The position numbers and the translations under genes are program-made. Of a stretch of DNA of 64,000 bases, positions 1 to 64,000 are shown piece after piece; position 1 is the first letter of the stretch; the number at the start of each line of letters is the position of its first letter. The notes beneath the pieces are model-generated. The model had not been told where the DNA came from and made no database searches. It was given only the letters and a program-made list of their open reading frames with translations. This DNA comes from Raillietiella orientalis (taxonomy: Eukaryota). The DNA lies in the NCBI GenBank assembly GCA_036172245.1, contig JAYWIR010000060.1, positions 558,001 to 622,000 of the forward strand, given 5' to 3'.

Positions 1-1358
1 GTTCCGACGCTGGAGCGGATGGAGCTTCTGCAGCTCTGGTTCCGGACTGTTGCCCTAGCAATTGCGGAGCACCACCTGGTGCCATCCTGCGCGCCTCCTC
101 GTGGAGCAGGGTCCACAGGTAGCACGGGACTCGCGCCCTTCCTTGCGCGCCATCGCCCTCGCAGCCTCCCATACTGCGGACTGCAGCTCCGGAGGGTGGC
201 CACGCTCTACAAGATTAACATGGGATGGACCTCCTGCCATCCCACACACGGTAGCGCCTAGTTGCGGGTCAACCGTGCGCATGTGGTCAAAGCTCAACGA
301 GTGATTCCCGGTGCAGGCGCAACGTCTGCTGCTGCTCTGTTCCTATAGCAACTGCTCGCTCCAGGAAATCCTGGGATATCACGGGAAGGGAGCATCGGCA
401 GGAAGAACCTCCCTTGCCTCAGCACTGCCCTCTCTGAGGGAACATGTGGATAGAAGATGTCTTGTGGTTAGTTGGGAGGCCAGGAAAAATCCGAAATCTC
501 CTACAGGAATTTTTATTCCTTTTCTTTTATTTATGACTTGGTAAAAGAACGACGGGCCATCCCGAGTAACCCACTCCGAGGACTTTTGCGATGATGCAAA
601 CTACTGGGTATTCCTGAGGAAGACCAGCAGTGGTCCCTGGTGATCTTGGACACCCGCATCCTCCCCTTGAAGTGGCAGGAGTCGGTGCTGCAGTTGCAGC
701 ACTGGGGTCTCTCGTGCGACGTCCGCCGTCATCGCTGGACACGGGTGATGGTGGTGCACCCGAACTGTGGCAAATGTGGAGAGCGCGAATTCCTCCCGTA
801 CTTGCTTGTGGGACTGTGCTGCTCCCCGGTCCCTTCAGGAACGCTTCGCCGCGATCCTGGGAACCCCCAGAGGCAGCCCCAGGGACGCTTTCAAACCATT
901 CCTCGTTTGTGACGCCCTCCGGCCGGCAGCCTCGCCAGCAGCTCTCTGCTGCCTACGTGGGATCGTCGCTGCTTGGAGCGATACGAAAGGAGGACCAATC
1001 GACAGGGATGCCACATCCAGTTCGCCGTTCGCTTCATGAGGATGGCAACGAGATGGCCCTCCTGGAGCACTGCATGAAGCAAGCGCTTGCCGGAATTTTC
1101 CGAAGGATGCGGAAAATTGTCCCCAGCTGGACGTGACCTCTTCCTGCACCTCCACCCCCACCCAGAGTTGATTTATTGATTTTATTTTTACTTCTTTTTG
1201 TTTGTCCTCCTCACCTCTGCTGCCGTGGCGTAACTCGCCGGTCTGCAAACCGTTCACCTGGCAGGCTTCCGTTGCAATGGGCGCTGTTGGTCCAACCACA
1301 ATCTGCTAAAAATGTGTACATTTATTTCAATAAACGACCCGAAGTACCCGGGAGAGAA
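1..1358 (+). mobile_element. E1: decayed 3' end of a Tx1/L1-like non-LTR retrotransposon (ORF2 C-terminus + 3' UTR)
   Basis: Frameshifted pieces LELLQLWFR, LPLKWQES..LHWGL, CGKCGEREFLPYLL, RDALRPAASPAALCCLRGIVAAWS match the ORF2 C-terminus of E8/E13. The 3' UTR has the family hairpin (1239-1252) and AATAAACG..CCCG/CGGG (1329-1352). Confidence 0.9.
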
Positions 1359-3838
1359 GCTGGGATTCGGATTCGCGGGAAGATGCCTTGTTCTGGTCAT
1401 CGGTCAGAGACGACGCTGCGACGCTTCCCGGCTTGCCCTGACACTGAATCTTGGAAAAATCTGGGGGATGAGGGGGCAGGGAGGTGGAACTCACGTGCGC
1501 CGACGTGCGCGGAAAGCGTTCCATCTTCCGCCTTTGGATCCAGGGCGGTAGTCACGTCACGAATCAAACGGGCGCCGTCGCGCCTGCCCTCGTTCGTGAA
1601 GGAACGAAGCATAAAAAAAGGGAAGGAGGGGAGGGGGAATCGGATCCGGGGAACTCTTCTGCGACGCCGTCATCCGAACTCGCTGGAGGCCAGCTGCCGA
1701 CCGGCCACGCAAGCCCGAGGAAGCAGAAGCGCTCTCGGAGCCGACTCACGGACGCCGGCCAACGCCCCCCTCGCCGACCTTCCTTTCCGCAGTTCCGGGC
1801 GCGGTAGATAAGAGCAGACAGAGCATCCTCCGGATCATTGACATGCGAGCTTCCGAAGCAGCACGGAGGAGGGCCTCTTGCCATTTTATGCTGCGGACGT
1901 GAAGAGAGGGGGGGGGGGGGCGAAATTGCGCAACGGCTCCGAGGCGCCACCAGCCGGTCTTCCGGTGAGCCAAAGACATTTCTCGCGAGGGGACTGCAGT
2001 TCATTTCGCCCCGCAGAGGGAAGACCTTCCGAACCGCGGGCAGCCGAGGACGGCATTGGTCCTGTCGCTAAGCGACGGGCACGGAGGAGAGACGCCCGCT
2101 CTCGGTGCCACTTTCCGCGGGAGCCGGCAGAAGGGGGAAGGCACCCGACTGCCCCCAATTTTTCAGCGGCCTGCGGGCAACCCCATAACTGCTGCGCAGG
2201 TCCCGGGGAGCAACCCGCTTCTCGATCGGAGATCGCCGGAAGGATTGTGAGTCTCGGGGATGCGAGAAGTGGATGGGGGGGGGGAGAATTTCCGATCGAC
2301 CACCAACGCGTGCACAGACTGCTCCCTGCTGCTTCCGCTTCTCCACCGCCGGAAGGGACGTTGCACTGGAGCGGCGGGCCCCCGAGAGGGCCCACGGGAC
2401 GTTTATCCCAGCCCGTGCCCAACCCAGGTCAGGAGATTTCCCTTCTTCCCGAGAGCTGCTTGACCCACCATCCCTGCAAGGACTTTCCATCGGAGCGTGC
2501 GAAACTCTCTCCCCCACCTGCTTGCCCACCTGACTGTAGTTCTCCCACGCACTCCCTCCCAGCATGCCTTAGAGCGTCTTTTACTTGCTCGGGAGCTTCC
2601 AGGAGCGGCACGATGCGAGCCGATGACTCCTTCCTGGCTGTCGGCGGTCACCCTCGTCAAGCTGCACCACGCTCTTTTTGCCCTCTGCGGGGCAAAAAGA
2701 GCTGCCCCTTTGGATGGCCAGAAGACGCCTCTGGTTGACCGGAGGGCCGGCTGCCAGGCAGCAGTCGACTGGTAGGCTGAGAAGTTGACGTCCCGCTTCC
2801 GGAAAACTTCAGGACTCTGCCCGGAGGATCAGCCAGTTGCTGTCCCCCGACCCATGCGCGAGCTCGACGAGTGCGCCTCCGACCGCCACCCTCTCACCCA
2901 TTCACCCGGGAGGGCACGCAGTGGTGAGACCCTCGGCCTCCGTCACGCCCCTACGAGCCGGACCGCCTTCCAGAGTCCCTCGCGTCCCCCTCATCGCTTC
3001 GGCCACGCCGGGGTTTCCACGGGCCTTGGATCGGCTGCTGAAGCAGCGGCGTCACCTATGACAACAATTCCAAGAAGTCCGGACGCCGCGAGAGGTTGGC
3101 CCGTTCCTCGGCCCTCCCGTCGCGGCACGGCCCTTCTCTGGAGAGGGAACGGCCTTGAGGAAGAGCAGCTCTCGCGCGTGCGTTCTGTCCTCAAGAGCGG
3201 GAATTTCCCCATTCGCCCTTGCGGGAGAAGGGGGAGAGCGGAGCAGGATTTTCGCCGCTCCCCGGGTGAGCTTCGCGTCGAGGTGCGAGGGCAGCGGACC
3301 GGTACGTGGCACACAAGTAGCCGGTCGCCGGAGGGAGGCGTCCGCTCCGATGGCCCCGCGACGCACTCACGCCAATCCGCGGTCCACCCCAAGCGGGCGA
3401 GGCCAAGGATGGGAGCGCCTGAGGGATTCCAGTGGTGGTCCGGGCAAGCGCCCCCCGGAGCGATGGCGAAGAAGAATGGCGGCGGGGAAGGGTAGCGTTT
3501 CTTTGAGGGAGGGCGTCGGCGAAGCTGGCGCAGTGGAAGGGATTGTGACCCGGAGGGGCGGGGCGCAGGGCTCCGAGCTCATTAGGAATGGGGTCGACAA
3601 CGCAAAGAGGAAACGCCCTTCTAGCCTAGAGTTCCGGGGTCTGTGCGACGGAATGGGGGGGGGGAATACAATAAAACAAAAGAAGAGGGAAAGAGGAGGA
3701 GTGCGGTCTACTTCAGGCTCCGATAACGGGAAGATGGACCAGTCGGGATCATCGTCCGAGTTGCCTTTTTGTCCCCGGAGGAACGCGCTGGCACGCCGCC
3801 TGATCTGATTGGCTGTTGAGTTTGCGACCCTGCCGCCA

Positions 3839-4306
3839 CTCCAGGGTCCGACCGTTGGAAAGATCCCTGCCGGCAGGCGTTGGGAAGGATCGTCTCCACG
3901 CGGGATCGGGAGCTGTCCTCCAGCCACCCAACCCTAGGGGATGCGGAGAGGAATGCAGCCTGCTGGAGCCACCGGCTTGTGCTCAGAGGTAAGAAGGGGC
4001 GCGCGCCGAGGTCACAACAGTCCTTCCTTGGTTCGCGCTGCCACGGAGACCCCCCGACTCTGCGGGTCCGCGAGGTGGCGCCCATCCTCGTGGAGCGGTC
4101 GCCGCCAAGAGCTCGCCCACGGACCGCGTAGGACAGACAGGTGGACTCTTCGCGCGACGCCGGAAGGGGGCGGGAAGGGGGAGCTTCCTGCAAAGGGCCG
4201 CTCCCTGGTGCTGCGCCCGCCGCCCCGAGGAGCGCCCTCGGCAGCTTTGACCGAAGATCACAGCTTTCGAGAGAAGAACGCCAGCCCTCCGAGACGGCTG
4301 CGCCCT
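3839..4306. repeat. Direct duplication, copy 1 (copy 2 at 13624-14090)
   Basis: About 470 bp near-identical, e.g. GGCAGGCGTTGGGAAG..CGCGGGATCGGGAGCTGTCCTCCAGCCACCCAACCCTAGGGG in both; ORF translations 3880..4131 and 13665..13916 almost identical. Confidence 0.9.
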
Positions 4307-7300
4307 CCGTCATCCACGTCGGCTGCCGCCTTGACCGGTGGTGTCCTAAGCGAGGACAGTGGAAGAGCGGACGCGATTGGCGTCTTCCGGTGGGGAACCC
4401 GGAGGCGTTTTCGGGATACGTACGGATGCTGTCGTTCGCCGCGCTGCCTCGGTGAGAAGGTCTCGCCGCGCGGAAAAATGGCGATCAGATGACCCGAGGA
4501 AGTAGAGCGGAGCGCCCACCGAAGATGCGCGTGGTCCGACGGATGGCGGTGGCGTTCCTCCGCGACGGTCACTTCCCAGCGGGTGCTCTCGGGAGGCCCT
4601 GAAGTGTCCTCTCGCGAAAGGGTCGGACGACGGCAGCTGGCCAACCCTCCTGGCAACGTCCTGAAGCTTTCCAGTGGACGGCCATGAGGCTCCCAGGTGA
4701 CCCCTCCGTTACGATGGGGTTTTTCAAGTCTCCCAACAGGAGAAGGATGGGCATTCTGGGGTCGTTATTCAGGCAATCTGGAGTTCCAGAGGAATGGTGG
4801 ATCTGCCCGACTGCCATGAGGGAGGGATGCTGTTTGGTCACCTGCCATGCTGAGGTCCATTCTTCCTCTCCCTCGGGAGGAGGGAGGCCTAGCAGGAGGG
4901 CACCAGCAACCTCGGGTATCCGAAGGTCAGTCCTACGCCTAGCACGTCTTCGCAGTTCGGGATCGACGGTCGCGGAGCATCCCTTGGACGCTCCGTGCTT
5001 TCAAGCCTTGCTCTCGTCGCGCATGAGTAGGACCGCCTCGCGGTCGGATCCATCGGCCACGCCTCCTTCCCACAGAGTGCGTGGCTGGCCGATTGGAGAT
5101 GCAGGGCAGGAGGGCAAAAAGGTTCCCGGGTCTGACGGGCACACGGGAAGGCTTCCATGGCTTCGAGGCGCTCGAGACTTCTCCCGGTACTCGTTTCCTT
5201 GCAGACCGCTGCATGAGGGCGTCGCTTCCGCGTTGCGCCGTCGCCTGCCGTGCCTGCCGCCGCGCTGTGAGGTAAGGAAACGCCTCGCCCGCTCGTCACG
5301 CGGGAGGGGTCGCCACGGGCCACCGCTCTCGCGGTCCCTTCTTCAGGCGCGATTGTCAGGCATCCGTGTTCGCCTTCACCGTTCGTGCCGTTCGGAACAC
5401 CCTCGCGTGGTCCAGGAAGTGACGGCGTCAAGTCTTCCGGGACAGCCCCAAGATGCAGATCGCAGGGAGGCTGGGAAAGGCGATTCGCGACAAGTGCGGT
5501 TGCCGGAGGCGGCGCACCAGCGTGCTCTCGCGCCACTCCGCGGGAAGGGTGACGGACAGTGGTGGAGCTGATTGGAAGGCGGACGCATGGACGCGGAGGT
5601 GTCTCCATCAAGGGTCTCTGGGTGGCGTGGCGATGCTGACTCTACTTGCCGGCGCCTGATCAGTTCCACCGCATAGCGGGTGTGGCGAAGTCACCGCACT
5701 GAGTGCCACCTCGGGGCGTCTTATAAGGGTCATGGTCATGCCGCCAGTCGCCCTTGAGGGGTCACCCAAGTGACTGTGCCTGGTGCTGACTCATCTCCTG
5801 AGACATCCTCTTCCCTGCGGACAAACTGCCGGCGTGAAGGAACGAAATGAGTCGGTTTGAACTTTGACCTGATACTTGCAAAAGATGAGGAGCATCGAGG
5901 GTTTCAAGAAAGTGAGGATGTGGTGGGAGGGAGGGTGGAAAGTCAGGGAACACTCGTATCGCGTGCAGAGGCGAGCGAATGTCCTAGTAGAGTCCCCGAG
6001 CAGGACGGGAAGGACAAAGACTATTCTAGAATTCTGCTCCCGCCCTCGTGATTTCTGCAAGCCCCTCGAAGAGTCAGAGGCCGCAGGTGGTGGCTGAAGT
6101 CTCCCTCAAGAACACCAGCTACCAGCCTGGATTCAAGATGGAAGATCGCTTATCCCGGGAGCAGCGGAACACCCAGACTCCAAACGTGCATGATCGGCCA
6201 ATTCTGGGAAGCCCAGGAAGCCCAGAGGGATCTGCTGTGGACAATGGCGCTGTAGCTTCCGGAACGAGACAGACGTCCCGAAGAGGAGGAAGTCCTTCTG
6301 GTGCCACGTGCTGCTCAGCATCCAGCTGCAACTCTCTGGAGATCTTGGAACGCAGGGCGAGGGGCCCTACCAGGGGTTCTCTGAAAGGCGCTTCTTACAC
6401 TATGGAGAGGTATCATCCAGCCCCATGGGACACCATAAAGGGTCCATCCTTTTCACAAACGGAGGGGATCTCCGAAGGGTCAAATTCCAGTCCCGACCAG
6501 TCAACTTGGGCATCCGGCTTCCACTAGCGCCATCCTGAGGGGGAACTCGAAACTTACGACTCATTCCCGTTCTCGGCGTCGGTTCTTCTCCGGGCGGGAT
6601 CCGAACCCTCGACGTCCGGTGCCGCGCGAGCGGTGTCCGCAGCCTCACGGCTTCCAATTAAAGGTCCTTCAGCAGCGTTGTAGTGACCGAGATCGGAAGA
6701 ATTGTAGCCAACAGCCAAGCTGCCGGGTCTATCTTGCGTCCTGCTACTCGGGGATCAACACGTCTCCTAGCAACAAATCACCTCCCCTGCTGCACCTCCT
6801 GTTTGCCCACTTCCGGCCAGCGTAAGAAAATCTCCGAGGACCGGGTCGACGGGAATCTGTTCTACAACATCTCCAGAGGCAAACGCCGGCGATGTTCGAC
6901 GCATTTTCCGGTGGACGGGAAGCTGCCAGATGCCAGCGCCAGCGGCGAATGGCAGATACGCAGCAGTTCATCTTGTTGCCTGCCAGTATTGGAGCCTCGC
7001 CAGCTTGGATGAGGTAGCATCCTGGACCAGCGAAGACCTCGACCGATATCCAGTGCCGCATCTGGAAAGGGTAAACCGAAAGTGTCCCAACAACATTCCG
7101 AAGCTGAGTCTTCGAGGAACGGGAATCCGGAGACATCTTGGAGAATTCGCCTCCGTTCTAGACGCATCCGCGTTGCTTCCCGTCCCGGGCGTGCTCTGTG
7201 CTGCCACATGCGAGGCTGCCGAGTTTCCTTCCAGCTCACCTCTCCCTCCGAATGTTCTTGTCTTTTCTATGGTCCAGCGCCGGCGCTCGTCGATGGCTTG

Positions 7301-7359
7301 CTTGCAGGCCTCATCATCGACCCGGGCACGTAGCTCGAGTTGTAGCTACGTGTGGGAGT

Positions 7360-8140
7360 CGCTTGTCGTAAACACCAGGCGTCCACGAAGATCCAACGAA
7401 GAGTCCCTGAAGGAGATGTCGCAGGATGCCACCGATTCCTGCCGCATGCAGGGAGAACGAACTGGACCGTCGTTCGGATTCTGGAACAATCTTCACCAGT
7501 TCATCTTCACCGCCAGGCGCCGTCCTCCTGCCAAGTGCGGTCCACTTTCGAGCGTGAGAGGACAACGAGTGGACAGCGTGGTTCTCGCGTAAAAGGACAC
7601 AATGACTCGCTGAAGCTTCAAGTGGGATTCGGGAAGGATAGTCGTAAGGAAAAAATTTGGTGGTAGGGAAAGAAGGCTTCCTCTTCAGTAAGCGTACGTT
7701 GGCGTATTCGTTGCTACAAGCAGCCGACAACAGTCGCAGAAGCAACTTTTGGCAGCAGCACGTCCGCCACCACCACCCCTTCCATCGAAAGAAGGCACTC
7801 CAATCGCTGTTAGAGGAGCATCTTGATCGGGGAAAGACCACGTGCTTCCTGGGATTGCACTAAGGTCTCCGGCCACTTTCCCGGAGGCAAGGGGGCGCCT
7901 GCGTTTTGAGAATCACAAGTTCACCCATGCCTCGCGTCTCCCATCTCTTGGCTCATCCGAGCACCATCTTGGAAACGAATAAGATCGATTGACAACGAAT
8001 GAGTCCGTGCCGGAAATGATGAGCAGCTCTGGGACGTCATTCGGGATGCTTGGCGGGCAGCACTCTCCTCTACGCAGCAGGAGGCACGGCGCTCTGATTG
8101 ACCACATCGAGAAGGCGTGAATGAAATATCGGAGATCCTG
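7360..8140 (+). pseudogene. Possible heavily decayed Tc1/mariner-type DDE transposase
   Basis: Colinear degenerate pieces across frames: NWT/FWNN..IFT (about 7450-7510), NFWQQ...PFHRKKALQSLLEEH (about 7740-7820), SP.L..SEH (about 7935-7965) and EQLWDVIRDAW (about 8020-8055). They resemble Tc1 W..VIFTDE, FQQDNAPxH, SPDLNPIE and LW...W motifs. Confidence 0.3.
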
Positions 8141-8241
8141 CGCCCAACAGCCAGGATATACACGGCGTGAAGCGGCTCTCGCGACCTGACCTCGTTCTGG
8201 AAAAAGGGAACCAGGTCGGCATACCTGATGCGTGCCGTCGG

Positions 8242-8668
8242 CTGGGAAGCTCAGCGTCAGCGTCTAAAAGGGAATTCGGGAAGAGAAAGGAAGCTCACGC
8301 GCTCTCCATCTCGCGCCGCCACCACCGGCGCCACCGGAGCCCCGGGACACCAAGAACCACCACCCTCTGCAAGGGAGGGCGATCCCGGTTGCAGCCGACG
8401 GTCTCCTGCAAGATGGTGGCGTCGTCTGTCCAGCACGCCGCGCAACTGCGACGTCCTCTGGACGCGCTCCGGTGGCCACACCCTGCGAGCGGCCGAGCGG
8501 TGGTCCGCACGGTCGCATCGCCGGGAGCAGACAGCCGCCGCCGACTCTTCCGACGAGACACGCCGAAAGTCAAGCAGGCAAGAAAGGATCACCGGTGGCA
8601 AAGGGAAAGCCGCGGGTTCGCATCCGGGAGCCGACACCCGCCGGTCGACGCCCCTTATCGCAGCTGGG
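8242..8668 (+). repeat. Inverted duplication, copy 1 (copy 2 at 11558-11987, opposite strand)
   Basis: ORFs 8167..8856(+) and 11478..12074(-) share SKREFGKRKEAHALSISRRHHRRHRSPG...; DNA is near-identical in inverted orientation. Confidence 0.9.
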
Positions 8669-10445
8669 ACCGTCCTCACTTGCGACCACGCATCAGGGAG
8701 CAGCCATCCAGCGGCGACGACAGAACTGGACAGGGTCATGAAAGTCGACGGAAGCTGTGGAAAACCCATCCTTCTCATTTGTCAGTGGATCACGGCCGCG
8801 ACAGAACAACGGTGGTGGTAGTGTGGCTTGATCGAGGTGCCTGCGTTTGGTGGTGATAAAAAACTGCTGCAGATGATACCGGAAGAGGCCTCCTCCCCCT
8901 CAACTGCTCCGAAATGCTCCGTGGCTGGACCAACGAAGAGGCAATTCTCACTGTTGTGCCGTCTGCTGCTGCTCTCTGGGCTTCTTCATAAGAGACAGCG
9001 TGCTGACGCCTTGACAGATAGCCATGGCAAGAAGGAACGAAGCGTGAAGCAGCAGTTGGAAGGTGCGCCTCGCATTCCTTTGAATCGTTCTCCCCTGGAG
9101 CTTCTGATTTTTTGGGATGTGGTTGCGTAGCTGCCCAACCAATCCATTCTTTTCGCGCCCATTCACCCTGCCTCGCAAGGTGCCCTGTGCTTCTTCCACT
9201 TCCTTCCATCCTTAGCTGCGAGGTGGCTCACGACATGCAGTTCCGATTCTGGTCCACAGTGATTGCGAAACCGCACCCGTCTCCAGGAAACGGGCGTTCG
9301 AACGCGGGCACACTGGAAAGTCTTGTGAGCGAGGGGGGCCAGCGTGCGCAGTTTCGAGTTACGCGTTCAGCGGTGACCTTGCTACGAGCAAAGATCAGTC
9401 AGGAGAAGCTCTGCTCTTGTGATCAGCAGCTGCGCTGGCGACGTTCTTCTAGGCGAACGAACAGTGGACCGTGGCCGGAGAAAAGCGGAATTTCTTCGAT
9501 TGAGGATGAGAGGTTTCGCGGCTACGCATGCGCCGGCCGCCAGAAGGCTGCGCATCCTTGGAGTTGCGTGCTGGTCTGAAGGACACCAGCGTCTCCTCGG
9601 TGCCAGCCTCATCGAAGCTTGAAAGTGCTTTGTCGGGAGGTGCCATGCATCGCCTTCTCTCCATCAGAAAGACCTCTTGTCCTTTTCGCTTTCTCTTTCT
9701 TCCTCTGAGGGCCGCGTTCCACATTCCTCCAATTGTGATGGAGCCGTCTGGCTGCTCACGACTCTTCTGAGGCTTCCAGGAGTCACTCAGGTGTCCCACG
9801 TGTGCAAAGCCCACGAAGTTTTGCAGCCTCAGGACCAGCTCGCGCTTCTGAAGACAGGTGGCTGATTCTCACCTCCATTCTGTGCGCTCCGCGAAGCTGC
9901 AATCATGCAAGTGGGAATCCTGCGGGACGCCCATTTCTCCCGTGTCCTGTCGCCGCCTGCAGGAACGCTTGGGAACTCGGAGCATGGAGCGCGCCCGCCC
10001 ATCACCGATGTTGTATGAGCTGCGGAAAGCTCTTGCAGGGACCACAGGGAACGCAACGCCGCATTCGAGGGTGTACTGTGAGGCCGTTTCCACCTTAACA
10101 TGGAAGAGGCCACCGTGGGAAAAGCCCCGAACACAGGAAGGGGTCGTTCCTTTTCCAAACGTGGGTCGTTCAACGTAAAGAGTCCTGGAGCCTTTTCCCC
10201 ACTAGTGAGAAGAGAACGCGCAGAAGTTGGCTGCGCTTCTACAAGGCCCATTTTCCCCGTGTCTTGTTGACCCACGTTCGATGGAAGTGGTGCCGTGGAT
10301 GGCCTTTCGCTGTCTGTCGTCTGCTGAGGTCTCGCGCTGCTTTGGGTACGCCACGCTTTCCTCTCTTTCCGCGTGCAATTTCTGGGTCGTCGGCGAAGGA
10401 CCTGCCCCAAAATCCCGAAAGGTCATGGAAAATGCACACTTGTCC

Positions 10446-11002
10446 CTATTCTACATAGCTGAATATTCAGATCCACTCCAATAGGCCACGGTTACTCATA
10501 TTTGTTGACATGCATGGCATTAACAGAATGGAACAGACTCATTTATTAACATTCAGTGACATGCATTTTATTACTAAAATTAATAAATTGTTGATCATAT
10601 TGTTGATATATACACCAAAAATTATAAAAAAATAAGTATGTATACCTATTACATATATTCGTATGCATGTTTATGTAAAGATTAATGTACATCATGACGA
10701 TTAAGGAAAATAAATATATTTGTTCATTATATGCGTTGATATATATATATTAATACGCACATATATTTATGTTTATAAGTATTGATGCATACATTAAGCA
10801 TGCATATTTAATTTTTGGAATCTTTAATGTGCATACCAATAATAAAATCAACAACTCATTCATCGTATTAATAAAATGCATACCAATAAATCTTAATAGA
10901 TGTATCTGCTCCAATAGTATTACTGTTACTAGAATGTACGTCAATACATATGAATGACTATGTATATTGAAATACATTTGTATATTAATCTATGTAGAAT
11001 AG
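10446..11002. mobile_element. AT-rich foldback / MITE-like element (whole element is an imperfect palindrome)
   Basis: Perfect 13-bp terminal inverted repeat CTATTCTACATAG (10446-10458) / CTATGTAGAATAG (10990-11002). Arms align internally (e.g. ATGCATTTTATTA in both arms), with the centre at an (AT)n run near 10740-10750. Flanks CACTTGTCC / CCCTTGTGT match 6/9. Confidence 0.75.
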
Positions 11003-11557
11003 CCCTTGTGTTTATTTTCTGCGGTCTTTCTGGATTTTGATCCGAGCAGTAGGCGGCAGCAGAGGTACAGACGCTCCCCTCTTCCGCTGAATAAAGGAAC
11101 TAATCCGCTTTTCCCTGACGACCTTGTTCGGTTGCCCACCTTCCATCGTTGTCGTGACAACCGCCACGGATAGGTAGCGGTAGACACCCTACGGAAAAGA
11201 GAGCGGAGCTTCAGTAGCTGCTCCTGTAGTCTCAGTTCCATCGCACGGGATGGGAAGAACGTTCGTACCTGGCACACGTTGTCGTCGTTTCCATTCTCCC
11301 ATCCCTTTCGTTTAGTTTGAGCCAAAGAAAAAAGCGACCTCTCCTGTCCGTGGGGACGCTCGCCTGTGGAAGGGGGGGGGGGACAATTTGCTGCCGCCTG
11401 CCGAGGAACTTTTGATAAGCCGCCTTATCAAGAATCTTCGATAAGCCTCAAGCTGAGACGTGCCTGGATGACAGGAATCACAGCTGCGGCACAGACGCCT
11501 TCCACAGCATACTCGAGGGACCGATCAGCTCTGAGATTTCATAAAGTGCGAGGGCGG

Positions 11558-11987
11558 CCCCAGCTGCGATAAGGGGCGTCGACCGGCGGGTGTCGGCTCC
11601 CGGATGCGAACCCGCGGCTTTCCCTTTGCCACCGGTGATCCTTTCTTGCCGGCTTGACTTTCGGCGTGGCTCTCGTCGAAAGAGTCGGCGGCGGCTGTCT
11701 GCTCCCGGCGATGCGACCGTGCGGACCACCGCTCGGCCGCTCGTAGGGTGTGGCCACCGGAGCGCGTCCAGAGGACGTCGCAGGTGCGCGGCGTGCTGGA
11801 CAGACGACGCCACCATCTTGCAGGAGACCGTCGGCTGCAACCGGGATCGCCCTCCCTTGCAGAGGGTGGTGGTTCTTGGTGTCCCGGGGCTCCGGTGGCG
11901 CCGGTGGTGGCGGCGCGAGATGGAGAGCGCGTGAGCTTCCTTTCTCTTCCCGAATTCCCTTTTAGACACTGCCGTTGCACTTCCCAG
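11558..11987 (-). repeat. Inverted duplication, copy 2 (of 8242-8668)
   Basis: Reverse complement matches 8242-8668 with few differences. Confidence 0.9.
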
Positions 11988-13623
11988 TGGGCATATCGCT
12001 CGTCCCCGCTTTCCCCACTCAGCCTGCTGGAGCAGCGTAGAAAAGCCTTCGGGTGAGAAAGGGTCGAGTTGCAATCATCCCCGCACTCATCTCGGTAGTG
12101 CCGTTTCCAGGGCAACTGACTCCTGACTCTCTGTCCCTTTGGGAGTTGCTGCTTGCGCAACAGTATTCCGTCTAGAGGCCTGCACCTGCTGAGCCGTGGC
12201 CGATCCCGTCGCAGCCACCAATCGGCGCTACCCGGACACTTCCCCAACGACGCTTCCTTGAACCATCTTTCTCTTCGGGAGGACTTGGATCCACCTCCAT
12301 TATGGCCTGCCCGTCCTATTCTCCCGGTGTGCCCCGCCTCAGGAGAGGCGTGGGGCTTCCCAGCTTCGGGTTTGGAAACTCCGATCGCTCCCGTGCGCGC
12401 GAGGCGCAAGAGGAGGGAACAGGGAGACGCTGCGCGCGCCCTTCCTTCCGGTCACCCTGCCGCTCATTCCAGGGGCCGGCCCCCTGTTCCTCCTCCCTGG
12501 AGCCCATAACCTGCCCTTTGCGACACGCTGCCAGTCCCCCCGGCAGGTGCCGTACACCTTTCGACGGAGGTCTCGCCCGAGGGAGGGTTCGACCCTTCGC
12601 CTCCCCCCCTGGGGTGAATCCAATCCGTTGGGGTTCCCCACACTCGGAGTTTCCTTCCAACGCGCATGAGGGACGTTTCGTGCCCCTCGGAGCCAGAACG
12701 CTTCCTTCTGAGCAGCCGTCCACTTCTGGGTGTGGTTTCCCAGTCATCATCACCCCCAAATCCACTGCAAAGGGAGCGGGACGGACCCTGGAAGTTTTCC
12801 AGCGCTGGGAAAAGACTGCAGGCGTCTAGGAATTGGTCTGGCAGGGGTCCGGAGGTTCGTCCCTGGCCTCGAGGTGACCGCTATGTTCTCATGTAACGGG
12901 GAGTGGGCTTGTGCGTCCCTTGCTCCTGATCGGAACCGGGGTGGCTCTCTGTCCTGCCTGCCGAGTCCTGGGGAGCTCCTAAAGACGGTAAAAGGGAAAA
13001 TGCCCTAGGGTGCCGGGCACCTCCGAGAGATTCCCCGCAGATCCGGGAGAGTTCCGGGATCCTCCTTGAACATCCAAGGTGCGGGAGGGACCGGGCTGGT
13101 GTTCCGTCGGTCTATGACCTCCCTCGACTCAGTGGTGGCACGAGCAACCTCTCTGCATCGTGTGCGAGAGGGTGGCAAAGCTCCTCGGATGCTGCATCTC
13201 CCCGCCGCCCTCTCGCCCATCATCCGAACGGCGTCCAAAAATCCTCCGTAACTCAGCTTCCAGCTCGTCCGGAGCCTTCACAGATCTCCAGCGAGTGCGT
13301 TCCCTCGCCCCTGAGGGTAAGGAAGGGGAAAAAGAGAGAGAGGCTGCCAGCTCCAGACTTCTTTTTCGGGTTGACTTCCGTGAGGGCGTGGGGGTTGAGC
13401 GTGGTACCAGTCCATTCCTTCGGCATGCCCCTGACCTCGTCCGAGCTCTTCCGCTGCCACCCACCGGAGTCTCCATGGATTTGGAGCAAGCCGGGTCCGG
13501 ATATAGGAGGGTGGATGGGTGGTGGAAAGGTGGACGAGAGGTCTCTTACCGCCATCGAAATGCCCGGACCCGTTCTCATCCACGTGGTGGGTTCGTGGGG
13601 GTGATCGAGGGGGGGACACCTCC

Positions 13624-14090
13624 CTCCAGGATCCGACCATTGGAACAATCCCTGACGGCAGGCGTTGGGAAGCATCGTCTCCACGCGGGATCGGGAGCTG
13701 TCCTCCAGCCACCCAACCCTAGGGGATGTGGAGAGGAATGCAGCCTGCTGGAGCCGCCAGCGGGTGCTCAGAGGTAAGAAGGGGCGCGCGCCGAGGTCAC
13801 AACAGTCCTTCCTTGGTTCGCGCTGCCACGGAGACCCCCCGACTCTGCGAGTCCGCGACGTGACGCCCATCCTCGTGGGGCGGTCGCCGCCAAGAGCTCG
13901 CCCACGGACCGCGTAGGACAGACAGGTGGACTCTTCGCGCGACGCCGGAAGGGGGCGGGAAGGGAGAGCTTCCTGCAAAGGGCCGCTCCCTGGTGCTGCG
14001 CCCGCCGGCACGAGGGCGCCCTCGGCAGCTTTTAATCGGAGGGCGCGGCTTTTGGGAGAAGAACGCCAGCCTTCCGAGACGGCTGTGCCC
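13624..14090. repeat. Direct duplication, copy 2 (of 3839-4306)
   Basis: Direct sequence match to 3839-4306. Confidence 0.9.
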
Positions 14091-15936
14091 CTTCGGACGC
14101 TCCCAGGAAACCCGGAATCGCCCTCCCGTGCAGGGATCGGAGGACGACGGCTAGCCGACCCTCCAGGCAGCGTACTGAAGTTTTCGGGCAGGCGGCCCAC
14201 AAGACCCTGAGGTGACCCCCTTCGTTCCTGCGGAGAGCGGTCCTGAGGTTCCGGCCCCTCACAGCGCGTCGTCTGCTCCGGATCGAGCGCGGGGTGCTCT
14301 CCAACCTGCGCGTAGTCCCAGCGGGCAGGACCCGGGCAAAGGCAGGTAAGCCAAACGGCAGCCACTTCCCCGCAGCTTTCTGCCTTCAGCGCGACCTCCC
14401 TTTCCGCCACCCTGAGCGACGGGGCGTGTTTAGAGATCTTCCCTTCCCATTGCCACAGGAAGGGTCGAGCAAGGCTCCCTTGCCGCCCGCGGCAGCGCGG
14501 CATCCCCCGCGTCTTTCTCGGGGAGCTTTGGCCGGTCCGCATTTCTGCCGAGAGTCCCGTTGGGAACGGTCGTTCTCAGGGTGTGACCTGCTGACTCAGT
14601 TTTCCCCCTCTGCTTCCTACGAGCACGGACATCACCTGGAGCACTCCCTGGCGAACCCCTTGCCACGTCTACGATCCGCAAGGGTCGCCACTACCTGGAG
14701 GACGGAAGACGGCGCGACGGCCCTAGGCACAGAGGGACATTCGGATGGTCGACCCGACCAATGCGGGCACCTCCCTCTCTGTGCCTTCGGATCTTCCGTT
14801 TCGGGCCGGTGCGAAAATGCCGGTTTCCGGAACAAACTAACGGTCCGGAGCGATCCGTCCCGGCCCCATCCCTTCCCTGATCCGCCGCGCGCTCTCTCCC
14901 TGGTCCGATCCTGGGCGAGGAAAGGTGTCTTCCGCCCAGGGCCGGTCCCTTCCCCTTGGGGGAATTTGAGTCACCGGATTCCGTGTGTTTCCTTCGAGGC
15001 CAGGTCATCGCCGGACAAGGAGATGCCCAGAGGAGGGCAGGACGGGCTCACGCCGCGGGGGCGGACCCGTCGCTCGGCGTCGGATGGGCGCGCAGCCGTC
15101 TCGACCGCGGCGAGGAGCCGCTGGAGAGCCGCATATGCACGGCGGCGGGAAAGTGGGGTTCTCCTCGGCTTTCCCGGCCCGCGGGTTCACGACAGGTCCA
15201 CTCCGGGGCCCAGGGTCGGAACACCTTCCTTTTCCGTTGCCACAACGGTGCTCCAGCTGCCGCGCGAACGCGACGGAGTGACCTCGTTCGGGCAAATCGA
15301 CCTCCACCCGGAGTCTCAACTGCAGCCTCATCTATCCGGCAGTGAGAGGAGAGAAGGTCAGTGACCTCTCGACTGGAGAGGCTTCACCAGCTAGGGGTAC
15401 ACCCCGCTGAGCGCCTCCAGGCTGGGAGCTCGCGACCCCTTTGGAAGTTTCCGGCGCGGCAGGTGAGGAGCAAGGGGCAAGGCTGCGACCTGTCTCACCA
15501 GCGCCTCCTGTGGGCTGACGATACGACGGTGCGCGCGCGCGCCTTCTGACGGCAGACTGGGGAAGTGCGCGCCAGTCATTCTCCCTCGGCGTGCGGCTCG
15601 GCTGCTGCCTGCCCTCTGTGGCCCATGGCGCTCGGATTCTTCGAGAAGGTAGGTGCAGGGCAGAGGAGGGCGTGGCCCCCGAAAGCGCACTCACCGTCCT
15701 CATGTTGGTGGCGGGCGGTGGGGAGAGAAGCGACACTCTGTTGCGCTTCCTCGTGTGGAGCTGGGAGGGGTTTCCCTTTCTCGCAGCGCAGTCTCGAGCC
15801 TCTGTAGGAAAGCTCAGCCCTTCCACGGCCTTCCCGCCTGACTCCCGGAGAGGGAAGAGTCCTCGGCGGGTGACCCGCCGTCGCCTGTCCGCCCGCCCCG
15901 CCTACGGCCCGAGGTCGCCCTCTCCAGTGCTTTCAG

Positions 15937-17105
15937 GTCACTCGCCAGAGGCCCTCAGCGCGCTTCTACGCAGAGGGCATCCCTTTGGATATGGCGTTGT
16001 TTCCTGAGGGAGGAAACCTCGGACCCTTCCTCTCGGCCCATAACGAAGAGATGCAGCCTATCCCTCCTCCACGTTCCCGTGGGGCCGGGGGCTGCCCACG
16101 GCGCTCTCACGGAGGCGTTAAAGGAGGCGCTACGCGGAGCGCAAGTCAAGCAGCCCTCACTCTCCCCGACACCAAGGGGCCCTGCTCCCTTCGGAACCCT
16201 GGAGGAACCCCGAAGCTAATGTCGAACCCATCGAGCCAGGTGAGGGCCCGCGCCCAAGCGGTCCTCCCGTGTCAACTTCCCGCTGGCCCTCTCGTCCGAC
16301 CATAACGAACCCGGACTAAGAGTTGGTTTTCTTAGCAGCCACCCGGAGAGCCACGAGTCACCGGCGAACCACCTACGGAGGAGGAGGACGCGGCCCGGAT
16401 CCTGATGCAGGAACAAGATGGTTGCACCAAGCCCTCGGAGACCCCCGGAGAAGGAAGAGGGGCCGAGGTTTTGCCCACTGGGTGGACCCCGCCCGCCGTC
16501 GCTCCTCGCGAACGCCCGCGGAGTGATCCGGGAGGGCCCGTGGTGGTCGCATGCGCAATCGCCTTGGTGGACTGCGTGCCCGGGCCCTATGGCTGCAACG
16601 AGCTGCCCTTCCTGGTGAGTGCGCCCTCACGTGATCATGGAGGCGGCGACCCCGCCCCACGAGCTCCCCCTGCCGGCTTCTCCGCAGCGTGGAGACATCA
16701 TTGACGTGCTGGAGATGAACCCCAGCGGCATTTGGAAGGGCGCGGCCCACGGGCGCGTGGGCAGCTTCAAGTTCGTCAGCGTTGACGTCATCCCGGAGGA
16801 GCCACTCCTCAAGCTCCGCTCCGGGATTCCTCCGCGGCGTCGGCCCGCCAGCTTCGAGGAGTTCCTGCAGGAGGAGCAGCTGCAGGTATCGCGGGCCTAG
16901 CGCCATTCCGGGGGCATCCCTTCCCCTTCCCTCTTGACTGCAGAGCTACGCGCCGCTCCTCTCTCTCCATGGATACGACGCGCCCCAGCAGGTGGCGCAG
17001 CTGCGCGACGGCGACCTGCGCGAGCTAGGCGTGCAGGACCCTGGCGCCCGCCAGCGACTCCTCAGCGCTGCCAGGCGGCTCACTCTCGGAGACGGCGGCG
17101 CGTGA
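15937..17105 (+). CDS. Spliced host gene: SH3- and SAM-domain protein, SASH1/SAMSN1 (SLY family)-like; 5' end unresolved
   Basis: Exons 15937-16239 (tentative), 16336-16614, 16688-16885 and 16944-17105, joined by phase-0 GT..AG introns (16240-16335, 16615-16687, 16886-16943). Splicing gives SH3 CAIALVDCVPGPYGCNELPFL|RGDIIDVLEMNPSGIWKGAAHGRVGSFKFVSVDVI and SAM SFEEFLQEEQLQ|SYAPLLSLHGYD..QLRDGDLRELGVQDPGARQRLLSAARRL, ending at TGA 17103-17105. Confidence 0.85.
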
Positions 17106-20100
17106 TCTGGGGCAAGCCCCGCGAAGCGAGGGGAACCCGACCTTCCTCACTTCCGGCCCCTTATGGAAGGGCGAGTGCCGCTGCTGGCCGTCACAGGCAC
17201 CGAACGACGCGTACGCCATGAGGATATTCGTGGGAGCGGGGAGCCCCACGCCCACCCGGAGCCCTTCCCTTTTCGCTCTCATCTGCTAGCCCGCAGATGA
17301 GGCCGCTTGAAGGTCTCAGCCTTCCCAATGGAGTCCGCAGAGGTGACCAGGAGTCCTCCCTCTCTCCGGCCGGCTCGGTCCGCATCCCGAGCTCTCACCC
17401 TTCGTCGCAGTCCTCCCGGGAGAGCGATCCGAGATCTCCGCTCGCAGGTGCGAGGGGTGCTTCTCTAGGGATGAACCCAATGGGGATTAGCGGAAGCTTC
17501 GCTGATATCCGGAGTACGCTCAGCCTCCAAAACGCCGAGGATGAGGGCACACTTGGGGCAGGAGGTTTGGTCGCCGGAACGACGGCCACGCGATGCCAGT
17601 ACCTGCGGCGATTCCTCGCTGTTCCTGCGAGAGACGGCCAACTCTCCTGGTTCCTCAAGAACGCCTGAGTGATTTTGCCGCCTGAGTGATTTTGCCCAGA
17701 GATGATATGCAAGGAGCCGGAAGAATCTTCTAGCGGCTAGTCCCTGTGGAACCTTACCGTGCACAGCGGCTTGGGCTGGAAAGACGGAGGACCGCAGGGA
17801 AGGCGCGGGACCTGCGCTCTGGAAGAGACTGGGAGAGGGACGAAGAAAGCCGAGGTTTCCCCAGAAAGGACAGCCTAGAAGGATCGAACGGTTCTCCCGA
17901 AAGTGGGAGAAAGGCTTGCGGATCGCCGAGCAAGCCTTGAATAAAGCTGGCATGATTCCGTGAACGACAAGAAGGATCCGAGTCGAACTGAGAGCGGGGA
18001 GGGCGGGGGCGCACCACGTGGGTCTCTACGATTCTCGCAGCGGTCCCTTCTGGGCGGAGTCACCCGTTTTGGGCACTCTTGCAACGGGCGTTCGGCGCGC
18101 GAACCACCGCCAGGCAGAGGCCGGCCGCCAAGGTCGGGGGCTCCTCGTGAGTCCACTGGTCTTCTCGAGGGAAGGAGGGGTCGGGACTGCCGCCCCAGCG
18201 CGGGGAAGATCCACCCGCGCTCGTTTACGCGAGTGGGTCTCCAGCTCCATGGTTCTGGACCTACGAATCGCTTCTCGGAGCACCCCTCCGGAAGCGCCTC
18301 ACGTGAGTGGGTGTGAGAAGGACCCTTCCTCCTCCAGAGTTTCCGCTTCCTCCAGGAGGCTTCCAGGAGCGATGGCTCCCTCGTGTACACTTCCCGAGAG
18401 GCTCGAAAGCTCGTGGGATGTGCAGCTTCGCCTTCCACTGCATGTGTACCAGGATGGACCGAACTTCCCGAAATTGTCGCCCTTATTCCACCTGGTTGCT
18501 GGAAGAGGGTGGCACGGTCTCTCCTATTCCGCGGGGTTTCTGGAAGAGAAGGTCGAGTTTGCCTTTCGTGGGAGAACGGATAATTCCTGCTACGCGCACA
18601 GGCGATCCAAGGGATGAGCTCCTTGTCGGATCCTTCAGGAGTGCCCTGGCGCGTTACGAAGCTTGAGGCCCCGACCTTGAACTTCCTTATCAGGTGCGGC
18701 GATAACGGGGCTGCTCCGCGCCGGCGGACGGTCCGGGAGGGGGCGGCTGCCGTTGCGAGCGTGCGTTCCCATCGGCTGTCTCTTCCCGCACGCTCGCAGA
18801 AGTGGAGTGCCCTCAGCGCGTCTCCCCGTTCCGTCGCCCGTCGCGGCGGCCCGTCCTTCCGACATCCGCCCGCGCCGGCAGTACCTGGAACGCGCGCTGC
18901 CCGCCAGCCAGGCGAGAGGGCTTCAAGCGGCCTCGGAAGGGCTCCGGGCGCCCCTTCGGGCCGCGAATCGCGAGCTCGCCGATAACCGCTGCAGGATTCT
19001 TCGGACTAGGGAAGCATGGATATCCGCCGGCCATGGCGGGAAGACGAGAGGAAGCCGATCTCCTTCCAGAGCGCCCAAGGGTGTGTCCGGAGCGGTGCTA
19101 CGCCGAGGACCTGCGCCGTTCAAGCACCTGGACAGCTCCTCTTTGTCACGCCACCAGGGATCGCGCATTATTCGGGAGGTTCCTTGTGGTCCTCCGCTCT
19201 TTGGCTCCGGTGGACAGATGATTGCCATTCCTACTGCCCCTGCTAAAGGGCGCGCCCGCTTCCCACTCTCCTTCCTGTCAGAGTCCTTCGAGAGCCCTTC
19301 TCCCGCCAGTTCGCCGCTCATTTCAGACTGTGTGCGATGTCCACTAGTGACCATAAAATTAGCCGACTCTGTGGCTTCTGGAAATCAACAGCACTCTGGG
19401 AAAACGGTAGGCGCTCCAGGAAGCTTTTGCTCTCTTCAAAGACCTCTACGGAGCTCTCAAGAAGGAGATTTTTTGCGGAGCGTCGCTTCCGGGATGGTGG
19501 AAAATTGAGAGCTCCTGTGGATCGGTTAGACCACGCCCAGAGGCGTCCCTCTGGAGCGCCTGTCGCAGAACCGGAGGCGGCCGCCCGACTCTTCCGCTCT
19601 CCCTTCGCTGCCCATCTCGGATAGCTGCCCTGCTGCGTAAGAGGAACGCGCCCCCACCGGCGGGTCGACCTGAGCGAGGGGGGGTCATCCCTTAAAGTCG
19701 CGGCGTGTCAGTGACTATCCTGTAACTGCTGCCGCCCGAGGAAATCGGCAGCCTAGCGACCCGGGCTGAACGGAAGCCCCTCAAAGGTTGGCGTTCGAGA
19801 GCAGGTCGATGTCTCTCGCCCCCAGTTGGTGACCATGGGGAGCGCGGGGTCCCCTGGCGCGCGCAAAAGGTTAGCTCTGGCCGTGTCCGTGGGGTGTTAC
19901 TGAGACTTCCCCCGGGATCACGGTGGGGAGGTGGGAATAGTCTCTTCCTGGCACTTGACAGGCGCTCAGCCATACGGGTGAAACTCCTGGTTGAACCACA
20001 GCTGCGGACTGGCTGGGCGCGGAAGCTGATGCCCCGGCCCGAAGCATTAGCGGGTGTGAACCGATATCACTGAAGGGACCCCTGCCAGGCTCGCGCGCCG

Positions 20101-22266
20101 GATATTCCTGGGCGATGGATCTCGCCCCTGCGTCCGGACGCGTCCAGAGGGCGGCGCATTCCCAACGACGCCTTCCCGCCCGCGGCCGCCGTGACGCTCG
20201 CCCTTAAAGTGTTCCCGCTCGAGTGTCGCTGAGCCACCTCGCCGCCGTGGTCGCGCCCTTCTGACTCCTCGCCCGCCTCCGTGTCCCGCCGACGCGGAGC
20301 CGCCGGCTCTCTAAGCTCCAGGAGCTGCTGCTCTTCCGGCTGCCACGCGTCCGAGGTCAGTCTGATGAACCTTCTTCATGCTCCTGGAGGCGCACCGCCG
20401 AGCTCCGGGTCAGCGTGAGATCAGCCGCTGGGGCATCGTCCATGTGTCTGCGGAGGAAAGGCGGCTGCTCTGGGACAGGAAAACGGCCGGAACCTCTTCC
20501 GGGCGCACTTCCGTCACTCCCTTGTCCCACATCCTCGTGTTTCCGTGGATGCCCTTCCTCACGAGATCTCCACGGTCACCATCGTGGACTTTGCAGGTAG
20601 CTGCTCGACGATAGCTCGTCGATGCACTTCCCTGTCTTTGAGACGGGTGCTTCCGGGATCGACGACGGCTGCCCTTTGGCTGGAAGCCGCGGCCGCTTTG
20701 CCCTTCCAATGCCTCGGAATCCACTCGAGGCAGAAGTTCCGGAACCCCAACGCCGAGTCTTCCGGGAGCGCCGTCCCGGAACGCACTCTCAGGAGATCGT
20801 CAATCAGCTGATTTTCCCCACGAGGGATGACGCCCTCGGCACGAACGGCCGAGGGCCTCGCCGCTCGTTCCAGCGGGTTTGCGTCACTGCGTGCTCCGCT
20901 CCCGGGCGCTCGGTGGGCCGACGGAGCGACAGCATCTAGGAGGCTGGCGCGTTCTCCTCCGCTTCCGCCTCGTGGATTTTCCCGGAGGGCACCCTGAGGT
21001 CGGGAAAGGGGGGTCTCCGGAAGCGAACTCGGGCTGCCGAGTCCTGAGCAGCCGTTGGACGTGGGGGAAAGGAAAGTTCGAGGCGGGTGCGCTTATCCTG
21101 CGACCTTTCTCGCGCAGCTTTCTACGCACTTGCTGATTTGGGGCCCGTCTCATCCTCCACGCAGCCTTCGCCCCGATTTCGCAACCCAGTCGAGCAGGAT
21201 AAGGAGGCTTCTTGCGCGCAGCTCACTAGTGGCCTCTCTCCGCGCGTTCGGGTAGCTCAGGAGACGGAGAACGGGCGGAAAGTGCCATGAAAATTTCGGC
21301 GTCCGGTTCGCTCTCAAAAAGCAAACGTCTCAGTTGCTTCGCGAGCACATCCCTCGAGTATCTTCACGCATTTCTTGATGATATGCGTGCATCGGTCCTC
21401 GAGCGGGAGGAAGACAAACACCCGGCATTGCAAATAGAGGGCGCTGATGCCATCAAAAGAACAGATTCCATGAACGAAACCACAGAGCTGTTTACGAACG
21501 GAGTTGCAGCAGACCACAGAAATTCAGCAGCACTCCAGGGGTGAGGCACTTCTCTCGGAAGACTGAGCACGTTTCCCCAAAGGGTAAAGTTCCAGATCCC
21601 GGTGCCCTGAAAGGAAGGAACTTTGACAAAAGAGAGTGAAGAAAACGGTCCATCATCTCGGTGGTGCAGATGGTGGTGCCGCGAGTCTTACGTCCTCCAC
21701 CCTTTCACTCTGATTCCCTGTTTTGACGCACCAGATGGCGTTTTCGGCAGGGGCAGACGCTCCGGGAACGGCGGCGACCCACTGCACGCGCACGAGGTGC
21801 GCGTGGCCAGGGGGGAGCCCCTGAGTCGCCACATCCGGAGCGAGAAAGCCAACGAAGGGGAAGAAGGAACTGCGATCCTGCCGATCGGGACTGCTGCCGC
21901 AAGAGAAAAGTGGGGGCTGAATTCTGCGTGGCGAAGGAGGAAGAGCGGAGGCGTGGAGACTGTAAGCCGAATCTGAGAGGTGACCTGTTAACGGTGGAAC
22001 TGGCGCGACCCGCAAGCCACATCAGCTCCACAGCCAAATCTTCGTCCGAGTCGGCTGACAACTTCAGGCAGGTGCCCCCCTGCGCTTCGGGAGGAGCAGA
22101 CGGGCCGCCCTCCAACTTTCTGCTGCCCCTTCGGAAGATGCGAGGAAGGCAGAAAGGGCGACGAAAGGAGGGATCGGCTTTGCTCTTTCCTTCTCGAGGG
22201 GAACGGGAGTCGGTCCGTGTTCAGTCGGGTTGTGGGATCCCGGAAACCCGACTTCCCTCCGAAATA

Positions 22267-22575
22267 CAATGGTGCCTCGGTACTCGACGATGTCCGAACA
22301 CATCAAATTCGGTACTCGTCGCATTTCGAAAAGAAAAAATGTTTCGACACTCGGCGCACGCTCGGAACTCGATATCCCACATGATGAAACAACTGAACGC
22401 TTTAGTCTCATGGCAGCTCGCGAGCAGTGCAGAACACTTCATGGAATGTCTCACGAATCGTTCCCTATTCGTGTGCTTCCTGCTCAATTTAATCCTTATT
22501 CATAGTTATATAAAAAATTCGTTCTGTACTCATCAGTTTCGGCACGAATAACCGACGAGTACCGGGGTATCACTG
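22267..22575. mobile_element. pogo/Tigger-like (Tc1/mariner superfamily) MITE, 309 bp
   Basis: Imperfect 23-bp TIRs: CAATGGTGCCTCGGTACTCGACG on the left vs CAGTGATACCCCGGTACTCGTCG (reverse complement of the right end). TA on the left flank (TC on the right), internal sub-repeat CGGTACTCGTCG at 22310, no coding capacity. Confidence 0.65.
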
Positions 22576-23499
22576 TCACGCGCTCTGTATGCGCTATGCA
22601 TAAGGCTGTTCGGCGTGGGGCGCAGGCAAAGCATCTCTCGGGGCGCGATCCAGGTCACCGGGCAGCCGAAGCGGTTGGAAGCAGCTCTCCGTGATGCTAT
22701 CAGCCCCCTCTACATTCGTGGGATGCAACGACGCACTCCAGGAGCTCCCATCTCGAGCAACGTTTGGAGCAAAAACGAAGGGGAGGGGCTGAACTCCTAG
22801 GCGCTCGACTGGGAAACCGTCTAAAAGATCGGACAGCTAGAGGGGCGGGTCCGCATGACACGGGAGGCGAGAGCATTCTGGACTCGGGCGAGTTCTTCCT
22901 CCTGGACGCGGAATAGGGAATCGCGCAGTGATTTTTCGGGAAAAACGCAAAGCGGGGTTCCTCAGAAGAACAATAGTAGAAGCATTCAAGAGAAGTAAAA
23001 GACCTGAAACGCAGAAGAATCGTGTGGCCGCGTTTCAGCAGCTCCCCCCGAACGGAAGAAACCGTGGCTGCATCACGCCTGGAAATGGGCGGTCGCGGCA
23101 GGACGCGGGTGACTCACGCGCAGCGCAGAGAACCTGAGAGGGTTTTGGCGCTCGGGTCAGGGCCATGCTGCACCGCCAGGGGCACCGCGACTCCGGCGTT
23201 TCCTTAGGCGAGACGCGGACCCGCATGTCCGGAATCCCCTTGTAGAGCAGCGGAAAGCGCCCGCTCTAGGCAGAGGCGAAGGTGCCTTAAGCGCGAGAAG
23301 AGATGTCAGGGACCACTTGCGGAAACCATCCTCATCCGACGGATCTGTCGAGCGCCCGAGGGGATCTCGCACAGACATTCACTGCGACGAGGAGATCTGG
23401 TGAAAGAGAGAGAAAGGGAAGAGAGAAAAGTCATACCTGGAGGTCCTGAGGTAGCGTGCCGAGGAAGCAATCCATCCGCCTCTTCCTCTCCGTTCCAAC

Positions 23500-24060
23500 C
23501 ACATTTTCAGGCGGTGTTCTGGCACCTACATCTCGGCCGGTAGTTCAAACTGCTCCTGCGGTTGACCTCGTCTGGGATGGCACAATGTTGACCTCTTGAT
23601 TCGCTGCCGGCATCGCCTGGAGCGCCACCAAGTATGGGTCGCTCCTTCATCGGTTGGGTGAAGAAGAGCTGCCCCTTCCCCCTTCGTCGGTTGGTCACCT
23701 TGAACGAGGGCATCTCACCTTGCAAATGACACGTCTAGAGAAGCAAGATGAGGGCGAACATCAAAGTTCCCCGAAGAAGAGAGTGGGCAGGAAGAACCTT
23801 CCTTGCTGCGGTACTGCCTACCCTCCAAGACCATCTAGGCAGTGACATCGCGGCAGAATGGGAGCTTAGCATCAAGATCTCGGTGAGGGAAAAAAAGATC
23901 GGGAATGGAGAACGAGCCAGCTGACCAACGCTGCGACCCCGAGTACCACCCTACACGGACTCTGGCACTGGCGCGAGCTACAGGATGTTTCGGAGGAACA
24001 TCTCAAGTGGTGACGGTGCTCACGTACCCTCCCCATGAAGTGGGAACAGTCGGCACTGCT
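23500..24060 (+). mobile_element. E2: decayed Tx1-like ORF2 fragment, cut at MKWEQSALL by E3
   Basis: Homologous to the reverse complement of the 36538-36900 part of E9 (HLGSDIAA, PMKWEQSALL); left boundary approximate. Confidence 0.75.
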
Positions 24061-24990
24061 TTCACACCCGGGTGAGCCGGGGCGTTTATTTTTGCAAAAA
24101 AAACAAACAAGCATGTGTAGGGTCATTGCTCTTACAGCGTCCGATAGAAACTCTGAACTTGCCGAGTAGCCAGCGCGCAGGTCGGCGAGTTCGACTCTGC
24201 AGCAAAGGGGGAAGGGACAAATAGGAACAAAAAAAAAAACACTATTTAAAAAAGCAGGGAGAAATTGGGGAAGGGATCACGTTCCGCTAAGGTCGTCCTC
24301 TACATCCTTTCGAGGATTCCGGCAAGTTCAGCCCGCATACGTCCCAGATGGGACCATCCGGCTGCAGTCCTCAGGAAGCGCAGGGAGGAGCAGATGGCGT
24401 CCCTATCGTTCGGTCCACCAGTGGCGTTGCTCCAGGCCGCCACAATATCTCGTGGGCTGCAGAGGGCTCCAAGAACCGCAGCAGGCGAAAGGGCGTCGAG
24501 CACAAAGAGGCGCTTCAATACGTCTCTGGGGTTGTTCATGAATGCTCCTAGGGTTGTTGCAAAACGCAACCGCAGAGGTCGGAGGGCAACACAGTCAAGA
24601 ATCAGGTCCGGAAGTGATTCCTGCTCCCCGCATTTGACAAAGTTTGGGTCCAAATGGAGAACATGGGGAGCAGCAGCAGAAGATCGTCCGCATACGACGC
24701 TACGGCCGGTGTACCTGGGCACACGCGCGGCTGGCTACCAAGAGTCTCCCTGTACGCCCTCAGCACCAGCTCGAAAAAGGTTCTGAAAAGCAAGGGACTC
24801 AAGCTGTTGCCCTGACGTGTCTCGCGGCGCATCGGCACATCGAACAGGTTTCATCCGCTGAAACAGAAATTGGTCAGCGCGTCGCGCCAGAAAGAGCTCA
24901 GAAAGGCCATTAAAAAGGCCAAAAATCGCAAGCGCTCTAAAGCTCCAGCAGGAGCTTCTGGTCTACGCAGTCGAGCGATTTGCTCTGCAC
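24061..24990 (-). mobile_element. E3: 5'-truncated, internally deleted Tx1-like element (E8-like)
   Basis: RQGNSLSPLLF..YADDLLLLLPM joined directly to DPNFVKCGEQESLPDL; 3' UTR with family hairpins; 3' end abuts E2. Confidence 0.85.
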
Positions 24991-25004
24991 CGTCTACCTG
25001 CAGC

Positions 25005-25219
25005 ATTTGTGTACGCGGTCCGTAACCAAAGGGCCTATCTACAGACTCGACGTTACGCCAGGACCCCCGACATCTGCAGGATAGCGGAATACAAAGCGGG
25101 AGCCGAGAGGCAAGCTTGGCAATCCGGGTCGGCCAGCTTGCTGGACGAGCAGGGCCGGGAGCATTCGGCTCCTGCTCAGAAGCGCGGGATTGTCCGGAAA
25201 CTTTACTCCTCCCTGTACG
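25005..25219 (+). mobile_element. E4: short ORF2 linker fragment (E9/E12-like), cut by E5
   Basis: RRYARTPDICRIAEYKAGAERQAWQSGSASLLDEQGREHSAPAQKRGIVRKLYSSLY matches the E12 linker. Confidence 0.85.
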
Positions 25220-26866
25220 TTGCCACCCGGTCACGCCGGGGCGTTTAATATAAACTCTTTCTACATTTCATGGTACTAGGCCCCACTACGGCCAACATAA
25301 CAGGACCTGCCGGGTCGCCGGTACGCAGACCGGCGCGACTTTTCTCGGCAGCGTTAGGGGATGGGGGAAAAAACAAAAAGAAAAATAAAACGTAAAAACA
25401 AAAAAAAAAAATTTCGGAGGGATGGGAAGCGATCACTGACCACTGGGAGGAGGGTCCATCCTTTGCAGGATGCCCTCCAGGTCCGTCCGTATAATTCCCA
25501 GGTGGGGCCATCTGGTCGCAATCCGCAGGTAGCGGCATCCCTGTCGTGGCTCGGTCTTCTTACGTCGCTCCAGCACGTCACGATCCCACGTACGCAGCAA
25601 AGTGCAGCCAGGACAGCGGATGGTCGCAGGGTATCCCGCACGAACAGAAGCCGAAAAACGTCTCTGGGCTGGCTGTCCTCCTGGATCCGTAGGGAGGCAC
25701 GAAGACGTTCCCACAGGGCTCGTAGGGCAGCACAATCAACAAGGAGGTAAATAAGGGTTTCCCGCTCCCCACACCTGATGCAGGCAGGATCAACTCGACC
25801 CCTAGTCCAGTGGTAACGTCGTGCGTTGCAGGGTAATCCCCAATGCAACAACAGGAGCGCCGAATCCTGCCACTTCAGGGGGAGCATCCTCGAACCAATG
25901 AATACTAAGGGCCACTTGAGGTCATCCATCGGGATACCGAGCAGCTCGCCCCATTTCTTTAAACCACGCGGGAGGACACTTCGGGTAGTGGCATCGGCCA
26001 GCTGCGCCGTGGTCCAGCCGCTTAACTTCTTCTCTCTGCCTGCGATTCGGCAGTAGACTTGCCACCTAGGCATGCGGCTGCTGGAGAGCGCCCTCCTCAG
26101 GAAGGGCATCGCCGTAGCTAGGGTCGTAGTGTCGGCCCACGCGCACCGGGCGGGAAACTGCAAGAAGGTCCGCAGGCTGTTGCGGGCGCGGTTGTAAAAT
26201 CGCAGGCTGTTGTAGCTTTCTCCACCTTAGGCATTTAACCTCGCCCACGTTCCAAGAGATTCCTCCAGCCATGCGGAGGAGTTGGCGAAGCTGCATACCA
26301 TCCAGCTGTTTACCTTAGCCAGAGTCATGCCATGCGTCCCAGGAGAAGTCCGCATGTCTTGAACTTCACGCCACGGCACAAAAGATAAGACGCGAGACCC
26401 TCCGTCCCGCATGCACATCTGGTAAGGAGTCGGCCCGGAACGCATCAAAGGGTGCTCCACAACTTCGCTGCGATGGCGAGAGTTCGCCATGGCAGCGAAG
26501 GAATGTGGAATGCCATCCCCAACCGCCTTTGCCGGGGTGGACATTGGCAACAAGAGCAGAAGATCGTCGGCGTACGCTGCTACGGCGGGCATGCCGGGGC
26601 ACCAGCTCGGCAGGGGGGCCAAAGTCACCCTGTACGCTCTCAGCAGCAGCTCGAAGTACGTGCTGAAGAGCAGGGGGATTGAGGCTATCTCCCTGGCATA
26701 TGCCCCGCCGTACCGGAACGACGTACACCTTTTGACCGCTGAAAGAGACGGTGATTATCGCATTCCGCCAGCAAGAGTGCAGGTAGGAAATCAGGGAAGG
26801 TGGGGAGCCCATGCGACAAAGGAGCTCCAAGAGGAGTTCCTGGTCCACGCACTCGACCGCCTTGTG
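25220..26866 (-). mobile_element. E5: Tx1-like ORF2 3' half with internal deletion (E13-like) + 3' UTR
   Basis: DQELLLELL..RRGICQGDSL, YADDLLLLLPM, zinc finger CIRCGERETL; family 3' hairpins at 25226-25249 and 25315-25336. Confidence 0.9.
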
Positions 26867-26869
26867 CGC

Positions 26870-28021
26870 TCTAGGGCGGACGTGTTTTCTCGATGCTCCT
26901 CGTGCCAGGAAGTCTCCCCCAGTGTTAGCGTCGTGTGGTTCGGTGGTCGATCAGGCAGCGATGCCTGACGCGACCACCAGGGATGGCCAGGGGGCAGCGG
27001 CAACGTCGCCCCCAGAGGCGATGGAGGTGGGGGCATCCGCCCCCACAGAATCGGTCCCCGCTGCAGCGCGGGCGTGGAGCGCCGTTGTGTCGGCGCCATC
27101 GCCTGCAGCTGCGGCGGAATTGTCGGCCTATGTGGAGGAGGGGTACAACCCGTCATTGTTCTACAAGGTAGGCAACCTTTATTCTTTAGAGAGCGCGCGC
27201 GCCTTCTCGAAGGGCATGCGCGCTCTCGATGTAAAAGAGGAGGAGCTCAGCGCTATGACCATCCGCAGCGGGGGTCAGTACGTTGAGGTCATCTGCAAAC
27301 ATGCAGAGCTGGCCAAACGACTGCTTAAAACCCCCGTGGTGATGGCGACGCGCAGGCTCCTCCCTATTACCGCGGACCGCAGCATGGTGGTCCACCTGTT
27401 AGGTGTTACCGCGCGGATGCGCAAGGAACAGGTTCGCGCCGCGTTGGAGGAATACGGAACGGTCCACGCGCAGTGGACGAAAGTTAGTCCTTTCGAGGAC
27501 TACACGGGGCTGCAACACGGTCTCACGGCTGCGCGCGTGACCGTTCGGGAGGGCTGCACTCTTCCCCACAAACTGGTGGTCGAAGGCGAAACCGTCGACC
27601 TCTGGTATGTGCGGAAGCCGAAATACTGTGGCTTCTGCAATACGTCGGGCCACCTTAAAAAGAGGTGTCCCAATGTGCAGTGCCAAGTATGCGGCACAAT
27701 GGGCCACACGAGGGAGGTGTGCCCTAAAGCAGCAGTGCGGGTGGTTTCCAAGAGAAACCTTAAAAAACGCGCCCGGCTTCTGCAGGAAAGGCTGGCGGCG
27801 AAAGCTGCCGCGAAGGCTGTGCCACCCGCGCCCAAGGCCCAGGCCGCACCCGAGACCCCGGCGAACAACGCCGAACAAGTCGAAAGAACTAGCCAGGAGC
27901 CTGGGTGGCAGGTGGCTACGGCCAAAAAATCAAAGAAGGAGAGGAGGATGGAGAAAAAGCTCGCGTACTGCCAGAAAAAACAGCAGGCACGCGAGCAGAT
28001 AAAAGAATGTAGCGTTGTCGT
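26870..28021 (+). mobile_element. E6: 5' part of Tx1-like element; ORF1 from ATG 26961, cut by E7
   Basis: 5' motif GCGGACGTGT (26876); ORF1 with RRM-like region and knuckles CGFCNTSGHLKKRC, CQVCGTMGHTREVC; homology stops at IKECSVVV. Confidence 0.92.
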
Positions 28022-30990
28022 TTATTACCCGGTTGCGCCGGGACGTTTATTATAATATCAACTGGGAACTGTGTTCCCAGGCAAGGGGAACAGAAAATGG
28101 GGAGTAGATTTCCCAGAACGCAGTCCGGGCACACTGAGAGTTCGGAACGGGAGGGGGTGGGACAATAAATAAATAAATTGGTTGGGAGGGCGGCGACAGG
28201 GGTATACAGTCTAACCGTTCCTATTCTCAGAACCGGCGGTGAATGCCGCCGATCTCCATCCTCACTTCTGCTCCAAGATGTGGCTACCCGGCAGCCATTT
28301 GCAGGTTGCAGGCTGCGGTGTCGGGGACCGATGTTGGGACTCCTCGCATCTGCAATACGTGGCGGGCCCTGACAATGGCGCGGACGCCGCAGATGATTGC
28401 GACGACCGCTCCAAGAGAAAGACCGCCACGCGTCTAGAAGCGGCGCATCCAATCCAGTGCGGTGTGTCCAGGGTGCAGGAGCGCTGAAGACGGCCGCTGC
28501 CACAGCTCCTGGAGGGCACCGCACTCAAACAGCAAATGCGGAAGCGATTCCACCGCTCCGCATTTGGCACAGTTCGGGGACGCAACTCCCCCGGAAATCA
28601 GGTGCGCCCGCTGGTTGCAGTACAAACACCAATGCACCAGCAGAAAAGCGTCCTGTTTCCACCGAAGGGGGAAGAGAGTCGCGTCCAAACACGCAGAAGG
28701 GACCACAAGTTCATCGGTGGGCACCTCGAGGAGCTCACTCCACCGGAGAAGCCCCTATGCAAGAATGCGAGGTGTGGCAGCTTCTGCCACTTCGCAAGTC
28801 CGCCAGCCGCCCAGCAGTCGGGTTTCGCCTGCGATTTCGCAAGTGATCTCCCACCTCGCCGGCAGGTCACTGTCATCTCGCACCATCAGTGCACACAGTG
28901 CTTCGGCGAGTGGCGTAGCGGCTAGGCGTGTCCACTGGTCCTGGTCTTCCAGCACCTCCCCCACTGGAAGGTATGGGGAAAGTTTCACGCAACGGAGTTC
29001 CAAACGGGACACATCCTGTTGCGCTGCCCAGGACGATAAGGCTTCCTGCCTCCAGGCGTTGAAGTTCGTCGGCCGGCAGGAGATCCACTCATGCTTTCCC
29101 AGAAGCTTGGCGAGCTGCTTCAAAGGGAAGCCGAATCCTCTCTGGGCGCGCTCCGTGCGCAGATGCAACGAACGTAGTCCGTCGCCACCCGTGTAGCGCC
29201 GCAGCAGCAGCCGCGCTGGAGCACACCAGGGAGTAGTCCAGAGCTGCGCACAAAGTGCCAGCATGCGGAACTGCACTAGCAGTCCGACCCGCTCCAGAAT
29301 CAGGATGCCCAATCTTGCATCCCGCCGAGGAGCCGCCAAGTCCTTCAGGCGGATCCTGGACCTCACCGGTCCCCACAGGGCGTTACGCAACAGGCGTTGC
29401 GCCCGGCGCTTAGCCGAGTAGAAAGGGGGACAAACAAAAAAGAGGGGACGGAGGAGGGGGGCAACGAAAATGTTTCACACGAAGGCCCGTTCCGACAGGA
29501 GAAACCTGCCGCCTTGGAACCGGCCCAGAGCAGTCTCGGCCTTCTGAAGGCAGTCCGACCACGCTTCTGCTAGACAGAAGGCGCCCAAGGGAACGCCGAG
29601 GTACTTCAAGCACCTGCCCGTAGGGATCCCCAGGCGGATCCAGTCGGACTGCCCCTCCCACGTAGAGCCAACCGGTACAACGGTTGATTTCGTCCTGTTG
29701 ACGCTCAGGCCCGCTCCCCGACGAACGAGCTCGAAGAAGTCCTCGAGCCTGGACGCCGGGGTGGACATGGGCAGCAGCAGGAGAAGGTCGTCAGCATAGG
29801 CGGCCACGGCCGGTGTTCCCGGGCAGGAGCTCGGCAGGTTGGCCAGCGTCAGCCTGTACGCCCTCAGCACCAACTCAAAGAAGATGCTGAAGAGCAGGGG
29901 GCTTAAGCTGTCTCCCTGCCTGATACCCCTCCGTATGGGTATGCCGTACACGTGGCGCCCGCTGAAAGGGATACAGCATAATGCGTGACGCCAGCAGGAG
30001 CGCAAGTAGGCGATGAGGTGCGTCGGGAGGTCTAGGCGTCCCAGAAGCTCCAGAAGGAGGTCCTGGTTTACGCTGTCGAACGCTTTGCAGAGATCGACGG
30101 CGACCGCTAAGGCTCCCGGCGTTCCATCGTGCCTTGAACACCGCCGCTTACCTTTGGCAGCGGCGATTTCGGCTGCCTGGCTCTGCTGCGCCACGCGCTG
30201 CTGCAACTCGAACCATGTTCGCGCGAAGAAGAGATTCGCGTCCATGGACCGCCCCGGAACAGCATACGTCTGCTCCGGACTTACCAAGGACTCCACGATT
30301 CTCCCCAGGCGCGCGACCCATAGCCTGGAGAACAACTTGACGTCCGAATTCACCAAGGTGATCGGACGCCAGTTGCTGAGGTGGTGCAAATCACCGCCTT
30401 TCGGCAGGAGCCGCACCTTTGCTGAGCGGAAAGAAGCGGGAACATCTCCCGTCTCACGCATCAGCGAGGAAAGGCTTAGCACCAGGGGGACGAGCTATGC
30501 CGCGAAGCACTGAAAGAACTCCGCGGGCAGGCCATTCTCCCCAGGCGCCTTACGCCTCTTGAGGCCCGCTATGGCGGAAGATACTTATTCCGCCGTGAAG
30601 GGCCAATCCAATCTGGCGCGTTCCTCCTCGTCGATAGCAGGGTTGCCCGTCGGAAGAAGCAGCTCGGAGAGACTGCGTTCCGTGGGCTCCTCCACGTACA
30701 ACGAGGAGTAGTAGCGCTTGACTACGCGGTGTACTTCGACTGCAGTCGAGCATTCCTGGACAGCGTCATCGAGCAGACAAGCCGCTCCAGACTGCCAAAC
30801 CTGGCTCTCGGCCCTGGCCTTGTACTCCGCCAGAGGCCGGACGGCCGGGCATCGGGAGAAGGTACGCGCCGGCAGATAGGATCTGCTATTCGCGACACCC
30901 TCCCCGAAGCCGCGGGGAAGCAGGTGCAAGGGAAACCGGCAGCAGAACTCGCGGACCGATCTTTTCAGATCGTCCCAGTCCTCGAGCGAG
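28022..30990 (-). mobile_element. E7: Tx1-like ORF2 (linker-RT-zinc finger, frameshifted) + 3' UTR
   Basis: LLPKGGDL..NWRPITL, VDLCKAFDSV, GIRQGDSLSPLLF, YADDL, KYLGV; ORF2 end near 28227; family 3' terminus at 28022-28051. Confidence 0.93.
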
Positions 30991-31090
30991 AGGGGACGGG
31001 TTTTTGTTTTGCTCTTGAGCGTTTGTAAATTTATTTTTTTTTTCTTTTTTTTGTTGGTGTGCCAGTGGATTCGGTGGTGGCTAGGCAGCA

Positions 31091-32717
31091 ATGCCTGGGA
31101 CCACCACCAATGTTAAGGAGGAGGCGACGTCTATGTCGCCTCCTGAATCAATGGATGTGGGGGCAACCGCCCCCACAGAAGCGACTCCCTCGCTAGGGAG
31201 AAGCTGGAGTTCCGTGGCTGCGGCGCCAACGCAAGCGGCTGCGGCTGAGTTAAAAGCCTACCTGGAGGAGGGGTACAATCCCCCTCTACTCTACAAGGTA
31301 GGCAACCTTTACTCCTTTGAGAGTGCTCGCGCTTTCTCGAAAGCGATGCACTCCCTCAAAGTACCACAGAAGGAGCTCTTGGCGATGACCATCAGGAGTG
31401 GTGGACAGTACGTTGAGGTGATTTGCAAAGAAGCAAGTCTTGCCCAGCGTCTTCTCCGTACACCTGTTCCTTTAGGGAATCGCCGGCTCCTCCCCATCAC
31501 GGAGGATAGATCTATCGTGATCCACCTTCTCGGAATCACCTTCCGGATGGCCGAAGAGGCTGTCCGAAAGGAACTAATTAAATTTGGGACTGTCCACGCG
31601 TTGTGGATAAGGCCGACTCCGTTTTGGGACTACGATCTCCTGAATTGCGGTGTGGCTTCCGCGCGCATCACGGTCCGCGAGGGTTGCTCTCTACCTAACA
31701 AGCTGGAGGTCAACGGCGAACCCGTTGACATCTGGTATGTCGGTAGGCCGCATTTCTGCGGGCATTACAGTACTTCAGGTCACCTAAAAAAAATGTGCCC
31801 TCACTTGCAGTGCAAGCAATGCAAGCAACCCAAGCACACTCTTCCAGTGTGCCCGCAAAATGAAGTCCGCGTCGCGTCCGCACGGAATGCGAAGAAGCGC
31901 GCGGCGAGAAAAAGAAGAGTTTAGGCAGCCCGAGAGAGAGCCGCCGCTCGTAAAACAACTGTCGTGCCCCAGGTGAAGGTCAGCTCCGAGATCTTGGAAA
32001 ACTCGGACAAGGTCGAGGAGAACGGCCAGGAACCTGGATGGCAGGCAGTAAAATCCAAGAGGCAGAAAAGCCTCAAGGAAGCAAAAAAAACTGTCGCGAA
32101 ACGCAGCGAGAATTTGCCGCGTCGCGAAAATATCAAACGCTGCTCTGTCGTCATCAAGCGCATTCCTGCGGTCGAAAAGAGTGGCAAAATTGCACTCGTC
32201 GCTGCCGACTTTCAGCCCTCCGGCAAATTAATGCCGGAGGCTATCGACCCGGCGGTGGCGTCCGTCGTCGAACGCATGCTCGACGACGTCGCCTTTGAGC
32301 GAGCGGCGGAGGAGCTCGCTACGTCCTTGCAGCGTCCCCTTAAATCCGCGAAAAAGGCCTTAAGGCGTCCGACCTCGATCAAGAAGTCTCAGATTCCGAA
32401 CTCTGACGCAGAGGCGGAAAACACAGCCTGCGGCATAGCGGCCTCCCGCCCGAAGGCCAATCGCACGAAGAAGGCTACCCGCAAAATCATCCCGTCCGTG
32501 GAAAAGGGAGAGATAATTGAGGGAAGCGAGCGTGCCAATAAAGTAGGGAACTGGGGACTGTCCTCGAGAGGTCACCTCACGCTGCGACCCCGGAGGGAGG
32601 GAAAGGGTAGAGTCTGTGCCCCAGGTGCTTCAAGTGCCTGAGATGGCCGCGGTCCCCTTACTCGTCCCTCCCATCTGTCCGTTGACAGGTGCTGCAACGT
32701 CACGTTTCCAGCCTTAA
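31091..32717 (+). pseudogene. E8 ORF1 (gag-like RRM + CCHC knuckles), premature stop and frameshift
   Basis: ORFs 31091..31924 and 31964..32641 are in the same frame, separated by TAG at 31922. The family-type stop TAA at 32715-32717 lies in another frame. Confidence 0.9.
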
Positions 32718-35700
32718 TGCCAGGAATCGTCTCTTGCCGCCGTCTGCGAATTGCTTGTTGGAACGTCAACGGGCTAAGCGACGACGGCAAGAGACGAGAC
32801 GTGGCCTCCACCTTGGCATCGTTCGACCTGGTGCTGCTGCAAGAGATCCACGTTATCTCCGCAGACCAGGCAACGGAGATCGAGCGTATCTCGGGTGGAC
32901 GGCTGCTGTGGCGTTGCTCCACCGTTAAATCTTGCGGTGTCGCGTTCCTGCTTCGTCCAGCTGTCGAGGCTGCGGCAAAGAACGTACGGTTCGATAGTGC
33001 CGGTCGCGTCGGGCAGTTGACCATTAGGTGGTCGGACTCCATCGATCTGATCATTACCAACGTGTACGCCCCAAGCGGCAGCGACGCAATAGGGGCAAAG
33101 GCAAGTTGAGATTGCTTCCTTACCCTGAGGCGCGAATATCTGGACGAAGCGGGAGTGCGCAAAGCGCACCTAATCGCAGGTGACTTTAACCTGCGCCTGC
33201 TGTCAGGAGCGTCCGACACACTTCGGGACCGCATGAACGAGCTGTGCGCAGAGATGCACACGCGCAACTTGTTTGTGGGAGATCCAGAAAGGAACGACAG
33301 CACAGATCACGTGTTTATTGACCAGCACTTATGCTCACGCGTGGGCAGGCGCGGCAAGTTACCGTCGGAACTGTCGGACCATGACCGGATCGTACTCGAG
33401 GTGCGCCCACGCGATAGGGGTCATCCGTCATCTGCGTGGCGCTTACCGAGGGACTGGCTGAAACTTCCGGAAGCCGCGGAGCATCTCCGCGGATTCATAC
33501 GAGGTTTCAGCTTGCAGACGCTTCAGGACTGGGACCGCTTCAAGCGCTCGGTCCGGAATTTTTACGACGAGTTCCCTATGAATCTCCTGCCTGCCGGGTT
33601 TGGTGAAAGCGTGCGTAACGAGAGATGGTATTTACTATCTCGATGTTACGCGCGAACACCAGACGTACGCAGGCTAGCCGAATACCTTGCGGGAACCAAG
33701 AAACAGGCTTGGCAGCCGGGTCGGCCAGCTTACTGGACGACCAGGACACGGAGCACTCGGCCCCCGCCCAGGTGAAAGGCTTATTAAAAAAATTCTACTC
33801 CTCCCTGTACGCGCGCGCTCCACCGGAACGGGATGTCTCGCGACTTCTTCTTCCGGAAAGCGCTCCGGCGATCAGGGAGATATCAGATAGAAAGACCCTC
33901 GACGAGCCTTTCACGATGGGTGAAATCATCACCGCAATCGGGAAGCTCAAAAGGCGGAAGTCACCGGGGAAGACGGCCTGCCCGCGGAGTTTTTTCAGTG
34001 CTTCGCGGCGGAGCTGGCTCCCCTGGTGCAGAAGCTAACGCTGCTGATCCGGGAGACAGGAGACGTTCCCGCCTCCTTCCGATCGGCACGTATGCGTCTC
34101 CTACCGAAAGGAGGAGACTTACGGAACCTCAGCAATTGGCGTCCGATTACTATACTGAACGCGGACGCCAAGCTGCTTGCGAAGCTATGGTCGGAGCGAA
34201 TGGGGCGGGTGGCGGAAAGCTTCATCAGCCCGGAGCAGACCTACGCTGTTCCCGGGCGAAGCATGGACGCCAACCTGCTCTTCGCGAACACCTGGTTCGA
34301 ACTTCAAACAACCAGAATGAATGGAGAAAACAAGGTCGGCAGCCCGATTTGCGGGACGTCCGCTGGTGGTTCGCGGAATAGTCGGGAGAGAGAAGGGGCC
34401 CTCGCGGTCGCTGTCGATTTGCGGAAAGCATTCGACAGTGTCGACCAGGAGCTCCTGCTGGAGCTTCTGGAGCGCTTGGGCTTCCCGGCCTCCTTATTGG
34501 CCTTTCTGCGCTCTTGCTGGCGCGACGCGCTGACCAACATTTCTTTCAGGGGAAGGAACGTGTTCGGTGTGCCGGTGCGCCGCGGGATACGGCAGGGTGA
34601 TAGCTTGAGCCCCTTGCTCTTCAGCACCTACTCCGAGTTGGTGCTGAGGGCATTCAGGGAGACTCTTGGTCGCCTGCCGCGCGTGTGCCCAGGTACACCG
34701 GCCTTGGCGGCGTATGCGGACGATCTTCTGCTGCTGCTCCCCATGTCCACCCCGGCGTCGGCGGTCGAAAACTTTTTCGAGCTGCTGCGTCGCGGGACAG
34801 GACTGGAGGTGAACAGAGCAAAGTCGTCCGTTGTTCCAGTCGGTTCCTCGTGGGCAGGGCAGCTAGACTGGTCTAGCTTGGGGATCCCCACGGTACGGTA
34901 CCTTAAGTACCTCGGTGTGCCGTTGGGGGACTACTCCCCAGCGGAACAATGGTCTTGCTGCCTCCAAAAGGCCGAGAGAGCGATCGGCCCGTTCCTGGAT
35001 GGCAAGTTCTTCTTGCCGAAACGGGATGTGCTGTGGAACACTTTCGTGGCCCCCCTGTTTCGCTCCTTGCTTTTTGTTTGTCCCTCACCCCGTGGTGTGA
35101 GAACACGTACAAAGGACCTCCTCAGAATCGCCATCTGGGGAAGAGGAAGGCCCCGCGCGCGTTGGAAGGACTTGTGCGCCCCTCGTCGCGATGGGGGCCT
35201 TGGCCTCCTCACGCTGGAGCGCCTCGAACTGCAGCTGCAGTTCCGAACAATCGCCCTAGTGGCGGAGTTGTGGAGCGCCAGCTGGTGCGAGCCTGCACGA
35301 TGCCTGGTTCAGCGAGTCGGCGGCTGCGCGGGACTGTCTACCTTCCTAGCGCGCCGCAAACGCCGGTACATGTTCCACTGCGGACTGGCTCTTCGGCGAG
35401 TGGCGAAGCTGACCAGGAAGAACACCTGGATCTCCTGCCGGCCCGCGAACGGCACTTCCTGGTTGCAGGAAAGCCTTCGCACGTGGGCCCAGATCGAGAA
35501 AGCGAGCCCGGAGTTGCGGCAGCGAATGCTGCACTCCTATCATAAGAGCCGCTCGCTGCAGGACATCATCGTGCAGCCCGCCTTGAGTGCGTGGGCTGAG
35601 AGGACCTCCCTTGCCACAGCTCTGTCCCACCTCAAGGAACATCTGGGCAGTAGCCAGCCGGCCCTGTGGGAGGTCCGGTGTACGATCAGGGACACTGAGA

Positions 35701-36290
35701 AAGAACAAGGTGGTTGGACCACGGGTCAGCTTGCTGATGCCGCGATCCCAAGTTCCCCACCGAGAGGACTGTTGCGCTGGGGCGAGCTGCTGTGCATCCC
35801 GCGGGATGAACTCGAGTGGCCCCCAGTGCTGAGGAATACTCGGGCCCTCCCCCTAAAGTGGCAGGAGTCGGCGTTTCTGGTGTTGCACTGGGGTCTCCCC
35901 AGCAACGCCCGACGCTCTTATTGGACGAGGGGGGTTGTGGACCCAAACTGTGTCAGGTGCGGGGAACGAGAAACTCTCCCGCACCTGCTCGTTGACTGTG
36001 TTGCCCTCCGGCCCCTGTGGTTGCGCTTTGCAACAGCCGTTGGTGCACCCTTGCACGCTCCCAGAGACGTTTTAAAGCGCCTCTTCGTGCGCGACGCCAT
36101 TTCGCCTGCCGCAGCCCTTGCAGCCCTCTGCTGCCTACGAGGGATTGTAGCGGCTTGGAGCACCGCCACTGGTGGACCGAACGATAGGGACATCTTGTGC
36201 TACGCCCTGCGCTTCCTGAGGACGGCAGCCAGATGGACCCATCTGGGACACATGCAGTTCGAACTTGCCGGCATCCTGCAAGGGATGTAG
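32717..36290 (+). pseudogene. E8 ORF2 (APE endonuclease + reverse transcriptase + zinc finger), disrupted
   Basis: IACWNVNG, LQEIH, NVYAP, AGDFN, SDH; RT QGDSLSP, YADD; CVRCGERETLPHLLVDC. Stop at 33107 and frameshifts near 33720-33980. Confidence 0.93.
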
Positions 36291-36537
36291 AGGACGTCTC
36301 CAGCGGAACGTGATCCCTTCCCCAACCCCTCCCTGCCTTTGTGAATAGTGTTTTCTTTTTGCTTTTTTTCTATTTGTCCCTTCCCCCTCCGCTGCCGAGT
36401 CGACCTTGGGAGCCTGCGTGCTGCCCACTCGGCGAGTTCAGAAGAACATGTTCTGAACACTGTAGGGGCGATAGCCCTACACTTGCTTGTTTATTTTTTA
36501 TTAAAGAAAGAAACGCCCCAACGCACCCTGGTGTAAA

Positions 36538-39518
36538 AGCAGTGCCGACTGTTGCCACTTCATGGGGAGGGGGCGCAAGTCCATGAGCACCAGGGGCCAC
36601 TCGAAATGTTCCTCTGGAACACCCAGTAGCTCTCCCCAGCGCAAGAGTTTATTTGGGTCGCAGCGTTGGTGAGCTGACCTGTTCTCCAATCCCCGATCAT
36701 CTTTGCCCTGCTGGCGATCTTGAGAGTGACCTCCTATTGTGCCGCGACGTCGCTGCCCAGATGTTCCCGTAGGGTGGGCAGTACCGCAGCAAGGGAGGTT
36801 CTTTGTGCCCACGCACTTCTTCGGGGATTCTCGATGATTTCTCGGAGCGTGCGGCGGGCATGCGGCCCGAACAGAGCTATTCGCTCGTGTTGCGGGCTCT
36901 GCTCCTGAATCATCGCCCACGTGCGGACGGTTTCCTGCAACCAGGCAGGACCGTTCGCGGGGCGTCCGAGGATCCGCGCCGAGTTGTTCTTCACAAGCTT
37001 GGCCGCCCTCCGAAGTTGAAGTCCGCAGTGGCAGATGGGGCTTCGGAGTGCAAAGTAGGACGAGAGTCCCTCATTGCCGGTGGCCCGCTCGACGAGGAGA
37101 CGTGCAGGGAGGCACCAAGGGGTGCACCGATTTTCTGCCATAAAAGCAACAACTCGGAACTGGAGCTGTAGCTCCAGCCGCTCCAACGTCAGGAGGCCCA
37201 GACCACCATCCCGACGAGGAGCGCACAAGTCCGAAAGACGGACTCGGGGCCTCCCTCTGCCCCAAAGGGGGATCCTCAGGAGGTCCTTCGTCCTCTTCTT
37301 TGACTCAGCTGAGGGGGGACAAACAAAAAGCAAGGGGCGAAGGAGGGGAGCCGCAAACGCGTTCCACGCCGCGGCCCGTTCATACAGGAAGAACCTGCCG
37401 TCCTGGAACGGGCCGATCGCCTCCTGAGCCTTCTGAAGGAAGCCGGACCACGCTTCCGCAGGGGAGTAATCCCCCAACGGCACACCAAAGTACTTGAAGT
37501 ACCTCACCGTGGGGATCCCCAAACGGACCCAGTCCTGCTGCCCTGCCCACGCCGCTCCGACTGGCATTACGGACGACTTCGCCCTGTTCACCGTCAGTCC
37601 TGTTCCACGACTCAGCAGGTCGAAGAAGTCCTCGACCGCCGAGGCCGGGGTGGACATAGGCAGCAGCAGCAGAAGCTCGTCCGCGTACGCCGAAACCGCA
37701 GACGTACCGGGAAAATCGCACGGCAGATGCGCCAGAGTCTCCCTGTACGCTCTCAGCACCAATTCGAAATAGGCGCTGAAGAGCAAGGGGCTGAGGCTGT
37801 CTCCCTGCCGTATGCTGCGTCGCACCGGTACGCCGTACACGGTGGATCCACTAAAAAAAACATTACTAAGCGCGTCGCGCCAGCTGGAGCGCAGGTAGGC
37901 CAGCAAAGAGGCCGGGAAGCCCAAGCGTTCCAGAAGCTCCAGCAGGAGATTCTGTTCGACGCAATCGAATGCTTTATGCAAATCGACTGCGACCGCGAGG
38001 GCTCCTCTCCCCTCCCGACCATCCCGTCCCCGACCAACGGACGCAACGGAATTCCGGATGTTTATTATGCTCCTTCCTTGTTGGAGCTCTAACCATGTGG
38101 AAGCGTGCAACAGGTTCGCCTCCATACTTCGCACGGGAACAGCATATGTCTGTTCCGAGCTGATGAAGATTTTGGCGACCCGTCCCAGGCGCTCTGCCCA
38201 AACCTTACTTAGCAACATGGCGTCCGCATTCACTATTGTGATGGGACGCCAGTACTTCATGCTCCTAAGGTCTCCTCCCTTAGGGAGGAGCAGCACCTTT
38301 GCTGAACGAAACGAGGTGGGAACGTCACCTGTTTCGCGGATCAGCTAGGTGAGCTGATGTACCAGGGGAGTAAGCTCTGCCGCGAAAGTTTGATAAAACT
38401 CCGCGGGCAGGCCGTCCTCCCCTGCAGCCTTCCGCCTCTTGAGCTTTCCGATGGCCGAGAGGATCTCGTCCATCGTGAAAGGCTCGTCGAGGCTTCTTTT
38501 CTCCTCCTCCCCGATCGCTGGAGCACCTTCCGGAAGCAGAAGTCGTGAGACGTCTCGCTCCGGAGGCGCCCTGGCGTACAGGGAGGAGTAAAATTTCCTC
38601 ACTATCCCGCGTTTCTGAGCGGGAACCGAGTGCTCCCGGCCCTGGTCGTCAAGCAAGCTGGCCGACCCGGATTGCCAGGCTTGCCTCTCAGCTCCCGCTC
38701 GATACTCTGCTAACCTGCGCATGTCGGGGGTTCTCGCGTAACGTCGGGCCTGAAGATAGCACCTTTCGTTACGCGGCCCCTCCCCAAATCCCGCAGGTAG
38801 GCGATGCAGGGGGAACTGATCGCAGAACTCCTGGACCGACCGCTTGAAGCGGTCCCAGTCCTGAAGTGTCTGCATTCTGAAGCTCCTGATAAACGCGCGG
38901 AGGTGCTCCGCCGCGTCGGAAAACTTCAGCCAGTCCCCTGGCAGACGCCACGCTGACGAGGGGGGGCCCTTGTCGCGCAAACGCACTTCGAACATGATCC
39001 GACCATGGTCCGACAGCTCGGATGGTACCTTGCCGCGCCTGCCCACCCGAGAGCATAGGTGCTGATCAAGGTACACGTGATCGATGCTGCTTTCCATGGC
39101 CGTGTCCCCGGCCAACAAGTTGCGCGTGTTCATTTCTGCGCACAACTCGTTGACGCGGTCGTTCAGTGTATCAGGCGCACCTGAAAGCAGGCGCAGGTTG
39201 AAATCACCTGCGATCAGGTGCGCTTTGCGAACTCCTGCATCGGTCAGCCAATCGCGTCTCAGGGCAAGGTAGAATTCCCTTCTTGCCTTCGCCCTCAACG
39301 CGTTGATTCCGCTAGGAGCGTATAGGTTGGTGACGACCAGGTCGATAGAGTCGGACCAGCTGAGAGTCAGCTGACCGACGCGACCTGCGTCATCGAAACG
39401 AACGTCCTTTATTGCGGTCTCGATGGCTGGCCGAAGCAGGAAGGCGACATTGCTTGATTTCGCGGTGCCGCAACGCCACAACAGCCGCCCACCCGAGATC
39501 CGTTCGATCTCCCGGGCT
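36538..39518 (-). mobile_element. E9 (3' piece): ORF2 of element split by E10; its 3' end is replaced by E8
   Basis: ORFs 38345..39481 and 36734..38296 (APE, RT with YADE); near-identical to E12; continues from 51083-52977 across the duplication ATCTCCCGGGCT. Confidence 0.93.
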
Positions 39519-39635
39519 CGTACAGTGCAGACGTGTTTCCGCGTCTATCCGCGCCAACGATCGGGCAACTTTGTGCCTGCGTTTTTGCTCGAACTTGTGT
39601 GTTCCTGTGCAATCTGCCAAGTAGCATAGTGCAAC

Positions 39636-40916
39636 ATGCCCAGTACACAGGATAGTGTGGAGGAGCAAGCCACTGGATGCACTTCAGCTGCACTTGAAGT
39701 GGCCGCATCCTCCGTAATGGTTTCCTCGCCCCCGGTGCGGAGTTACGCCGCCGTTACCTCCCGAAGACCAGGACCCTGCGATGCGGAGTTCCAGGCATAT
39801 GTGTCATCAGGATACATGCCTGCACTCCGTTATAAGGTCAGTGGGCCACTTAACGGGAGAATCGGTCGTGAGCTCAATGATGAGCTCGTCCGGATAGGCG
39901 TTCGCGAGGAGGAACTCCTTGCCATAATGCCTGCTGGCGGGATGGAATATACGAAGATTCGGTGCAAGAACGCAGCACTTGTGCAGCGCCTTCTCCGTAC
40001 GCCGTTGACCATCAATGGCAAGGAAGTCCTACCTACCGCGATGGACGACTCTTTTGTCGTTCAATTGTGCGACATCGAACCGGAAATCTCCGACCACGAT
40101 GTCGTAAGTGTGCTGGCGAAGTTCGCCACCGTGCACGCTCTGTGGAGGAGGCCAAATCCTCTTAAGGATTTCCCCTCTGTCCACATTGGACAAGCCTCCG
40201 CGCGGATCACCGTCGCGAACAGGCGTGTTGTGCCTGAGCAGCTGCAGGTGAACGGCACGGTCGTTCACCTGTGGTTCATAAGCCAGACTCGCGCGTGCGA
40301 GCAGTGCGGCAAGGAGGGCCATCGAATTAAAGAGTGCCCCTCTCCAAGATGCCGCTATTGCAAAGATTCGGGGCACGAAATCAAAAAGTGCCCGGTACTT
40401 GCAAGAAAAAGAGCCGCAGCGGAAATTCGTCGGGTTCAAGAGACCACTGCACGAAAAGCCGCAGCGGCAAATAAAAAACGTCGTCCGCAAAAACTCGAAA
40501 AAAACCACGAGCGATCTGCGGATAAAAAGAAAGCATCCCCGCCCGCAACGCCCCGAAAGGGGAAAGTCACAGCGGGGAAACCAATTAAAAAGGGGCGCGA
40601 GGGTTTGACGCGTGCCGTGCCTTCCCTCTCTGCCGAACTCGCAGGCACCTTTCCGAGCCTGGAACCAGGAAATCTCCGTAACACCCTGGAGGGAAAGGTA
40701 GGAAAACAGGAAGATCGCAACAGTGCAAAGACATCTTGCGCCGTTCCGTTGTCCCTTCGGAGTTCCGGACAGCCCCACTGCAGCGCAGGCCCCACTGCAA
40801 AGGCTACGAAAGCCGTAAAAAGCAGCGTCGCGACGAGCAAAAGCACGCTGCATGCAGTCGCCCCATCGCCGACTCGGCAGGTTTCCCCAAGTCCCACAAG
40901 GGGTGGGGTAAGTTCA
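39636..40916 (+). pseudogene. E10 ORF1, N-terminal part (resumes at 46507-47179)
   Basis: Knuckles CEQCGKEGHRIKEC and CRYCKDSGHEIKKC; reads ..SPTRGGVSS|PTRQERRDL in frame once E11 is removed. Confidence 0.88.
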
Positions 40917-41015
40917 TTTTTCTATAAAAATACAAAATTTACATTCGCACTCTCATTCACTCAAGACAAACATTTTGTAGTTGGGGGTCCTTGGGTTGCA
41001 CTAGAGTTCTGCTTT

Positions 41016-44000
41016 TCAGGGGGGAATTCCAGCTGGATGGTCCCGGGCGTCGTCCTGGATCCTCTTCAGGATGAATTGGTACGTCCAGGCGTGGATCTTC
41101 CCGCAGTTCCTGATGCCGATTTCCCTCTTCAGGAGCCCTTGTAGGATCTCCATCGGTGGTGCGACTCTCCTGGCTTTCCTCATTTTCCACCACCGCACAA
41201 GTATGGCGGTGATGAAGAGGGCTATGGTCTTCCTCACCATGGGATTGTAACAGGGAACATTACCATCCCAATGAAACATCCCGGCGAGGATCTCCATAAT
41301 GGACTTGTTGGTAAGTCCTATGATCCTTTTCAGGATCAGCCAGTCATGCAGCAGTGTGGGACACGTCAAGACGTGAAGTCTCGTGTCGTCGTCTCCACAT
41401 GCTGCGCAGTCTCGGTCTTCCCGTCTTCCTGTAAAGTGCTGCAATCGGGACCCACTCTGGATTCCTCCGTGATAAAACATCAGGAGGTCATCCTGGGTGC
41501 CCGGCGGAAGGTCACTCCTCCAGAGCGTCGTGCCGATCGCTAACAGGTTGAACCGTTCACTCCCGTAGCGTTCGGTGGCTTCCTGGAGGGCACAGGTGTC
41601 ACGGTCGTTTTCTTGGATAAGCCTTCGGAGGTTTGTTCTGGTTACCCTCGACCATGCGAAGTCGTTGTGGTTGAACCACACTTCGCGGGTCCTGTGGGTA
41701 AACCTTCCTAACATCATCTCTGTATACCGAAGTATACGTGTTTGATGTAGGTAGCCTCCTCGCCTCCACTCCTGGATTTGCTGTAGGGTAACTCTGGACC
41801 GCTGGTAGATCCAGCTTCTCGTGTCCGGTGGGACAGGAAGCAACCAAGGGATCACCAGGTTGGACTCGTCCTGCCAGAGTTCCCTGCTTCGCGGCACGAT
41901 CTTGATTTGGTGCTTCCGCACCAGCCGTTGCTTCCTCCTCCAGGTCGGGTCGATTCTTATCCATTCCCCTACTTTGCCTAGCAGCGCAGTCATCAGGCCT
42001 TTCGAGTTGTTAAGCAACAACGCGTAGGCCCTGTGCGCCGCATACGGCCAGTCATCCCAGTAAGTGGCAATGTCCAGGATGTGTCGCGTATCCATGATTC
42101 CCATGGAATGTGCAAGCGACTTCATCCCGGAACCGCCTTCTTCCCTGGGACGACACAGTGGTTTCAGTCTTACCCTTGGGCGATAGTGGCCCCAGAGTGT
42201 TTTTCTTTGCAGCTTGTCGAACTCCCTAGTAGTGTCCTTGTTCATCCTCGCGAAGGCCGCCCCGAAGAGCACTTTCGGAAGGAGTACTCCGTTCCATATG
42301 TTGGCCTTTCGCTTCATCCCCAGGTCCGTTCGGGTGTACTTGGCTGCTTCCTTGGCCGTTTTCCCCAGGATTTCCTTCCACAGCAGCTTCGACGCAGAGC
42401 CGTCGCCGATGTAGACTCCCAGGTACATGGCCGTGTCCACCGTACGGAATCCACTATCCGTTAGAGTGGATAGATCCAGTATTCCGACGGGCAAAAGCTG
42501 GCTCTTCTGGGAATTGATTTTTAAGCCCAAGCCCTGTTCCATCAGGTCCACCACATCCAGAAACGCACGCTGATTTTTCTCTCCCTTGATGAAGAAGAGT
42601 AGATCATTGGCGTATGCCAGATGGGTAAGACGCTGGCTATCGATGGTAATCCCGCTTAGTCGTCCGCTCTTCTCGATAAAGGACGACAACGCCTCCATAT
42701 AGATGACGAACAGCATCGGACTTAGCGAGTCGCCCTGTCGGACTCCTCGTTCCATCCTGATTGCTGCCGTCTCCTGGCCGTTGATCTTGATCCGGCAGTA
42801 CTGGTTCTGGAGTACCGCCCTCACGAAGTTGCTGAAGTGTTCCGGAAGCCCTAGCTTCTCCAGAACCTTCAGCAGCATCCCGTGGTCGATGGAGTCAAAG
42901 GCCTTCTCCATGTCAGTGAACACCAGCACCAGGTTCTCGCCGACGTATCGACTGAGTCCAACAGTGGCCTGGGCACACTTGACATTGTCCGACATGTGTC
43001 GACCTGGGACTGCACATGTCTGGACCGGAGAGATCAGCCTCGACATGACCTTGCCTAAGCGGTTGGACCAGATCTTCGCCAACCACTTGGCATCGGAGTT
43101 TAGGATCGAGATTGGCCTCCATTGGGCGATCTGGATAGAGTCGCCTCCTTTCGGCAGCAATCTCATCCGACTCTCGTAGAAGGACTGAGGTAGTCTGCCT
43201 TCTTCCCGGATGCAGAGGGTCAACTGGTGGAACAAGCGCAGGTAGGCGTGCAGGTACCGCTGATAGTGCGTGATGGGTACACTGTCAGGGCCCGCTGCCA
43301 CGTCCTTGCGAAGTTGCCCAAACGCAGTTCTCACCTCTTCTTCGGAGAACTCCTCCTCCAGTCTGTTCCCCTGGAGGTCGTCGGTCCTCTTCTCGAGATA
43401 GCTCAAGAAGGCCTGTTGACAACAGCGACACAGCTGTTGTCGCCTGAAGTGTTTCGTGTAATGCCTGTGAAAGGCATCCACGATGTCCTCAGACGACTGT
43501 CGCTTTTGGCCGTCGTACTGGATGCAGAAGATATCTGTTTCCAGATTTCTCTTCTCCAGCACGCCGACTTCCCCTTTTATGTTATTGAGGACGTACCGAC
43601 TCTCGTACTGATCAAAGTACTTTGAGAGGGAGCGATCTTGGATGTTCAGCTCCCGGTACGCCTCTTGCCTCAAGCGCCTATCCCCGAACTGCATGTTCGC
43701 AAACAGGTGTATCCTGTGTTTCAGGCTGTCCCAGTCGGCGCCTCTTCGGATTGTTGTTGCCCTCAGAATCGCCTCCAGGACAGCCTGATGTCCGGGATGC
43801 GTTTCGAAGCAGGCGGGCATGCTGATGAGCGCTGCCCTGGTGCCTTGCCTCCGCCGAGGATTCTCCGTTCTTAGGGAAAACCGCACCAGGGGGTGATCGG
43901 ACACCGTAGTCATAGTGTCGCGAAACCCCTGGATGCGGTTCCCAAGTTCGGTGCTGTGCAGGACGTGATCGATTGGCTTGTGGCTTGCTGTTCGCCCGAC

Positions 44001-44639
44001 CAGTCCGAACTCCTCGGATAGCCGTCGATACGCCGTCCTTCCTCTGGCGTCTTCCGAATGAATGATCTCATCCAAGATGTTGAGATCGCCAGCAACAATC
44101 ACGACGTCCTTAGGGGCGACCTTTTGCCGGAGTGTTGCATGCAGCGCCTCCGCACAACGATGTTTTAGCCTGTGCGGCCCGTACACGTTCACCAGGATAA
44201 GGTGAACAGTCGTGGACCAGGCCAGTCGCACGCCGATGATTCGTCCGGGTTGGGGACAGAACACTTCCAGAATAGTGGGGGCTAAGTGGTTCTTTATTAG
44301 CACCGCCACACCCTTCGTGTTCCGTTCTCCTTCGTTGACGAACATCTGCCCGTTGAATCGCCGTTCCATTCGCTGGCTTATCTCGAGAGCCATCCTGTGG
44401 GACTCCTGCAGGCACACGATGTCTTGTTGTGCGATGGTCCGCACAATCCTTCTTCTTTTTCCCTGGTCGACCACACCGTTTACGTTCCAGGAGGCGATGT
44501 TAATCCTCCTGGCGGTCGATAGGGAAGAGGCCAGAAAAGGGGAAGACCTATTTTTTGGCCTTCCTGAGCTTCTTCTGTCTGAGAGAGCGTGCTCTTCCAG
44601 ACAATGAAGAAGCAGAGGGCTTCTCGCTGCCGGCGTCAC
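41016..44639 (-). CDS. E11 ORF2: APE endonuclease + RT + C-terminal zinc finger (1207 aa open frame; YAND instead of YADD)
   Basis: IASWNVNG, CLQE, NVYGP, AGDLN, IDH, SDH; GPDS, WRPISILNSD, DMEKAFD, GVRQGDSLSP, YAND, YLGV; CAACGDDDTRLHVLTCP. Confidence 0.95.
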   Translation of the reverse strand: MTPAARSPLLLHCLEEHALSDRRSSGRPKNRSSPFLASSLSTARRINIASWNVNGVVDQGKRRRIVRTIAQQDIVCLQESHRMALEISQRMERRFNGQMFVNEGERNTKGVAVLIKNHLAPTILEVFCPQPGRIIGVRLAWSTTVHLILVNVYGPHRLKHRCAEALHATLRQKVAPKDVVIVAGDLNILDEIIHSEDARGRTAYRRLSEEFGLVGRTASHKPIDHVLHSTELGNRIQGFRDTMTTVSDHPLVRFSLRTENPRRRQGTRAALISMPACFETHPGHQAVLEAILRATTIRRGADWDSLKHRIHLFANMQFGDRRLRQEAYRELNIQDRSLSKYFDQYESRYVLNNIKGEVGVLEKRNLETDIFCIQYDGQKRQSSEDIVDAFHRHYTKHFRRQQLCRCCQQAFLSYLEKRTDDLQGNRLEEEFSEEEVRTAFGQLRKDVAAGPDSVPITHYQRYLHAYLRLFHQLTLCIREEGRLPQSFYESRMRLLPKGGDSIQIAQWRPISILNSDAKWLAKIWSNRLGKVMSRLISPVQTCAVPGRHMSDNVKCAQATVGLSRYVGENLVLVFTDMEKAFDSIDHGMLLKVLEKLGLPEHFSNFVRAVLQNQYCRIKINGQETAAIRMERGVRQGDSLSPMLFVIYMEALSSFIEKSGRLSGITIDSQRLTHLAYANDLLFFIKGEKNQRAFLDVVDLMEQGLGLKINSQKSQLLPVGILDLSTLTDSGFRTVDTAMYLGVYIGDGSASKLLWKEILGKTAKEAAKYTRTDLGMKRKANIWNGVLLPKVLFGAAFARMNKDTTREFDKLQRKTLWGHYRPRVRLKPLCRPREEGGSGMKSLAHSMGIMDTRHILDIATYWDDWPYAAHRAYALLLNNSKGLMTALLGKVGEWIRIDPTWRRKQRLVRKHQIKIVPRSRELWQDESNLVIPWLLPVPPDTRSWIYQRSRVTLQQIQEWRRGGYLHQTRILRYTEMMLGRFTHRTREVWFNHNDFAWSRVTRTNLRRLIQENDRDTCALQEATERYGSERFNLLAIGTTLWRSDLPPGTQDDLLMFYHGGIQSGSRLQHFTGRREDRDCAACGDDDTRLHVLTCPTLLHDWLILKRIIGLTNKSIMEILAGMFHWDGNVPCYNPMVRKTIALFITAILVRWWKMRKARRVAPPMEILQGLLKREIGIRNCGKIHAWTYQFILKRIQDDARDHPAGIPP

Positions 44640-46314
44640 TCTCCGTACCTGTGAGGTCGGTAATTTCCGCCTCCTCCGTAGAGTGTTCCGCCTGCGCGAT
44701 CAATTTTCGAGATAGCGCCTCTATCTCGACCTTGGCGCAGAAGTTCGCCTTCACGTCGAGAAGCTGTTCCACTAACTTCTCGCGTTCAGCGACCTCCACC
44801 ACCTGGTTGATGTTCTCTTGTGCAGTGCAGATCTTCTGCAAGATTTTCTCTTGCTGAGGACCGCTCTGCACCTCCATGATCTCCTCCGCCAGTGTTGCCA
44901 ACTCCTCCGTAGTCTGCGGAGCCTCCTGCGACACTTTAGTGGCTTCCTGTCTCTCTTCCTTCGCGCCTTCCTGCGCTACCTCCATCTTCTCGCCTTCCTG
45001 CTCTGCTGCTTCCAGGATTTGAGGAGTTCCTTGCTCCTTGACGAGCATCCTCCTCTTTCCCTTCTTTCCCACTTCTATGAAGCCGTCCGCCGACACCGGG
45101 ACAGCTTCTTTCACTTTTTTCTGCCTTCCTGCCTTCTGAGGCTGTTCGGCCTCCTTGATGTTTCTCTCTCTCACGGGAGAGAGACCTCGAATCCTTCTGC
45201 AGTTTTTAAACTCCGGACAGCTCCATTTCGCATGTCCGTGTTTCTTGCAGAAGGAGCACACCTCCGGATGCGGGCAGTTTCGGACTTGATGTCCTACTTT
45301 GCCGCAGCGGAAACAACGACTCGTTGGGCAAGAGCCGGCCCTGTGACCGAACTGCTTGCACCCGGTGCAGAATACCGGTTGTTGCCGGTAACGCACATTC
45401 ACTCCCTGGGATTGTTCGTCAATAACGGCCAATCCAGGGATCACCGCTCCCTCCCTCAACTTCATCTTGGCGATCATGTCGCCAGAAAATATGTTTCCAG
45501 AGAAGTTCTGGAAATCAAGGTCCAGAACTTCCCCAAACTGCTCCAAGTAATTCCACACCGCTAGTTGCGGTGTGCGGATGGAGATGCCGTTTAAAAAGAC
45601 GGTTGTGTATGGCATCTCGCCAATACCACAAACCATCCGTCCTTGTATATTGATCCCCTTCTGGATCAATCGCTCTCTAATTTTTTCACAGTCTGTAAAG
45701 ACTGTGAACCCGTTGTTTGATGGAATGATCGCCTGAATGCGATCAAAGTCTATGTCCGTCTTGTCGAGGGACAAATAGACCTCCCTGATGTTATTAAATC
45801 TTATTAGCTCCGTCTTGAAGATAATGGGCTTCACGTTGGGGCCTATTTCGACTATTGGTCGGTCCACTTTTAGTACTTTTCCGCTAAGCGGCTTACCGAA
45901 TTTCCTAGGTGGGTGGACACTCGCCTGTCCAGCCGCCACCGACGCATAAGAAAAAGGCTGCGACGCCGCAGCCGAACAAGATGGCGTCGCTCCCTGCACC
46001 GCGTGGACGCCCGCGGGTCCCGCCTGGGACGCCACCGCCGCGGGCGCAAACCTCGACGTTGCCGCCGTTACCGCCGCGGGCGGCACCTTCGGCATCGCCG
46101 CCGCAGGCGCGACCTTCCCCGCCGCGGGCACGATCCTCGGCGTCGCCGCCGCGGGCACGACCTCCGCCGTCGTCGCCGCGGGCACGACCCTTGGCATCGC
46201 CGCCGCCGGCGCAGCAAAGCCCGCCGCGGGCGCGATCCTCGGCATGCCTGCCACCGCCTCGCCGTTGCCGCACGTTACCTCCATGGCTTCCATGGGGGAC
46301 GACGGTCTCTCCAC
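44548..46314 (-). CDS. E11 ORF1: gag-like nucleic-acid-binding protein (588 aa)
   Basis: RRM-like TVFLNGI..YLEQFGEV and three CCHC knuckles (CTGCKQFGHRAGSC, CFRCGKVGHQVRNC, CSFCKKHGHAKWSC); Ala/Pro-rich N-terminal repeats. Confidence 0.95.
   Translation of the reverse strand: MERPSSPMEAMEVTCGNGEAVAGMPRIAPAAGFAAPAAAMPRVVPAATTAEVVPAAATPRIVPAAGKVAPAAAMPKVPPAAVTAATSRFAPAAVASQAGPAGVHAVQGATPSCSAAASQPFSYASVAAGQASVHPPRKFGKPLSGKVLKVDRPIVEIGPNVKPIIFKTELIRFNNIREVYLSLDKTDIDFDRIQAIIPSNNGFTVFTDCEKIRERLIQKGINIQGRMVCGIGEMPYTTVFLNGISIRTPQLAVWNYLEQFGEVLDLDFQNFSGNIFSGDMIAKMKLREGAVIPGLAVIDEQSQGVNVRYRQQPVFCTGCKQFGHRAGSCPTSRCFRCGKVGHQVRNCPHPEVCSFCKKHGHAKWSCPEFKNCRRIRGLSPVRERNIKEAEQPQKAGRQKKVKEAVPVSADGFIEVGKKGKRRMLVKEQGTPQILEAAEQEGEKMEVAQEGAKEERQEATKVSQEAPQTTEELATLAEEIMEVQSGPQQEKILQKICTAQENINQVVEVAEREKLVEQLLDVKANFCAKVEIEALSRKLIAQAEHSTEEAEITDLTGTESDAGSEKPSASSLSGRARSLRQKKLRKAKK
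46010..46250 (-). repeat. Coding minisatellite in E11 ORF1 (..PAA.. units)
   Basis: Repeated CCCGCGGCG-based units encoding PRIAPAAG, PRVVPAAT, PRIVPAAG, PKVPPAAV, SRFAPAAV. Confidence 0.8.
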
Positions 46315-47178
46315 TCATCTTCTAGGTGCCTGCATCCTGGCAGCTGGTCTTGCTGCACGGGACCACTGCAGGTCTTTTGCCGCGATCTCCTCGCCGCTTC
46401 TTTTTTTTGTTTCTTCTGGAAAACTTCCCCTCTCCGGGCACACACGAGCACAATGAACTGATTAAGTTGTCAAGCGCAGAATACTTTGAGCCGCGGAGCA
46501 AGTTCACCGACTCGGCAGGAGAGGAGGGATCTGCCGACTGTCAAGAAGGTGACTGCGTTGCCGCCTTTTAAAGGCGTAGGGAAAGCAACGCCCCCAAGAG
46601 AACGCAGCGAAAATCCCGGAGGTTTCCGCAACTACTGCCGCGGAAGCCTCCAAAAATCGCGAAGGCGTATAAAAGGTTGTGAAGAGGAGGAAAGAAAAAT
46701 CCCCAAGAAAAGCTCCGCAACCTCCATCCCTGAGCTCTTCCAAAGGAAAAAGCAGTCGCGGGAATACGAAAACACGCGCGGCTTGTGCCTCTTCCAAGGA
46801 AAAAGCCAGCGCCTTTAACGCGTGCAAGTCCGCTTCTGTGACCGCCGAGAAGAATATTCCGGTGCGATCGGACGGATACAAACGCACGTCGATCGTGCGA
46901 GCATCAGACTTCGCAAAGGAGTCCGATAGCGCCGCTGAACGACGCGTTTCTCGCGCGGAAGCGAGCGCCCGCAGGGCGGAAGCCCTGAGGCGTGACACAC
47001 TCGCCGCGGAACGGCGAGTGCTCTCCCCGGAACCCACAGGTTCTGCACCCGGGGAGGAGCACCCAATTACGTGCAGCACAGTTGAGGCCGGTGCCGACCA
47101 CGCCCTCCAGCCCGTCGTGCTGCTTACTGCCCGCTCGCCGGGTGAGGCGAACACCACGGCCTCGCTTTCCCAGCCGTG

Positions 47179-50100
47179 ATGAGGGCAATCGCGTCTTCTT
47201 GTCGTGTTGCCGTAACGTCTTGGAACGTCAACGGGCTACAACACGAGGAGAAGAGGCGACTAGTGGCTGACGCTCTGCGCGCCTTCGACTTGACGCTCCT
47301 GCGGGAGATTCACAGCATCTCCGGAGAGCAGGCTGCCGAAATCGAACGGCGCGCGGGCGGAACGCTACTTTATAGGTGCGGCGTTGCACGTACGTGCGGC
47401 GTCGCTTTCCTCGTGCGAGGAACTTTGGCGGGAGCGGTGCGCAGCGTTCGTTTCGACACGGAAGGCCGAGTGGGACAGCTTGTACTCAAGTGGTAACCAA
47501 CGTGTACCCGCCGAGCGGTGCTGGACGATGGGCCGAAAGGATTGAGTTCTTCGGTACCCTTCAAAGCCAGTGGCTCACTCGATCTCACCCTACTGTGGCC
47601 CATCTCATTGCGGGGGACTTTAACGTCCACCTGCTTTCCGAGAATAGATCCCACAAAAGGGAAAAGTTGCTAGCGGAAGAAATGTGCGCGTCCGTGCACG
47701 CGTGCAACTTGTTCGCTAGCGACCCTGTTATGGCAGCAACGCCGGACCACGTATACCTTGATGAACACTTGCTCTGTCGAGTGGGTCGGAGAGGTCCCGT
47801 GCCGTCCGTGCTTTCAGACCATAACAGGCTCGAGTTCGAGTTGCTCCCGCCAGGCAAGGGGCCTCCAAACTGTTTTTGGAGGATGCCGGCAGACTGGCTA
47901 AGCCACCCGGAGGCGGCTGAGCATCTTCGCCAGTACCTCCTCGGCTTTGCCATAAATGAGCTCGACGACTGGGACGATCTGAAAAGATCGGTCCGGGAGT
48001 TCTGCTGCCGGTTTCCCTTGCACCAGCTTCCGCGCGGCTTCGGAGAGGGCGTAGCCAACAGCAGAGATTTTCTGCAGGCCCGCTCCTTTTCCAGGCGCGC
48101 GGACGTTGGTCGATTATCCCAGTACAAGGCCAAGGCCGAGCGCCAGGTCTGGCAGTCAGGGGCGACAGTTCTGCTCGACGACCAGGACCGGGAATGCTCG
48201 GCTCCAGCCGACGTGCGACGGATAGTCAGGCGCTATTACTCTTCTCTGTATGCAGAGGCACCGACGGAACGCAGCCTCTCCCGGCTGCTTCTGCCGATTG
48301 ATGCACCTGTTGTAGACGAGGAGGAACGCGCGCGTCTTGATGAGCCCTTCACGGCCGAGGAAATTTCCTCGGCTACTCGGGGCTCAAGAGACGAAAAGCG
48401 CCAGGCGAAGATGGGCTTCCCGCGGAATTCTTTCAGTGTTTTGCGGCGGAGCTCATCCCCCTGGTGCTCCAACTCTCGTCGCTGATGCGAGACTCGGGCG
48501 ATGTCCCCGCCTCGTTTCGCTCAGCGAAGGTGCGTCTACTGCCGAAAGGCGGAGATTTGCGCCAACTGAACAACTGGCGTCCGATCACATTAGTGAATTC
48601 GGACGTCAAGTTGTTCTCGAAACTTTGGGTGGCGCGGATGGGTAGGATCGCGGAATCCTTGGTAAGTCCGGAGCAGATGTACGCTGTTCCTGGGCGGACC
48701 ATGGACGGGAATCTCTTGTTCATCCGCACATGGCTGCAATTGCAGCATCGTGTGGCGGTGGATCGTCGTGCGTAAGAGACGCCTTCCATCTCTCACCGAC
48801 GGAGGCGCGGGACGCAAAGGGAGACACCGGGAGCCTTGGCGGTTGCAGTCGATCTGCACAAAGCTTTCGATTGCGTGAACCAAAAGCTTCTTCTTGAGCT
48901 TTTGGAACGTCTGGGTCTTCCGGCATCCCTGTTGGCGTACTTGCGCTAATGCTGGCGCCACGCGATTACATCCATTGTTTTCAGTGGCTGTCGCGTGTAC
49001 GGCGTGCCGGTACGACGAGGAATTAGGCAGGGTGACAGCTTAAGCCCGCTGCTCTTCAGCATCTATTTTGAATTGGTGCTGGAGGCTTACAGGTTGACGC
49101 TAGCCAACCTGCCGAGCTCCTGTCCAGGTACGCCGGCCGTGGCAGCCTATGCCGACGACCTGCTTCTTCTGTTGCCCATGTCCACCCCGGCGACATCGCT
49201 TGAAGACTTCTTTGAGTTGATTCGTCGCGGTGCGGGCGTGAGCGTTAACAGGAGTAAGTGTATGGTTGTTCCGGTGGGTGCGACGTGGGAGGAGCAGTCC
49301 GACTGGATCGACCTGGGGATCCCCACGGGCAGGTACCTCAGGTACCTTGGCGTGCCGTTGGGCGACTTCTGCATCTCAGAAGCGTGGTCGGACTGCCTTC
49401 GGAAGGCAGAGCGTGCACTTATCCCGTTTTCAGGAGGCGAGTTCGTCTTGCCGGAACAGGCCTGCATCTGGAACACCTTCGTTGCCCCCCTCCTCCGCCC
49501 CCTGTTTTTTGTTGGTCAACCCCCTCAGGAAGTCAAAGTCTGGGCGCAGCGTTTTCTACGCAAAGCGTTGTGGGGCGCTGAAAGATCCCGTGTTAGACTT
49601 AAAGACTTGGTGGCGCCGCGTCAGGATGCAGGCTTGGGCATCCTCGACTTAAACAGCATCGAACTGCAGGTGCAGTTTCGCATGCTGCGGCTCTGTGCCA
49701 AGCTGTGGTGTACGCCGTGGTGCTTACCCGCACGCCTTATACTGAGGCGCTGCACGGGAAGCGAGGGACTGCTTTCGTTGCTACCCCACTTTCGGCACAC
49801 CAGAATAGGGTTTGGCTTCCCGCTGAGGCAGCTGTCCTCACTGCTGGAAGCCCCAAGCTGGATCTCCTGCCGCCCCATGAACATTAATGCATGGCGGCAG
49901 GAATCTTTTTCATCGTGGGCAGCTTCCGAAGGAACGCGCCCGGAAGATCTTCGACGCCTGCGACTTCTCCTCAGTCATCAAATGGACGAAGTCATGCAGG
50001 ACAAGAAGTTGTCGGATCGTCTGGCCGCCACACCACTCGCCGCAGCGCTGTCTGCCCTCAGGGCAAGCAACCACGGTTGCCTACCGGCGGAATGGAAGTT

Positions 50101-50728
50101 CTCCTGCAAAATAGCGGAAGTCAGTAAGCTCCTCGGCAGCTGGACGACAAAGGATCTGGTGCAAGTCGCCACTCCTCGGAATTGGGCGAAGGGTCTGCTT
50201 CGGTGGAGCGAACATTTCAGTGTGCCCCCCGTAGAGATAGTGGTTCCCCCCGTTTGTTTGGACAGCTCCGTGTTCCCCCTTAAGTGGAAACAAGATGTGC
50301 TGCTCTTTTTACATTGTGCATTTCACTGTAATAGGCAGCGAAGCATCGTTTCCGGGGGAGCTGCCTTGCCAAACTGTTTAAGGTGCGGAGAGATCGAGTC
50401 TTTTCCGCACCTTTTGCTGGACTGCGGTGACCTCCGGGAACTGTGGCGAAGGCTCACTTCGGCCATCATGCCACAAGGAGGCACTGCCATTGATGTGCTG
50501 CGGCGCTTCTTCAGCAGAAATGGACTTTCGGTTAGCGCGATTGATGCAACCATGTGTTGCGTTCGCGCCATCGTGAAGGCCCGCTACGCCCTGGAGTTGT
50601 CATCGCAGCGAAGGGAGGCTCACCTGCTTGCAGCTCAATTCATGGAGAAGGCTTCAAGGTGGTCTCATCTTCGTGACAAGGTGAATCAGGACATCACCGG
50701 CATACATCGCCGGTTTACACACCTTTGA
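47179..50728 (+). pseudogene. E10 ORF2 (APE + RT + zinc finger), frameshifted
   Basis: VTSWNVNG, AGDFN, SDH, NWRPITL, QGDSLSP, YADDL and CLRCGEIESFPHLLLDC spread over ORFs 47176, 47376, 48464 and 48995. Confidence 0.93.
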
Positions 50729-51082
50729 GAACGGCGTAATCCGGTGACCCCTGCGACCTCTCGCCCACCCATACCCCGTCCCCGTTCGCTCGGTAAAATT
50801 TCCGGTGCCCATGCTTTTATCCGCGTGTCTTCCAGAGCGATCCCAAAGACCCTTATCCCGTCCTCCTTATTCATTGTTTTTATTTTATTTTGGTTTCGTT
50901 GTGTTTCCCACCCCCCCCACACCGTTCAAGAAACTGTTACTCTGGCCTGCGTGCCAGCAATATTCTCTTCATTCTTGTTCAGTTGTCGGTTAGGAGTTTG
51001 GTTCCCAACTGGTTTATTTTGTATAATTGCTTTTTTTCGTTATGTTATATGGAATAAACGCCCCGGCGTCACCGGGTGAGAA

Positions 51083-52977
51083 ATCTCCCGGGCTTGATCT
51101 GCGGAGATCACGTGGATCTCCTGCAGCAGCACCAGGTCGAAGGATGCCAGGGTGGCGGCCACTTCACGCCTCTTGCCGTCGTCGCTTAGCCCGTTCACGT
51201 CACAACAGGCGATCAGAAGACGACGGCGAGAGGCGATTCCCGGCATTATGGCTGGGAAAGTGGCGTCGCGGCACCTGCCGCGGGGCAGGTGTAGGACAGG
51301 TCCATCGGTACGAGGACATAGGCCTCTTCAGGCGCCTGGGGTACCTGTTCGGCCTCCATCCTCACCATCCCCTCCGTGTCCGAGCGTGGAATTCTCTCGG
51401 GCGACGGGTCCCGGGAGTTTCCCACGCTCATGGCACCCTCGCTACCGGAAGCCATCTCTTCCCCTTCGTCGGGGGAGACGATCTTCCGGGCATTGTGGAC
51501 TTTCGTCCTTCCTTTTTGCGGGGTGCCGCGGAGATGGATGCTGTGTTTCCGGCCTTCACCTCGGGGTCGGAAGTGGCCGACTCCTGAGGCGAAGCCGGAC
51601 GCCTGACGGCCTTCTTGCCAGCCTTGGGGGCAACCGGCTGCAACGAGGCAGCCAGCTCCTCCGCGGCGCGCTCAAAGGCGACGTCATCGAGCGTGGGCTC
51701 GATGACGCACGCCACCGCCTCGCTCCACTCCTTGTTGACTTTGTCAACGGAGGGTTGAGCAGGGGCAGCAGGGAGTTCTTTAGCGCCGCATTCGTCGATG
51801 GCGGGGGTCGTCCGCTTGCAACGACACGCTTGGCTTTTACGTTGTATCGCGGCGCAGAGCGGATTCGCTCCGTTTCGCCACGTTCTTTCCCTTCTTATGG
51901 GAGTTTTTCTTGGGGTCGACCTTCTGCCATTCTGGCTCTTGACCCTCGCCCTCGACCTTTCCGGCGTCTTTCGCCGAAGTCTCGGGGCTGGCCTTCGCCT
52001 TGGTGGCGGAGGTGACCTCCGTAGCAGCAGCACGAGCTGCCAGCTTCTTTCTCTTTTTTGCCGCGCGCTTTCTCGCGTTTTTCGCGGACACGACGCGGAC
52101 TGTGTTTTGTGGGCACACCAGACGGGTGTGCCCCGCTTGTTTGCATTGCTGGCACTGCACGCTCGGACACGTTATTTTGCGGTGACCAAAGCTGCTGCAG
52201 CAGCCGCAAAACTTGGGTTTCCCCACGTACCACACGTCAACGGATTCACCGTTGACGGTGAGTTTGTGGGGAAACTCACATCCCTCGCGAACCGTCACTC
52301 GAGCTGCTCCCAGGCCGCCAAGCACCCCGTCGTAATCGACAAAAGGAGTAGGCTTTCCTTACAGCGCGTGGACAGTTGCGAATTTTTCCAATTCGTTCCG
52401 GACGGCCTCCTTCGTCATCCGGAACGTGATACCGGTGAGGTGAATGATCTCCGACCGATCTTCAGTAATAGGAAGAAGCCTCCGGCTGCCCATAATTACG
52501 GGAGTTCGCAGAAGTCTTTGCGCAAGAGTTGCCTCCTTGCACATAACTTCCACAAATTGACCCCCGCTTCTGACGGACATAGCCAGAAGCTCCTCTTTCT
52601 GTACGCCAAGAACGCGCATCGCCTGTGAGAAGGCGCGCGCGTTCTCGGGAGAATATAGACCGCCAACCTTATATAGAAGGGGTGGGTTATACCCCTCCTC
52701 CAGGTAAGCGCGCATTTCCACCATAGCCGCTGGCGTAGGTGCCGCAGCCACGGCGTTCCAAGCCCTAGGTAGTGCCGGGGGCGCATCCGTGCTGGCGGGA
52801 GCCTCCACTGATGCGGGAGCCCCCACCTCCATCTCCTCTGGGGGCAATAAGGTCATCGCCCCCGGATCCTCACCGGTGGTGGTATCAGGCATTGCTACCT
52901 AATCCTCCACCCACACCACGCACAAGCACCAACGGAAATGAAACTCAAGAGCAACGAAAAGACACGTCCGCTCGACG
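51083..52977 (-). mobile_element. E9 (5' piece): 5' UTR, disrupted ORF1 (52892-51246) and ORF2 start
   Basis: MPDTTTGEDPG.. near-identical to E12 ORF1, with a stop at 52359; TAATG overlap at 51246; ORF2 cut at ISADQAREI. Confidence 0.93.
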
Positions 52978-53205
52978 CTCCGGAATCTCCATTGAAACCC
53001 GGGTGCGCCGGGACGTTTATTCTAACGAATAAACTTATACAATCTGTGACTGGACCAGTAGTCCAGCCACGCCCTGGAAAGATATAGCCTGCCGGGCTAC
53101 CAGTGCGCAGACCGGCGCGGTCGACCTCGGCAGCAGAGGGGAGGGGGAACGAAACAAAAAGAAAACAAAAAAATAAACAAAAATCAGGGAGGGAGCGGGA
53201 AAGGA

Positions 53206-56200
53206 TCACAGTCTGCTGGGAGGGCCCGTCATCCTCTGGAGGATGCCGGCAAGCTGTTTCTGCTTGTGTGGTTCCAGATGGGGCCATCGCGTCGCCATCC
53301 TGAGGAAACGGGCGGCATACACGTTGGCATCCCTGTCGCTGGATCCTCCCGTCGCTTTGCTCCATGCCACGACGATCCCGCGTAGGCAGCACAGGGCTGC
53401 AAGCGAGGCCACTGGAGGCAGGGCGTCACGGACGAAAAGGGGGCGCAAGGTGTCTCTGGGGTTGCCTTCGGGGATCCCCAGGGCTGCGGCAAAGCGTTTC
53501 CACAAGGGACGGAGGGCAACCCAATCCACTAACAGGTGGGGGAGGTATTCCCTCTCCCCGCACCTGACACAATTAGGGTTGACAGCCCCCCGCGTGCAGT
53601 GGTGTCGGCGGGCGTTGCAAGGAAGCCCCAAATTCAACACCAGCAGTGCCGACTGTTCCCACTTCATGGGGAGGGTGCGCGAGTCCATGAGCACCGGGGG
53701 CCACTCGAGATGTTCCTCTGGAAGATCCAGTAGCTCTTGCCAGCGCGACAGTCCATTTGGGGTGGTCCTCGGGGTAGCATCGTTGGTGAGCTGATCCGTT
53801 CTCCAATCCCCGATCTTCTTTGCCCTGCTGGCGATCTTGACAGTAACCTCCCATTGTGCCGTGACGTCGCTGCCCAGATGTCATCGTAGGGTAGGCAGTA
53901 CCGCAGCAAGGGAGTTTTTTTGTGCCAACGCTCTCCTTCGGGGATACTCGATTTCTCGGAGCGTGCGGTGGGCATGCGGCCCAAACAGAGCTGTTCGCTC
54001 GTGTTGCGGGCTCTGCTCCTGAATCATCGCCCACGTACGGACGGTTTCCTGCAACCAGGCAGGACCGTTCGCGAAGCGTACGAGAATCCGCGCCGAGTTG
54101 TTCTTCACGAGCTTGGCCGCCCTCCGAAGATGAAGTCAGCAGTGGCAGATGGGGCTTCGGAGTGCAAAGTAGGACGACAGTCCCGCATTGCCATTGGCCC
54201 GCTCGAAGAGAAGATGTGCAGGGAGGCACCAAGAGTGCACCAATTTTCTGCCATAAAGGCAACAACTCGGAACTGGAGCTGTAGCTCCAGCCGCTCCAAC
54301 GTCAGGAGGCCCAGACCACTATCCCGAAGAGGAGCGCACAAGTCCGAAAGACGGACTCGGGGCCGCCCTCTGTCCCAATGGGCCATCCTCAGGAGGTCCT
54401 TCGTCCTCTTCTTTGACTCCGCTAAGGGGGAACAAACAAAAAGCAAGGGGCGAAGGAGGGAGGCCGCAAACGCGTTTCACGCCGCGGCCCGTTTCTGCAG
54501 GTAGCACCTGCCGTCCTGGAACGGGCCGATCGCCGCCTGAGACTTCTGAAGGCAGCCCGACCACGCTTCCGCAGGGGAGTAGTCCCCCAACGGCACACCC
54601 AGTTACTTGAAGTACCTCACCGTGGGGATCCCCAAACGGACCCAATCCTGCTGCCCTGCCCACGCCGCTCCGACTGGCATTACGGACGACTTCGCCCTGT
54701 TCACCGTCAGTCCTGTTCCCCGACTCAGCAGGTCGAAGAACTCCTCGACCGCCGCAGCCGGGGTGGACATAGGCAGCAGCAGCAGAAGGTCGTCCGCGTA
54801 CGCCGAAACCGCAGGCGTACCGGGACAGTCGCACGGCAGGTGCGCCAGAGTCTCCCTGTACGCTCTCAGCACCAATTCGAAATAGGCGCTGGAGAGCAAG
54901 GGGCTGAGGCTGTCTCCCTGCCGTATGCCGCGTCGCACCGGTACGCCGTACACGGTGGATCCACTAAAAAAAACATTAATAAGCGCGTCGCGCCAGCTGG
55001 AGCGCAGGTAGGCCAGCATAGAGGCCGGGAAGCCCAAGCGTTCCAGAAGCTCCAAAAGGAGATTCTGGTCGACGCAATCGAATGCTTCATGCAAATCGAC
55101 TGCGACCGCGAGGGCTACTCTCCCCTCCCGAGCATCCCGTCCCCCACCGACGGACGCACCGGAATTACGGTTGCCTATTATGCTCCTTCCTTGTTGGAGC
55201 TCTAACCATGTGGAAGCGTGGAACAGGTTCGCCTCCATACTTCGCCCGGGAACAGCATATGTCTGTTCCGAGCTGATGAAGATGTTGGCGACCCGTCCCA
55301 GGCGCTCTGCCCACAGCTTGGCTAGCAACTTGGCGTCCGCATTCACTGTTGTGATGAGACGCCATTTGTTCATGCTCCTTAGGTCTCCTCCCTTCGGGAG
55401 GAGCCGCACCTTTGCTGAACGAAACGAGGTGGGAACGTCACCTGTTTCACGGATCAGCAAGGTGAGCTGATGTACCAGGGGAGTAAGCTCAGCCGCGAAA
55501 GTTTGGTAAAACTCCGCGGGCAGGCCGTCCTCCCCTGGAGCCTTCCGCCTCTTGAGCTTTCCGCTGGCCGAGAGGATCTCGTCCATCGTGAAAGGCTCGT
55601 CGAGGCTTCTTTTCTCCTCCTCCCCGATCGCTGGAGCACCTTCCGGAAGCAGAAGTCGTGAGACGTCTCGCTCCGGAGGCGCCCTGGCGTACAGGGAGGA
55701 GTAAAATTTTCTTACTATCCCGCGTTTCTGAGCGGGAACCGAGTGCTCCCGGCCCTGGTCGTCCAGCAAGCTGGCCGATCCGGATTGCCAGGCTTGCCTC
55801 TCGGCTCCCGCTCGGTACTCTGCTAACCTGCGCATGTCGGGGGTTCTCGCGTAACGTCGGGCCTGAAGATAGCACCTTTCGTTACGCGGCCCCTCCCCAA
55901 AACCCGCAGGTAGGCGATGCAGGGGGAACTGATCGCAGAACTCCTGGACCGACCGCTTGAAGCGGTCCCAGTCCTGAAGTGTCTGCATCCTGAAGCTTCG
56001 AATAAACGCGCGGAGGTGCTCCGCCGCGTCGGGAAACTTCAGCCAGTCCCCTGGCAGACGCCACGCTGACGAGGGGGGGCCCTTGTCGCGCAAACGCACT
56101 TCGAACATGATCCGACCATGGTCCGACAGCTCGGATGGTACCTTGCCGCGCCTGCCCACCCGAGAGCATAGGTGCTGATCAAGGTTACATGATCGATGCT

Positions 56201-56779
56201 GCTTACCATGGCCGTGTCCCCGGCCAACAAGTTGCACGTCATTTCATTTCTGCGCACAACTCGTTGACGCGGTCGTTCGGTGTAACCGGCGCGCCCCTGA
56301 AAGCGGAGGCGCAGGTTGAAATCTTGCGGTCAACTGCGTGCCATTGCATCGGTCAGCCAATCGCGTCTCCGGACAAGGTAGAACTCCCTTCTTGCCTTCG
56401 CCCTCAACGCGGCGTTTCCGCTAGGAGCGTATAGGTTGGTGACGACCAGGTCGATAGAGTCGGACCAGCTGAGAGTCAGCTGACCGACGCGACCTCAGTC
56501 ATCGCACCGAACGTCCTTTATTGCGGTCTCTATGGCTGGCCTAAGCAGGAAGGCGACACCGCTTGATTTCGCGGTGCCGCAACGCCACAACAGCCGTCCA
56601 CCGGAGATCCGTTCGATATCCCGGACTTCATCTGCGGAGATCACGTGGATCCCCTGCAGCAGCACCAGGTAGAAGGATGCCAGAGTGGCGGCCACGTCAC
56701 GCATCTTGCCGTCGTCGCTTAGCCCGTTCACGTTCCAACAGGCGATCAGAAGACGACGGCGAGAGGCGATTCCCGGCAT
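53206..56779 (-). pseudogene. E12 ORF2 (APE + RT + zinc finger), disrupted
   Basis: ORFs 56495..56779, 54603..56237 (QGDSLSP, YADD), 54105..54446 and 53206..53694 (CVRCGEREYLPHLL). Confidence 0.92.
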
Positions 56780-58437
56780 TATGGCTGGGAAAGTGGCGTC
56801 GCGGCACCTGCCGCGGGGCAGGTGTAGGAAAGGTCCATCGGTACGAGGACCATCGGAACGAGGACGGAGGCCTCTTCAGGCGCCTGGGGTACCTGTTCGG
56901 CCTCCATCCTCACCATCCCCTCCGTGTCCGAGCGTGGAATTCTCTCGGGCGACGGGTCCCGGGAGTTTCTCACGCTCATGGCACCCTCGCTACCGGAAGC
57001 CATCTCTTCCCCTTCGTCGGGGGAGACGATCTTCCGGGGCATTGTGGACTTTCGTCCTGCCTTTTTGCGGGGTGCCGCGGAGATGGATGCTGTTTTTCCG
57101 GCCTTCACCTCGGGGTCGGAAGTGGCCGACTCCTGAGGGGAAGCCGGACGCCTGACGGCCTTCTTGCCAGCCTTGGGGGCAACCGGCTGCAGCGAGGCAG
57201 CCAGCTCCTCCGCGGCGCGCTCGAAGGCGACGTCATCGAGCGTGGGCTCGATGACGGACGCCGCCGCCTCGCTCCCCTCCTTGTTGACTTTGTCAACGGA
57301 GGGCTGAGCAGGGGCAGCAGCGAGTTCTTTAGCGCCGCATCCGTCGATGGCGGGAATCCGCTCTACAACGACGCAGCAGCTTTTAATTTTTTCGCGGCGC
57401 AGAGCGGTTTCGCTCCGTTTCGCCACGTTCTTTCCCTTCTTATGGGAGTTTTTCTTGGGGTCGACCTTGTGCCACCCTGGCTCTTGAACCTCGCCCTCGA
57501 CCTTTTCGGCGTTTTTCGCCGAAGTCTCGGGGCTGGCCTTCGCCTTGGTGACGGAGGTGACTCCCTTAGCAGCAGCACGAGCTGCCAGCTTCTTCCTTTT
57601 TTTAGCCGCGCGCTTTCTCGCGTTTTTCGCGGACACGACGCGGACTGTGTTTTGTGGGCACACCAGACGGGTGTGCCCCGCTTGTTTGCATTGCTGGCAC
57701 TGCACGCTCGGACACCTCATTTTAAGGTGACCAAAGCTGCTGCAGCAGCCGCAAAACTTGGGTTTCCCCACGTACCACACGTCAACGGATTCACCGTTGA
57801 CGGTGAGTTTGTGGGGAATCTCACATCCCTCGCGAACCGTCACTCGCGCTGCACCCAGGCCGCCAAGCAACCCGTCGTAATCGACAAAAGGAGTAGGCTT
57901 GCCCCACAGCGCGTGGACAGTTGCGAATTTTCCAAATTCGTTCCGGACGGCCTCCTTCGTCATCCGGAACGTGATACCGGTCAGGTGAATGTTCACCGAC
58001 CGGTCTTCTGTTATTGGGAGAAGCCTCCGGCTGCCCATACTTACGGGGGTTCGCCGAAGTCTCTGCGCAAGAGTTGCCTCCTTGCAGATAACTTCCACAA
58101 ATTGACCCCCGCTTCTGACGGACATAGCCAGAAGCTCCTCTTTTTGTACACCGAGAGCGCGCATCGCCTGCGAAAAGGCGCGCGCGTTCTCGGGAGAATA
58201 TAAACCGCCTACCTTATATAGAAGGGGTGGGTTATACCCCTCCTCCAGGTAAGCGCGCATTTCCGCCATAGCCGCTGGCGTAGGTGCCGCAGCCACGGCG
58301 TTCCAAGCCCTGGGTAGGGCCGGGGGCGCATCCGTGCTGGCGGGAGCCTCCACTGATGCGGGAGCCCCCACCTCCATCTCCTCCGGGGGCAATGAGGTCA
58401 TCACTCCCGGATCCTCACCGGTGGTGGTATCAGGCAT
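56779..58437 (-). CDS. E12 ORF1: intact gag-like protein (552 aa)
   Basis: Open frame with RRM-like region and knuckles CGCCSSFGHLKMRC, CQQCKQAGHTRLVC; its TAA overlaps the ORF2 ATG. Confidence 0.95.
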   Translation of the reverse strand: MPDTTTGEDPGVMTSLPPEEMEVGAPASVEAPASTDAPPALPRAWNAVAAAPTPAAMAEMRAYLEEGYNPPLLYKVGGLYSPENARAFSQAMRALGVQKEELLAMSVRSGGQFVEVICKEATLAQRLRRTPVSMGSRRLLPITEDRSVNIHLTGITFRMTKEAVRNEFGKFATVHALWGKPTPFVDYDGLLGGLGAARVTVREGCEIPHKLTVNGESVDVWYVGKPKFCGCCSSFGHLKMRCPSVQCQQCKQAGHTRLVCPQNTVRVVSAKNARKRAAKKRKKLAARAAAKGVTSVTKAKASPETSAKNAEKVEGEVQEPGWHKVDPKKNSHKKGKNVAKRSETALRREKIKSCCVVVERIPAIDGCGAKELAAAPAQPSVDKVNKEGSEAAASVIEPTLDDVAFERAAEELAASLQPVAPKAGKKAVRRPASPQESATSDPEVKAGKTASISAAPRKKAGRKSTMPRKIVSPDEGEEMASGSEGAMSVRNSRDPSPERIPRSDTEGMVRMEAEQVPQAPEEASVLVPMVLVPMDLSYTCPAAGAATPLSQP

Positions 58438-58522
58438 TGCTGCCTAATCCTCCACCCACACCACGCACAAGCACCAACGGAAATGGAACTCAGGAGCAAC
58501 GAAAAGACACGTTCGCTCGACG

Positions 58523-61500
58523 CTCCGGAATCTCCAAGACTGGGACCTTTTTAAGGAATCGGTCTGGGAGTTCTGCGAGCAGTTCCCCCTGGACCGCCTG
58601 CCCGCCGGATTCGGCGAGGGTCCTCGCAACCATCGGGCCTATTTACAGGCCCGTAGGTACGAGCGAACCTCTAATGTCCGTCGCCTCGCCGAGTACCGAG
58701 CCGGGGCCGAACTCCAAGCCTGGCAATCCGGGTCGGCCAGCTTGCTGGCCGACCAGGGCCGGGAATGTTCGTCCCCGGCGTCGGTACGGCATCTCGTGCG
58801 GAGTTTTTATTCCTCCCTTTACGCCAGGGAGCCCCCGGATCAAAACGCCTCTAAGCGCTTGCTTCCGGATGGCGCCCCGGCAATAGGGGTGGAGGAGATG
58901 GAAAGCCTCGACGAGCCTTTCACCACCGGCGAAATTCTCGTCGGTATCAAAAGGCTGAAGAGGCGTAAAGCTCCAGGGGAAGACGGCTTGCCCGCGGAGT
59001 TGTTTCAGAGCTTCGCGGAAGAGCTGGCACCCCTGCTGCTTAAGTTGATCAGGCTGATCTGAGAGTAAGGCGATGTTCTCGCCTCGTTTCGTTCAGCGAG
59101 AGTGAGGCTCCTTCCGAGAGGGGGAGACCTCAGGGATTTAAAGAACTGGCGTCCGATCACGATCCTGAATACGGACGTTAAGTTGATAGCAGGGCTATGC
59201 ACTTCGCCTCTGGGGCAGGTGGCAGAACCCGTAATTAGCCCGGAGCAGACTTATGCTGTTCCCGGGCGAAGTATGGATGCCAACCTATTGTTCGCAAGCA
59301 CATGGGTGCACCTGCAGAGAAGAGAAAAGAAAGGGATAGGGAAAGTCGGCAACCCCACATTGGGGCAACCAGCCGGGCTGGGAAAGGAACCCCGGGCGGG
59401 GAAGGGGGCCCTAGCGCTCGCAGTCGACCTCCACAAGGCGTTCGACTGTGTAGACCAGGAACTCCTCTTGGAGCTCCTGGGTCGCTTGGGCTTCCCACCG
59501 TCCCTGATTTCCTACCTGTGCTCTTGCTGGCGGAAAGCGATGATTACCGTCTCTTTCAGCAGTCAAAAGGTGTATGGCGTGCCGGTGCGGCGGGGCATAA
59601 GGCAGGGAGATAGCCTCAGCCCGTTGCTCTTCAGCACCTACTTTGAGTTGGTGCTAAGAGCGTACAGGGTGACTTTGGCCCCATTGCCGAGCTCGTGCCC
59701 CGGCACGCCCGCCGTAGCAGCGTACGCCGAGGATCTGCTTTTGTTGCCAATGTCAACCCCGGCGAAGGCGGTCGGAGACTTCTTCGATCTGCTCAGCCGC
59801 GGAACCGGACTGCAGTTTAACAGGGCGAAGTCGTCGGTTGTGCCAATAGGTGCGGAGTGGGCAGAACAGCAGGACTGGGTCCGTCCGGGGATCCCCACGG
59901 CGAGTTGCTTCAAGTACCTTGGTGTGCCGTTGGGGGACTACTCCCCTGCGGAAGCGTGGTCCAGCTGCCTCCAAAAAGTCGAGACGGCAATCGGCCCGTT
60001 CCTGGAAGGCAAGTATCACCTGCCGGAACGGGCCGCGGTTTGGAACGCCTTCGCGGCCCCCATCCTCCGCCCCTTGCTTTTTGTTTGCCCCCCCACCGTG
60101 GAATCCAAGAAGAGGACGAAGGACCTCCTCCGTATCGCCCTTTGGGGCAAGGGGAGGCCCCGAGTCTCACTGAAGGACTTGTGCGCTCCGCGTCGGGACG
60201 ACGGTCTTGGCCTCCTGACGCTGGAGCGCGTGGAGAAGCAGCTGCGGTGGCGAACCCTCGCCATCGCAGCGAAGTTGTGGAGCACCCCTTGGTGCACTCC
60301 GGCCCGCCTTCTGGCCAGCCGTGTGTCACGGTGCGATGGACTCGCGTCTTTTCTTCTGAGCCGTGGCCGGAAGATGCGAAGATGCGGCCTACTGCTCGGG
60401 CGCATGGCAACATTGGCCAAGGAGAACAGCTGGATGGTTTGCTGCCCCGCCAACTCCCCCGCCTGGCTGCAGGAGAATATTGGAACGTGGGCAGTAGTTA
60501 ACCGGAAAAGCCACGAGACGTGGAATCGTCTCCGATGCAGCCCCTACGCCCGCTGCACGCTGCGGAATCTCCTGGAGAGTCCAGCAAGATGCACGTGGGC
60601 AGAGACGACCTGCCTAGCTACGGCGCTGCCTTTCCTAAGGAGGGCACTTCACAGCACCCGGACGCCAAGGTGGCAAGTCTCCTGTTGCATCGAGGGACGC
60701 GAGAAGTTGGTCAGCGGCTGGACAACAGGAGAACTGGCCGACGCCACGACCCTGAGCGTCCAGCCGCGAGGATTATAAAGAAGGGGCGAGCTGCTCGCCA
60801 TCCCCATGGATGAGCTGAAGTGGCCCCCGATGATGAAAGAATTTAGGATCCTGCCCCTAAAGTGGCAAGAGTCGGCGTTGCTTTTGTTGCACTGGGGTCT
60901 ACCCTGCAACGCGCGCCGCTTCCACTGGACGAGGGGAGCTGTGGATCCTGCGTGTGCCAGGTGCGGGGAGCGGGAGTCGCTTCCCCACCTTATTGTGGAT
61001 TGTGCTGCCCTCCGACTCCTTTGGGAACGGTTCGGGACGACCCTCGGGCTCCCTACAGGCAGCACCCCCAGAGTCGTTCTTCAACCCCTCTTCGTGAAGG
61101 ACGCACTGCAACCAGCCGCAGCCATCGCAGCCTTGTGCTGCGTCCGTGGCATCGTGGCGGCATGGAGCGACGCCAACAACGAAGGAGTGGGTCCAAAGGT
61201 GAGGGATGTCATCCCATACGCCCAACGCTTCATGCGGAGAGCTGCCGGATGGCCGCAACTGTGGTATATCCGGACGAACCTCGAGGGCTTCCTTCAACGG
61301 ATGGGCCCTCCTCACAGCGTTTTGTGATCCCTTCTCTGCCCTCCAACTTCTTTTTGTCTGTTAATTTTTTATTTTTCTTTTTGTTTTATCCCCATCCCCC
61401 TTCGCTGCTGAGGAACGCTACGCTGGGCTGCGTCCCGCCGTCCTGGCAGGTACAGTGTATATGGCCGTGAGCAGGGCCTTGTACCGCGGATCTAGAGTTT

Positions 61501-61534
61501 TACCAATAGACGCCCCGGGCGTACCCGGGTGTAA
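58523..61534 (+). mobile_element. E13: Tx1-like ORF2 from linker to end + 3' UTR (host of E9/E12)
   Basis: Starts LRNLQDWDLFK; PGEDGLP, NWRPITILN, QGDSLSP, YAED, CARCGERESLPHL; ORF2 ends 61327; terminus AATAGACGCCCCGGGCGTACCCGGGTG. Confidence 0.93.
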
Positions 61535-62081
61535 GCCTCCAAGGCTGGCAAGAAGGCCGAAAGGCGTCTGGCCTTTCCTCAGGAATCCCGCACTTCCGAC
61601 CCCGAGGTGGAGGCCAGAAGCGCAGCTTCCGTTTCCATGGCACCCTGCAAGAAGACTGGACGTAAGTCCACAAAGAAGAGGAGGCTCGTCTCCCCCGTCG
61701 AGGGGTAAGAAATGGATTCCGCAAGCGAGGGTGCCATGAGCGTGGGAAACTAGCGGGACCCGTCGTCCGAGAGACTCCCACGCGCGGACACGGAGGGGAT
61801 GGATGGGGTGGAGGCCAAACAGGTGCCTCAGGTGCCTGAGAAGGCCAAAACCCCCATGGACATCCCTCCCGCCTCGCAAGAGGCGGGCTCCTCCTCACCG
61901 TAATCTTCCCAGCAGTAATGCCGGGACTCTCCTTCCGCCGTCGTCTGCGTATCGCCGTTTGGAACGTGAACGGCATGACAGATGCCGGCCGGAGACGAGA
62001 CATGGCCGCCCTTCTGGGGTCCTACGACCTTGCGCTGCTGCAGGAGATCCACTTTATCTGTGCAGAACAAGCGCAAGAGAT
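61535..62081 (+). mobile_element. E14: fragment spanning ORF1 C-terminus and ORF2 start, cut by E15
   Basis: KAGKKAERR..TSDPEV homologous to the E12 ORF1 tail; TAATG at 61916-61920; MPGLSFRRRLRIAVWNVNG..LQEIH. Confidence 0.9.
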
Positions 62082-64000
62082 TTCTCGCCTGTCACGCAGG
62101 GGCGTTCATTCCATATAACATAAACAAAAAAACAATTCTACAAAATAAACCAGCTGGGAACCGAACTCCCATCCAACGACTCAACAAGAATGAAGAGAAT
62201 ATTGCTGGCACGCAGGCCAGAGTAACAATTTTGCGAACGGTGTAGGGGGGGCAGGGAACACAAAGAAACCAAAATAAAATAAAAACAATGAATAAGGAGG
62301 AAGGAATAAGGGTCTTTGGAATCGCTCTGGAAGACACGGGGATAGAAGCATGGGCACCGGAAATTTTACCGAGCGTACGGGGACGGGGTATGGGTGGGCG
62401 AGAGGTCGCAGGGGTCACCGGATTACGCCGTTCTCAAAGGTTTTTAAACCGGCGATGTATGCCGGTGATGTCCTCATTCACCTTGTCACGAAGATGAGAC
62501 CACCTTGAAGCTTTCTCCATGAATTGAGCTGCAAGCAGGTGAGCCTCCCTTCGCTGCGCTGACAACTTCAGGGCGTAGCGGGCCTTCACGATGGCGCGAA
62601 CGCAACACATGGTTGCGACAATCGCGCTAACCGAAAGTCCATTTCTGCTGAAGAAGCGCCGCAGCACATCAATGGCAGTGCCTCCTTGTGGCATGATGGC
62701 CGAAGTGAGCCTTCGCCACAGTTCCCGGAGGTCACCGCAGTCCAGCAAAAGGTGCGGAAAAGACTCGATCTATCCGCACCTTAAACAGTTTGGCAAGGCA
62801 GCTCCCCCGGAAACGATGCTTCGCTGCCTATTACAGTGTAATGCACAATGTAAAAACAGCAGCACATCTTGTTTCCACTTTAGGGGGAACACGGAGCTGT
62901 CCAAACAAACGGGGGGAACCACTATCTCTACGGGGGGCACACTGAAATGTTCGCTCCACCGAAGCAGACCCTTCGCCCGATTCCGAGGAGTGGCGACTTG
63001 CACCAGATCCTTTGTCGTCCAGCTGCCGAGTAGCTTACTGACTCCCGCTATTTTGCAGGAGAACTTCCATTCCGCCGGTAGGCAACCGTCGTTGCTTGCC
63101 CTGAGGGCAGACAGCGCTGCGGCGAGTGGTGTGGCGGCCAGACGATCCGACAACTTCTTGTCCTGCATGACTTCGTCCATTTGATGACTGAGGAGAAGTC
63201 GCAGGCGTCGAAGATGTTCCAAGCGCGTTCCTTCGGAAGCTGCCCACGATGAAAAAGATTCCTGCCGCCATGCATCTATGTTCATGGGGCGGCATGAGAT
63301 CCAGCTTTGGGCTTCCAGCAGTGAGGACAGCTGCCTCAGCGGGAAGCCAAACCCTATTCTGGTGTGCCGAAAGTGGGGTAGCAACGAAAGCAGTCCCTCG
63401 CTTCCCGTGCAGCGCCTCAGGATAAGGCGTGCGGGTAAGCACCACGGCGTACACCACAGCTTGGCACAGAGCCGCAGCATGCGGAACTGCACCTGCAGTT
63501 CGATGCTGTTTAAGTCGAGGATGCCCAAGCCTGCATCCTGACGCGGCGCCACGAAATCTGTAAGTCTAACACGGGATCTTGCAGCGCCCCACAACGCTTT
63601 GCGTAGAAGACGCTGCGCCCAGACTTTGACTTCCTGGTAGGGTGGACAAACAAAAAACAGGGGGCGGAGGAGGGGGGCAACGAAGGTGTTCCAGATGTAG
63701 GCCCGTTCCGGCAAGACGAACTCGCCTCCTGAAAACGGGACAAGTGCACGTTCTGCCTTCCGAAGGCAGTCCGACCACGCTTCTATGATGCAGATGTCGC
63801 CCAACGGCACGCCAAGGTACCTGAGGTACCTGCCCGTGGGGATCCCCAGGTCGATCCAGTCGGACTGCCCCTCCCACGTCGCACCCACCGGAACAACCAT
63901 ACACTTACTCCTGTTAACGCTCACGCCCGCACCGCGACGAATCAACTCAAAGAAGCCTTCAAGCGATGTCGCCGGGGTGGACATGGGCAACAGGAGAAGC
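62082..64000 (-). mobile_element. E15: E10-family element (3' UTR + ORF2 C-terminal half), runs off the window
   Basis: ORF 62770..63990 is about 95% identical (by eye) to E10 ORF 48995..50728; same 3' UTR. Confidence 0.95.

Follow-up and report, generated by a model that had tools for sequence, protein, structure and literature searches.

A sense-strand RNA hairpin with a constant loop and a covarying stem in the 3' UTRs of nested L1-like LINEs

Introduction

Hairpins that mark the 3' end of a LINE transcript are a known kind of signal, the 3' recognition structures of 'stringent-type' LINEs. In the L2 clade, ORF2p of zebrafish LINEs is reported to bind its cognate 3' stem-loop, recognizing the stem generally and the loop specifically, through a region lying between EN and RT (PMC4176376), and UnaL2 is described as ending in TGTAA repeats (PMC3747384). 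In the L1 clade, a plant lineage (maize/sorghum 'monocot 1a') is described with a 3' hairpin whose loop is conserved and whose stem changes are compensatory, and Chlamydomonas L1-1_CR and SINEX-3_CR share a tail; that account takes these tails to be L1-clade cases of stringent-type recognition (PMC3747384). The apical loop of HBV epsilon, CUGUGC, is reported to be a pseudo-triloop and is a proposed RT anchor (PMC1636360). In a foamy-virus context a variant with a UGC triloop adopted the pseudo-triloop fold, which a closing G-C pair is reported to favour, a closing C-G pair switching it to a plain hexaloop (PMC3884659). Zepp and Zepp-like L1 LINEs of green algae are described as inserting into copies already present and so piling up one within another (PMC8226300; PMC3446292), and the GC content of Zepp is given as 61% (PMC3446292).

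Here we analyse a stretch of 64 kb of DNA (the window) in which a sequence-only reading had proposed nine copies of a 3' UTR hairpin, here called P2. We lean towards the view that P2 is a sense-RNA structure kept by selection in related families of L1-like LINEs, within a 3' UTR whose tail works as in stringent-type LINEs.

Results

The P2-bearing copies are L1-like LINEs, with APE and RT domains in ORF2 and a zinc knuckle in ORF1. Among solved structures their ORF2 is nearest to L1 ORF2p, and it shares only about 25-30% identity with named plant L1 proteins. About 40 kb of the window (23.7-64 kb) consists of LINE nested in LINE; the window DNA is GC-rich. One full-length P2-bearing element, I50, lies between the two halves of an 11-bp target-site duplication, TCTCCCGGGCT, and is interrupted by an intact, apparently young LINE of another family (40885..46504), which has its own 13-bp target-site duplication, CCUGCCGAGUCGG, and an ORF2 about 31% identical to those of the P2-bearing copies. 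The 3' UTR of this nested LINE, about 125 nt long, retains the U-run and CCCCACCCC and contains neither the CUGCGY hairpin nor the CCCGG/CCGGG terminal hairpin. Because this element is intact without P2, not every member of the LINE group needs P2. The perfect 11- and 13-bp target-site duplications, together with ends of the form ...CCGGGUG plus URAA, show that the elements are true target-primed insertions without poly(A).

All nine stem-loops were found as previously written, with matching loop coordinates (Table 1). The loop is CTGCGY in eight copies and CTGCAA in one (1243). A tblastn map placed an ORF2 C-terminus upstream of every hairpin on the same strand (9/9), bearing out the assignment to LINE 3' UTRs. 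The CTGCGY hexamer alone is not enriched (116 sites in the window versus 99.15 +/- 10.4 in shuffles); five contiguous flanking pairs occur at 5 of these 116 sites, where about 1.15 are expected from a background of 0.99%, and all five are LINE-tail copies. A covariance-model search of the window returned no further P2 copies, the next best score being 19.6 bits; the nine known copies score 52-73.6 bits, values that are high by construction. No SINE-like element borrowing the tail was found in the 64-kb window, and the Rfam search proposed in the sequence-only reading gave no family matching P2. The CUGCGY motif itself was not found in a full-text literature search. Several copies had also been said to sit inside an outer CTGCCG/CGGCAG-type stem, and this stem, P1, is present in six of the nine, being missing from 28118, 50947 and 62210; over all nine copies 68% of its cells pair.

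Table 1 Positions of LINE elements, P2 hairpins, nested domains and terminal hairpins in the window. Copies (s) are named by their loop coordinate.
Feature	Position	Strand	Detail
LINE I50	39520..51083	+	full-length, P2-bearing; ORF1 39636-41141..., ORF2 47170-50704, structured tail
LINE T53	52994..58536	-	full-length, P2-bearing; ORF1 about 58263-57643, ORF2 56812-53230, tail with s53105
Related LINE, other family	40885..46504	-	intact; ORF1 588 aa, ORF2 1207 aa
P2 s1243	1239..1252	+	CGGU-CUGCAA-ACCG, variant loop; 3' of ORF2 C-terminus at 7-1056
P2 s24175	24169..24186	-	GCCGAC-CUGCGC-GCUGGC, one A.C mismatch, one G.U
P2 s25323	25316..25335	-	CGCCGGU-CUGCGU-ACCGGCG, 7 bp; recovered by MFE
P2 s28118	28112..28129	-	CCCGGA-CUGCGU-UCUGGG, one G.U; group B, no outer stem
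P2 s36414	36407..36427	+	UGGGAGC-CUGCGU-GCUGCCCA, bulged G; 124 nt past ORF2 stop
P2 s50947	50942..50957	+	CUGGC-CUGCGU-GCCAG; 3' UTR of I50
P2 s53105	53100..53115	-	CCGGU-CUGCGC-ACUGG, one G.U; 3' UTR of T53
P2 s61428	61421..61440	+	CGCUGGG-CUGCGU-CCCGCCG, 3 bp perfect, 7 with a mismatch
P2 s62210	62205..62220	-	CUGGC-CUGCGU-GCCAG; close relative of s50947
Nested domain I s1243	1220-1264	+	
Nested domain I s24175	24159-24203	-	
Nested domain I s25323	25307..25351	-	P1 CUGCCG../..CGGCAG around P2
Nested domain I s36414	36391-36436	+	
Nested domain I s53105	53089-53133	-	
Nested domain I s61428	61405-61449	+	
Terminal hairpin s1243	1335..1354	+	degenerate, CGACCCG-AAGUAC-CCGGGAG
Terminal hairpin s24175	24065..24084	-	CGCCCCGG-CUCA-CCCGGGUG, then UGAA, then target DNA
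Terminal hairpin s25323	25224..25243	-	CGCCCCGG-CGUGA-CCGGGUG
Terminal hairpin s28118	28026..28045	-	CGUCCCGG-CGCAA-CCGGGUA
Terminal hairpin s36414	36514..36533	+	compensatory G-C to A-U (CCA../..UGG), then UAAA, target DNA from 36538
Terminal hairpin s50947	51059..51078	+	CGCCCCGG-CGUCA-CCGGGUG, then AGAAA, then 11-bp target-site duplication
Terminal hairpin s53105	52996..53015	-	CGUCCCGG-CGCAC-CCGGGUU, then UCAA, then 5' start of next LINE copy
Terminal hairpin s61428	61511..61531	+	CGCCCCGGG-CGUA-CCCGGGUG, then UAAG
Terminal hairpin s62210	62085..62104	-	compensatory change CCUG../..CAGG (pair 16-24, UA:1)

The hairpin picked out earlier is real but belongs, as a single module, to a longer conserved tail. 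This opens with a U-rich run and a C-tract (CCCCNCCCC), continues with P1 and P2 and then a variable hairpin, and closes with AAUAAA, the terminal hairpin and URAA. The AATAAA is exact in 6/9 copies and lies about 80-100 nt 3' of P2. The terminal hairpin is conserved in sequence (CGYCCCGG-CGYNA-CCGGGUG, then URAA, without poly(A)), and four of the nine copies end in a UGUAA-like UGURA (UGUAAA, UGUGAA, UGUAAG) or in UGAGAAA. P2 is upstream of it in all nine, with 92-126 nt between P2 and the end of the terminal hairpin. P2 thereby stands about 90-130 nt from the element 3' end, which makes the terminal hairpin a better candidate than P2 for where reverse transcription starts.

P2 might instead serve the transcript and not reverse transcription, as a host-factor site or as a signal for mRNA 3'-end processing, stability, export or translation, for example as an upstream element for the AAUAAA. 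Its distance from the 3' end, its place 5' of that conserved AAUAAA and the U-rich and C-rich sequence on its flanks, of a kind typical of UTRs that bind proteins, are in keeping with such a role, as is the intact related LINE that manages without P2. Nothing points specifically to a host factor, however, no Rfam regulatory family matches, and, since element ends lack poly(A), the inserted copies give no sign of a polyadenylation role. We regard a role in the transcript as unlikely.

It is also conceivable, but rather improbable, that UGCG in the P2 loop makes a kissing contact with the terminal-hairpin loop (CGCA/CGUA/CGUG), compacting the tail in such a way that the 3' end is exposed for use. 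CGCA, the perfect complement of UGCG, stands in the terminal loop of 3/9 copies and the wobble-pairable CGUA or CGUG in that of three more; s50947 fits partly, and a public-contig variant at 51070, changing its terminal loop from CGUCA to CGUGA, removes the sole mismatch. Against this, s24175 (CUCA) and s1243 do not fit, four complementary bases between GC-rich loops easily arise by chance, and both loops are nearly invariant, so that no covariation is available.

The proposal of a constant loop on covarying stems was upheld by counting changes across the copies. The 5-bp P2 stem has undergone 21 parsimony changes, yet 41 of its 45 cells are paired (91%), and both sides have changed in four of the five pairs. 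The closing pair is CG in four copies, UA in three, AU in one and GC in one, and is never unpaired. Simulations that scattered 21 changes at random over the tree of the copies left 27.4 of 45 cells paired on average, and 0 of 20,000 reached 41. Parsimony changes along the loop number 0, 0, 0, 0, 1 and 3 and at the closing pair 4/4, CUGC being invariant next to columns with 2-5 changes each. For P1 and P2 together, 0/500 column shuffles equalled the real alignment in pairing or in covariation score. Of its cells 77% paired, versus 27-43% in slid-partner controls, a comparison that favours the structure because these are the sequences from which it was originally proposed. RNAalifold independently predicts the P2 hairpin and the terminal hairpin, and information content is 1.48 bits/column at the loop, 1.3-1.4 at the terminal hairpin and 0.4-0.8 in between.

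All nine copies come from one 64-kb window. Because s50947 and s62210 are near-duplicates (ORF2 95-100% shared, tail 84-87%) and s24175 and s36414 are 81% alike, the nine represent about seven independent lineages. The tail differences between s50947 and s62210 preserve the third hairpin, and their terminal stems differ by a compensatory change from CCGG/CCGG to CCUG/CAGG. DNA of close relatives and RNA data were searched for and neither was found; contigs of the public DNA run X1 carry a G at 53102, which turns the G.U of the s53105 stem into G-C.

The proposed P2 loop appears in the MFE fold of 4/9 copies, and whole-tail MFE folds differ between copies. The folding energy of the 50-nt domain is no better than that of shuffles (z -1.26 to +0.06), as would be expected if P2 had no function, its similarity being inherited among related dead copies and its pairing a by-product of GC-richness; that the copies are few and some closely related fits as well. 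This reading is disfavoured, and we consider it very improbable, given the pairing kept through the stem changes and not reached in any tree-aware simulation, a closing pair that shows all four Watson-Crick types, and an unchanged CUGC among changing neighbours. Action at the DNA level or in antisense, as a protein-binding palindrome or antisense promoter element, is scarcely credible, for although the stem is also an inverted repeat in DNA, four G-U/U-G cells in P2 (GU:3, UG:1) become A.C mismatches on the other strand, and the asymmetric loop is invariant in one orientation to the ORFs only (9/9 sense). These wobbles place the P2 structure on the sense RNA, and the constant loop with its covarying stem therefore indicates selection on sense-strand RNA structure.

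Discussion

P2 combines a conserved position, an invariant loop, a covarying stem and sense polarity, and is probably a handle for the element's own proteins during copying. By analogy with stringent-type LINEs we infer protein binding to P2, the identity of the protein and a role in retrotransposition. Under a stringent-type mechanism, specific structures in the 3' RNA would be recognised in cis by one or more of the element's proteins, which would let target-primed reverse transcription begin on RNA of the element itself with no need of a poly(A) tail. The terminal hairpin would position the reverse transcriptase at the 3' end, and the invariant P2 loop would provide sequence-specific recognition, by ORF2p or by the zinc-knuckle ORF1p, pairing being the sole requirement placed on the stem.

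In setting, the locus resembles Zepp clusters, as both consist of GC-rich L1-type LINEs nested in LINEs, a likeness by description only; no 3' hairpin was seen in the Zepp descriptions consulted (PMC8226300; PMC3446292). The CUGCGY loop fits the C1-NNN-G5-Y6 pattern of pseudo-triloop hexaloops in which C1 and G5 could pair across the loop, leaving UGC as a triloop between them and the pyrimidine 3' of them. CUGUGC of HBV is different at one position, with no homology implied, and the closing pair is the G-C reported to favour a pseudo-triloop in 1/9 copies and the C-G reported to favour a hexaloop in 4/9.

The suggestion that such an element might be undescribed for this clade was too strong, since comparable 3' hairpins are reported from the plant L1-clade lineage (PMC3747384). 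The 'monocot 1a' hairpin, as described, has a UCU loop flanked by CGAG, in the final 45 nt of an element ending in poly(A), whereas the loop here is CUGCGY, farther upstream, in elements without poly(A). A partner SINE is reported for the plant/Chlamydomonas L1 system, whereas none was seen in the window here.

The stem-loops described for the L2-clade elements UnaL2 and ZfL2-1/ZfL2-2 resemble P2 in being LINE 3' UTR hairpins with a pairing-only stem and a specific loop, and L2-clade stringent-type LINEs, like the elements here, lack a poly(A) tail. The UGUAA-like or UGAGAAA ends of four copies add a likeness to the TGTAA repeats of UnaL2 (PMC3747384). The L2-clade stem-loop is at the tail, however, while P2 is set back from the end, and the terminal hairpin is the closer positional analogue. 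The present elements differ further from the L2 clade in an ORF2 closest to the solved L1 protein, in having a single short URAA in place of tail repeats, and in carrying a second, terminal hairpin.

The CUGCGY hairpin in LINE tails

The nine hairpins listed in the sequence-only reading were all found as written, and their placement in LINE 3' UTRs was borne out: 9/9 follow an ORF2 C-terminus in the sense orientation. Here the tails are named by loop coordinate, the helix that closes the CUGCGY loop is P2, and the outer CUGCCG/CGGCAG stem around it, which that reading had described for several copies and which we saw in six, is P1. The hexamer CTGCGY by itself was not enriched in the window (116 sites against 99 +/- 10 expected). 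Five contiguous flanking pairs were present at 5 of the 116 sites, compared with ~1.15 expected, and all five sites were LINE tails. R1, a covariance model built for the domain (71 positions, 13 pairs), recovered the nine LINE-attached copies at 52-73.6 bits, a match by construction, and the next score in the 64 kb was 19.6 bits. The search for a non-autonomous or SINE partner with R1 over the same 64 kb likewise matched only the nine LINE-attached copies. In the 19.6-bit match (E 0.032) a U-run is accompanied by a poly-C tract; the match was left out of the copy count because the CUGCGY hairpin is missing, and it may be what is left of an older LINE's 3' UTR.

The suggestion that the element might be undescribed holds at most for the motif: Rfam gave 0 matches at gathering score across the window, and stem-loops of this kind, with a fixed loop on a covarying stem, are already known from LINE 3' ends. 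Permissive Rfam searches (E<=1) returned 0 matches over 50700-53300 (tails 50947 and 53105) and only an unrelated bacterial sRNA, at 18.8 bits, over 24000-25500 (tails 24175 and 25323). A ribozyme or other known RNA was rejected for want of an Rfam match, and a miRNA-like precursor on the grounds that the stems are interrupted and not long enough.

Covariation of the stem around an invariant loop

The CUGCGY hairpin is a sense-strand RNA structure under selection in several diverged LINE families, and its loop is invariant. RNAalifold, run on the unedited alignment, predicted three hairpins, namely the CUGCGY hairpin, a middle hairpin and a terminal hairpin at the element 3' end. Within P2, 91% of cells were paired and both sides had changed in four of the five pairs; the closing pair was CG in four copies, UA in three, AU in one and GC in one, and was never unpaired. 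P1 and P2 together paired 77% of cells compared with 27-43% for slid partners, and none of 500 column shuffles reached the observed pairing or covariation score. P1 is missing from the three group B copies (28118, 50947 and 62210), which brings its share of paired cells over the nine copies down to 68%.

A tree of the copies, built from 700 nt of ORF2 with the tail excluded, had the form ((28118,(50947,62210)),(1243,53105,(24175,36414),(25323,61428))). The ten P2 stem columns require 21 parsimony changes on this tree, despite which 41 of 45 cells are paired; when 21 changes were placed on the tree at random, a mean of 27.4 of 45 cells were paired and 0 of 20,000 runs attained 41. Parsimony changes in the loop numbered 0 for CUGC, one for G5 and three for Y6, with 2-5 in the adjoining columns. 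The earlier observation of a constant loop between stems that differ yet still pair therefore stands. Four cells in P2 are G-U or U-G, and the structure is therefore on the sense RNA.

Several observations weaken the case. The folding energy of the 50-nt domain was no different from that of shuffles (z -1.26 to +0.06), the proposed loop appeared in the minimum free-energy fold of only 4/9 copies, and whole-tail minimum free-energy folds varied between copies. The third hairpin was individually significant (z below -2) in only 3/9 copies. The copies are few and partly related, with the pair 50947/62210 94% alike over the last 680 nt and the pair 24175/36414 81% alike, and an intact related LINE in the window has neither the CUGCGY nor the terminal hairpin.

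Architecture of the tail

Tail order was read from 600 nt around each site with the tails aligned. The hairpin noticed in the sequence-only reading is real and is one part of a larger common tail of six modules (see table), of which that account covered one. Element ends were set by target-site duplications and by comparison with uninterrupted target copies. Past the terminal hairpin there are 3-5 nt (UAAA, UGAA, AGAAA or UAAG, among others) followed by foreign DNA, with no poly(A) and no tandem tail repeat. Information content was 1.48 bits per column in the loop, 1.3-1.4 in the block from AAUAAA to the terminal hairpin, and 0.4-0.8 between them. The terminal hairpin ends 92-126 nt downstream of the CUGCGY loop. 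Its conservation lies in the sequence rather than in covariation (82.5% of cells paired, one double change counted); by reading, compensatory variants are present in two copies (CCUG/CAGG in 62210, CCA/UGG in 36414).

The closely related copies 50947 and 62210 have ORF2s that are 95-100% identical in 100-nt windows and tails that are only 84-87% identical. Their tail differences preserve the third hairpin and include a compensatory change in the terminal stem, a pattern that supports constraint during active evolution.

A U-rich run and CCCCNCCCC precede the hairpin domain in 9/9 tails. The same pair is found in the hairpin-less family, and no other 3' UTR feature is shared so widely among these LINEs.

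Features of the window and modules of the common tail
Feature	Position	Strand	Description
Tail module 1			U-rich run
Tail module 2			CCCCNCCCC tract
Tail module 3			outer stem CUGCCG.../...CGGCAG, 8-9 bp with bulges, around the CUGCGY hairpin; outer stem in six copies
Tail module 4			hairpin of family-specific sequence
Tail module 5			A/U-rich stretch with AAUAAA, exact in 6/9
Tail module 6			terminal hairpin CGYCC(C)GG-CGYNA-CCGGGUG
U-rich run and CCCCNCCCC, example in a tail	25355-25386	-	
U-rich run and CCCCNCCCC, hairpin-less family	40900-40960	-	
I50, full-length hairpin-bearing LINE	39520-51083	+	11.5 kb; 11-bp target-site duplication TCTCCCGGGCT
LINE copy split by I50	36538-39518 and 51084-52991	-	one copy in two pieces
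Intact LINE, other family	40885-46504	-	ORF1 588 aa (zf-CCHC), ORF2 1207 aa (APE+RT)
Imperfect tandem repeats	46034-46245		within the intact LINE's ORF1; periods 27, 36 and 48, with 73-79% matches
Junctions of tail pair 50947/62210	51078-51095 / 62070-62090		
Junctions of second tail pair	36530-36545 / 24055-24070		
Head-to-tail junctions	52985-53000 and 61528-61540		T53 tail to full 5' end of T51; E61 tail to 5'-truncated T62
Weak R1 match	3604-3665	-	19.6 bits
Direct repeat, left part	3839-4305 / 13624-14090		~470 bp, 93% identical
Inverted repeat, left part	8242-8677 / 11987-11550		~440 bp, 97% identical

Identity and nesting of the LINEs

GC content was 55-65% across the whole window, which contained no tRNA genes. 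A search with a short dinoflagellate spliced-leader motif returned 0 matches. Self-comparison and tblastn showed that ~23.7-64 kb consists of LINE nested in LINE, with copies 65-97% identical in DNA. The long ORFs matched Exo_endo_phos and RVT_1 in Pfam, with zf-RVT below cut-off and the zf-CCHC knuckle in separate ORFs, an arrangement in two ORFs as in L1-like LINEs. Elements of the L1 superfamily have an ORF2 with APE endonuclease, RT and a C-terminal Cys-rich motif and an RNA-binding ORF1, and the ORFs here fit this description. The closest solved structure to the 1207-aa ORF2 was human L1 ORF2p (E 6.8e-51), with R2 proteins at 8.4e-27 or worse. A 754-aa ORF2 fragment searched against a large protein database matched one unnamed protein at 73% identity and the other 36 of 37 matches at <=31%; its named relatives there were mostly plant L1-like. 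No Pfam domain was detected among 106 ORFs in the left part (1.4-23.7 kb), and this non-LINE part contains one direct and one inverted repeat.

I50 lies inside another copy (T) and is in turn split by the intact LINE (the C element), each insertion with a target-site duplication. By reading, the 3' flank is other LINE sequence for 8/9 tails. L1-type LINEs inserted into each other are also what makes up dense Zepp-like clusters, a likeness in arrangement. The intact LINE is apparently both intact and young, with a perfect 13-bp target-site duplication (CCTGCCGAGTCGG), and its ORF2 is ~31% identical to the hairpin-bearing ORF2s. Its 3' UTR of ~125 nt, ending ...CCCCACCCCTTGTGGGACTTGGGGAAA, stops soon after a U-run and CCCCACCCC; these two are kept, and neither hairpin was found there. 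The tandem repeats in this element encode the GC-rich repetitive N-terminal part of its ORF1.

In two pairs of tails, both members stop at one and the same nucleotide of target LINEs that are homologous, antisense in the target ORF2. For 50947 and 62210, identity is 71-76% between the target flanks (86% in one window) and 95-100% between the ORF2s. This suggests either of two histories: independent insertion at a preferred site, which fits the Zepp-type nesting with preferred-site insertion described in PMC8226300, or gene conversion after an old duplication. At two head-to-tail junctions, the last base of a LINE tail adjoins the start of another copy.

Possible loop fold and loop-loop pairing

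The CUGCGY loop resembles the pseudo-triloop pattern: C1 could pair with G5 across the loop, a triloop would lie between them, and the 3' residue is a pyrimidine. C1 and G5 are present together in 8/9 copies, so that a Watson-Crick pair is possible as a sequence potential rather than a fold, and position 6 is U in six copies, C in two and A in one. The pseudo-triloop rule stated in PMC3884659 has a pyrimidine as the 3' bulged residue 6, and there a G-C closing pair is required while a C-G closing pair yields a plain hexaloop. A pseudo-triloop fold of the CUGCGY loop is doubtful, because the closing pair is G-C in 1/9 copies and C-G in 4/9. A single base separates the CUGCGY loop from CUGUGC, the apical loop of HBV epsilon, which folds as a pseudo-triloop and is a proposed anchor for the viral RT (PMC1636360). 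The UGCG of the CUGCGY loop is complementary to CGCA of the terminal loop in 3/9 copies, and neither loop varies.

Variants and searches beyond the window

Among the sequencing runs listed for this sequence, none was RNA. One public DNA run contained 34% of sampled words, and its contigs were short. Among 40 of the 215 positions with another letter in these contigs, at least two variants were relevant: 53102 A>G, by which a G.U in the stem of 53105 becomes G-C, and 51070 C>G, which lies within the terminal loop of 50947.

A C-terminal ORF2 profile found no relatives in metagenome contigs, and an RT-core profile found 79 loci there, all 23-30% identical. The hairpin model gave no credible match over these RT-core loci (383,152 bases; best 16.6 bits, E 0.74). 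Viral contigs contained no relatives by protein and 0 matches to the terminal-hairpin DNA pattern. This pattern, which is GC-rich and 19 bases long, occurred in 23 prokaryotic contigs in 596 Gb; none had the upstream CUGCGY hairpin (best 13.2 bits, E 0.6), and we took these matches as chance for such a pattern in that much sequence.

Proposed role and comparison with known LINEs

To our knowledge, template choice by LINE reverse transcriptases is well understood for few elements, namely L2-clade tails, R2 and mammalian L1 with its poly(A). We infer the function of the tail, including protein recognition, by analogy with stringent-type LINEs, which have their own 3' RNA recognition structure: most likely, the element's own proteins would recognize the tail in cis and start target-primed reverse transcription. 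The terminal hairpin may set the reverse-transcription start site, for which its position makes it a better candidate than the CUGCGY hairpin, and the latter could make recognition more specific by way of ORF2p or the zinc-knuckle ORF1p. An exposed G-N-G in a loop suits zinc knuckles.

A more elaborate proposal is that an L1-superfamily LINE traded poly(A)-dependent priming for a bipartite RNA signal, in which the terminal hairpin would give the reverse-transcription start and the upstream CUGCGY hairpin would form a pseudo-triloop convergent with the CUGUGC loop used in epsilon recognition by the hepadnaviral reverse transcriptase, the two loops perhaps joined by UGCG:CGCA kissing. We consider this proposal improbable. 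If it were true, strict self-recognition would suit the nest-building of this window, with copies entering particular sites of other copies.

The tail with its CUGCGY and terminal hairpins would offer a compact recognition signal open to testing, and gives annotation a sharp marker for the 3' ends of these LINE families and of any SINEs that borrow it.

Neither the CUGCGY motif nor a tail with two hairpins and no poly(A) on an L1-like element matched an Rfam family or turned up in full-text literature searches. In zebrafish L2, ORF2p recognizes its cognate tail stem-loop, with general binding to the stem and specific binding to the loop (PMC4176376), and in one plant L1-clade lineage a 3' hairpin shows compensatory changes in its stem and a loop that is conserved (PMC3747384). 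PMC3747384 also proposes an ancestral or recurrent origin of stringent 3' recognition within the L1 superfamily; an L1-like group without poly(A), with a covarying hairpin of invariant loop and a sequence-conserved terminal one, would add a case for this idea. The tails described here resemble those of stringent-type LINEs in two respects, a 3' UTR stem-loop whose variable stem is compensated around a conserved loop (the CUGCGY hairpin) and an end that lacks poly(A), running ...CCGGGUG and UAAA, UGAA, AGAAA or UAAG directly into target DNA. The terminal position of the stringent-type structure is not that of the CUGCGY hairpin but is occupied by the terminal hairpin, CGYCCCGG-CGYNA-CCGGGUG.

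Follow-up and report, generated by a model that had tools for sequence, protein, structure and literature searches.

Ten L1-like LINE copies in a 64,000-nt stretch of the Raillietiella orientalis genome (GCA_036172245.1 JAYWIR010000060.1:558001-622000; hereafter the window) are confirmed to stop at an exact base, ending in a poly(A)-signal-like hexamer, a small GC hairpin and two or three A's, with no poly(A) tail. The base-precise, tail-less ends share a conserved 30-nt cassette and lie at fixed target sites, and a covarying hairpin with a CUGCGY loop is found further upstream. Nested L1-group LINEs occupy mainly 23.8-64 kb of the window, and LINE bodies carry all ten ends found in it. Nine of these ends had been listed in a first-pass annotation, and all nine were recovered at the places and on the strands given there, each as the 3' end of a LINE ORF2/3' UTR; the weak one, T5, exists, but starts at 36508 rather than 36511. 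The tenth, that of element X, had been overlooked.

1329..1358, plus strand: terminus T1; AATAAA, 4-bp stem, AA; decayed LINE, end by analogy
24061..24090, minus strand: terminus T2; antisense in the host ORF2 C-terminal site S2 (common to T5)
25220..25249, minus strand: terminus T3; ATTAAA; antisense in host ORF2, SLY|AR codons
28022..28051, minus strand: terminus T4; antisense in host ORF1; end placed within 1-2 nt
36508..36537, plus strand: terminus T5; AAGAAA; consensus hairpin disrupted, with a predicted register-shifted stem; site S2
51053..51082, plus strand: terminus T6; antisense in host endonuclease codons, site S1 (common to T9)
52992..53021, minus strand: terminus T7 of full-length element A; tandem with its relative B, site S3
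61505..61534, plus strand: terminus T8 (formerly E13); AATAGA, 6-bp stem; inserted in the sense orientation in host ORF1
62082..62110, minus strand: terminus T9 (formerly E15); AATGAA; one pair compensated, another broken; site S1
40882..40918, minus strand: terminus of X (tenth); AATGAA, 5-bp stem of other sequence, AAA; 37 nt

All nine listed ends close in AA. Counted from the start of the hexamer, the distance is 30 nt in eight and 29 nt in T9, which leaves 22 nt (21 in T9) between the hexamer and the closing AA. Eight of the nine have two terminal A's and T5 has three, while the four bases ahead of AA differ between copies. Five of the nine hexamers are AATAAA, the others being ATTAAA, AAGAAA, AATAGA and AATGAA; with X included, 5/10 are non-canonical. 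C7 and G8 after the hexamer are invariant. Poly(A) signals usually lie 10-30 nt from the cleavage site, and the 22-28 nt spacing here agrees with this. The pattern AATAAACGYCCCGG-N5-CCGGG with at most three mismatches, which does not cover T5 and T9, matched the window seven times versus 0.03 expected, and 0/100 shuffles reached seven. As a consensus for all nine ends, the sequence proposed earlier was too strict, being exact in only four (T2, T4, T6 and T7). A pattern scan over metagenome contigs returned 17 loci; as 0/17 resembled a LINE in protein or DNA (lowest tblastn E 0.06), we treat them as chance.

The ends of T2, T3, T5, T6, T8 and T9 are pinned by uninterrupted homologues, that of T7 by a duplicated flank and that of T4 by host codons, to 1-2 nt, whereas T1, for want of a homologue in the window, is placed by analogy alone. 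Target-site duplications (TSDs) were found for T6 (12 bp), X (13 bp) and, inferred, element A (about 14 bp), whose length was set from host codons and the T6 5' end.

39519..51082, plus strand: T6 element, full length, interrupted by X
39507..39518, plus strand: 5' copy of the 12-bp T6 TSD
51083..51094, plus strand: 3' copy of the 12-bp T6 TSD, directly after the terminal AA
40882..46506, minus strand: element X, both ORFs open; distant family (~30% aa)
40869-40881 and 46507-46519: 13-bp perfect TSD of X
44548..46314, minus strand: X ORF1, 588 aa stop to stop, zf-CCHC
41016..44699, minus strand: X ORF2, 1227 aa between stops, with APE endonuclease and RT
52992..58522, minus strand: element A; ~14-bp TSD inferred at 52978-52991 and 58523-58536

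The T6 TSD is perfect, and since the TSDs of T6 and X abut the ends, there is no room for a tail. Could the copies have carried ordinary poly(A) tails at insertion, which later decayed or collapsed in assembly? Several copies are indeed old and broken. However, the remainder is two or three A's in 10/10, X (two open ORFs, perfect TSD) and T6 (perfect TSD) have no longer run, and other parts of the window still hold A/T runs of 10-12. As the ends are fixed by TSDs or homologues and always hold AA, and as the intact, TSD-flanked X stops at AAA, we consider tail decay extremely unlikely; within the window, no young copy with a long tail was found to speak against the earlier no-poly(A) claim. Among 10 of 243 loose contig ends, one coincides with a terminus (51084) and shows no poly(A); it is a single 17-letter end of a diverged contig and weak as evidence, and the sequencing run may share its source with the window and is hence not independent, which leaves decay some room.

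The flanks begin with 0-1 A in 10/10 cases, never with an A run; in contrast to human L1, the nicked primer would therefore offer a tail no T tract for pairing. Features of poly(A)-recognizing, mammalian-type L1 are thus absent in all ten copies, which have two or three terminal A's and no T-rich priming site. An L2-type terminal microsatellite is likewise absent, as a single 4 nt plus AA occurs without repeat. Since the ends belong to APE-RT LINEs that have TSDs, Helitron and histone-type ends were discarded as explanations.

In X ORF2, and also in pieces of other copies, Pfam detects PF03372 (APE) and PF00078 (RT). The best PDB match of X ORF2 is human L1 ORF2p (E 6e-51, versus 8e-27 for R2), and plant L1-type proteins are among the homologue matches. 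By sequence similarity, the RT appears nearer to L1 than to other clades, which would place the elements in the L1 group (L1/Tx1). A separate ORF1 is present, with zf-CCHC in 2/5 ORF1 pieces scanned and the remaining pieces homologous by tblastn; CCHC knuckles are typical of ORF1 in plant L1 and Tx1. A candidate C-terminal zinc finger of ORF2 is a sub-threshold zf-RVT match in T5 (E 5e-4, below the curated cut-off). A quick IQ-TREE tree (58/58 rows) joins five window RTs and P0001 in a group of their own (SH-aLRT 99), apart from the group with the sole TX1-labelled protein, a long branch with an automatic name, and separate from land-plant and Closterium L1. The re-use of sites S1, S2 and S3 at the same base is a Tx1-like target-sequence preference. 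None of 19 long frames from 1.4-23.7 kb reached a Pfam cut-off, and a tRNA search of the window gave no match. CpG is not depleted in the window.

The earlier reading of the ends is supported in part. The absence of a tail and a constant reverse-transcription start, 6 nt beyond the stem, are borne out by the TSD and homologue junctions, that of X included; conservation of the terminal hairpin for its pairing and a poly(A)-signal role of the hexamer are not. Of the termini matched in a scan for the hexamer-C motif, 9/9 have a GC stem after it, versus 3/27 other sites, and the stem is 88.9% paired over 45 cells. The covariation analysis suggested with the original claim yielded one compensatory change and 5/45 unpaired cells, and 52/500 shuffles did as well; swapping arms between copies gave p = 0.125 (8 copies, T6 left out). 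The 6-bp stem ascribed to T8 is real, as is the G-C to U-A change in T9, where, however, the outer pair is also broken. In the 3' UTR context, predicted pair probability of the stem is at least 0.66 in 4/10 copies and at most 0.02 in T1, T5 and T9.

That the cassette is merely inherited sequence of related families, with a hairpin that has no structural role, would fit one compensatory change against five breaks, which is not significant. Yet identity is 76% in the last 30 nt (34 pairs) versus 56-61% in three blocks of adjacent UTR upstream, the distant X has a stem of different sequence at the same place, and the upstream hairpin described below covaries; we regard simple inheritance as very improbable. 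Somewhat less remote, though still improbable, is an unadenylated or trimmed RNA that ends just past the terminal hairpin, as in histone mRNA, with reverse transcription starting at the free 3' end. A constant 4 nt plus AA after a 5-bp GC stem and targets without a T-rich primer are what such an RNA would predict, but no Rfam family matches the window, the terminal stem combines weak covariation with weak predicted pairing in context, and the upstream hexamer would be left without explanation.

A second 3' UTR hairpin, overlooked by the first-pass annotation, lies 102-136 nt upstream.

1233..1258, plus strand: upstream CUGC-loop hairpin of T1
24165..24190, minus strand: upstream CUGCGY hairpin of T2
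25313..25338, minus strand: upstream CUGCGY hairpin of T3
28108..28133, minus strand: upstream CUGCGY hairpin of T4
36404..36429, plus strand: upstream CUGCGY hairpin of T5
50937..50962, plus strand: upstream CUGCGY hairpin of T6
53095..53120, minus strand: upstream CUGCGY hairpin of T7
61418..61443, plus strand: upstream CUGCGY hairpin of T8
62200..62225, minus strand: upstream CUGCGY hairpin of T9

In this hairpin, 43/48 cells are paired and both sides have changed at 5/6 pairs. Its covariation score was reached by 0/500 shuffles, slid registers were 23-52% paired, and the arm-swap comparison gave p = 1.5e-4 (8 copies, T9 left out). The support comes from covariation only: single-sequence folding of the nine regions was no better than shuffles (z -1.14 to +0.99). 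X has no CUGCGY hairpin, and its hexamer-to-end spacing also differs. Judged by covariation, the CUGCGY hairpin is the better-supported structure of the two, and it has the character of the conserved 3' UTR stem-loop with compensatory changes that would be expected of a stringent-type element.

The families land at fixed, mostly antisense sites within other LINEs. At S2, the flanks of T2 and T5 agree in 15/15 first bases, and at S1, those of T6 and T9 agree in 11/15, including the first five, and differ in four. At S3, A stands in tandem with B, a relative 92-99% identical to it. That the shared sites stem from duplication of whole nested blocks is disfavoured. T2 and T5 have an omega of 0.47, with p 0.004 in the C-terminal part and 0.053 in the RT piece; T6 and T9 are ~97% identical with an omega of 0.72, which is not significant, and their hosts are 70-90% identical (endonuclease omega 0.47, p 0.04; ORF1 piece 0.70, not significant). 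In the shared-site comparisons, identity declines gradually toward the junction. T5 also figures in the hypothesis of a recombinant of two elements; its identity profile to A has no break and stays at 66-80% throughout save one 62% bin.

Since each family re-uses one target site, an R1Bm-like read-through would explain the precise tail-less junction equally well, and we see in it the main rival reading, possible if on balance doubtful. Here, a weak or masked poly(A) signal would be passed, the flank RNA would pair with the nicked primer and so set the start at the templated end, and the 3' UTR hairpins would only bind ORF2p. The junctions are exact and without a variable tail in 10/10, same-family flanks are shared at S1 and S2, and A and B stand in tandem at S3. 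The hexamer is predicted to be mainly paired (unpaired < 0.2) in 6/10 copies in the 3' UTR context. For R1Bm itself, accurate initiation reportedly needs downstream target sequence (PMC7265360, PMC6007223). However, read-through accounts neither for the retention of an AATAAA-like hexamer at a typical distance for cleavage nor for the constant final AA after four varying bases, the T6 and T9 targets differ at 4/15 first bases, and 3' transduction of the flank is not evident.

The best explanation in our view, though an even call, is target-primed reverse transcription of a stringent kind with a fixed start, which probably lies where a tail directed by AAUAAA begins. ORF2p would bind a 3' UTR module made up of the CUGCGY hairpin and the 30-nt end cassette, while the endonuclease would nick a family-specific site, giving a TSD of 12-14 bp, and the bound RT would begin copying at a set distance, 6 nt beyond the terminal stem. 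At the weakest step of the scheme, the RNA would be cut ~22 nt past the AAUAAA-like hexamer and then adenylated; because the RT is proposed to start at the tail base, only two or three A's would be copied. In its favour are the constant AA ends, the abutting TSDs of T6 and X, the conservation of the last 30 nt, the covarying upstream hairpin, the GC stem after the hexamer-C motif, the flanks without an initial A run and the spacing of the hexamer. Several observations sit uneasily with the fixed start at a tail base. Homopolymer priming is expected to vary the number of A's, yet there are two or three in 10/10. The terminal hairpin lacks significant covariation, is broken in 5/45 cells and is predicted to pair weakly in context. 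The hexamer is often paired in the predictions and non-canonical in 5/10, and the invariant C7 and G8 are not required by a poly(A) signal. Finally, X has neither the CUGCGY hairpin nor the same spacing, and a fixed U/GU-rich downstream element is missing (T fraction 0.12-0.35 versus 0.21 background). A bolder proposal, which we think unlikely, is that this L1-group lineage abandoned poly(A) priming altogether, with a masked signal and RNA that reads through into the host LINE and pairs there with the nicked next target. If true, junctions without a tail and the antisense targeting by sister LINEs of each other's coding motifs would both belong to a single RNA-assisted mechanism that reinforces itself, in an L1-type enzyme.

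The textbook example of relaxed priming that depends on poly(A) is the L1-type RT. Precise tail-less ends are unusual among L1 relatives but resemble the structure-recognizing 3' ends of other LINEs. Like the window elements, vertebrate L1 has an ORF2 with APE and RT, AATAAA near the 3' end and TSDs, but all vertebrate L1 in one study end in AATAAA followed by poly(A) (PMC5381506), whereas the hexamer here is followed by 22 nt with a hairpin and then AA, at targets that are not T-rich. Stringent L1 hairpins and repeat-less L1 families have already been published (PMC3472496). Monocot LINE1-1_ZM ('monocot 1a') and Chlamydomonas L1-1_CR are stringent members of the L1 clade (Ohshima 2012, PMC3472496; review PMC3747384) and share with the window elements a conserved 3' end and a hairpin whose loop is conserved while its stem varies, with compensatory changes; L1-1_CR, however, ends in poly(A) rather than a fixed AA. 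Families without a 3' repeat make up 9/233 L1 families in flowering plants and 5/15 in green algae (PMC3472496).

In other clades, the 3' UTR stem-loops of UnaL2 and ZfL2-1/2 (L2 clade) and SART1Bm (R1 clade) are described as recognized by their own ORF2p; UnaL2, however, terminates with TGTAA repeats, and SART1Bm depends on a long poly(A), neither of which the window elements have. R1Bm, an APE LINE of the R1 clade specific for 28S rDNA, is site-specific, and its accurate start is reported to depend on downstream target sequence. R1Bm is not known to have a poly(A) tail. It differs from the window elements in clade and target, and they keep an AATAAA-like hexamer at cleavage distance. APE LINEs at set positions inside another transposon are known from Tx1 in Tx1D and Tx1-Mar/SINEU in Mariner-N4_AMi, where hot spots occur in both antisense and sense orientation and tandem insertions flank a TSD (PMC4494074). 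The targets listed in that paper are DNA transposons, LTR elements, RNA genes or microsatellites, whereas the window elements hit coding motifs of sister LINEs, and SINEU carry poly(A) tails, which the window elements do not (PMC4494074).

Because 3' stem-loop recognition and target pairing are known from L2, R1 and monocot L1, the present elements would extend a known mechanism. Stringent recognition has been proposed as ancestral in L1 (PMC3472496), and a deep-branching L1-group lineage with tail-less ends, a covarying hairpin and site-specific insertion would be an added case for it. The intact X is a candidate for studying initiation by an L1-type ORF2p in which no T-tract/poly(A) duplex is available.

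The LINE 3′ ends examined here are real and precisely defined: they are tail-less 3′ ends in a site-specific lineage of the L1 group. From about 23.8 kb to its end (23760-64000), the window, 59% GC overall, is an unbroken nest of non-LTR retrotransposons (LINEs) on alternating strands, with a further 3′ LINE fragment outside the nest at 1-1358. In the nested elements, ORF1 carries CCHC knuckles and ORF2 encodes an APE endonuclease and a reverse transcriptase (RT). All nine termini proposed by the first-pass annotation (T1-T9, names used also for the elements bearing them) were found, and the terminus motif, allowing up to 3 mismatches, matches the window 7 times against 0.03 expected. A tenth terminus belongs to a distant intact element, X, that this annotation had missed:

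Element X, 40882-46506, minus strand: two open ORFs, perfect 13-bp target-site duplication (TSD)

The ORFs of X are 588 and 1227 aa long, and its protein is ~30% identical to those of the other window elements. ORF1 overlaps the ORF2 frame, whose earliest Met is residue 103, and contains a 27-nt tandem repeat coding for Ala/Pro (46071-46245). Contigs cover X at ~4-8 times the depth seen on the T6 ORF1 stretch directly to its left, suggesting more copies. Among solved structures, human L1 ORF2p matches X ORF2 best (E 6e-51; R2, E 8e-27). A tree of 58 RT regions, made with a quick rather than a thorough search, places the five window RTs together with one metagenome protein in a separate group (SH-aLRT 99). 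This group includes neither land-plant nor Closterium L1 and is distinct from the one with the sole TX1-labelled protein. We call the elements L1-group, with Tx1 membership a possibility. A close relative is present in a public metagenome, namely the JGI protein P0001, which matches the T5 RT at 73% identity; all remaining matches are at ~30% or less. The stretch at 1400-23700 is GC-rich (49-66%), contains no Pfam match and holds two repeat pairs:

3839-4305 and 13624-14090, direct repeats, 93%
8242-8677 and 11550-11987, inverted repeats, 97%

The ends were fixed without using the motif, by aligning 3′ flanks to uninterrupted host-LINE copies and by TSDs. Homologues of the host LINE fix T2, T3, T5, T6, T8 and T9, a duplicated flank sets T7, host codons set T4 to within 1-2 nt, and T1 is placed by analogy only; a perfect 12-bp TSD flanks T6 (39519-51082). 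All nine close with AA after four variable bases. T9 ends 29 nt from the hexamer start and the other eight copies end at 30 nt, which leaves a gap of 22 nt (21 in T9) between hexamer and AA. The claim that the elements lack a poly(A) tail holds for X as well, as ten of ten ends, most of them fixed by homologues or TSDs, carry only 2-3 A's. Given this uniformity, and given that A/T runs of 10-12 persist elsewhere in the window, tail decay and homopolymer collapse are both poor explanations. One junction outside the window, seen at a single contig end from sequencing-run contigs, also has no A tail.

The terminal hairpin proved less uniform than first described. The full consensus of AATAAA-CG plus GC hairpin is present in four of the nine copies but not in the others, with AATAAA itself in five. 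T8 does have the 6-bp stem attributed to it, and the compensatory change in T9 (G-C to U-A) is real, but the outer pair of T9 is broken too; T1 and T5 break four further cells. Covariation, suggested as a check, fell short of significance: pairing of the stem stands at 88.9% and a single cell is compensatory, a result equalled by 52 of 500 shuffles, and the arm-swap test gives p = 0.125 (8 copies, T6 being omitted as a near-copy of T9). When each copy was folded in 250 nt of 3′UTR (134 for X), the stem was clearly predicted for T2, T3, T4 and X but only weakly for T6, T7 and T8; the predicted folds of T1, T5 and T9 lack it. Conservation of the terminal cassette at the sequence level is nevertheless well supported: identity is 76% in the last 30 nt versus 56-61% in the three 30-nt blocks just upstream (34 pairs, two same-family pairs excluded), and a GC stem follows the hexamer-C motif at 9/9 matched termini versus 3/27 other sites. 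X ends in AATGAA-C, a 5-bp stem of differing sequence and AAA, 37 nt in total.

A second hairpin lies 102-136 nt from the element end in all nine 3′UTRs and is absent from X, with a 6-bp stem and a CUGCGY loop (CUGCAA in T1). Of its 48 stem cells 43 are paired, and five of six pairs have changes on both sides; no shuffle of 500 reached its covariation score, slid registers left only 23-52% of cells paired (8 distinct rows), and an arm-swap test gave p = 1.5e-4, all three controls ignoring the relatedness of the copies. Single-sequence folding of this hairpin was no better than shuffles. The four pair types at the closing pair would be hard to get without structure. At 150-230 nt from the end, upstream of the CUGCGY hairpin, the 3′UTRs of T1-T9 share a U-rich then C-rich tract, and their consensus fold has a weak third hairpin. 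Stringent LINE tails are described as having a conserved loop atop a variable stem (PMC3472496), as the CUGCGY hairpin does, and the tail-less end is probably of the stringent type. L1 families without a 3′ repeat were already known, as Table 1 of that paper counts 9/233 in flowering plants and 5/15 in green algae. A literature search of chiefly open-access papers turned up no account of an L1/Tx1 family with a hexamer-hairpin-AA terminus; such termini may be tabulated in the supplements of Ohshima 2012 and Kojima 2015.

These elements have precise ends with no tail, flanking TSDs, a conserved end cassette, one covarying hairpin and re-used sites, and we infer that ORF2p would hold the 3′UTR and begin reverse transcription at a fixed base. 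The account we favour, with middling confidence, is that the RNA would be cleaved ~22 nt past the hexamer and reverse transcription would begin at the base of the tail, because the spacing suits a poly(A) signal and variable bases precede an AA that never changes. Cleavage at poly(A) signals usually occurs within such a range. Speaking against it are the constant number of A's, a hexamer that is non-canonical in five of ten ends and predicted to be paired in six, and the absence of a downstream U-rich element. Pairing of read-through RNA with the target, which would itself set the start, seems rather unlikely to us; it accounts for the precision of the junctions and suits the flanks common to same-family copies, but leaves the hexamer unexplained. 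The 3′ flanks begin with 0-1 A, which implies a primer without a T tract.

Of the LINE-in-LINE 3′ junctions, 8/9 (6/7 distinct sites) run antisense to the host, T8 being the sense exception, and three host-LINE sites were used more than once:

S1, 51083 and 62081: host endonuclease codons, T6 and T9 at the same base
S2, 36538 and 24060: host ORF2 C-terminus, T2 and T5 at the same base
S3, 58536, 52991 and ~30988: L-x-D-W-D, the T7-bearing element A and its relative B in tandem, with the T5 5′ end within ~12 nt

This re-use favours independent, site-specific insertion, since T6 and T9 (~97% identical) are closer than their S1 hosts (70-90%), some purifying selection acted as T2 and T5 diverged (omega 0.47, p 0.004, C-terminal part), and A and B stand in tandem. 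Against it, the drop in identity towards the T6/T9 junction is gradual, and several of the omega tests fall short of significance. A coupling, by RNA read-through, of the tail-less end with the mutual targeting of LINEs strikes us as distinctly doubtful.

Two head-to-head junctions (24974 and 26866) lie ~13 nt apart in the K-A-F-D-C codons of the host RT. The region 28022-39518 is missing both the T4 5′ remainder and the B 3′ remainder; a single recombination of two plus-strand elements at T5 would account for the loss, but no break appears in the identity profile across T5. T2 and T3 have large internal ORF2 deletions that begin at almost the same position of the RT (24652-24661, 26496-26516). 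Finally, a short ACGTG-T-rich motif, perhaps a promoter element, recurs ~10 nt into the full-length 5′ ends (39519, 58522, ~26867 and ~31000).

Follow-up and report, generated by a model that had tools for sequence, protein, structure and literature searches.

A 40-kb nest of L1-superfamily retrotransposons points to repeated, nearly always antisense insertion at a few positions in related elements

Composition of the retrotransposon nest

The DNA analyzed here, referred to as the window, is a single stretch of 64,000 nucleotides. From 23768 to 64000 it is tiled by 16 fragments of APE+RT non-LTR retrotransposons, as determined by blastn against four reference elements from within the window and by tblastn with the ORFs of the intact element (Table 1). 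Approximately 40 bases of this interval fall outside the tiling, with gaps at 24653-24660, 24975-24984, and 26497-26515. At least six lineages are represented: A, B, D, E, and F, which have a common 3' hairpin motif, and the more distant C, the only intact element of the nest. The initial annotation described about 40 kb made up solely of related elements. The tiling bears this out for most of the interval, while C is related only distantly, with 22-40% amino-acid identity to the other lineages in local tblastn matches. Four elements (D, A2, B, and C) are full length; in H and A1 the 5' end is complete. The two leftmost D-lineage fragments, f2 and f3, are probably one copy with an internal deletion of ~1.2 kb. 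Summed contig depth in run X1 is ~10-30 for A and B and ~40-80 for C.

Pfam searches identified Exo_endo_phos (APE) and RVT_1 domains, in places with zf-RVT, as well as zf-CCHC ORF1 pieces on both strands from 24 to 64 kb. ORF2 of C matches PF03372 (E 7e-18) and PF00078 (E 4e-31), pieces of RVT_1, Exo_endo_phos, and zf-RVT are present in A, B, D, E, and F copies, and ORF1 contains zf-CCHC in both C (E 5e-5) and B (E 1.5e-4). Among solved structures (PDB), the best match is human L1 ORF2p (E 7e-51), and R2 is also matched (E 9e-27). The elements thus have APE followed by RT in ORF2, an upstream nucleic-acid-binding ORF1, and the hallmarks of target-primed reverse transcription (TPRT) described below, which supports placing them in the L1 superfamily of LINEs, in line with their initial description as L1-like.

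In the remainder of the window (1-23.8 kb), none of 109 ORFs has a Pfam match, and neither an Rfam family nor a tRNA was detected. The long ORFs of this region have translations rich in R, P, G, and S, resembling non-coding sequence.

Table 1. Retrotransposon features in the window. Sites 1921, 2558, 3456, and 4895 are A coordinates.
Feature	Coordinates	Strand	Details
G, hairpin-type element, 3' part	1..1358	+	Cut by window start; 3' end adjoins unrelated DNA; identified by blastn to D/A coordinates ~4221-5451, tblastn, and terminal motif ...AATAAACGACCCGAAGTACCCGGGAGAGAA
f1, A-lineage fragment	23768..24061	+	A 4593-4895; 79-80% to A1/A2; leftmost outermost host; broken at 4895
f2, D-lineage 3' end with hairpin motif	24062..24652	-	80% to D; antisense in f1 at site 4895
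f3, D-lineage RT fragment	24661..24974	-	86% to D; broken at site 3456
f4, A-lineage, 5'-truncated	24985..25220	+	Coordinates 2615-2849, 83%; antisense in f3; broken at 2849
f5, F-lineage 3' part with hairpin motif	25221..26866	-	71-88% to F; antisense in f4; broken at 3456; internal gap 26497-26515
H, full 5' end and ORF1 region	26867..28021	+	Antisense in f5; broken at coordinate ~1178
E, B-related, 3' hairpin to ~2558	28022..30990	-	73% over 2.6 kb; antisense in H; broken at 2558
D, full-length, 5547 bp, degenerate ORFs	30991..36537	+	5' end adjoins E (2558); 3' end adjoins A1 (4895)
A1, 3'-ward part	36538..39518	-	A coordinates 4895 down to 1910; 94% to A2
B, 5' part (5' end, ORF1 with CCHC)	39520..40917	+	Antisense in A1 at site 1921
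C, intact	40918..46499	-	Antisense in B ORF1; stop-free frames of 588 and 1227 codons (ORF1 and ORF2)
B, 3' part (EN, RT, 3' hairpin to 51082)	46500..51082	+	
A1, 5' part	51083..52991	-	A coordinates 1921 down to 1; includes 13-bp repeat 52979-52991
A2, full-length A	52992..58523	-	Head-to-tail with A1
F, ~2558 to 3' hairpin	58524..61534	+	Host of A1/A2 at 2558; sense insert in next fragment
A-like host fragment	61535..62082	+	Coordinates 1357-1921; 75-77% to A1/A2; host of sense insert F (1357) and antisense insert B2 (1921)
B2, second B copy, 3' part	62083..64000	-	96% to B; cut by window end; same host nucleotide as B

Element termini and hallmarks of TPRT

Eight 3' ends between 23.5 and 64 kb carry a conserved terminal motif, AATAAACGYCCCGGCG..ACCCGGGTG. 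A ninth with the same motif, at 1358, lies beyond the range covered by the initial annotation, and its downstream flank is unrelated. The 3' ends of these hairpin lineages have no poly(A). The 3' end of C is A-rich without the hairpin motif and adjoins an opposite-strand relative at 40917/8. Precise motif-bearing 3' termini adjoin internal opposite-strand positions at 24061/2, 25220/1, 28021/2, 36537/8, 51082/3, and 62082/3. Further joints between an element end and the opposite strand lie at 24974-85, 26866/7, and 30990/1, at 39519 (paired with 51082/3), at 46499/500 (paired with 40917/8), and at 58523-36. The single sense junction in the nest is 61534/5. All junctions proposed in the initial annotation are real to within a few bases, and one was added, the A1-A2 head-to-tail tandem at 52991/52992.

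Target-site duplications (TSDs) flank B (12 bp, ATCTCCCGGGCT, 39507-39518 and 51083-51094) and C (7 bp, AAGTTCA, 40910-40916 and 46500-46506). For B, the joint of the empty site, with the 12 shared letters, is present in a run X1 contig. A2 is flanked by a 13-bp repeat (TCCGGAATCTCCA, 52979-52991 and 58524-58536); where the A 5' end meets this 'TSD' was judged from the homology, at the ~70% level, between F and its relatives, and from comparison with the 5' end of H. One copy, f4, is 5'-truncated, and we interpret the remaining incomplete copies as interrupted hosts. D has no TSD and its two flanks are different hosts. This mismatch requires an extra event, either recombination of two D copies or assembly collapse. 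Contigs of run X1 span both C/B junctions, and the other junctions are absent among the pieces listed. Joints between 'opposite strands' in X1 (48479/55510 and three more) lie near homologous B and A positions, and were read as cross-lineage mapping rather than junctions. Runs X2 and X3 have next to no cover of the window.

Orientation of insertions relative to their hosts

We counted 13 insertions into a relative within 23768-64000, and in all 13 the insert and its host belong to different lineages according to the identity matrix. Twelve of these insertions are antisense to the host when A1 and A2 are counted separately (two-sided binomial p = 0.0034). The antisense excess claimed from the first inspection, 11 of 12, gives p = 0.0063 by the same test. 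However, orientation is fixed per site, so the effective sample is 7 antisense sites of 8, not 11 of 12 independent trials; counted per distinct site, the two-sided p-value is 0.07. Absolute strand is evenly distributed, with 8 plus and 7 minus elements (G included; f2 and f3 taken as one copy). Therefore, the bias is relative to the host and not to the chromosome. Fifteen element boundaries were examined, and 13 lie in relatives, in agreement with the earlier proposal that relatives are the insertion target. The other two (1358 and 23768) lie in unrelated DNA, and targeting is thus not exclusive.

Recurrent insertion sites

Four host positions, at A coordinates ~1921, 2558, 3456, and 4895, have been used more than once. 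Site 1921 is in the endonuclease region, 3456 is at the RT 'KAFD' motif, and 4895 is in the C-terminal domain. Insertions at 1921 and 4895 repeat to the nucleotide, and those at 2558 and 3456 repeat within 3-6 nt. At site 1921, identity between B and B2 is 94-96%, against only 76-77% between their host flanks; both junctions follow host ...GAGAT. A possible third B-type 3' end, followed by ...ATCTCCGCC, was seen in one X1 contig (17 letters; 9 of 255 loose ends listed). At site 2558, the 5' ends of full-length A2 and of D adjoin homologous positions of F and E, 5-6 nt apart. At site 3456, the 5'-truncated f4 and the full-length H adjoin f3 and f5 within ~3 nt. At site 4895, the host nucleotide interrupted by D within A1 is identical to that interrupted by f2 within f1.

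We compared divergence of inserts and hosts. A1 and A2 are 94-95% identical and f1 is only 79-80% identical to either, so the f1/f2 junction is not a copy of the A1/D junction. The unequal divergence of inserts and hosts indicates that the repeat events at each site are independent. RIP-like mutation was considered as a factor that could skew this divergence clock; transitions are about as frequent as transversions, giving no sign of it. If 12 events were placed randomly, at least four coincident site pairs (within 6 nt) would be expected with p = 9.5e-5. As in site-specific LINEs, independent insertions have occurred at the same nucleotide, or within 3-6 nt, in the same orientation. Individual lineages apparently use more than one site, with A at 2558 and 3456 and D at 2558 and 4895, which is unusual for a classical one-site endonuclease. 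No common nick-site motif was found by eye across eight sites. Three-way nucleotide conservation at seven sites is unremarkable (percentiles 0.18 to 0.92); the sites are outside outstandingly conserved stretches and therefore give no particular support to homology-guided R-loops.

Possible origins of the nest

Taken together, the nest points to repeated insertion at the same few positions, nearly always backwards, that is targeted rather than random. We favor a model, to which we assign a probability of roughly 0.65 on the basis of 13 events in one window, in which successive TPRT by several related LINE lineages built the nest, each preferring defined sites in copies of other lineages. Lineages A, B, D, E, and F, with their 3' stem-loop motif and no poly(A), would together with C be low-copy L1-superfamily elements whose preferred targets are a small number of positions in pre-existing copies of the group's other lineages. 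Under the TPRT model, the first nick would fall on the host sense strand at nearly all sites, yielding an antisense insert; the initial annotation had proposed a nick on this strand, and the insertion geometry agrees with it. The A1-A2 tandem may have arisen by a second use of the site after its reconstruction by target-site duplication. We infer that the ORF2 protein would determine site and strand by recognizing the target DNA asymmetrically, with its endonuclease or with surfaces that bind DNA, in the manner of other site-specific LINEs.

Alternatively, the state of the host could set the strand, an explanation that combines the suggestion of the initial annotation with a mechanism put forward for human L1. 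If the host copy is transcribed, or forms an R-loop with homologous element RNA, only antisense inserts would survive, either through nicking of the exposed non-template (sense) strand or through removal of template-strand TPRT intermediates by transcription-coupled repair. The host-relative bias with balanced absolute orientation fits this explanation, as does the nick on the host sense strand implied at every recurrent site. Sharing of 2558 by A and D, and of 3456 by an A-like element and H, would fit a host-determined hot spot, and for human L1 an excess of antisense insertions in transcribed genes has been ascribed to transcription-coupled repair (PMC5717806). However, protein-DNA recognition accounts more easily than R-loop edges for recurrence at the exact nucleotide in hosts with 76-80% identity, conservation at the sites is unremarkable, and one clean sense insertion is present (61534/5). 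We therefore consider control by host state unlikely.

A passive origin is less probable still. The region could be a recombination-poor 'graveyard' (heterochromatin or centromere) in which the site coincidences and antisense excess reflect chance or a short endonuclease motif. TE-rich islands are common, the two boundaries in unrelated DNA fit undirected insertion, and the elements are ~90% coding, so that insertion 'into coding regions' is expected in any case. In human, host TEs contain insertion hot spots genome-wide without dedicated targeting (PMC2836564); in this respect, and in having an orientation bias at insertion relative to a transcribed unit, human L1 and nested TEs resemble the nest. 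Nevertheless, neither the four coincidences (p ~1e-4) nor the 12 of 13 antisense insertions are readily attributed to chance, and nested human L1-in-L1 insertions have the opposite bias, favoring sense by 2.2:1 (PMC2836564, Table 3); the sites seen here are nucleotide-exact. Furthermore, if single-copy depth is close to the X1 depths, copy numbers of the families are low, and passive accumulation would hardly yield 13 mutual hits in 40 kb. The explanation to which we give least weight, and which we regard as highly improbable, is that rearrangement made the junctions, whether by inversion (simple or through twin priming), by segmental duplication, or by chimeric assembly of repeats. Regions this rich in repeats are easily misassembled, f2/f3 and f5 have internal deletions, and the flanks of D come from different hosts without a TSD. 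Yet exact element termini are joined to non-homologous internal positions, three of them with TSDs, insert and host divergence differ, and the X1 contigs that span both C/B junctions are independent. Twin priming was rejected for three of the four head-to-head junctions, where the two sides overlap in coordinates or differ in lineage; at the f5/H junction the coordinates do not overlap, and twin priming may have occurred there.

Comparison with known target-specific LINEs

LINEs with specific targets are already known, as are L1 clusters that nest within themselves (Zepp/ZeppL), and target-preferring TPRT into relatives looks like a variant of Zepp/ZeppL nesting and Tx1L-type specificity. The Tx1 clade includes target-specific members, and Tx1L reportedly inserts in the Tx1D DNA transposon. 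Like Tx1L, the nest elements are APE-type LINEs that occupy a fixed site in another mobile element in fixed orientation. Unlike Tx1L, their targets are the coding regions of related LINEs, at several sites, and targeting between lineages is reciprocal (A and D have each inserted into the other, as have A and F). R1/R2-type LINEs are site-specific in rDNA, and the R1Bm endonuclease is reported to have specificity. The nest resembles these systems in re-use of the same nucleotide by independent events, fixed orientation, short TSDs, and site re-use leading to tandems, but its targets are competing retrotransposons instead of a host multicopy gene, and it is less than exclusive in specificity, with 2 of 15 boundaries in unrelated DNA.

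According to the accounts sampled, Zepp (Chlorella/Coccomyxa) and ZeppL (Chlamydomonas) are, like the nest elements, GC-rich L1-superfamily LINEs that target existing copies and form nested clusters, here with 13 nested events in 40 kb. In those accounts a single family inserts into itself, whereas here several 65-80%-related lineages insert into each other. Zepp/ZeppL clusters occur once per chromosome, at the centromere, and PMC8226300 describes the arrays as mostly 5'-truncated 3' ends; in contrast, many copies in the nest are full length. The nest also differs in that the 3' ends have a stem-loop motif without poly(A). We found neither an antisense rule nor nucleotide-fixed sites in ORFs in the Zepp/ZeppL accounts sampled, a comparison that covers work later than the original Zepp descriptions. 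Similarly, related lineages that hit each other reciprocally, nearly always antisense, at the same few ORF nucleotides were not found in the portion of the literature surveyed.

A broader scenario, which we offer as speculation and think rather unlikely, is that of a guild of LINE lineages living off defined sites in each other's ORFs. Each would always prime on the coding strand of its rival, left accessible by transcription or an R-loop, or else read by proteins evolved to do so, and insertion would disable rivals, provide a safe harbor, and produce convergent transcription that possibly feeds silencing, building a centromere-like TE island over time. If true, this would be targeting of retrotransposon against retrotransposon rather than simple self-nesting. 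Should the pattern extend genome-wide, it would provide a compact natural system for studying how APE-type LINEs gain and change target specificity, a test bed for the dependence of TPRT strand choice on target transcription, a model for assembly of TE-only islands such as algal-type centromeres, and an example of retrotransposon lineages competing directly via each other's genes.

Related sequences

We scanned metagenomes with the 3' motif TAAACGYCCCGGCNNNNCCGGGT. None of the 32 loci found has blastn or tblastn similarity to the elements, and these loci look like conserved bacterial loci. Word-index protein searches returned one close relative, P0009 (73%), with all others at 20-31%, and in a full HMMER search the close matches were limited to P0009 and P0052 (66%). 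None of the seven named matches among the 20 best is a chlorophyte protein. The nearest named matches are unclassified proteins of turtle, Closterium, pseudoscorpion, and fish, the first three at 30-38% identity, and matches in the ESM Atlas are to generic APE+RT clusters.

A nest of related elements, mostly antisense to their hosts

Sixteen LINE fragments, resolved by self-blastn of the window and by blastn with four of its own elements as references (A, 52992-58536 on the minus strand; B, 39520-40917 joined to 46507-51082; D, 30991-36537; and C), tile all but about 40 bases of 23768-64000. ORF pieces of the Exo_endo_phos (APE), RVT_1, zf-RVT and zf-CCHC families lie on both strands from about 23.8 kb to the window end. 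GC content, scanned over the whole window, is 0.49-0.66 per 2-kb interval and about 0.53-0.62 in the nest. Lineages were resolved by a 315-nt reverse transcriptase (RT) segment found in eight copies. In this segment the two A copies, A1 and A2, are 96% identical, F and f5 88%, D and f3 86%, B and E 77%, and the remaining pairs 68-80%. Two old nested copies carry internal deletions: f2/f3 lacks about 1.2 kb relative to D (at 24652/24661), and f5 about 0.46 kb relative to F (at 26496/26516). Protein searches for relatives of the elements returned only two close ones.

The initial annotation had described relatives inserted into one another, mostly antisense. All of the junctions that it named are present, and to these we add a head-to-tail junction of A1 and A2 at 52991/2. 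Twelve of 13 events are antisense to the host (two-sided binomial, p = 0.0034), compared to 11 of 12 in the initial count (p = 0.0063), and every insert-host pair (13/13) is cross-lineage. The initial annotation was right about the targeting of relatives and its geometry, but the cause it gave for the antisense rule is a proposal; the pattern itself is confirmed, with stronger evidence than in the first account. As orientation is fixed per site, the antisense rule has to be read from the distinct sites, of which seven of eight are antisense (p = 0.07). Absolute strand is balanced, with eight plus-strand and seven minus-strand elements (counting the fragment G at the window start, and f2/f3 as one copy). 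This balance rules out, as the source of a bias that switches with the host, any strand effect acting along the whole chromosome, such as the replication-direction bias reported for L1.

Insertion junctions and other located features. Positions are window coordinates, sites are host positions in A-element coordinates unless stated otherwise, and strands are in parentheses.
Feature	Position	Site	Orientation or detail
1: f2 (-) into f1 (+)	24061/2	4895	antisense
2: f4 (+) into f3 (-)	24974-85	3456	antisense
3: f5 (-) into f4 (+)	25220/1	2849	antisense
4: H (+) into f5 (-)	26866/7	3456	antisense
5: E (-) into H (+)	28021/2	~1178	antisense
6: D (+) into E (-)	30990/1	2558	antisense
7: D (+) into A1 (-)	36537/8	4895	antisense
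8: B (+) into A1 (-)	39519 and 51082/3	1921	antisense
9: C (-) into B (+)	40917/8 and 46499/500	1398 (B coordinate)	antisense
10, 11: A1, A2 (-) into F (+)	58523-36	2558	antisense
12: F (+) into A-like fragment (+)	61534/5	1357	sense (only such event)
13: B2 (-) into same A-like fragment as F (61535-62082)	62082/3	1921	antisense
Target-site duplication of B			ATCTCCCGGGCT, 12 bp
Target-site duplication of C			AAGTTCA, 7 bp
Repeat flanking A2			TCCGGAATCTCCA, 13 bp
5' end of H with motif	26867-26890
5' end of B with motif	39520-39545
5' end of A with motif (-)	58500-58523
Element C (-)	40918-46499		sole intact element; ORF1 lies in a stop-free frame of 588 codons, ORF2 in one of 1227
G (+), 3' part, hairpin-type, cut by window start	1-1358

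Exact direct repeats surround the three inserts with both ends visible (B, C and A2). For A2, we infer where the repeat stops and the 5' end of the element begins from the homology of F to its relatives and from alignment with the 5' end of H. Nine 3' ends have AATAAACGYCCCGGCG..ACCCGGGTG in common, followed by 3-4 nt and without poly(A), and RNAalifold folds this motif into a 5-bp stem with one compensatory pair. A, B and H have G(A/C)CGTGT(T/C)TT in common at their full 5' ends, some 10-20 nt in from the terminus, in place of which the 5' end of D (30988-31010) carries GACGGGTTTTT. The shared 5' motif is a candidate for a conserved initiator or part of an internal promoter.

Contigs of a public sequencing run, X1, were compared with the window. 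X1 contains 45% of the words sampled from 36001-46000, in sequences a few percent different from the window, indicating a related strain or copy set. Among the 17 of 555 contig pieces and 9 of 255 loose ends listed, both C/B junctions are bridged (record 2, 40574-41168; record 5, 46214-46731), and one contig joins 39506 to 51083 through 12 shared letters, which is the empty B site, as in A2. The remaining junctions do not occur in the listed pieces.

Independent events share insertion sites

In addition to the pattern originally described, sites are re-used in independent events. At site 1921, B and its relative B2 both stop after host ...GAGAT. The inserts are 94-96% identical but their host flanks only 76-77%, so a young lineage inserted separately into each of two diverged hosts. 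In one X1 contig, the 3' end of a B-type copy continues into a third flank, with ATCTCCGCC, although at 17 letters this is weak evidence. The site reads GAGAT in the B-hit hosts, A1 (51083) and the A-like fragment (62082), GATAT in un-hit A2 (56616 region), and GAAAT at the homologous position of B itself; these variants hint that GAGAT may matter for B insertion and that B may spare itself.

At site 4895, D and f2 adjoin the identical host nucleotide (...GGCACTGCT^). Identity of the host f1 to either A copy is only 79-80%, compared to 94-95% between A1 and A2. Because the D-in-A1 junction is necessarily younger than A1, the f1/f2 junction cannot be its duplicate, assuming a roughly even clock. 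No RIP-like mutation bias was seen, transitions being about as frequent as transversions. At site 2558, A2 and D, each with a full-length 5' end, adjoin the homologous position of F and E, 5-6 nt apart. Site 3456 encodes the RT 'KAFD' motif, and here 5'-truncated f4 and full-length H adjoin f3 and f5 within about 3 nt. When 12 events were placed at random on 5545 positions, at least four coincident pairs within 6 nt arose in 9.5e-5 of trials.

Targeting is also reciprocal: A is found in D and D in A, and likewise A in F and F in A. While classical one-site elements have a single site each, the A and D lineages were each found at two. Comparison of the sites by eye revealed no common motif at the nick positions.

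Topology of the nest and limits on targeting

Most of the region can be read as one deep nest. The left half runs f1 > f2/f3 > f4 > f5 > H > E > D (host > insert), and the right half A-like fragment > F > A1/A2 and, within A1, A1 > B > C. The halves join within D, whose 5' end lies in E (site 2558; 30988-30991) and whose 3' end lies in A1 (site 4895; 36537/36538). No target-site duplication surrounds full-length D. Two D copies on the same strand may have recombined unequally, with loss of the DNA between them, or the assembly may have collapsed on D. H (26867-28021) and the A-like fragment (61535-62082), which share no coordinates, could be two parts of one element.

Targeting is not exclusive, since DNA without similarity to the family adjoins G at its 3' end (1358) and f1 at its 5' boundary (23768). 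G lies outside the range initially annotated, and its 3' end is a counter-example to obligate self-targeting. Of the 32 loci that a metagenome scan with the 3' motif gave, not one was related to the elements. The 23 kb left of the nest gave no Pfam, Rfam or tRNA matches. It holds a 93% direct repeat (3839-4305 with 13624-14090), a 97% inverted repeat (8242-8677 with 11987-11550) and a weak palindrome (10408-11039), and is probably non-genic repeat-rich DNA as well.

Possible mechanisms and comparison to known elements

Under the established model of target-primed reverse transcription, an antisense insert would mean that the priming 3'-OH came from the sense strand of the host. The pattern is explained most economically if the ORF2 proteins prefer a few asymmetric sites in relatives as integration targets; a regenerated site, used again, would then yield the A1-A2 tandem. 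Alternatively, the state of the host may set the strand, either because the non-template strand is exposed or because sense insertions are lost in a transcription-coupled way, a mechanism put forward for human L1 (PMC5717806); this would account for sites common to different lineages. Conservation between lineages is unremarkable at the sites, which does not favour guidance by homologous R-loops.

Self-targeting as such has precedents. Zepp/ZeppL elements of green algae form nested, self-targeting L1-type clusters that mark putative centromeres (PMC3446292, PMC8226300, PMC9940879, PMC11005252, bioRxiv 10.1101/2025.03.28.645958). Both those clusters and the nest described here are L1-type and grow by insertion into existing copies; the passages on Zepp/ZeppL clusters in these papers make no mention of an orientation rule or of fixed within-ORF sites. 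Human nested transposable elements also have hot spots, but L1-in-L1 insertions are sense-biased by 2.2:1 (PMC2836564, Table 3), the opposite of the antisense excess here. No account of LINE lineages that target one another reciprocally, antisense and at fixed sites was found in a search that stopped short of the original Zepp papers and supplements, and this is not proof that such targeting is unpublished. For now, the nest is best regarded as a variant of the target-specific or self-nesting behaviour already known in LINEs.

Element C

With the proteins of C as tblastn queries, 22 further pieces were recovered in the window at only 22-40% identity, which makes C a distant relative of the other elements. 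Among solved structures, its ORF2 best matches human L1 ORF2p (E 7e-51), with R2 at E 9e-27. The 3' end of C is an A-rich tail without the hairpin motif. In X1, contig depth sums to about 40-80 over C, some 3-5 times the value of about 10-30 over A and B; contig depth is a poor measure, but these values suggest low copy numbers. C may still be active. The 5' part of its ORF1 contains a tandem repeat of 27-48 nt (46034-46245).

Follow-up and report, generated by a model that had tools for sequence, protein, structure and literature searches.

Two LINE copies interrupt the endonuclease coding sequence of related LINEs at one and the same bond: probable sequence-specific insertion within a LINE nest

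Background

Known site-specific LINEs target rDNA, telomeres, small RNA genes and one DNA transposon, and nested LINE clusters such as those of Zepp and Cnl1 are known only as the product of insertion into existing copies. The APE endonucleases of R1Bm, TRAS1 and Tx1L are reported to recognise specific sequences of about 10 bp, which in the case of Tx1L lie in another transposon (PMC1919474; PMC6719617). The R1/TRAS/SART elements, which go into 28S rDNA or telomeric repeats, form precise 3' junctions and TSDs of fixed length, and their target is described there as held constant by selection on its function (PMC1919474). In green algae Zepp and ZeppL form LINE-only clusters at putative centromeres by nested insertion into existing copies, with a local GC peak and, for Zepp, about 61% GC (PMC8226300; PMC3446292), and Chlamydomonas is described as having a single ZeppL family (PMC9940879). 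Cnl1 of Cryptococcus is described as inserting preferentially in its own copies, which gives rise to nested subtelomeric arrays (PMC9942834).

The locus described here lies in a 64-kb window from Raillietiella orientalis, by which we mean the whole stretch of DNA analysed (64,000 nucleotides). The family under study, which we call T (elements E10 and E15), is like Tx1L of Xenopus laevis, which inserts into the Tx1D DNA transposon, in being an APE and RT LINE with its target inside another transposable element. The T target is however the endonuclease coding sequence of a related LINE, entered antisense and across hosts 23% apart, and the likeness is one of description. T would share with R1/TRAS/SART the precise 3' junction, the fixed-length TSD and a target held constant by selection on its function, but its target is another selfish element and not a multicopy gene of the host cell. 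The surrounding nest is LINE-only and GC-rich like those of Zepp/ZeppL, whereas it holds at least five families, and the cited descriptions of Zepp speak of targeting of existing copies and of 3'-end arrays, with nucleotide-exact sites in coding motifs and cross-family targeting absent from them. As in Cnl1, insertion is into existing LINE copies; Cnl1 is described as inserting in tandem into itself whereas T inserts antisense in a different family. By analogy the specificity of T appears to resemble that of Tx1L and R1-type elements, combined with nesting of the Zepp and Cnl1 type.

Results

The nest of elements with APE and RT domains extends from ~23.8 kb to the end of the window, covering at least 40 kb at a GC of about 0.55-0.61 and including at least five LINE families or lineages. 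Each of the nine 3' junctions mapped in this part (23.8-64 kb) falls within another LINE copy, whatever the family, and five copies (E3, E4, E6, E13 and E14) are 5'-truncated. Besides T we distinguish H1 (E9 and E12), H2 (E8 and E3) and the H3 lineage (E14), and we refer to the target bond of E10 and E15 as site A and to that of E8 and E3 as site B.

Pfam matches to Exo_endo_phos and RVT_1 were found in ORF2 of the element N (7.2e-18 and 3.9e-31) and in E9 (6.1e-6 and 7.3e-17), while E10 matches RVT_1 (1.7e-8) and its APE match falls below threshold (E 7.8e-4, 19.7 bits versus a cutoff of 24.5) because of frameshifts. By regular expression and Pfam there are two to three CCHC knuckles in ORF1 of E10, E12 and N; ORF2 of E10, E8 and N has CX2C-X7/8-H-X4-C close to its C-terminus. 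With an APE and RT ORF2, a CCHC ORF1, TSDs and 5' truncation the elements fit APE-type non-LTR elements (LINEs) of L1-like architecture, except in respect of poly(A). A poly(A) or A-rich 3' tail is typical of L1, but no poly(A) tail is present in any of the nine aligned 3' ends of the nest, all of which read AATAAACGYCCCGG-N5-CCGGGTG followed by 2-5 bases, mostly ending AA. The T family, represented by two decayed copies, has an ORF1 with two CCHC knuckles, an ORF2 with APE, RT and a C-terminal CCHC, and the 3' end AATAAACGCCCCGG-N5-CCGGGTGAGAA, also without a poly(A) tail. T and H2 proteins share 49% identity over 580 residues. The nearest named proteins, L1-like ones of Closterium, a turtle and a plant, do not exceed 34% identity; apart from these the closest library protein is an unnamed JGI protein (P0001, 73%), and a language-model search offers a lead by placing the studied ORF2 near clusters labelled TX1/zf-RVT.

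The whole of E10 (39519-51082, plus strand) splits ORF2 of the minus-strand E9 after codon ~55. On its left lies E9a (36538-39518, minus strand), the 3'-ward part of the host with the APE and RT portions of ORF2 (Exo_endo_phos at 38345-39544, RVT_1 at 36734-38344), which aligns with E12 53642-56627 at 93.1% and is truncated at 36538, where the E8 3' end abuts it. On its right E9b (51083-52991, minus strand) carries the 5' UTR and ORF1 of E9 and its ORF2 as far as codon ~55, as indicated by translation and by 94.1% identity to E12 56616-58536. E10 is itself divided. Its left arm (39519-40881, plus strand), at the edge of which (39520) a contig of the public run X1 begins, holds the 5' UTR and ORF1 with two CCHC knuckles (zf-CCHC match on the ORF at 39636-41144). 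Inside this ORF1 and antisense to it lies N (40882-46506, minus strand), an intact LINE of an unrelated family with an ORF1 of 588 aa and an ORF2 of 1227 aa, flanked by a 13-bp TSD, CCGACTCGGCAGG (40869-40881 and 46507-46519); an X1 contig spans the N/E10 boundary (40574-41168). The right arm (46520-51082, plus strand) comprises the remainder of ORF1, ORF2 with APE, RT, C-terminal CCHC and frameshifts, recognised from tblastn pieces in three frames, Pfam and the CCHC motif, and a 3' UTR terminating in AATAAACGCCCCGGCGTCACCGGGTGAGAA.

The TSD of E10, ATCTCCCGGGCT, is perfect over 12 bp (39507-39518 and 51083-51094). In E12 (52992-58536, minus strand), a full-length element of H1 and the twin of E9, we find site A uninterrupted; it reads ATATCCCGGACT at 56616-56627, in agreement with the empty site initially reported there, and the two halves of E9 are colinear with E12 and align to it overlapping by exactly these 12 bases. 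In one X1 contig 39506 is joined to 51083 and 12 letters are compatible with either side, which is the uninterrupted form with an overlap of TSD length. Similar and unoccupied site-A sequence is also present in E8 (32869-32880).

The second host, E14 (61535-62081, plus strand), consists of an ORF1 C-terminus with ORF2 up to codon ~55 and stops at the same bond as E9, with a TSD-equivalent AGCGCAAGAGAT at 62070-62081. It is followed by E15 (62082-64000, minus strand), which includes the 3' UTR and a C-terminal stretch of ORF2, is 96.0-97.3% identical to E10 and runs past the end of the window. The 3' junction of E10 at 51082/51083 joins CACCGGGTGAGAA to ATCTCCCGGGCTTGATCTGC and that of E15, read on the minus strand at 62082/62081, joins GACAGGCGAGAA to ATCTCTTGCGCTTGTTCTGC. 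Host-sense codons up to the bond are CAA GCC CGG GAG AT in E9 and CAA GCG CAA GAG AT in E14, corresponding to the peptides LLQEIHVISADQARE(I) and LLQEIHFICAEQAQE(I), so that the two junctions share one bond and one codon register, as the initial annotation had it, and both inserts are antisense to their hosts. The two hosts differ at 5 of the 20 bases flanking the bond, yet bond and strand are identical. The 3' terminal 24-mer of the E10 type occurs twice in the window, where shuffled sequence would lead one to expect 0.00, and both occurrences, that is 2/2 E10-family 3' ends in the 64-kb window, are at site A. By our own estimate a second random insertion into a ~5.5-kb element would find that bond on that strand with odds of about 1 in 11,000.

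E10 and E15 are 96.0% identical in nucleotides (1843/1919; 97.3%, 1388/1427, in a second comparison) and 94.4% in protein (492/521), as against an earlier figure of about 95%, and the host match given as 34/55 residues is corrected to 33/54 from Met to the junction. The hosts E9 and E14 share only 77.2% of nucleotides (419/543; 77.3%, 420/543, in the other comparison), E12 and E14 76.5%, and across the junction identity drops from 97-99% to 67-80%. E9 and E12 are 96.9% identical (532/549) and E12 is empty. The independence of the E10 and E15 insertions, claimed at the outset, is well supported by these comparisons because the filled E9 is close to the empty E12 and far from the filled E14 (77.3%), and the inserts are 97.3% identical. 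The 45 differences between E10 and E15 in ORF2 are spread over codon positions as 16/14/15 with an omega of 0.72 (520 codons), a near-neutral pattern that looks like post-insertion decay from nearly one source; the 3' UTRs are more diverged (321/352, 91.2%) and E10-E15 identity declines in the last ~300 bases before the junction.

A second pair of insertions shares an exact site elsewhere in ORF2, in a motif distinct from site A. The 3' end of the full-length H2-type element E8 (31065-36537, plus strand) lies antisense in E9, and at 23768-24652 the host fragment h3 (23768-24057, plus strand) is interrupted by the 3' end of E3 (24058-24652, minus strand); both 3' ends meet AGCAGTGCCGACTGTT at one bond. 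The site-B hosts E9 and h3 are 78.2% alike and the inserts E8 and E3 80.5%, and E12, which is 89.3% identical to E9 here, is empty (53642). Site B is an independent precedent for exact-bond insertion in the same nest. E6, a 67%-identical relative of E10, is placed elsewhere, antisense in ORF1 of E5.

Discussion

These junctions are probably best explained by target-primed insertion that is specific to family and sequence and is directed at conserved coding motifs in related LINEs. Each T copy would have entered on its own, through target-primed reverse transcription at one and the same phosphodiester bond, on the sense strand of an H-type ORF2 (GAG AT^C GAA), 11 codons past the LQE motif of the host endonuclease domain. 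Following the TPRT model the first-strand nick would fall between 51082 and 51083 in the sense strand of the host (GAGAT^CGAAC), and a second nick 12 bp off would produce the 12-bp duplication around E10. Recognition would be family-specific over roughly 10-20 bp, most likely by the APE endonuclease of T itself, by analogy with the endonucleases of R1Bm, TRAS1 and Tx1L. Such a target would persist across host lineages 23% apart and offer many harmless landing sites because the host LINE must conserve the coding stretch.

There are n=2 events per site, within the 64-kb window, and the claim of sequence-specific insertion first made for this locus is partly supported, in that it fits both E10-family 3' ends there and is echoed by the sister family at site B. 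Against it, at least one X1 contig, of the kind with unrelated flanks that had been named as contrary evidence, aligns up to 51084 and continues for 17 letters of other sequence. With the 2 preceding bases these give a 17/19 match to the sense GDFNLRL-coding stretch of E9 (39186-39204), not site A, so that at least one E10-like 3' end adjoins another neighbour. This contig may represent a secondary head-to-tail junction, like two in the window. The different position of E6, the sub-threshold and frameshifted APE region of E10 and the greater divergence of the E10 and E15 3' UTRs also count against the claim.

The same contig, with a T-like 3' end beside a different stretch of LINE ORF2, is what would be seen if T inserted anywhere in a LINE cluster, for instance guided by chromatin, and a short nick motif (GARAT^) together with DNA structure made a few spots recurrent. 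That all nine mapped 3' junctions are inside LINEs regardless of family, and that E12 and E8 carry similar sites without an insert, would also fit such a regional hotspot. We nevertheless consider it unlikely, since bond and strand are identical in hosts differing at 5/20 flanking bases and a further exact pair, at site B, comes from another family. With about 9 junctions, a ~5.5-kb element and two strands, it is very improbable that a weak preference would give two such coincidences (about 28/11,000 for one pair by our own arithmetic).

Annealing of read-through target sequence has been described for R1-type elements, and source copies residing in site A could similarly yield read-through transcripts that carry the downstream target and pair with the nick. 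This would suit the end of both copies at the same base without poly(A) and is compatible with the 12-bp TSD, but a nick in the correct place would still be required first. In word matches against 500 shuffles the E10 UTRs showed no complementarity to the target beyond chance, the longest shared word being 9 bases for the 3' UTR (reached by 61/500 shuffles) and 6 bases for the 5' UTR (486/500), and we regard RNA-DNA pairing as quite improbable.

It is very improbable that one old insertion was copied as a composite of host and insert, by segmental duplication or co-retrotransposition, with later homogenisation of the inserts by gene conversion. The congruent site-B identities (inserts 80.5%, hosts 78.2%) and the falling E10-E15 identity towards the junction could be read in this way. 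LINEs however do not excise precisely, and E9 must therefore have gained its insert after its split from E12, which is empty and 96.9% like E9 when the filled E14 is at 77%; site B repeats this pattern (E9-E12 89.3%, E12 empty). The congruent host and insert history that had been proposed as a refutation is not what the site-A identities give, at 96-97% for inserts and 77% for hosts. Weakest of all, with next to no likelihood, is duplication of one junction onto another locus by the assembly. The region is highly repetitive, and X1 contigs diverge from the window by about 1.5-2.5% and stop where elements end. Many positions on both sides nevertheless distinguish the two site-A junctions, so that neither is a collapsed form of the other; E10 is complete at both ends, its TSD being perfect, and the nested N/E10 junction is bridged by an X1 contig.

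Returning to sequence-specific insertion, disruption of the host endonuclease/RT gene would be its consequence. The initial annotation spoke of the knock-out of a relative's endonuclease, and ORF2 is indeed split after ~codon 55 in two copies; this is an effect on those two host copies rather than a demonstrated function, and may be a by-product of landing harmlessly in a conserved LINE sequence. The sister family H2 (E8 and E3) would do likewise at another conserved ORF2 motif, so that the cluster appears to grow by mutual site-specific nesting. A possible reading, which we put forward tentatively, is that of a guild of related LINE families living only inside one another, each with its own exact landing site in conserved motifs of its relatives and with selection on the host enzymes keeping the target intact. 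T would land after the endonuclease LQE motif, H2 in the PLKW motif ahead of the zinc finger of ORF2 and possibly another family at FYSSLY.

What T enters here is a conserved motif in the endonuclease coding sequence of a related LINE; hosts 23% apart are interrupted at one bond, and a sister family behaves likewise at another motif. If this holds genome-wide, it would provide a sequence-level mechanism for building and confining LINE-only clusters of the Zepp-like, centromere type. If true, T would be a hyperparasite of the endonuclease gene of another retrotransposon, and confirmation would provide naturally occurring APE endonucleases whose long recognition sites are new, together with a clear example of a selfish element whose niche is kept by selection on another selfish element.

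Composition of the LINE nest

The part of the window from about 23.8 kb onwards is a nest of LINEs (non-LTR retrotransposons), in which Pfam places Exo_endo_phos (APE) and RVT_1 in long frames on both strands and zf-CCHC in upstream ORFs, while a motif check finds 2-3 CCHC knuckles in the ORF1 of all families and CX2C-X7/8-H-X4-C in the C-terminal region of ORF2. On the basis of these domains and of the best named matches, which are L1-like and come from Closterium, a turtle and a plant, the elements are classed from sequence as L1-like APE LINEs. The sole close relative found was the JGI protein P0001 (73% identity to the ORF2 of E8), all else being at or below 34%: word-indexed protein searches returned P0001 and remaining matches of at most 30% identity, the top matches of a full HMMER scan were at 27-34%, and a language-model atlas offered TX1/zf-RVT as a lead only.

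Element anatomy was established by self-comparison of the window together with protein mapping. The host element E9 (family H1, minus strand) lies in two pieces (36538-39518 and 51083-52991), with its full-length H1 twin E12 (52992-58536, minus) on one side and E8 (31065-36537, plus; family H2, 73% identity to E9) on the other. Between the two pieces of E9 is E10 (39519-51082, plus), a member of the T family, which shares 49% protein identity with H2 over 580 residues, and within E10 sits the element N (40882-46506, minus), which is intact, has a 13-bp TSD CCGACTCGGCAGG and belongs to a family unrelated to the others (only about 30% identity). Further along are E13 (58537-61534, plus), the second host E14 (61535-62081, plus; family H3) and the second T element E15 (62082 to the window end, minus), which continues past the window.

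N, apparently intact, has ORF1 (588 aa) and ORF2 (1227 aa) and is antisense within the ORF1 of E10. Because the summed contig depth over N in the public sequencing run X1 is 3-6x that of its neighbours, contig depth being a poor measure, the N family may be young and abundant. Two head-to-tail junctions, both in the same orientation, are present in the window: at 52991/52992 full-length E9 begins immediately after the 3' end of E12, and at 61534/61535 the 5'-truncated E14 immediately after the 3' end of E13. Such junctions could result from template switching between LINE RNAs or from targeting of 3' ends. Head-to-head 5'-5' junctions, with no target sequence between the partners, occur between E12 and E13 (58536/58537) and between E6 and E8 (about 30990-31065). 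The window lacks the terminal ~650 bp of E9, and several of its junctions (5'-5' and 3'-5') are incompatible with simple insertion; simple insertions alone cannot account for the nest.

To the left, in the part of the window without LINEs, lie a direct repeat pair (3839-4305 and 13624-14090, 93% identity) and an inverted repeat pair (8242-8677 and 11987-11550, 97% identity), and the long frames of this part match no Pfam family. Of 22 ORFs examined from 1.1 to 30.5 kb, 21 lack a Pfam family and the remaining one is a LINE RT. Rfam gave no match in the window, and tandem repeats were uninformative.

Two T insertions at one bond of the host ORF2

The initial annotation had claimed that E10 and E15 independently struck the same nucleotide of an endonuclease gene, and both junction sequences read as it gave them. 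A perfect 12-bp duplication, ATCTCCCGGGCT, stands either side of E10 (39507-39518 and 51083-51094), E12 keeps the empty site (ATATCCCGGACT, uninterrupted at 56616-56627), and the two halves of E9 aligned to E12 overlap by exactly the 12 duplicated bases. In host sense the two breaks share one register (E9 ...CAA GCC CGG GAG AT/, E14 ...CAA GCG CAA GAG AT/), 11 codons past the endonuclease-domain LQE motif and near ORF2 codon 55, and each insert is antisense to its own host. Over the 20-base target consensus that had been proposed, E9 and E14 disagree at 5 positions. The window contains two occurrences of the terminal 3' 24-mer of T type, where shuffles predict 0.00, and both are at this bond (site A); the same-bond observation is real and non-random.

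Inserts and hosts have diverged to very different extents. The inserts are 96.0% identical in DNA (1843/1919) and 94.4% in protein (492/521, previously put at about 95%), and the hosts 77.2% in DNA (419/543) and 33/54 residues in protein, a correction of the 34/55 given before. Along the composite, identity falls from 97-99% within the insert to 67-80% past the junction. In a 549-base host stretch by site A the filled E9 is 96.9% identical to the empty E12 and 77.3% to the filled E14 (E12 against E14, 76.5%), whereas E10 and E15 are 97.3% identical over 1427 bases. Precise excision is not known in LINEs and, with E12 empty, E9 was therefore filled after its split from E12. One ancestral composite of host and insert cannot account for the two filled sites, E12 being empty yet nearest to E9 and E14 filled yet distant. 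As judged from these sequence comparisons the E10 and E15 insertions are independent, as had been claimed.

The 45 differences between the E10 and E15 ORF2 are spread evenly over codon positions (16/14/15) with an omega of 0.72 over 520 codons, and on these grounds they look like neutral decay of two copies from nearly one source. The 3' UTRs of E10 (50729-51082) and E15 (62082-62440) are more diverged (321/352, 91.2%) than ORF2 (about 97%).

A second shared bond

The flanks of every recognisable 3' end were mapped back onto the other elements, which revealed a second exact same-bond pair (site B), formed by the 3' ends of the H2-type E8 and E3. The E8 end meets E9 at ...GGTGTAAA/AGCAGTGCCGACTGTT (36537/36538), and the end of E3 (24058-24652, minus) meets the host fragment h3 (23768-24057, plus) at ...GGTGTGAA/AGCAGTGCCGACTGTT (24057/24058). 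E12 reads ...ACACC AGCAGTGCCGACTGTT unbroken at 53642, so that site B is empty there. The inserts are 80.5% identical, the hosts 78.2%, and E9 and the empty E12 89.3%; by the same host-tree argument as at site A (E12 empty and E9-like) the two events are independent. Site B is the antisense of a PLKW(Q/E)ES motif directly ahead of the ORF2 zinc finger. A third, single event places the 3' end of E4 at 25217, antisense within the FYSSLY-coding motif of a fragment of H type. The flank of E4 there opens with the 7 bases CGTACAG, with which the E10 5' end (39519) also opens, possibly a coincidence.

By our arithmetic, with ~9 junctions, a ~5.5-kb element and two strands, the chance of one exact pair is about 28/11,000, and two exact pairs, one family each, are far less likely by chance than one.

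Evidence from public sequencing runs

Evidence from beyond the window is thin: of three public runs, X1 contained 0.42 of the sampled window words and X2 and X3 next to none; window parts without run coverage were left uninterpreted. Divergence between X1 contigs and the window is about 1.5-2.5%. One of these contigs links 39506 to 51083 with 12 letters fitting both sides, which represents the host without an insert and bears out the length of the TSD, another begins at 39520, the E10 5' boundary, and another spans the N/E10 junction.

Among the loose ends listed, one X1 contig aligns to 51084 and then carries 17 other letters. These were considered as a third insertion, 6 nt away from site A, a reading that was rejected because the 17 letters and the 2 preceding bases match a GDFNLRL-coding stretch of E9 sense (39186-39204) at 17 of 19 positions; in a control 3 of 100 shuffles yielded any such match. 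The GDFNLRL-flanked contig speaks against a strictly exclusive use of site A, but it is just as well read as a head-to-tail junction, a possible third case of a kind present twice in the window (E12 to E9 and E13 to E14).

Searches with 3' sequences gave chance matches: the shared 3' motif hit three bacterial-looking loci among metagenome contigs, with no similarity to the window, and the T-specific 3' 21-mer one AT-rich contig among prokaryote genome contigs, also with no similarity.

3' ends and a model of integration

The H- and T-type families have a common 3' terminus, AATAAACGYCCCGG-N5-CCGGGTG-NN-AA, found at 1365, 24058, 25217, 28019, 36537, 51082, 52992, 61534 and 62082, with no poly(A) in 9/9 aligned ends. 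Guidance by RNA in the UTRs is unsupported, complementarity between the E10 UTRs and the target being no greater than chance. A possible 5-bp 3' stem is conserved in sequence with 90.9% of cells paired, but covariation lends a structured stem no support (1 compensatory pair; 55/500 shuffles equally high), and the 3' ends of E10 and E15 fold with z-scores of about -0.2. The E15 stem carries one compensatory G:C to U:A change.

Precise 3' junctions, the 12-bp TSD, antisense orientation and the families' APE and RT genes are seen directly. Under the TPRT model a first nick, GAGAT^CGAAC, would open the sense strand of the host, cDNA synthesis would be primed on the 3' end of the T RNA, and a second nick would follow 12 bp from the first. 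By analogy with the R1Bm, TRAS1 and Tx1L endonucleases, which recognise ~10 bp according to excerpts of PMC1919474, the APE endonuclease of T is probably the seat of specificity. At the 5' end of E15, outside the window, the plus strand is predicted to read AGCGCAAGAGAT and then the rest of the E14 ORF2.

Relation to exact-target and nested LINEs

In excerpts of PMC1919474 and PMC6719617, R1, TRAS, SART and Tx1L are established exact-target LINEs and the target of Tx1L is another transposon. Two groups with nested LINE clusters are on record: Zepp/ZeppL of green algae, whose insertions target existing copies (PMC8226300, PMC3446292), and Cnl1, which inserts "within itself in tandem orientation" (PMC9942834). 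In contrast to these systems the hits described here are cross-family, antisense and nucleotide-exact on coding motifs and, in the principal case, the target is the start of a relative's endonuclease domain; a limited literature search of main texts found no LINE reported to target another LINE's endonuclease-coding sequence.

The proposal that insertion is sequence-specific gains from the exact shared bond and the second pair at site B and loses from the one discordant X1 contig; with two events per site, family-specific, sequence-specific targeting is likely the best explanation. The further suggestion that a relative's endonuclease is thereby knocked out holds in that the ORF2 of the host copy is split, which is a by-consequence of insertion and is shown as a consequence, not as a function. 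Both sites fall within motifs on whose conservation the host LINE depends, so that the target persists in lineages that are 23% apart.

What the first reader, a model, noticed from the sequence alone, without database searches (positions are those of the whole stretch)
52961..58545. Head-to-tail twins E12 and E9 separated only by a copy of the host target
Seen: CTCCGGAATCTCCA occurs between the E12 3' end and the E9 5' end (52978-52991) and again at the E12/E13 junction (58523-58536). There it reads L-R-N-L-Q in frame with host DWDLFK (paralogs: LQTLQDW, MQTLQDW). The 5' end of E8 also abuts E7 within about 10 nt of the same L.DWD motif (about 30990). Inference: repeated insertion into a regenerated target site, a hallmark of site-specific LINEs, defining a second hotspot in the EN-RT linker.
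Basis: partly seen in the sequence, partly recalled or inferred. Interest (0 to 1): 0.7.

Follow-up and report, generated by a model that had tools for sequence, protein, structure and literature searches.

The report
Site-specific LINE targeting a sibling LINE
Two copies of a jumping gene sit back to back because their family almost always lands on one short sequence inside a related jumping gene, and each landing recreates the landing pad; several related families here aim at fixed spots in one another.

Summary
Confirmed. The 14-mer at 52978-52991 and 58523-58536 is host sequence: it lies in frame (L-R-N-L-Q) in uninterrupted E13-family (B) copies, 23 of 30 loci. Genome-wide, 45 of 46 informative 3' ends of the E12/E9 family (A) sit at this site, antisense, with no poly(A). 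The one off-target copy has its own 15-nt duplication and no 14-mer. E12 and E9 are not a local duplication: 6.1% apart, while E12's nearest relative is 1.9% away on another contig; 9 of 10 tandem pairs are not sisters. The copy on the 5' side is usually the unbroken one (7:0), as in Drosophila R1 arrays. A's own homologous site shows no A insertion (0 of 86). The family of E8's 5' half cuts the same register in other siblings (29 of 30), but E8 is a chimera. B inserts back into A's ORF1. Re-insertion into a regenerated site is known (R1, SINEU-3); sibling LINEs with fixed sites in each other's genes is the new part. The scan noted such nests in other pieces of this genome.

The parts
52992..58520 (-). 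E12: full-length family-A LINE (ORF1 554 aa open; ORF2 EN-RT broken by stops/frameshifts; ends AATAAA + small hairpin + TTTCAA, no poly(A)); the later insertion
52978..52991 (+). 14-nt host target copy between E12 3' end and E9 5' end (preceded by CG at 52976-52977)
58523..58536 (+). 14-nt host target copy at E12 5' end, in frame with host ORF2 (preceded by CG at 58521-58522); inferred first-strand nick after 58536
51083..52975 (-). E9 5' part (family A, positions 1-1905), cut by a family-D insertion; the earlier insertion
36538..39518 (-). E9 3' part (family A, positions 1894-4879); ends at the family-E insertion site, remainder missing
58521..61531 (+). E13: 3' half of the family-B host (B positions 2641 to end), about 73% identical to A in ORF2
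39519..51082 (+). E11 (family D) inserted antisense into E9's endonuclease region with a ~12-nt duplication; itself split by a more distant L1-like element at about 40882-46503
30988..36537 (+). E8: chimera; first ~2.9 kb family L (joined to E7 at the D-W site), rest 97-99% family E (3' end at A position 4879 of E9)
28021..30987 (-). E7: 3' half of a family-G host cut at L-E-D-W; 6-nt duplicated target at 30982-30987

Best explanation
Family A is a sequence-specific non-LTR retrotransposon of the L1 group whose target is one site in ORF2 (EN-RT linker) of the sibling LINE family B. Shown: site, antisense orientation, duplication, independent origin of copies, sparing of A's own homologous site. 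Inferred from target-primed reverse transcription: the APE endonuclease nicks B's coding strand at ..CTCCA|RGACTGG, reverse transcription starts at the exact 3' end of the RNA (no poly(A) copied), the second strand is cut 14-16 nt away, and a few target-like bases at the RNA 5' end help make a precise full-length 5' junction. The duplicate at the element's 5' end keeps both the 14-mer and the downstream host bases, so it is a complete new target; the next copy lands there. E9 came first, E12 second. The sister family L nicks the same register in D/G hosts with a ~6-nt duplication, so the EN-RT linker is a shared hotspot with family-specific readers.
For: Census of exact A 3' ends: 37 host-site + 8 tandem + 1 off-target + 1 contig end of 47. 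71 of 72 A 5' ends continue into the site or an allele of it. Exact 16-mer, first 100 of 173 listed, counted by eye: 54 empty, 19 B-left/A-3', 21 A-5'/B-right, 6 tandem, no other context. Locus-private alleles repeated on both sides of one element (C26, C68). Off-target copy has its own 15-nt duplication. Hosts twice as diverged as inserts (median 0.109 vs 0.056, n=37); 25 of 41 close A pairs sit in hosts >8% apart. Tandem pairs not sisters in 9 of 10. 5' member unbroken 9 of 12, 3' member 2 of 12, discordant 7:0, p=0.016. Tandem frequency fits reuse of one regenerated site (8 seen, 6.1 expected). A-type site 0 of 86 with an A 5' junction vs 21 of 75 for B, p=2e-8. In a host allele starting CC, empty sites read CC (3 of 3) and 5' junctions CG or CA (7 of 7). 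EN motifs kept, two copies keep an open 1,173-aa ORF2 frame; model matches L1-EN best (TM 0.71). Same polarity is described for R1 (PMC2718515).
Against: No biochemical or RNA data: nick position, RNA ends and EN (rather than RNA-pairing) specificity are inferred. One tandem pair (C26) is in one clade and has unlike alleles on its outer flanks, so local copying or recombination also makes arrays. Divergence polarity alone is not significant (8 of 10, p=0.11); arrays were found through the 5' member's 3' end, which may favour young 5' members; 8 tandems also fit reuse of both duplicates (12.3 expected, p=0.14). A and host distances correlate weakly (Mantel 0.34, p=0.008) and two locus pairs are identical duplicates, so counts overstate independent events. 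Two 5' junctions (C101, C135) keep the host CC. Censuses need exact matches and miss decayed copies.
Confidence: 0.88

Rival explanations
1. E12/E9 arose by local tandem duplication or unequal crossover between the short duplicates.
For: One pair (C26) groups in one clade; the islands are repeat-rich and show recombinants (E8).
Against: E9-E12 93.5% identical over 4.9 kb, while E12 is 95.8% to a copy on C103; E9 ranks 34th of 46 among E12's relatives; 9 of 10 pairs not sisters.
Confidence: 0.03
2. One old A-in-B insertion was spread as a composite by segmental duplication, so the shared junction reflects one event.
For: Two identical locus pairs; weak Mantel correlation.
Against: Hosts are twice as diverged as inserts; same nearest neighbour for insert and host in only 7 of 37; near-identical inserts in hosts 10-19% apart; several host alleles used.
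Confidence: 0.03
3. Tandems form in one step (template jump between two RNAs, or a read-through dimer RNA), or targeting comes from read-through RNA pairing with the nicked strand rather than from the endonuclease.
For: 3' junctions are invariant and lack poly(A) (46 of 46); flanking-sequence pairing is proposed for R1 (PMC2718515); 5' junction carries element-derived target-like bases.
Against: Members differ in nested-insertion load with one polarity; host alleles with 3-7 mismatches, including the last bases before the nick, are used; the off-target copy carries no target bases at its 3' end yet keeps CGC|GGAT at the nick (n=1).
Confidence: 0.06

Closest known systems
R1 tandem arrays in Drosophila 28S rDNA (PMC2718515; passages and section 15 read)
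   Same: APE-type site-specific LINE, 14-bp duplication, invariant 3' junction, head-to-tail copies separated by the duplicate, new copies entering the duplicate at the 5' end of the resident copy.
   Different: Target here is the coding sequence of a sibling LINE, not rDNA; full-length 5' junctions here are nearly invariant, whereas ancestral-type R1 5' junctions vary; best structural relative is L1, not tested against R1.
Tx1-clade elements that target other transposons: Tx1L in Tx1D, Tx1-Mar and SINEU-3 in Mariner-N4, Tx1-8_Crp/Tx1-4_AMi in LTR elements, Tx1-9_AMi in Harbinger (PMC4494074; passages and section 15 read)
   Same: L1-group LINE using another mobile element as a fixed target; tandem SINEU-3 copies sandwich a duplicate.
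   Different: Listed targets are DNA transposons, LTR elements, RNA genes and microsatellites, not sibling LINEs; no reciprocal targeting described in what I read.
Zepp / ZeppL L1-type LINE clusters of green algae (PMC3446292, PMC8226300, bioRxiv 2025.03.28.645958; passages read)
   Same: L1-type LINEs nested into GC-rich islands by targeting existing elements.
   Different: Zepp is described as inserting into copies of itself, mostly 5'-truncated; A spares its own homologous site, is often full length and is one of many families with separate sites. The original Zepp paper was not available, so Zepp's site precision could not be compared.

Membership tests
L1-group (APE-type) non-LTR retrotransposon | ORF1 with Cys/His knuckles; ORF2 with APE endonuclease, RT and C-terminal Cys motif | tested here: met
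   Translations; RVT_1 and Exo_endo_phos; best PDB sequence and fold hits are human L1 ORF2p/EN.
L1-group (APE-type) non-LTR retrotransposon | 3' poly(A) or simple-repeat tail | tested here: not met
   46 of 46 informative exact 3' ends stop at TTTCAA with no added A.
Target-specific non-LTR retrotransposon | More than 20% of flanks in one sequence type (criterion in PMC4494074) and a duplication | tested here: met
   45 of 46; duplicates on both sides.
Tx1 clade | RT phylogeny grouping with Tx1L/Keno/Kibi | not testable with these tools
   No named Tx1 or Zepp sequence among 40 homologs; all but one under 31% identity.
R1 clade | 28S rDNA target | tested here: not met
   Target is ORF2 of LINE family B.
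R1-type tandem formation | New copy enters the duplicate at the 5' end of the resident copy | tested here: met
   7:0 polarity of nested insertions, p=0.016; divergence trend 8 of 10 not significant.
Zepp/ZeppL | Insertion into copies of its own family | tested here: not met
   No A 3' end inside another A body; 0 of 86 A-type homologous sites carry an A 5' junction.
Zepp/ZeppL | One cluster per chromosome at the centromere | not testable with these tools
   491-contig assembly, no centromere data; hits cluster in islands, some contigs hold several.

The most novel reading that the evidence does not exclude
One LINE lineage has radiated into about ten families that use each other's coding sequences as hosts: each endonuclease reads fixed sites in siblings and spares its own homolog, targeting is reciprocal (A cuts B's ORF2, B cuts A's ORF1), and two families cut the homologous bond in different siblings. 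Target alleles and endonuclease surface loops would then be evolving against each other, a hyperparasite arms race among retrotransposons that builds the islands, possibly centromeric.
Probability: 0.35. Interest if true: 0.82.

Novelty: new variant of a known kind. Interest (0 to 1): 0.6.

Why it matters
It gives a natural panel of closely related APE endonucleases (52-65% identical to A's) with different long target sites and known insertion products, which makes the open question of how LINE endonucleases gain and switch sequence specificity directly testable, and may supply new site-specific insertion tools. It also shows target-specific LINEs can use sibling LINEs as the safe harbour, with reciprocal attack and self-sparing.

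Tried and rejected
14-mer as element end, local duplication and single-composite amplification: rejected. E8 as a plain single insertion into E7: rejected, chimera. 'Always antisense' for the guild: rejected, B and one other family insert in sense. 3' hairpin: folds but is no more stable than shuffles (z -0.6 to -1.4), so only its recurrence counts. No RNA holder listed; no evidence either way. Protein search gave one close unnamed hit (73%) and otherwise distant L1-like proteins, no clade placement. Look-up of earlier findings by sequence gave nothing. Both ends of about 18 variant-allele insertions were not read, so the host of 10 divergent 5' junction alleles is inferred from one locus. Literature searches showed no paper on sibling LINE families with fixed sites in each other's ORFs; the library lacks most subscription papers and Repbase reports, and I read no supplements, so this is weak evidence of novelty.

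Full report
Setting. The window is C60:558001-622000 of a 210-Mb, 491-contig eukaryotic assembly. From about 23.7 kb on it is a nest of related L1-like LINEs. I name families by letter: A = E12/E9, B = E13, D = E11, G = E7, E and L = the two halves of E8.

Observation. The 14-mer occurs exactly twice, at the stated places. E12 is a 5,529-nt minus-strand element between them. E9 is the same family, split by a D insertion (51083/39518) and ending at an E insertion (36538). E13 is the 3' half of a B element and reads L-R-N-L-Q-D-W-D-L-F-K across the second copy. The 5' half of E13 and E9's last 650 nt are not in the window; the L/E chimera E8 stands in their place, so a deletion or recombination joined two nests there (inferred: 54-72% identity to E up to about position 2,940, 96-99% after).

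The 14-mer is host sequence. Of 30 loci found with the start of E13, 23 are uninterrupted B copies reading through the motif and 7 have an A 5' end. The exact 16-mer (CG + 14-mer) gave 173 matches; of the first 100 listed I counted by eye 54 empty B sites (one decayed), 19 B-left/A-3' junctions, 21 A-5'/B-right junctions and 6 tandem junctions. The one A copy at an unrelated place (C38) is 5'-truncated, has its own 15-nt duplication and lacks the 14-mer. Private alleles of the site recur on both sides of single elements on C26 and C68.

Specificity. All 47 exact matches to A's last 21 nt were read: the script labelled 36 host-site, 8 tandem, 3 other; of the 3, one is the site by eye, one has only 3 bases before the contig end, one is the off-target copy: 45 of 46 informative. 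None has an added A. Of 72 A 5' ends, 71 continue into the site or an allele; the reversed control pattern gave 2 chance hits; 10 of the 71 are a more divergent allele whose host I infer from one locus. The A-type homologous site (MQTLQDW) shares the bases after the nick but differs before it; 0 of 86 exact matches show an A 5' junction (one of the 86 is an unrelated chance match, left out of the test), against 21 of 75 for B (p=2e-8).

Independent events. For 37 loci (1 of 38 dropped, flank rearranged) hosts differ by a median 10.9% and inserts by 5.6%; 25 of 41 insert pairs under 3% apart lie in hosts over 8% apart; nearest neighbours agree in 7 of 37. Against this: a weak Mantel correlation (0.34, p=0.008) and two identical locus pairs.

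Tandems. Over the first 1,150 nt, E12 and E9 differ by 6.1% (median of all pairs 6.0%, 47 copies); E12's nearest is 1.9% away on C103; over 4.9 kb they are 93.5% identical. Nine of 10 measurable pairs are not sisters; C26 is the exception. In 12 arrays the member on the 5' side is unbroken in 9 and the 3' member in 2; discordant 7:0, p=0.016. The 5' member is nearer the family majority in 8 of 10, p=0.11. Eight tandem junctions per 37 host junctions fit 6.1 expected if one regenerated site is used like a fresh one, and do not exclude both being used. This is the polarity reported for Drosophila R1 (PMC2718515, passages).

Length of the duplication. In a B allele beginning CC, empty sites read CC (3 of 3) but A 5' junctions read CG (5) or CA (2, an identical pair); 3' junctions of such alleles keep the host bases. 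Two junctions keep CC. A short target-like leader on the RNA would explain the precise full-length 5' ends; this is inference.

Second hotspot. For the family of E8's 5' end (L), 27 of 30 loci join a D- or G-type host at the L-x-D-W codons, 2 are tandem junctions, 1 is elsewhere. Four of 5 exact L 3' ends (one of them a tandem junction) abut the matching host bases, placing the nick one base before the D-W codons, the same register as A's, with a duplication near 6 nt. That is why the junction looks offset by about 10 nt.

The wider web. 131 element 3' ends in the 750 kb fetched fall into 10 groups of two or more, each with one or two dominant sites in sibling ORFs; all share AATAAA, a CCCGG..CCGGG hairpin and, with few exceptions, a final AA (the motif was my search key and the sample was drawn around A and B). 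Most insert antisense, two groups in sense. B inserts into ORF1 of A (both junctions on C136, single junctions on C118 and C60), so targeting is reciprocal, and B also forms its own tandems.

Enzyme. Catalytic motifs are kept in most of 17 full-length A copies and two keep an open 1,173-aa frame. The EN model (pLDDT 84) matches human L1-EN best (TM 0.71). The stretch before IDH is about 17 residues shorter than in L1-EN and is modelled as a short helix; it and the loop after NxYAP vary between families. These are the regions tied to target choice in PMC1950540 (passages); mapping the second loop rests on my recall of L1 numbering.

Verdict. The finding is real and correctly read. Each ingredient has a precedent: R1 tandems, Tx1 elements in other transposons (PMC4494074), Zepp nests (PMC3446292, PMC8226300). 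I found no paper on sibling LINE families with fixed, reciprocal, self-sparing sites in each other's genes, in a library that lacks many relevant journals. Other windows of this genome carry unchecked notes on the same kind of nest; they are not used as support. New variant of a known kind; interest 0.6.

Noticed in passing
window 40882-46503, minus strand: A more distant L1-like element with open ORF1 (588 aa) and ORF2 (1,227 aa) frames sits antisense inside D/E11 with a ~13-nt duplication; about 30% identical to the guild's ORF2.
   Followed up: partly
L152 (G000:C68:478233): 100% identical to E8's first 1.7 kb but joined in sense to a different host site; very recent copy or gene conversion.
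   Followed up: no
G000:C26:2849986-2866700: Tandem A pair whose left and right host arms belong to different B subfamilies and whose members are close relatives: recombinant array.
   Followed up: partly
G000:C11:4638801 and C13:2464602; C33:258831 and C209:23357: Identical A 5' regions on different contigs: segmental duplicates or assembly haplotigs.
   Followed up: no
A positions 1156, 1346, 1905, 2626, 4879 (e.g. window 51083, 36538): Family A is itself hit at five recurrent sites by five different sibling families.
   Followed up: partly
window 61532-64000: After E13's 3' end come the host ORF1 remainder and a second D copy (62088-64000, minus) at the same EN site as at 51083.
   Followed up: partly
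genome-wide: Matches cluster in islands, many near contig ends or on small contigs; possibly heterochromatic or centromeric.
   Followed up: no
47 aligned A copies: CpG columns are no more diverged than others (0.034 vs 0.035), so no sign of methylation-driven decay.
   Followed up: no
window 10408-11039; 8242-8677 with 11550-11987; 3839-4305 with 13624-14090: Inverted and direct repeats of 440-630 nt in the left part of the window, not examined.
   Followed up: no
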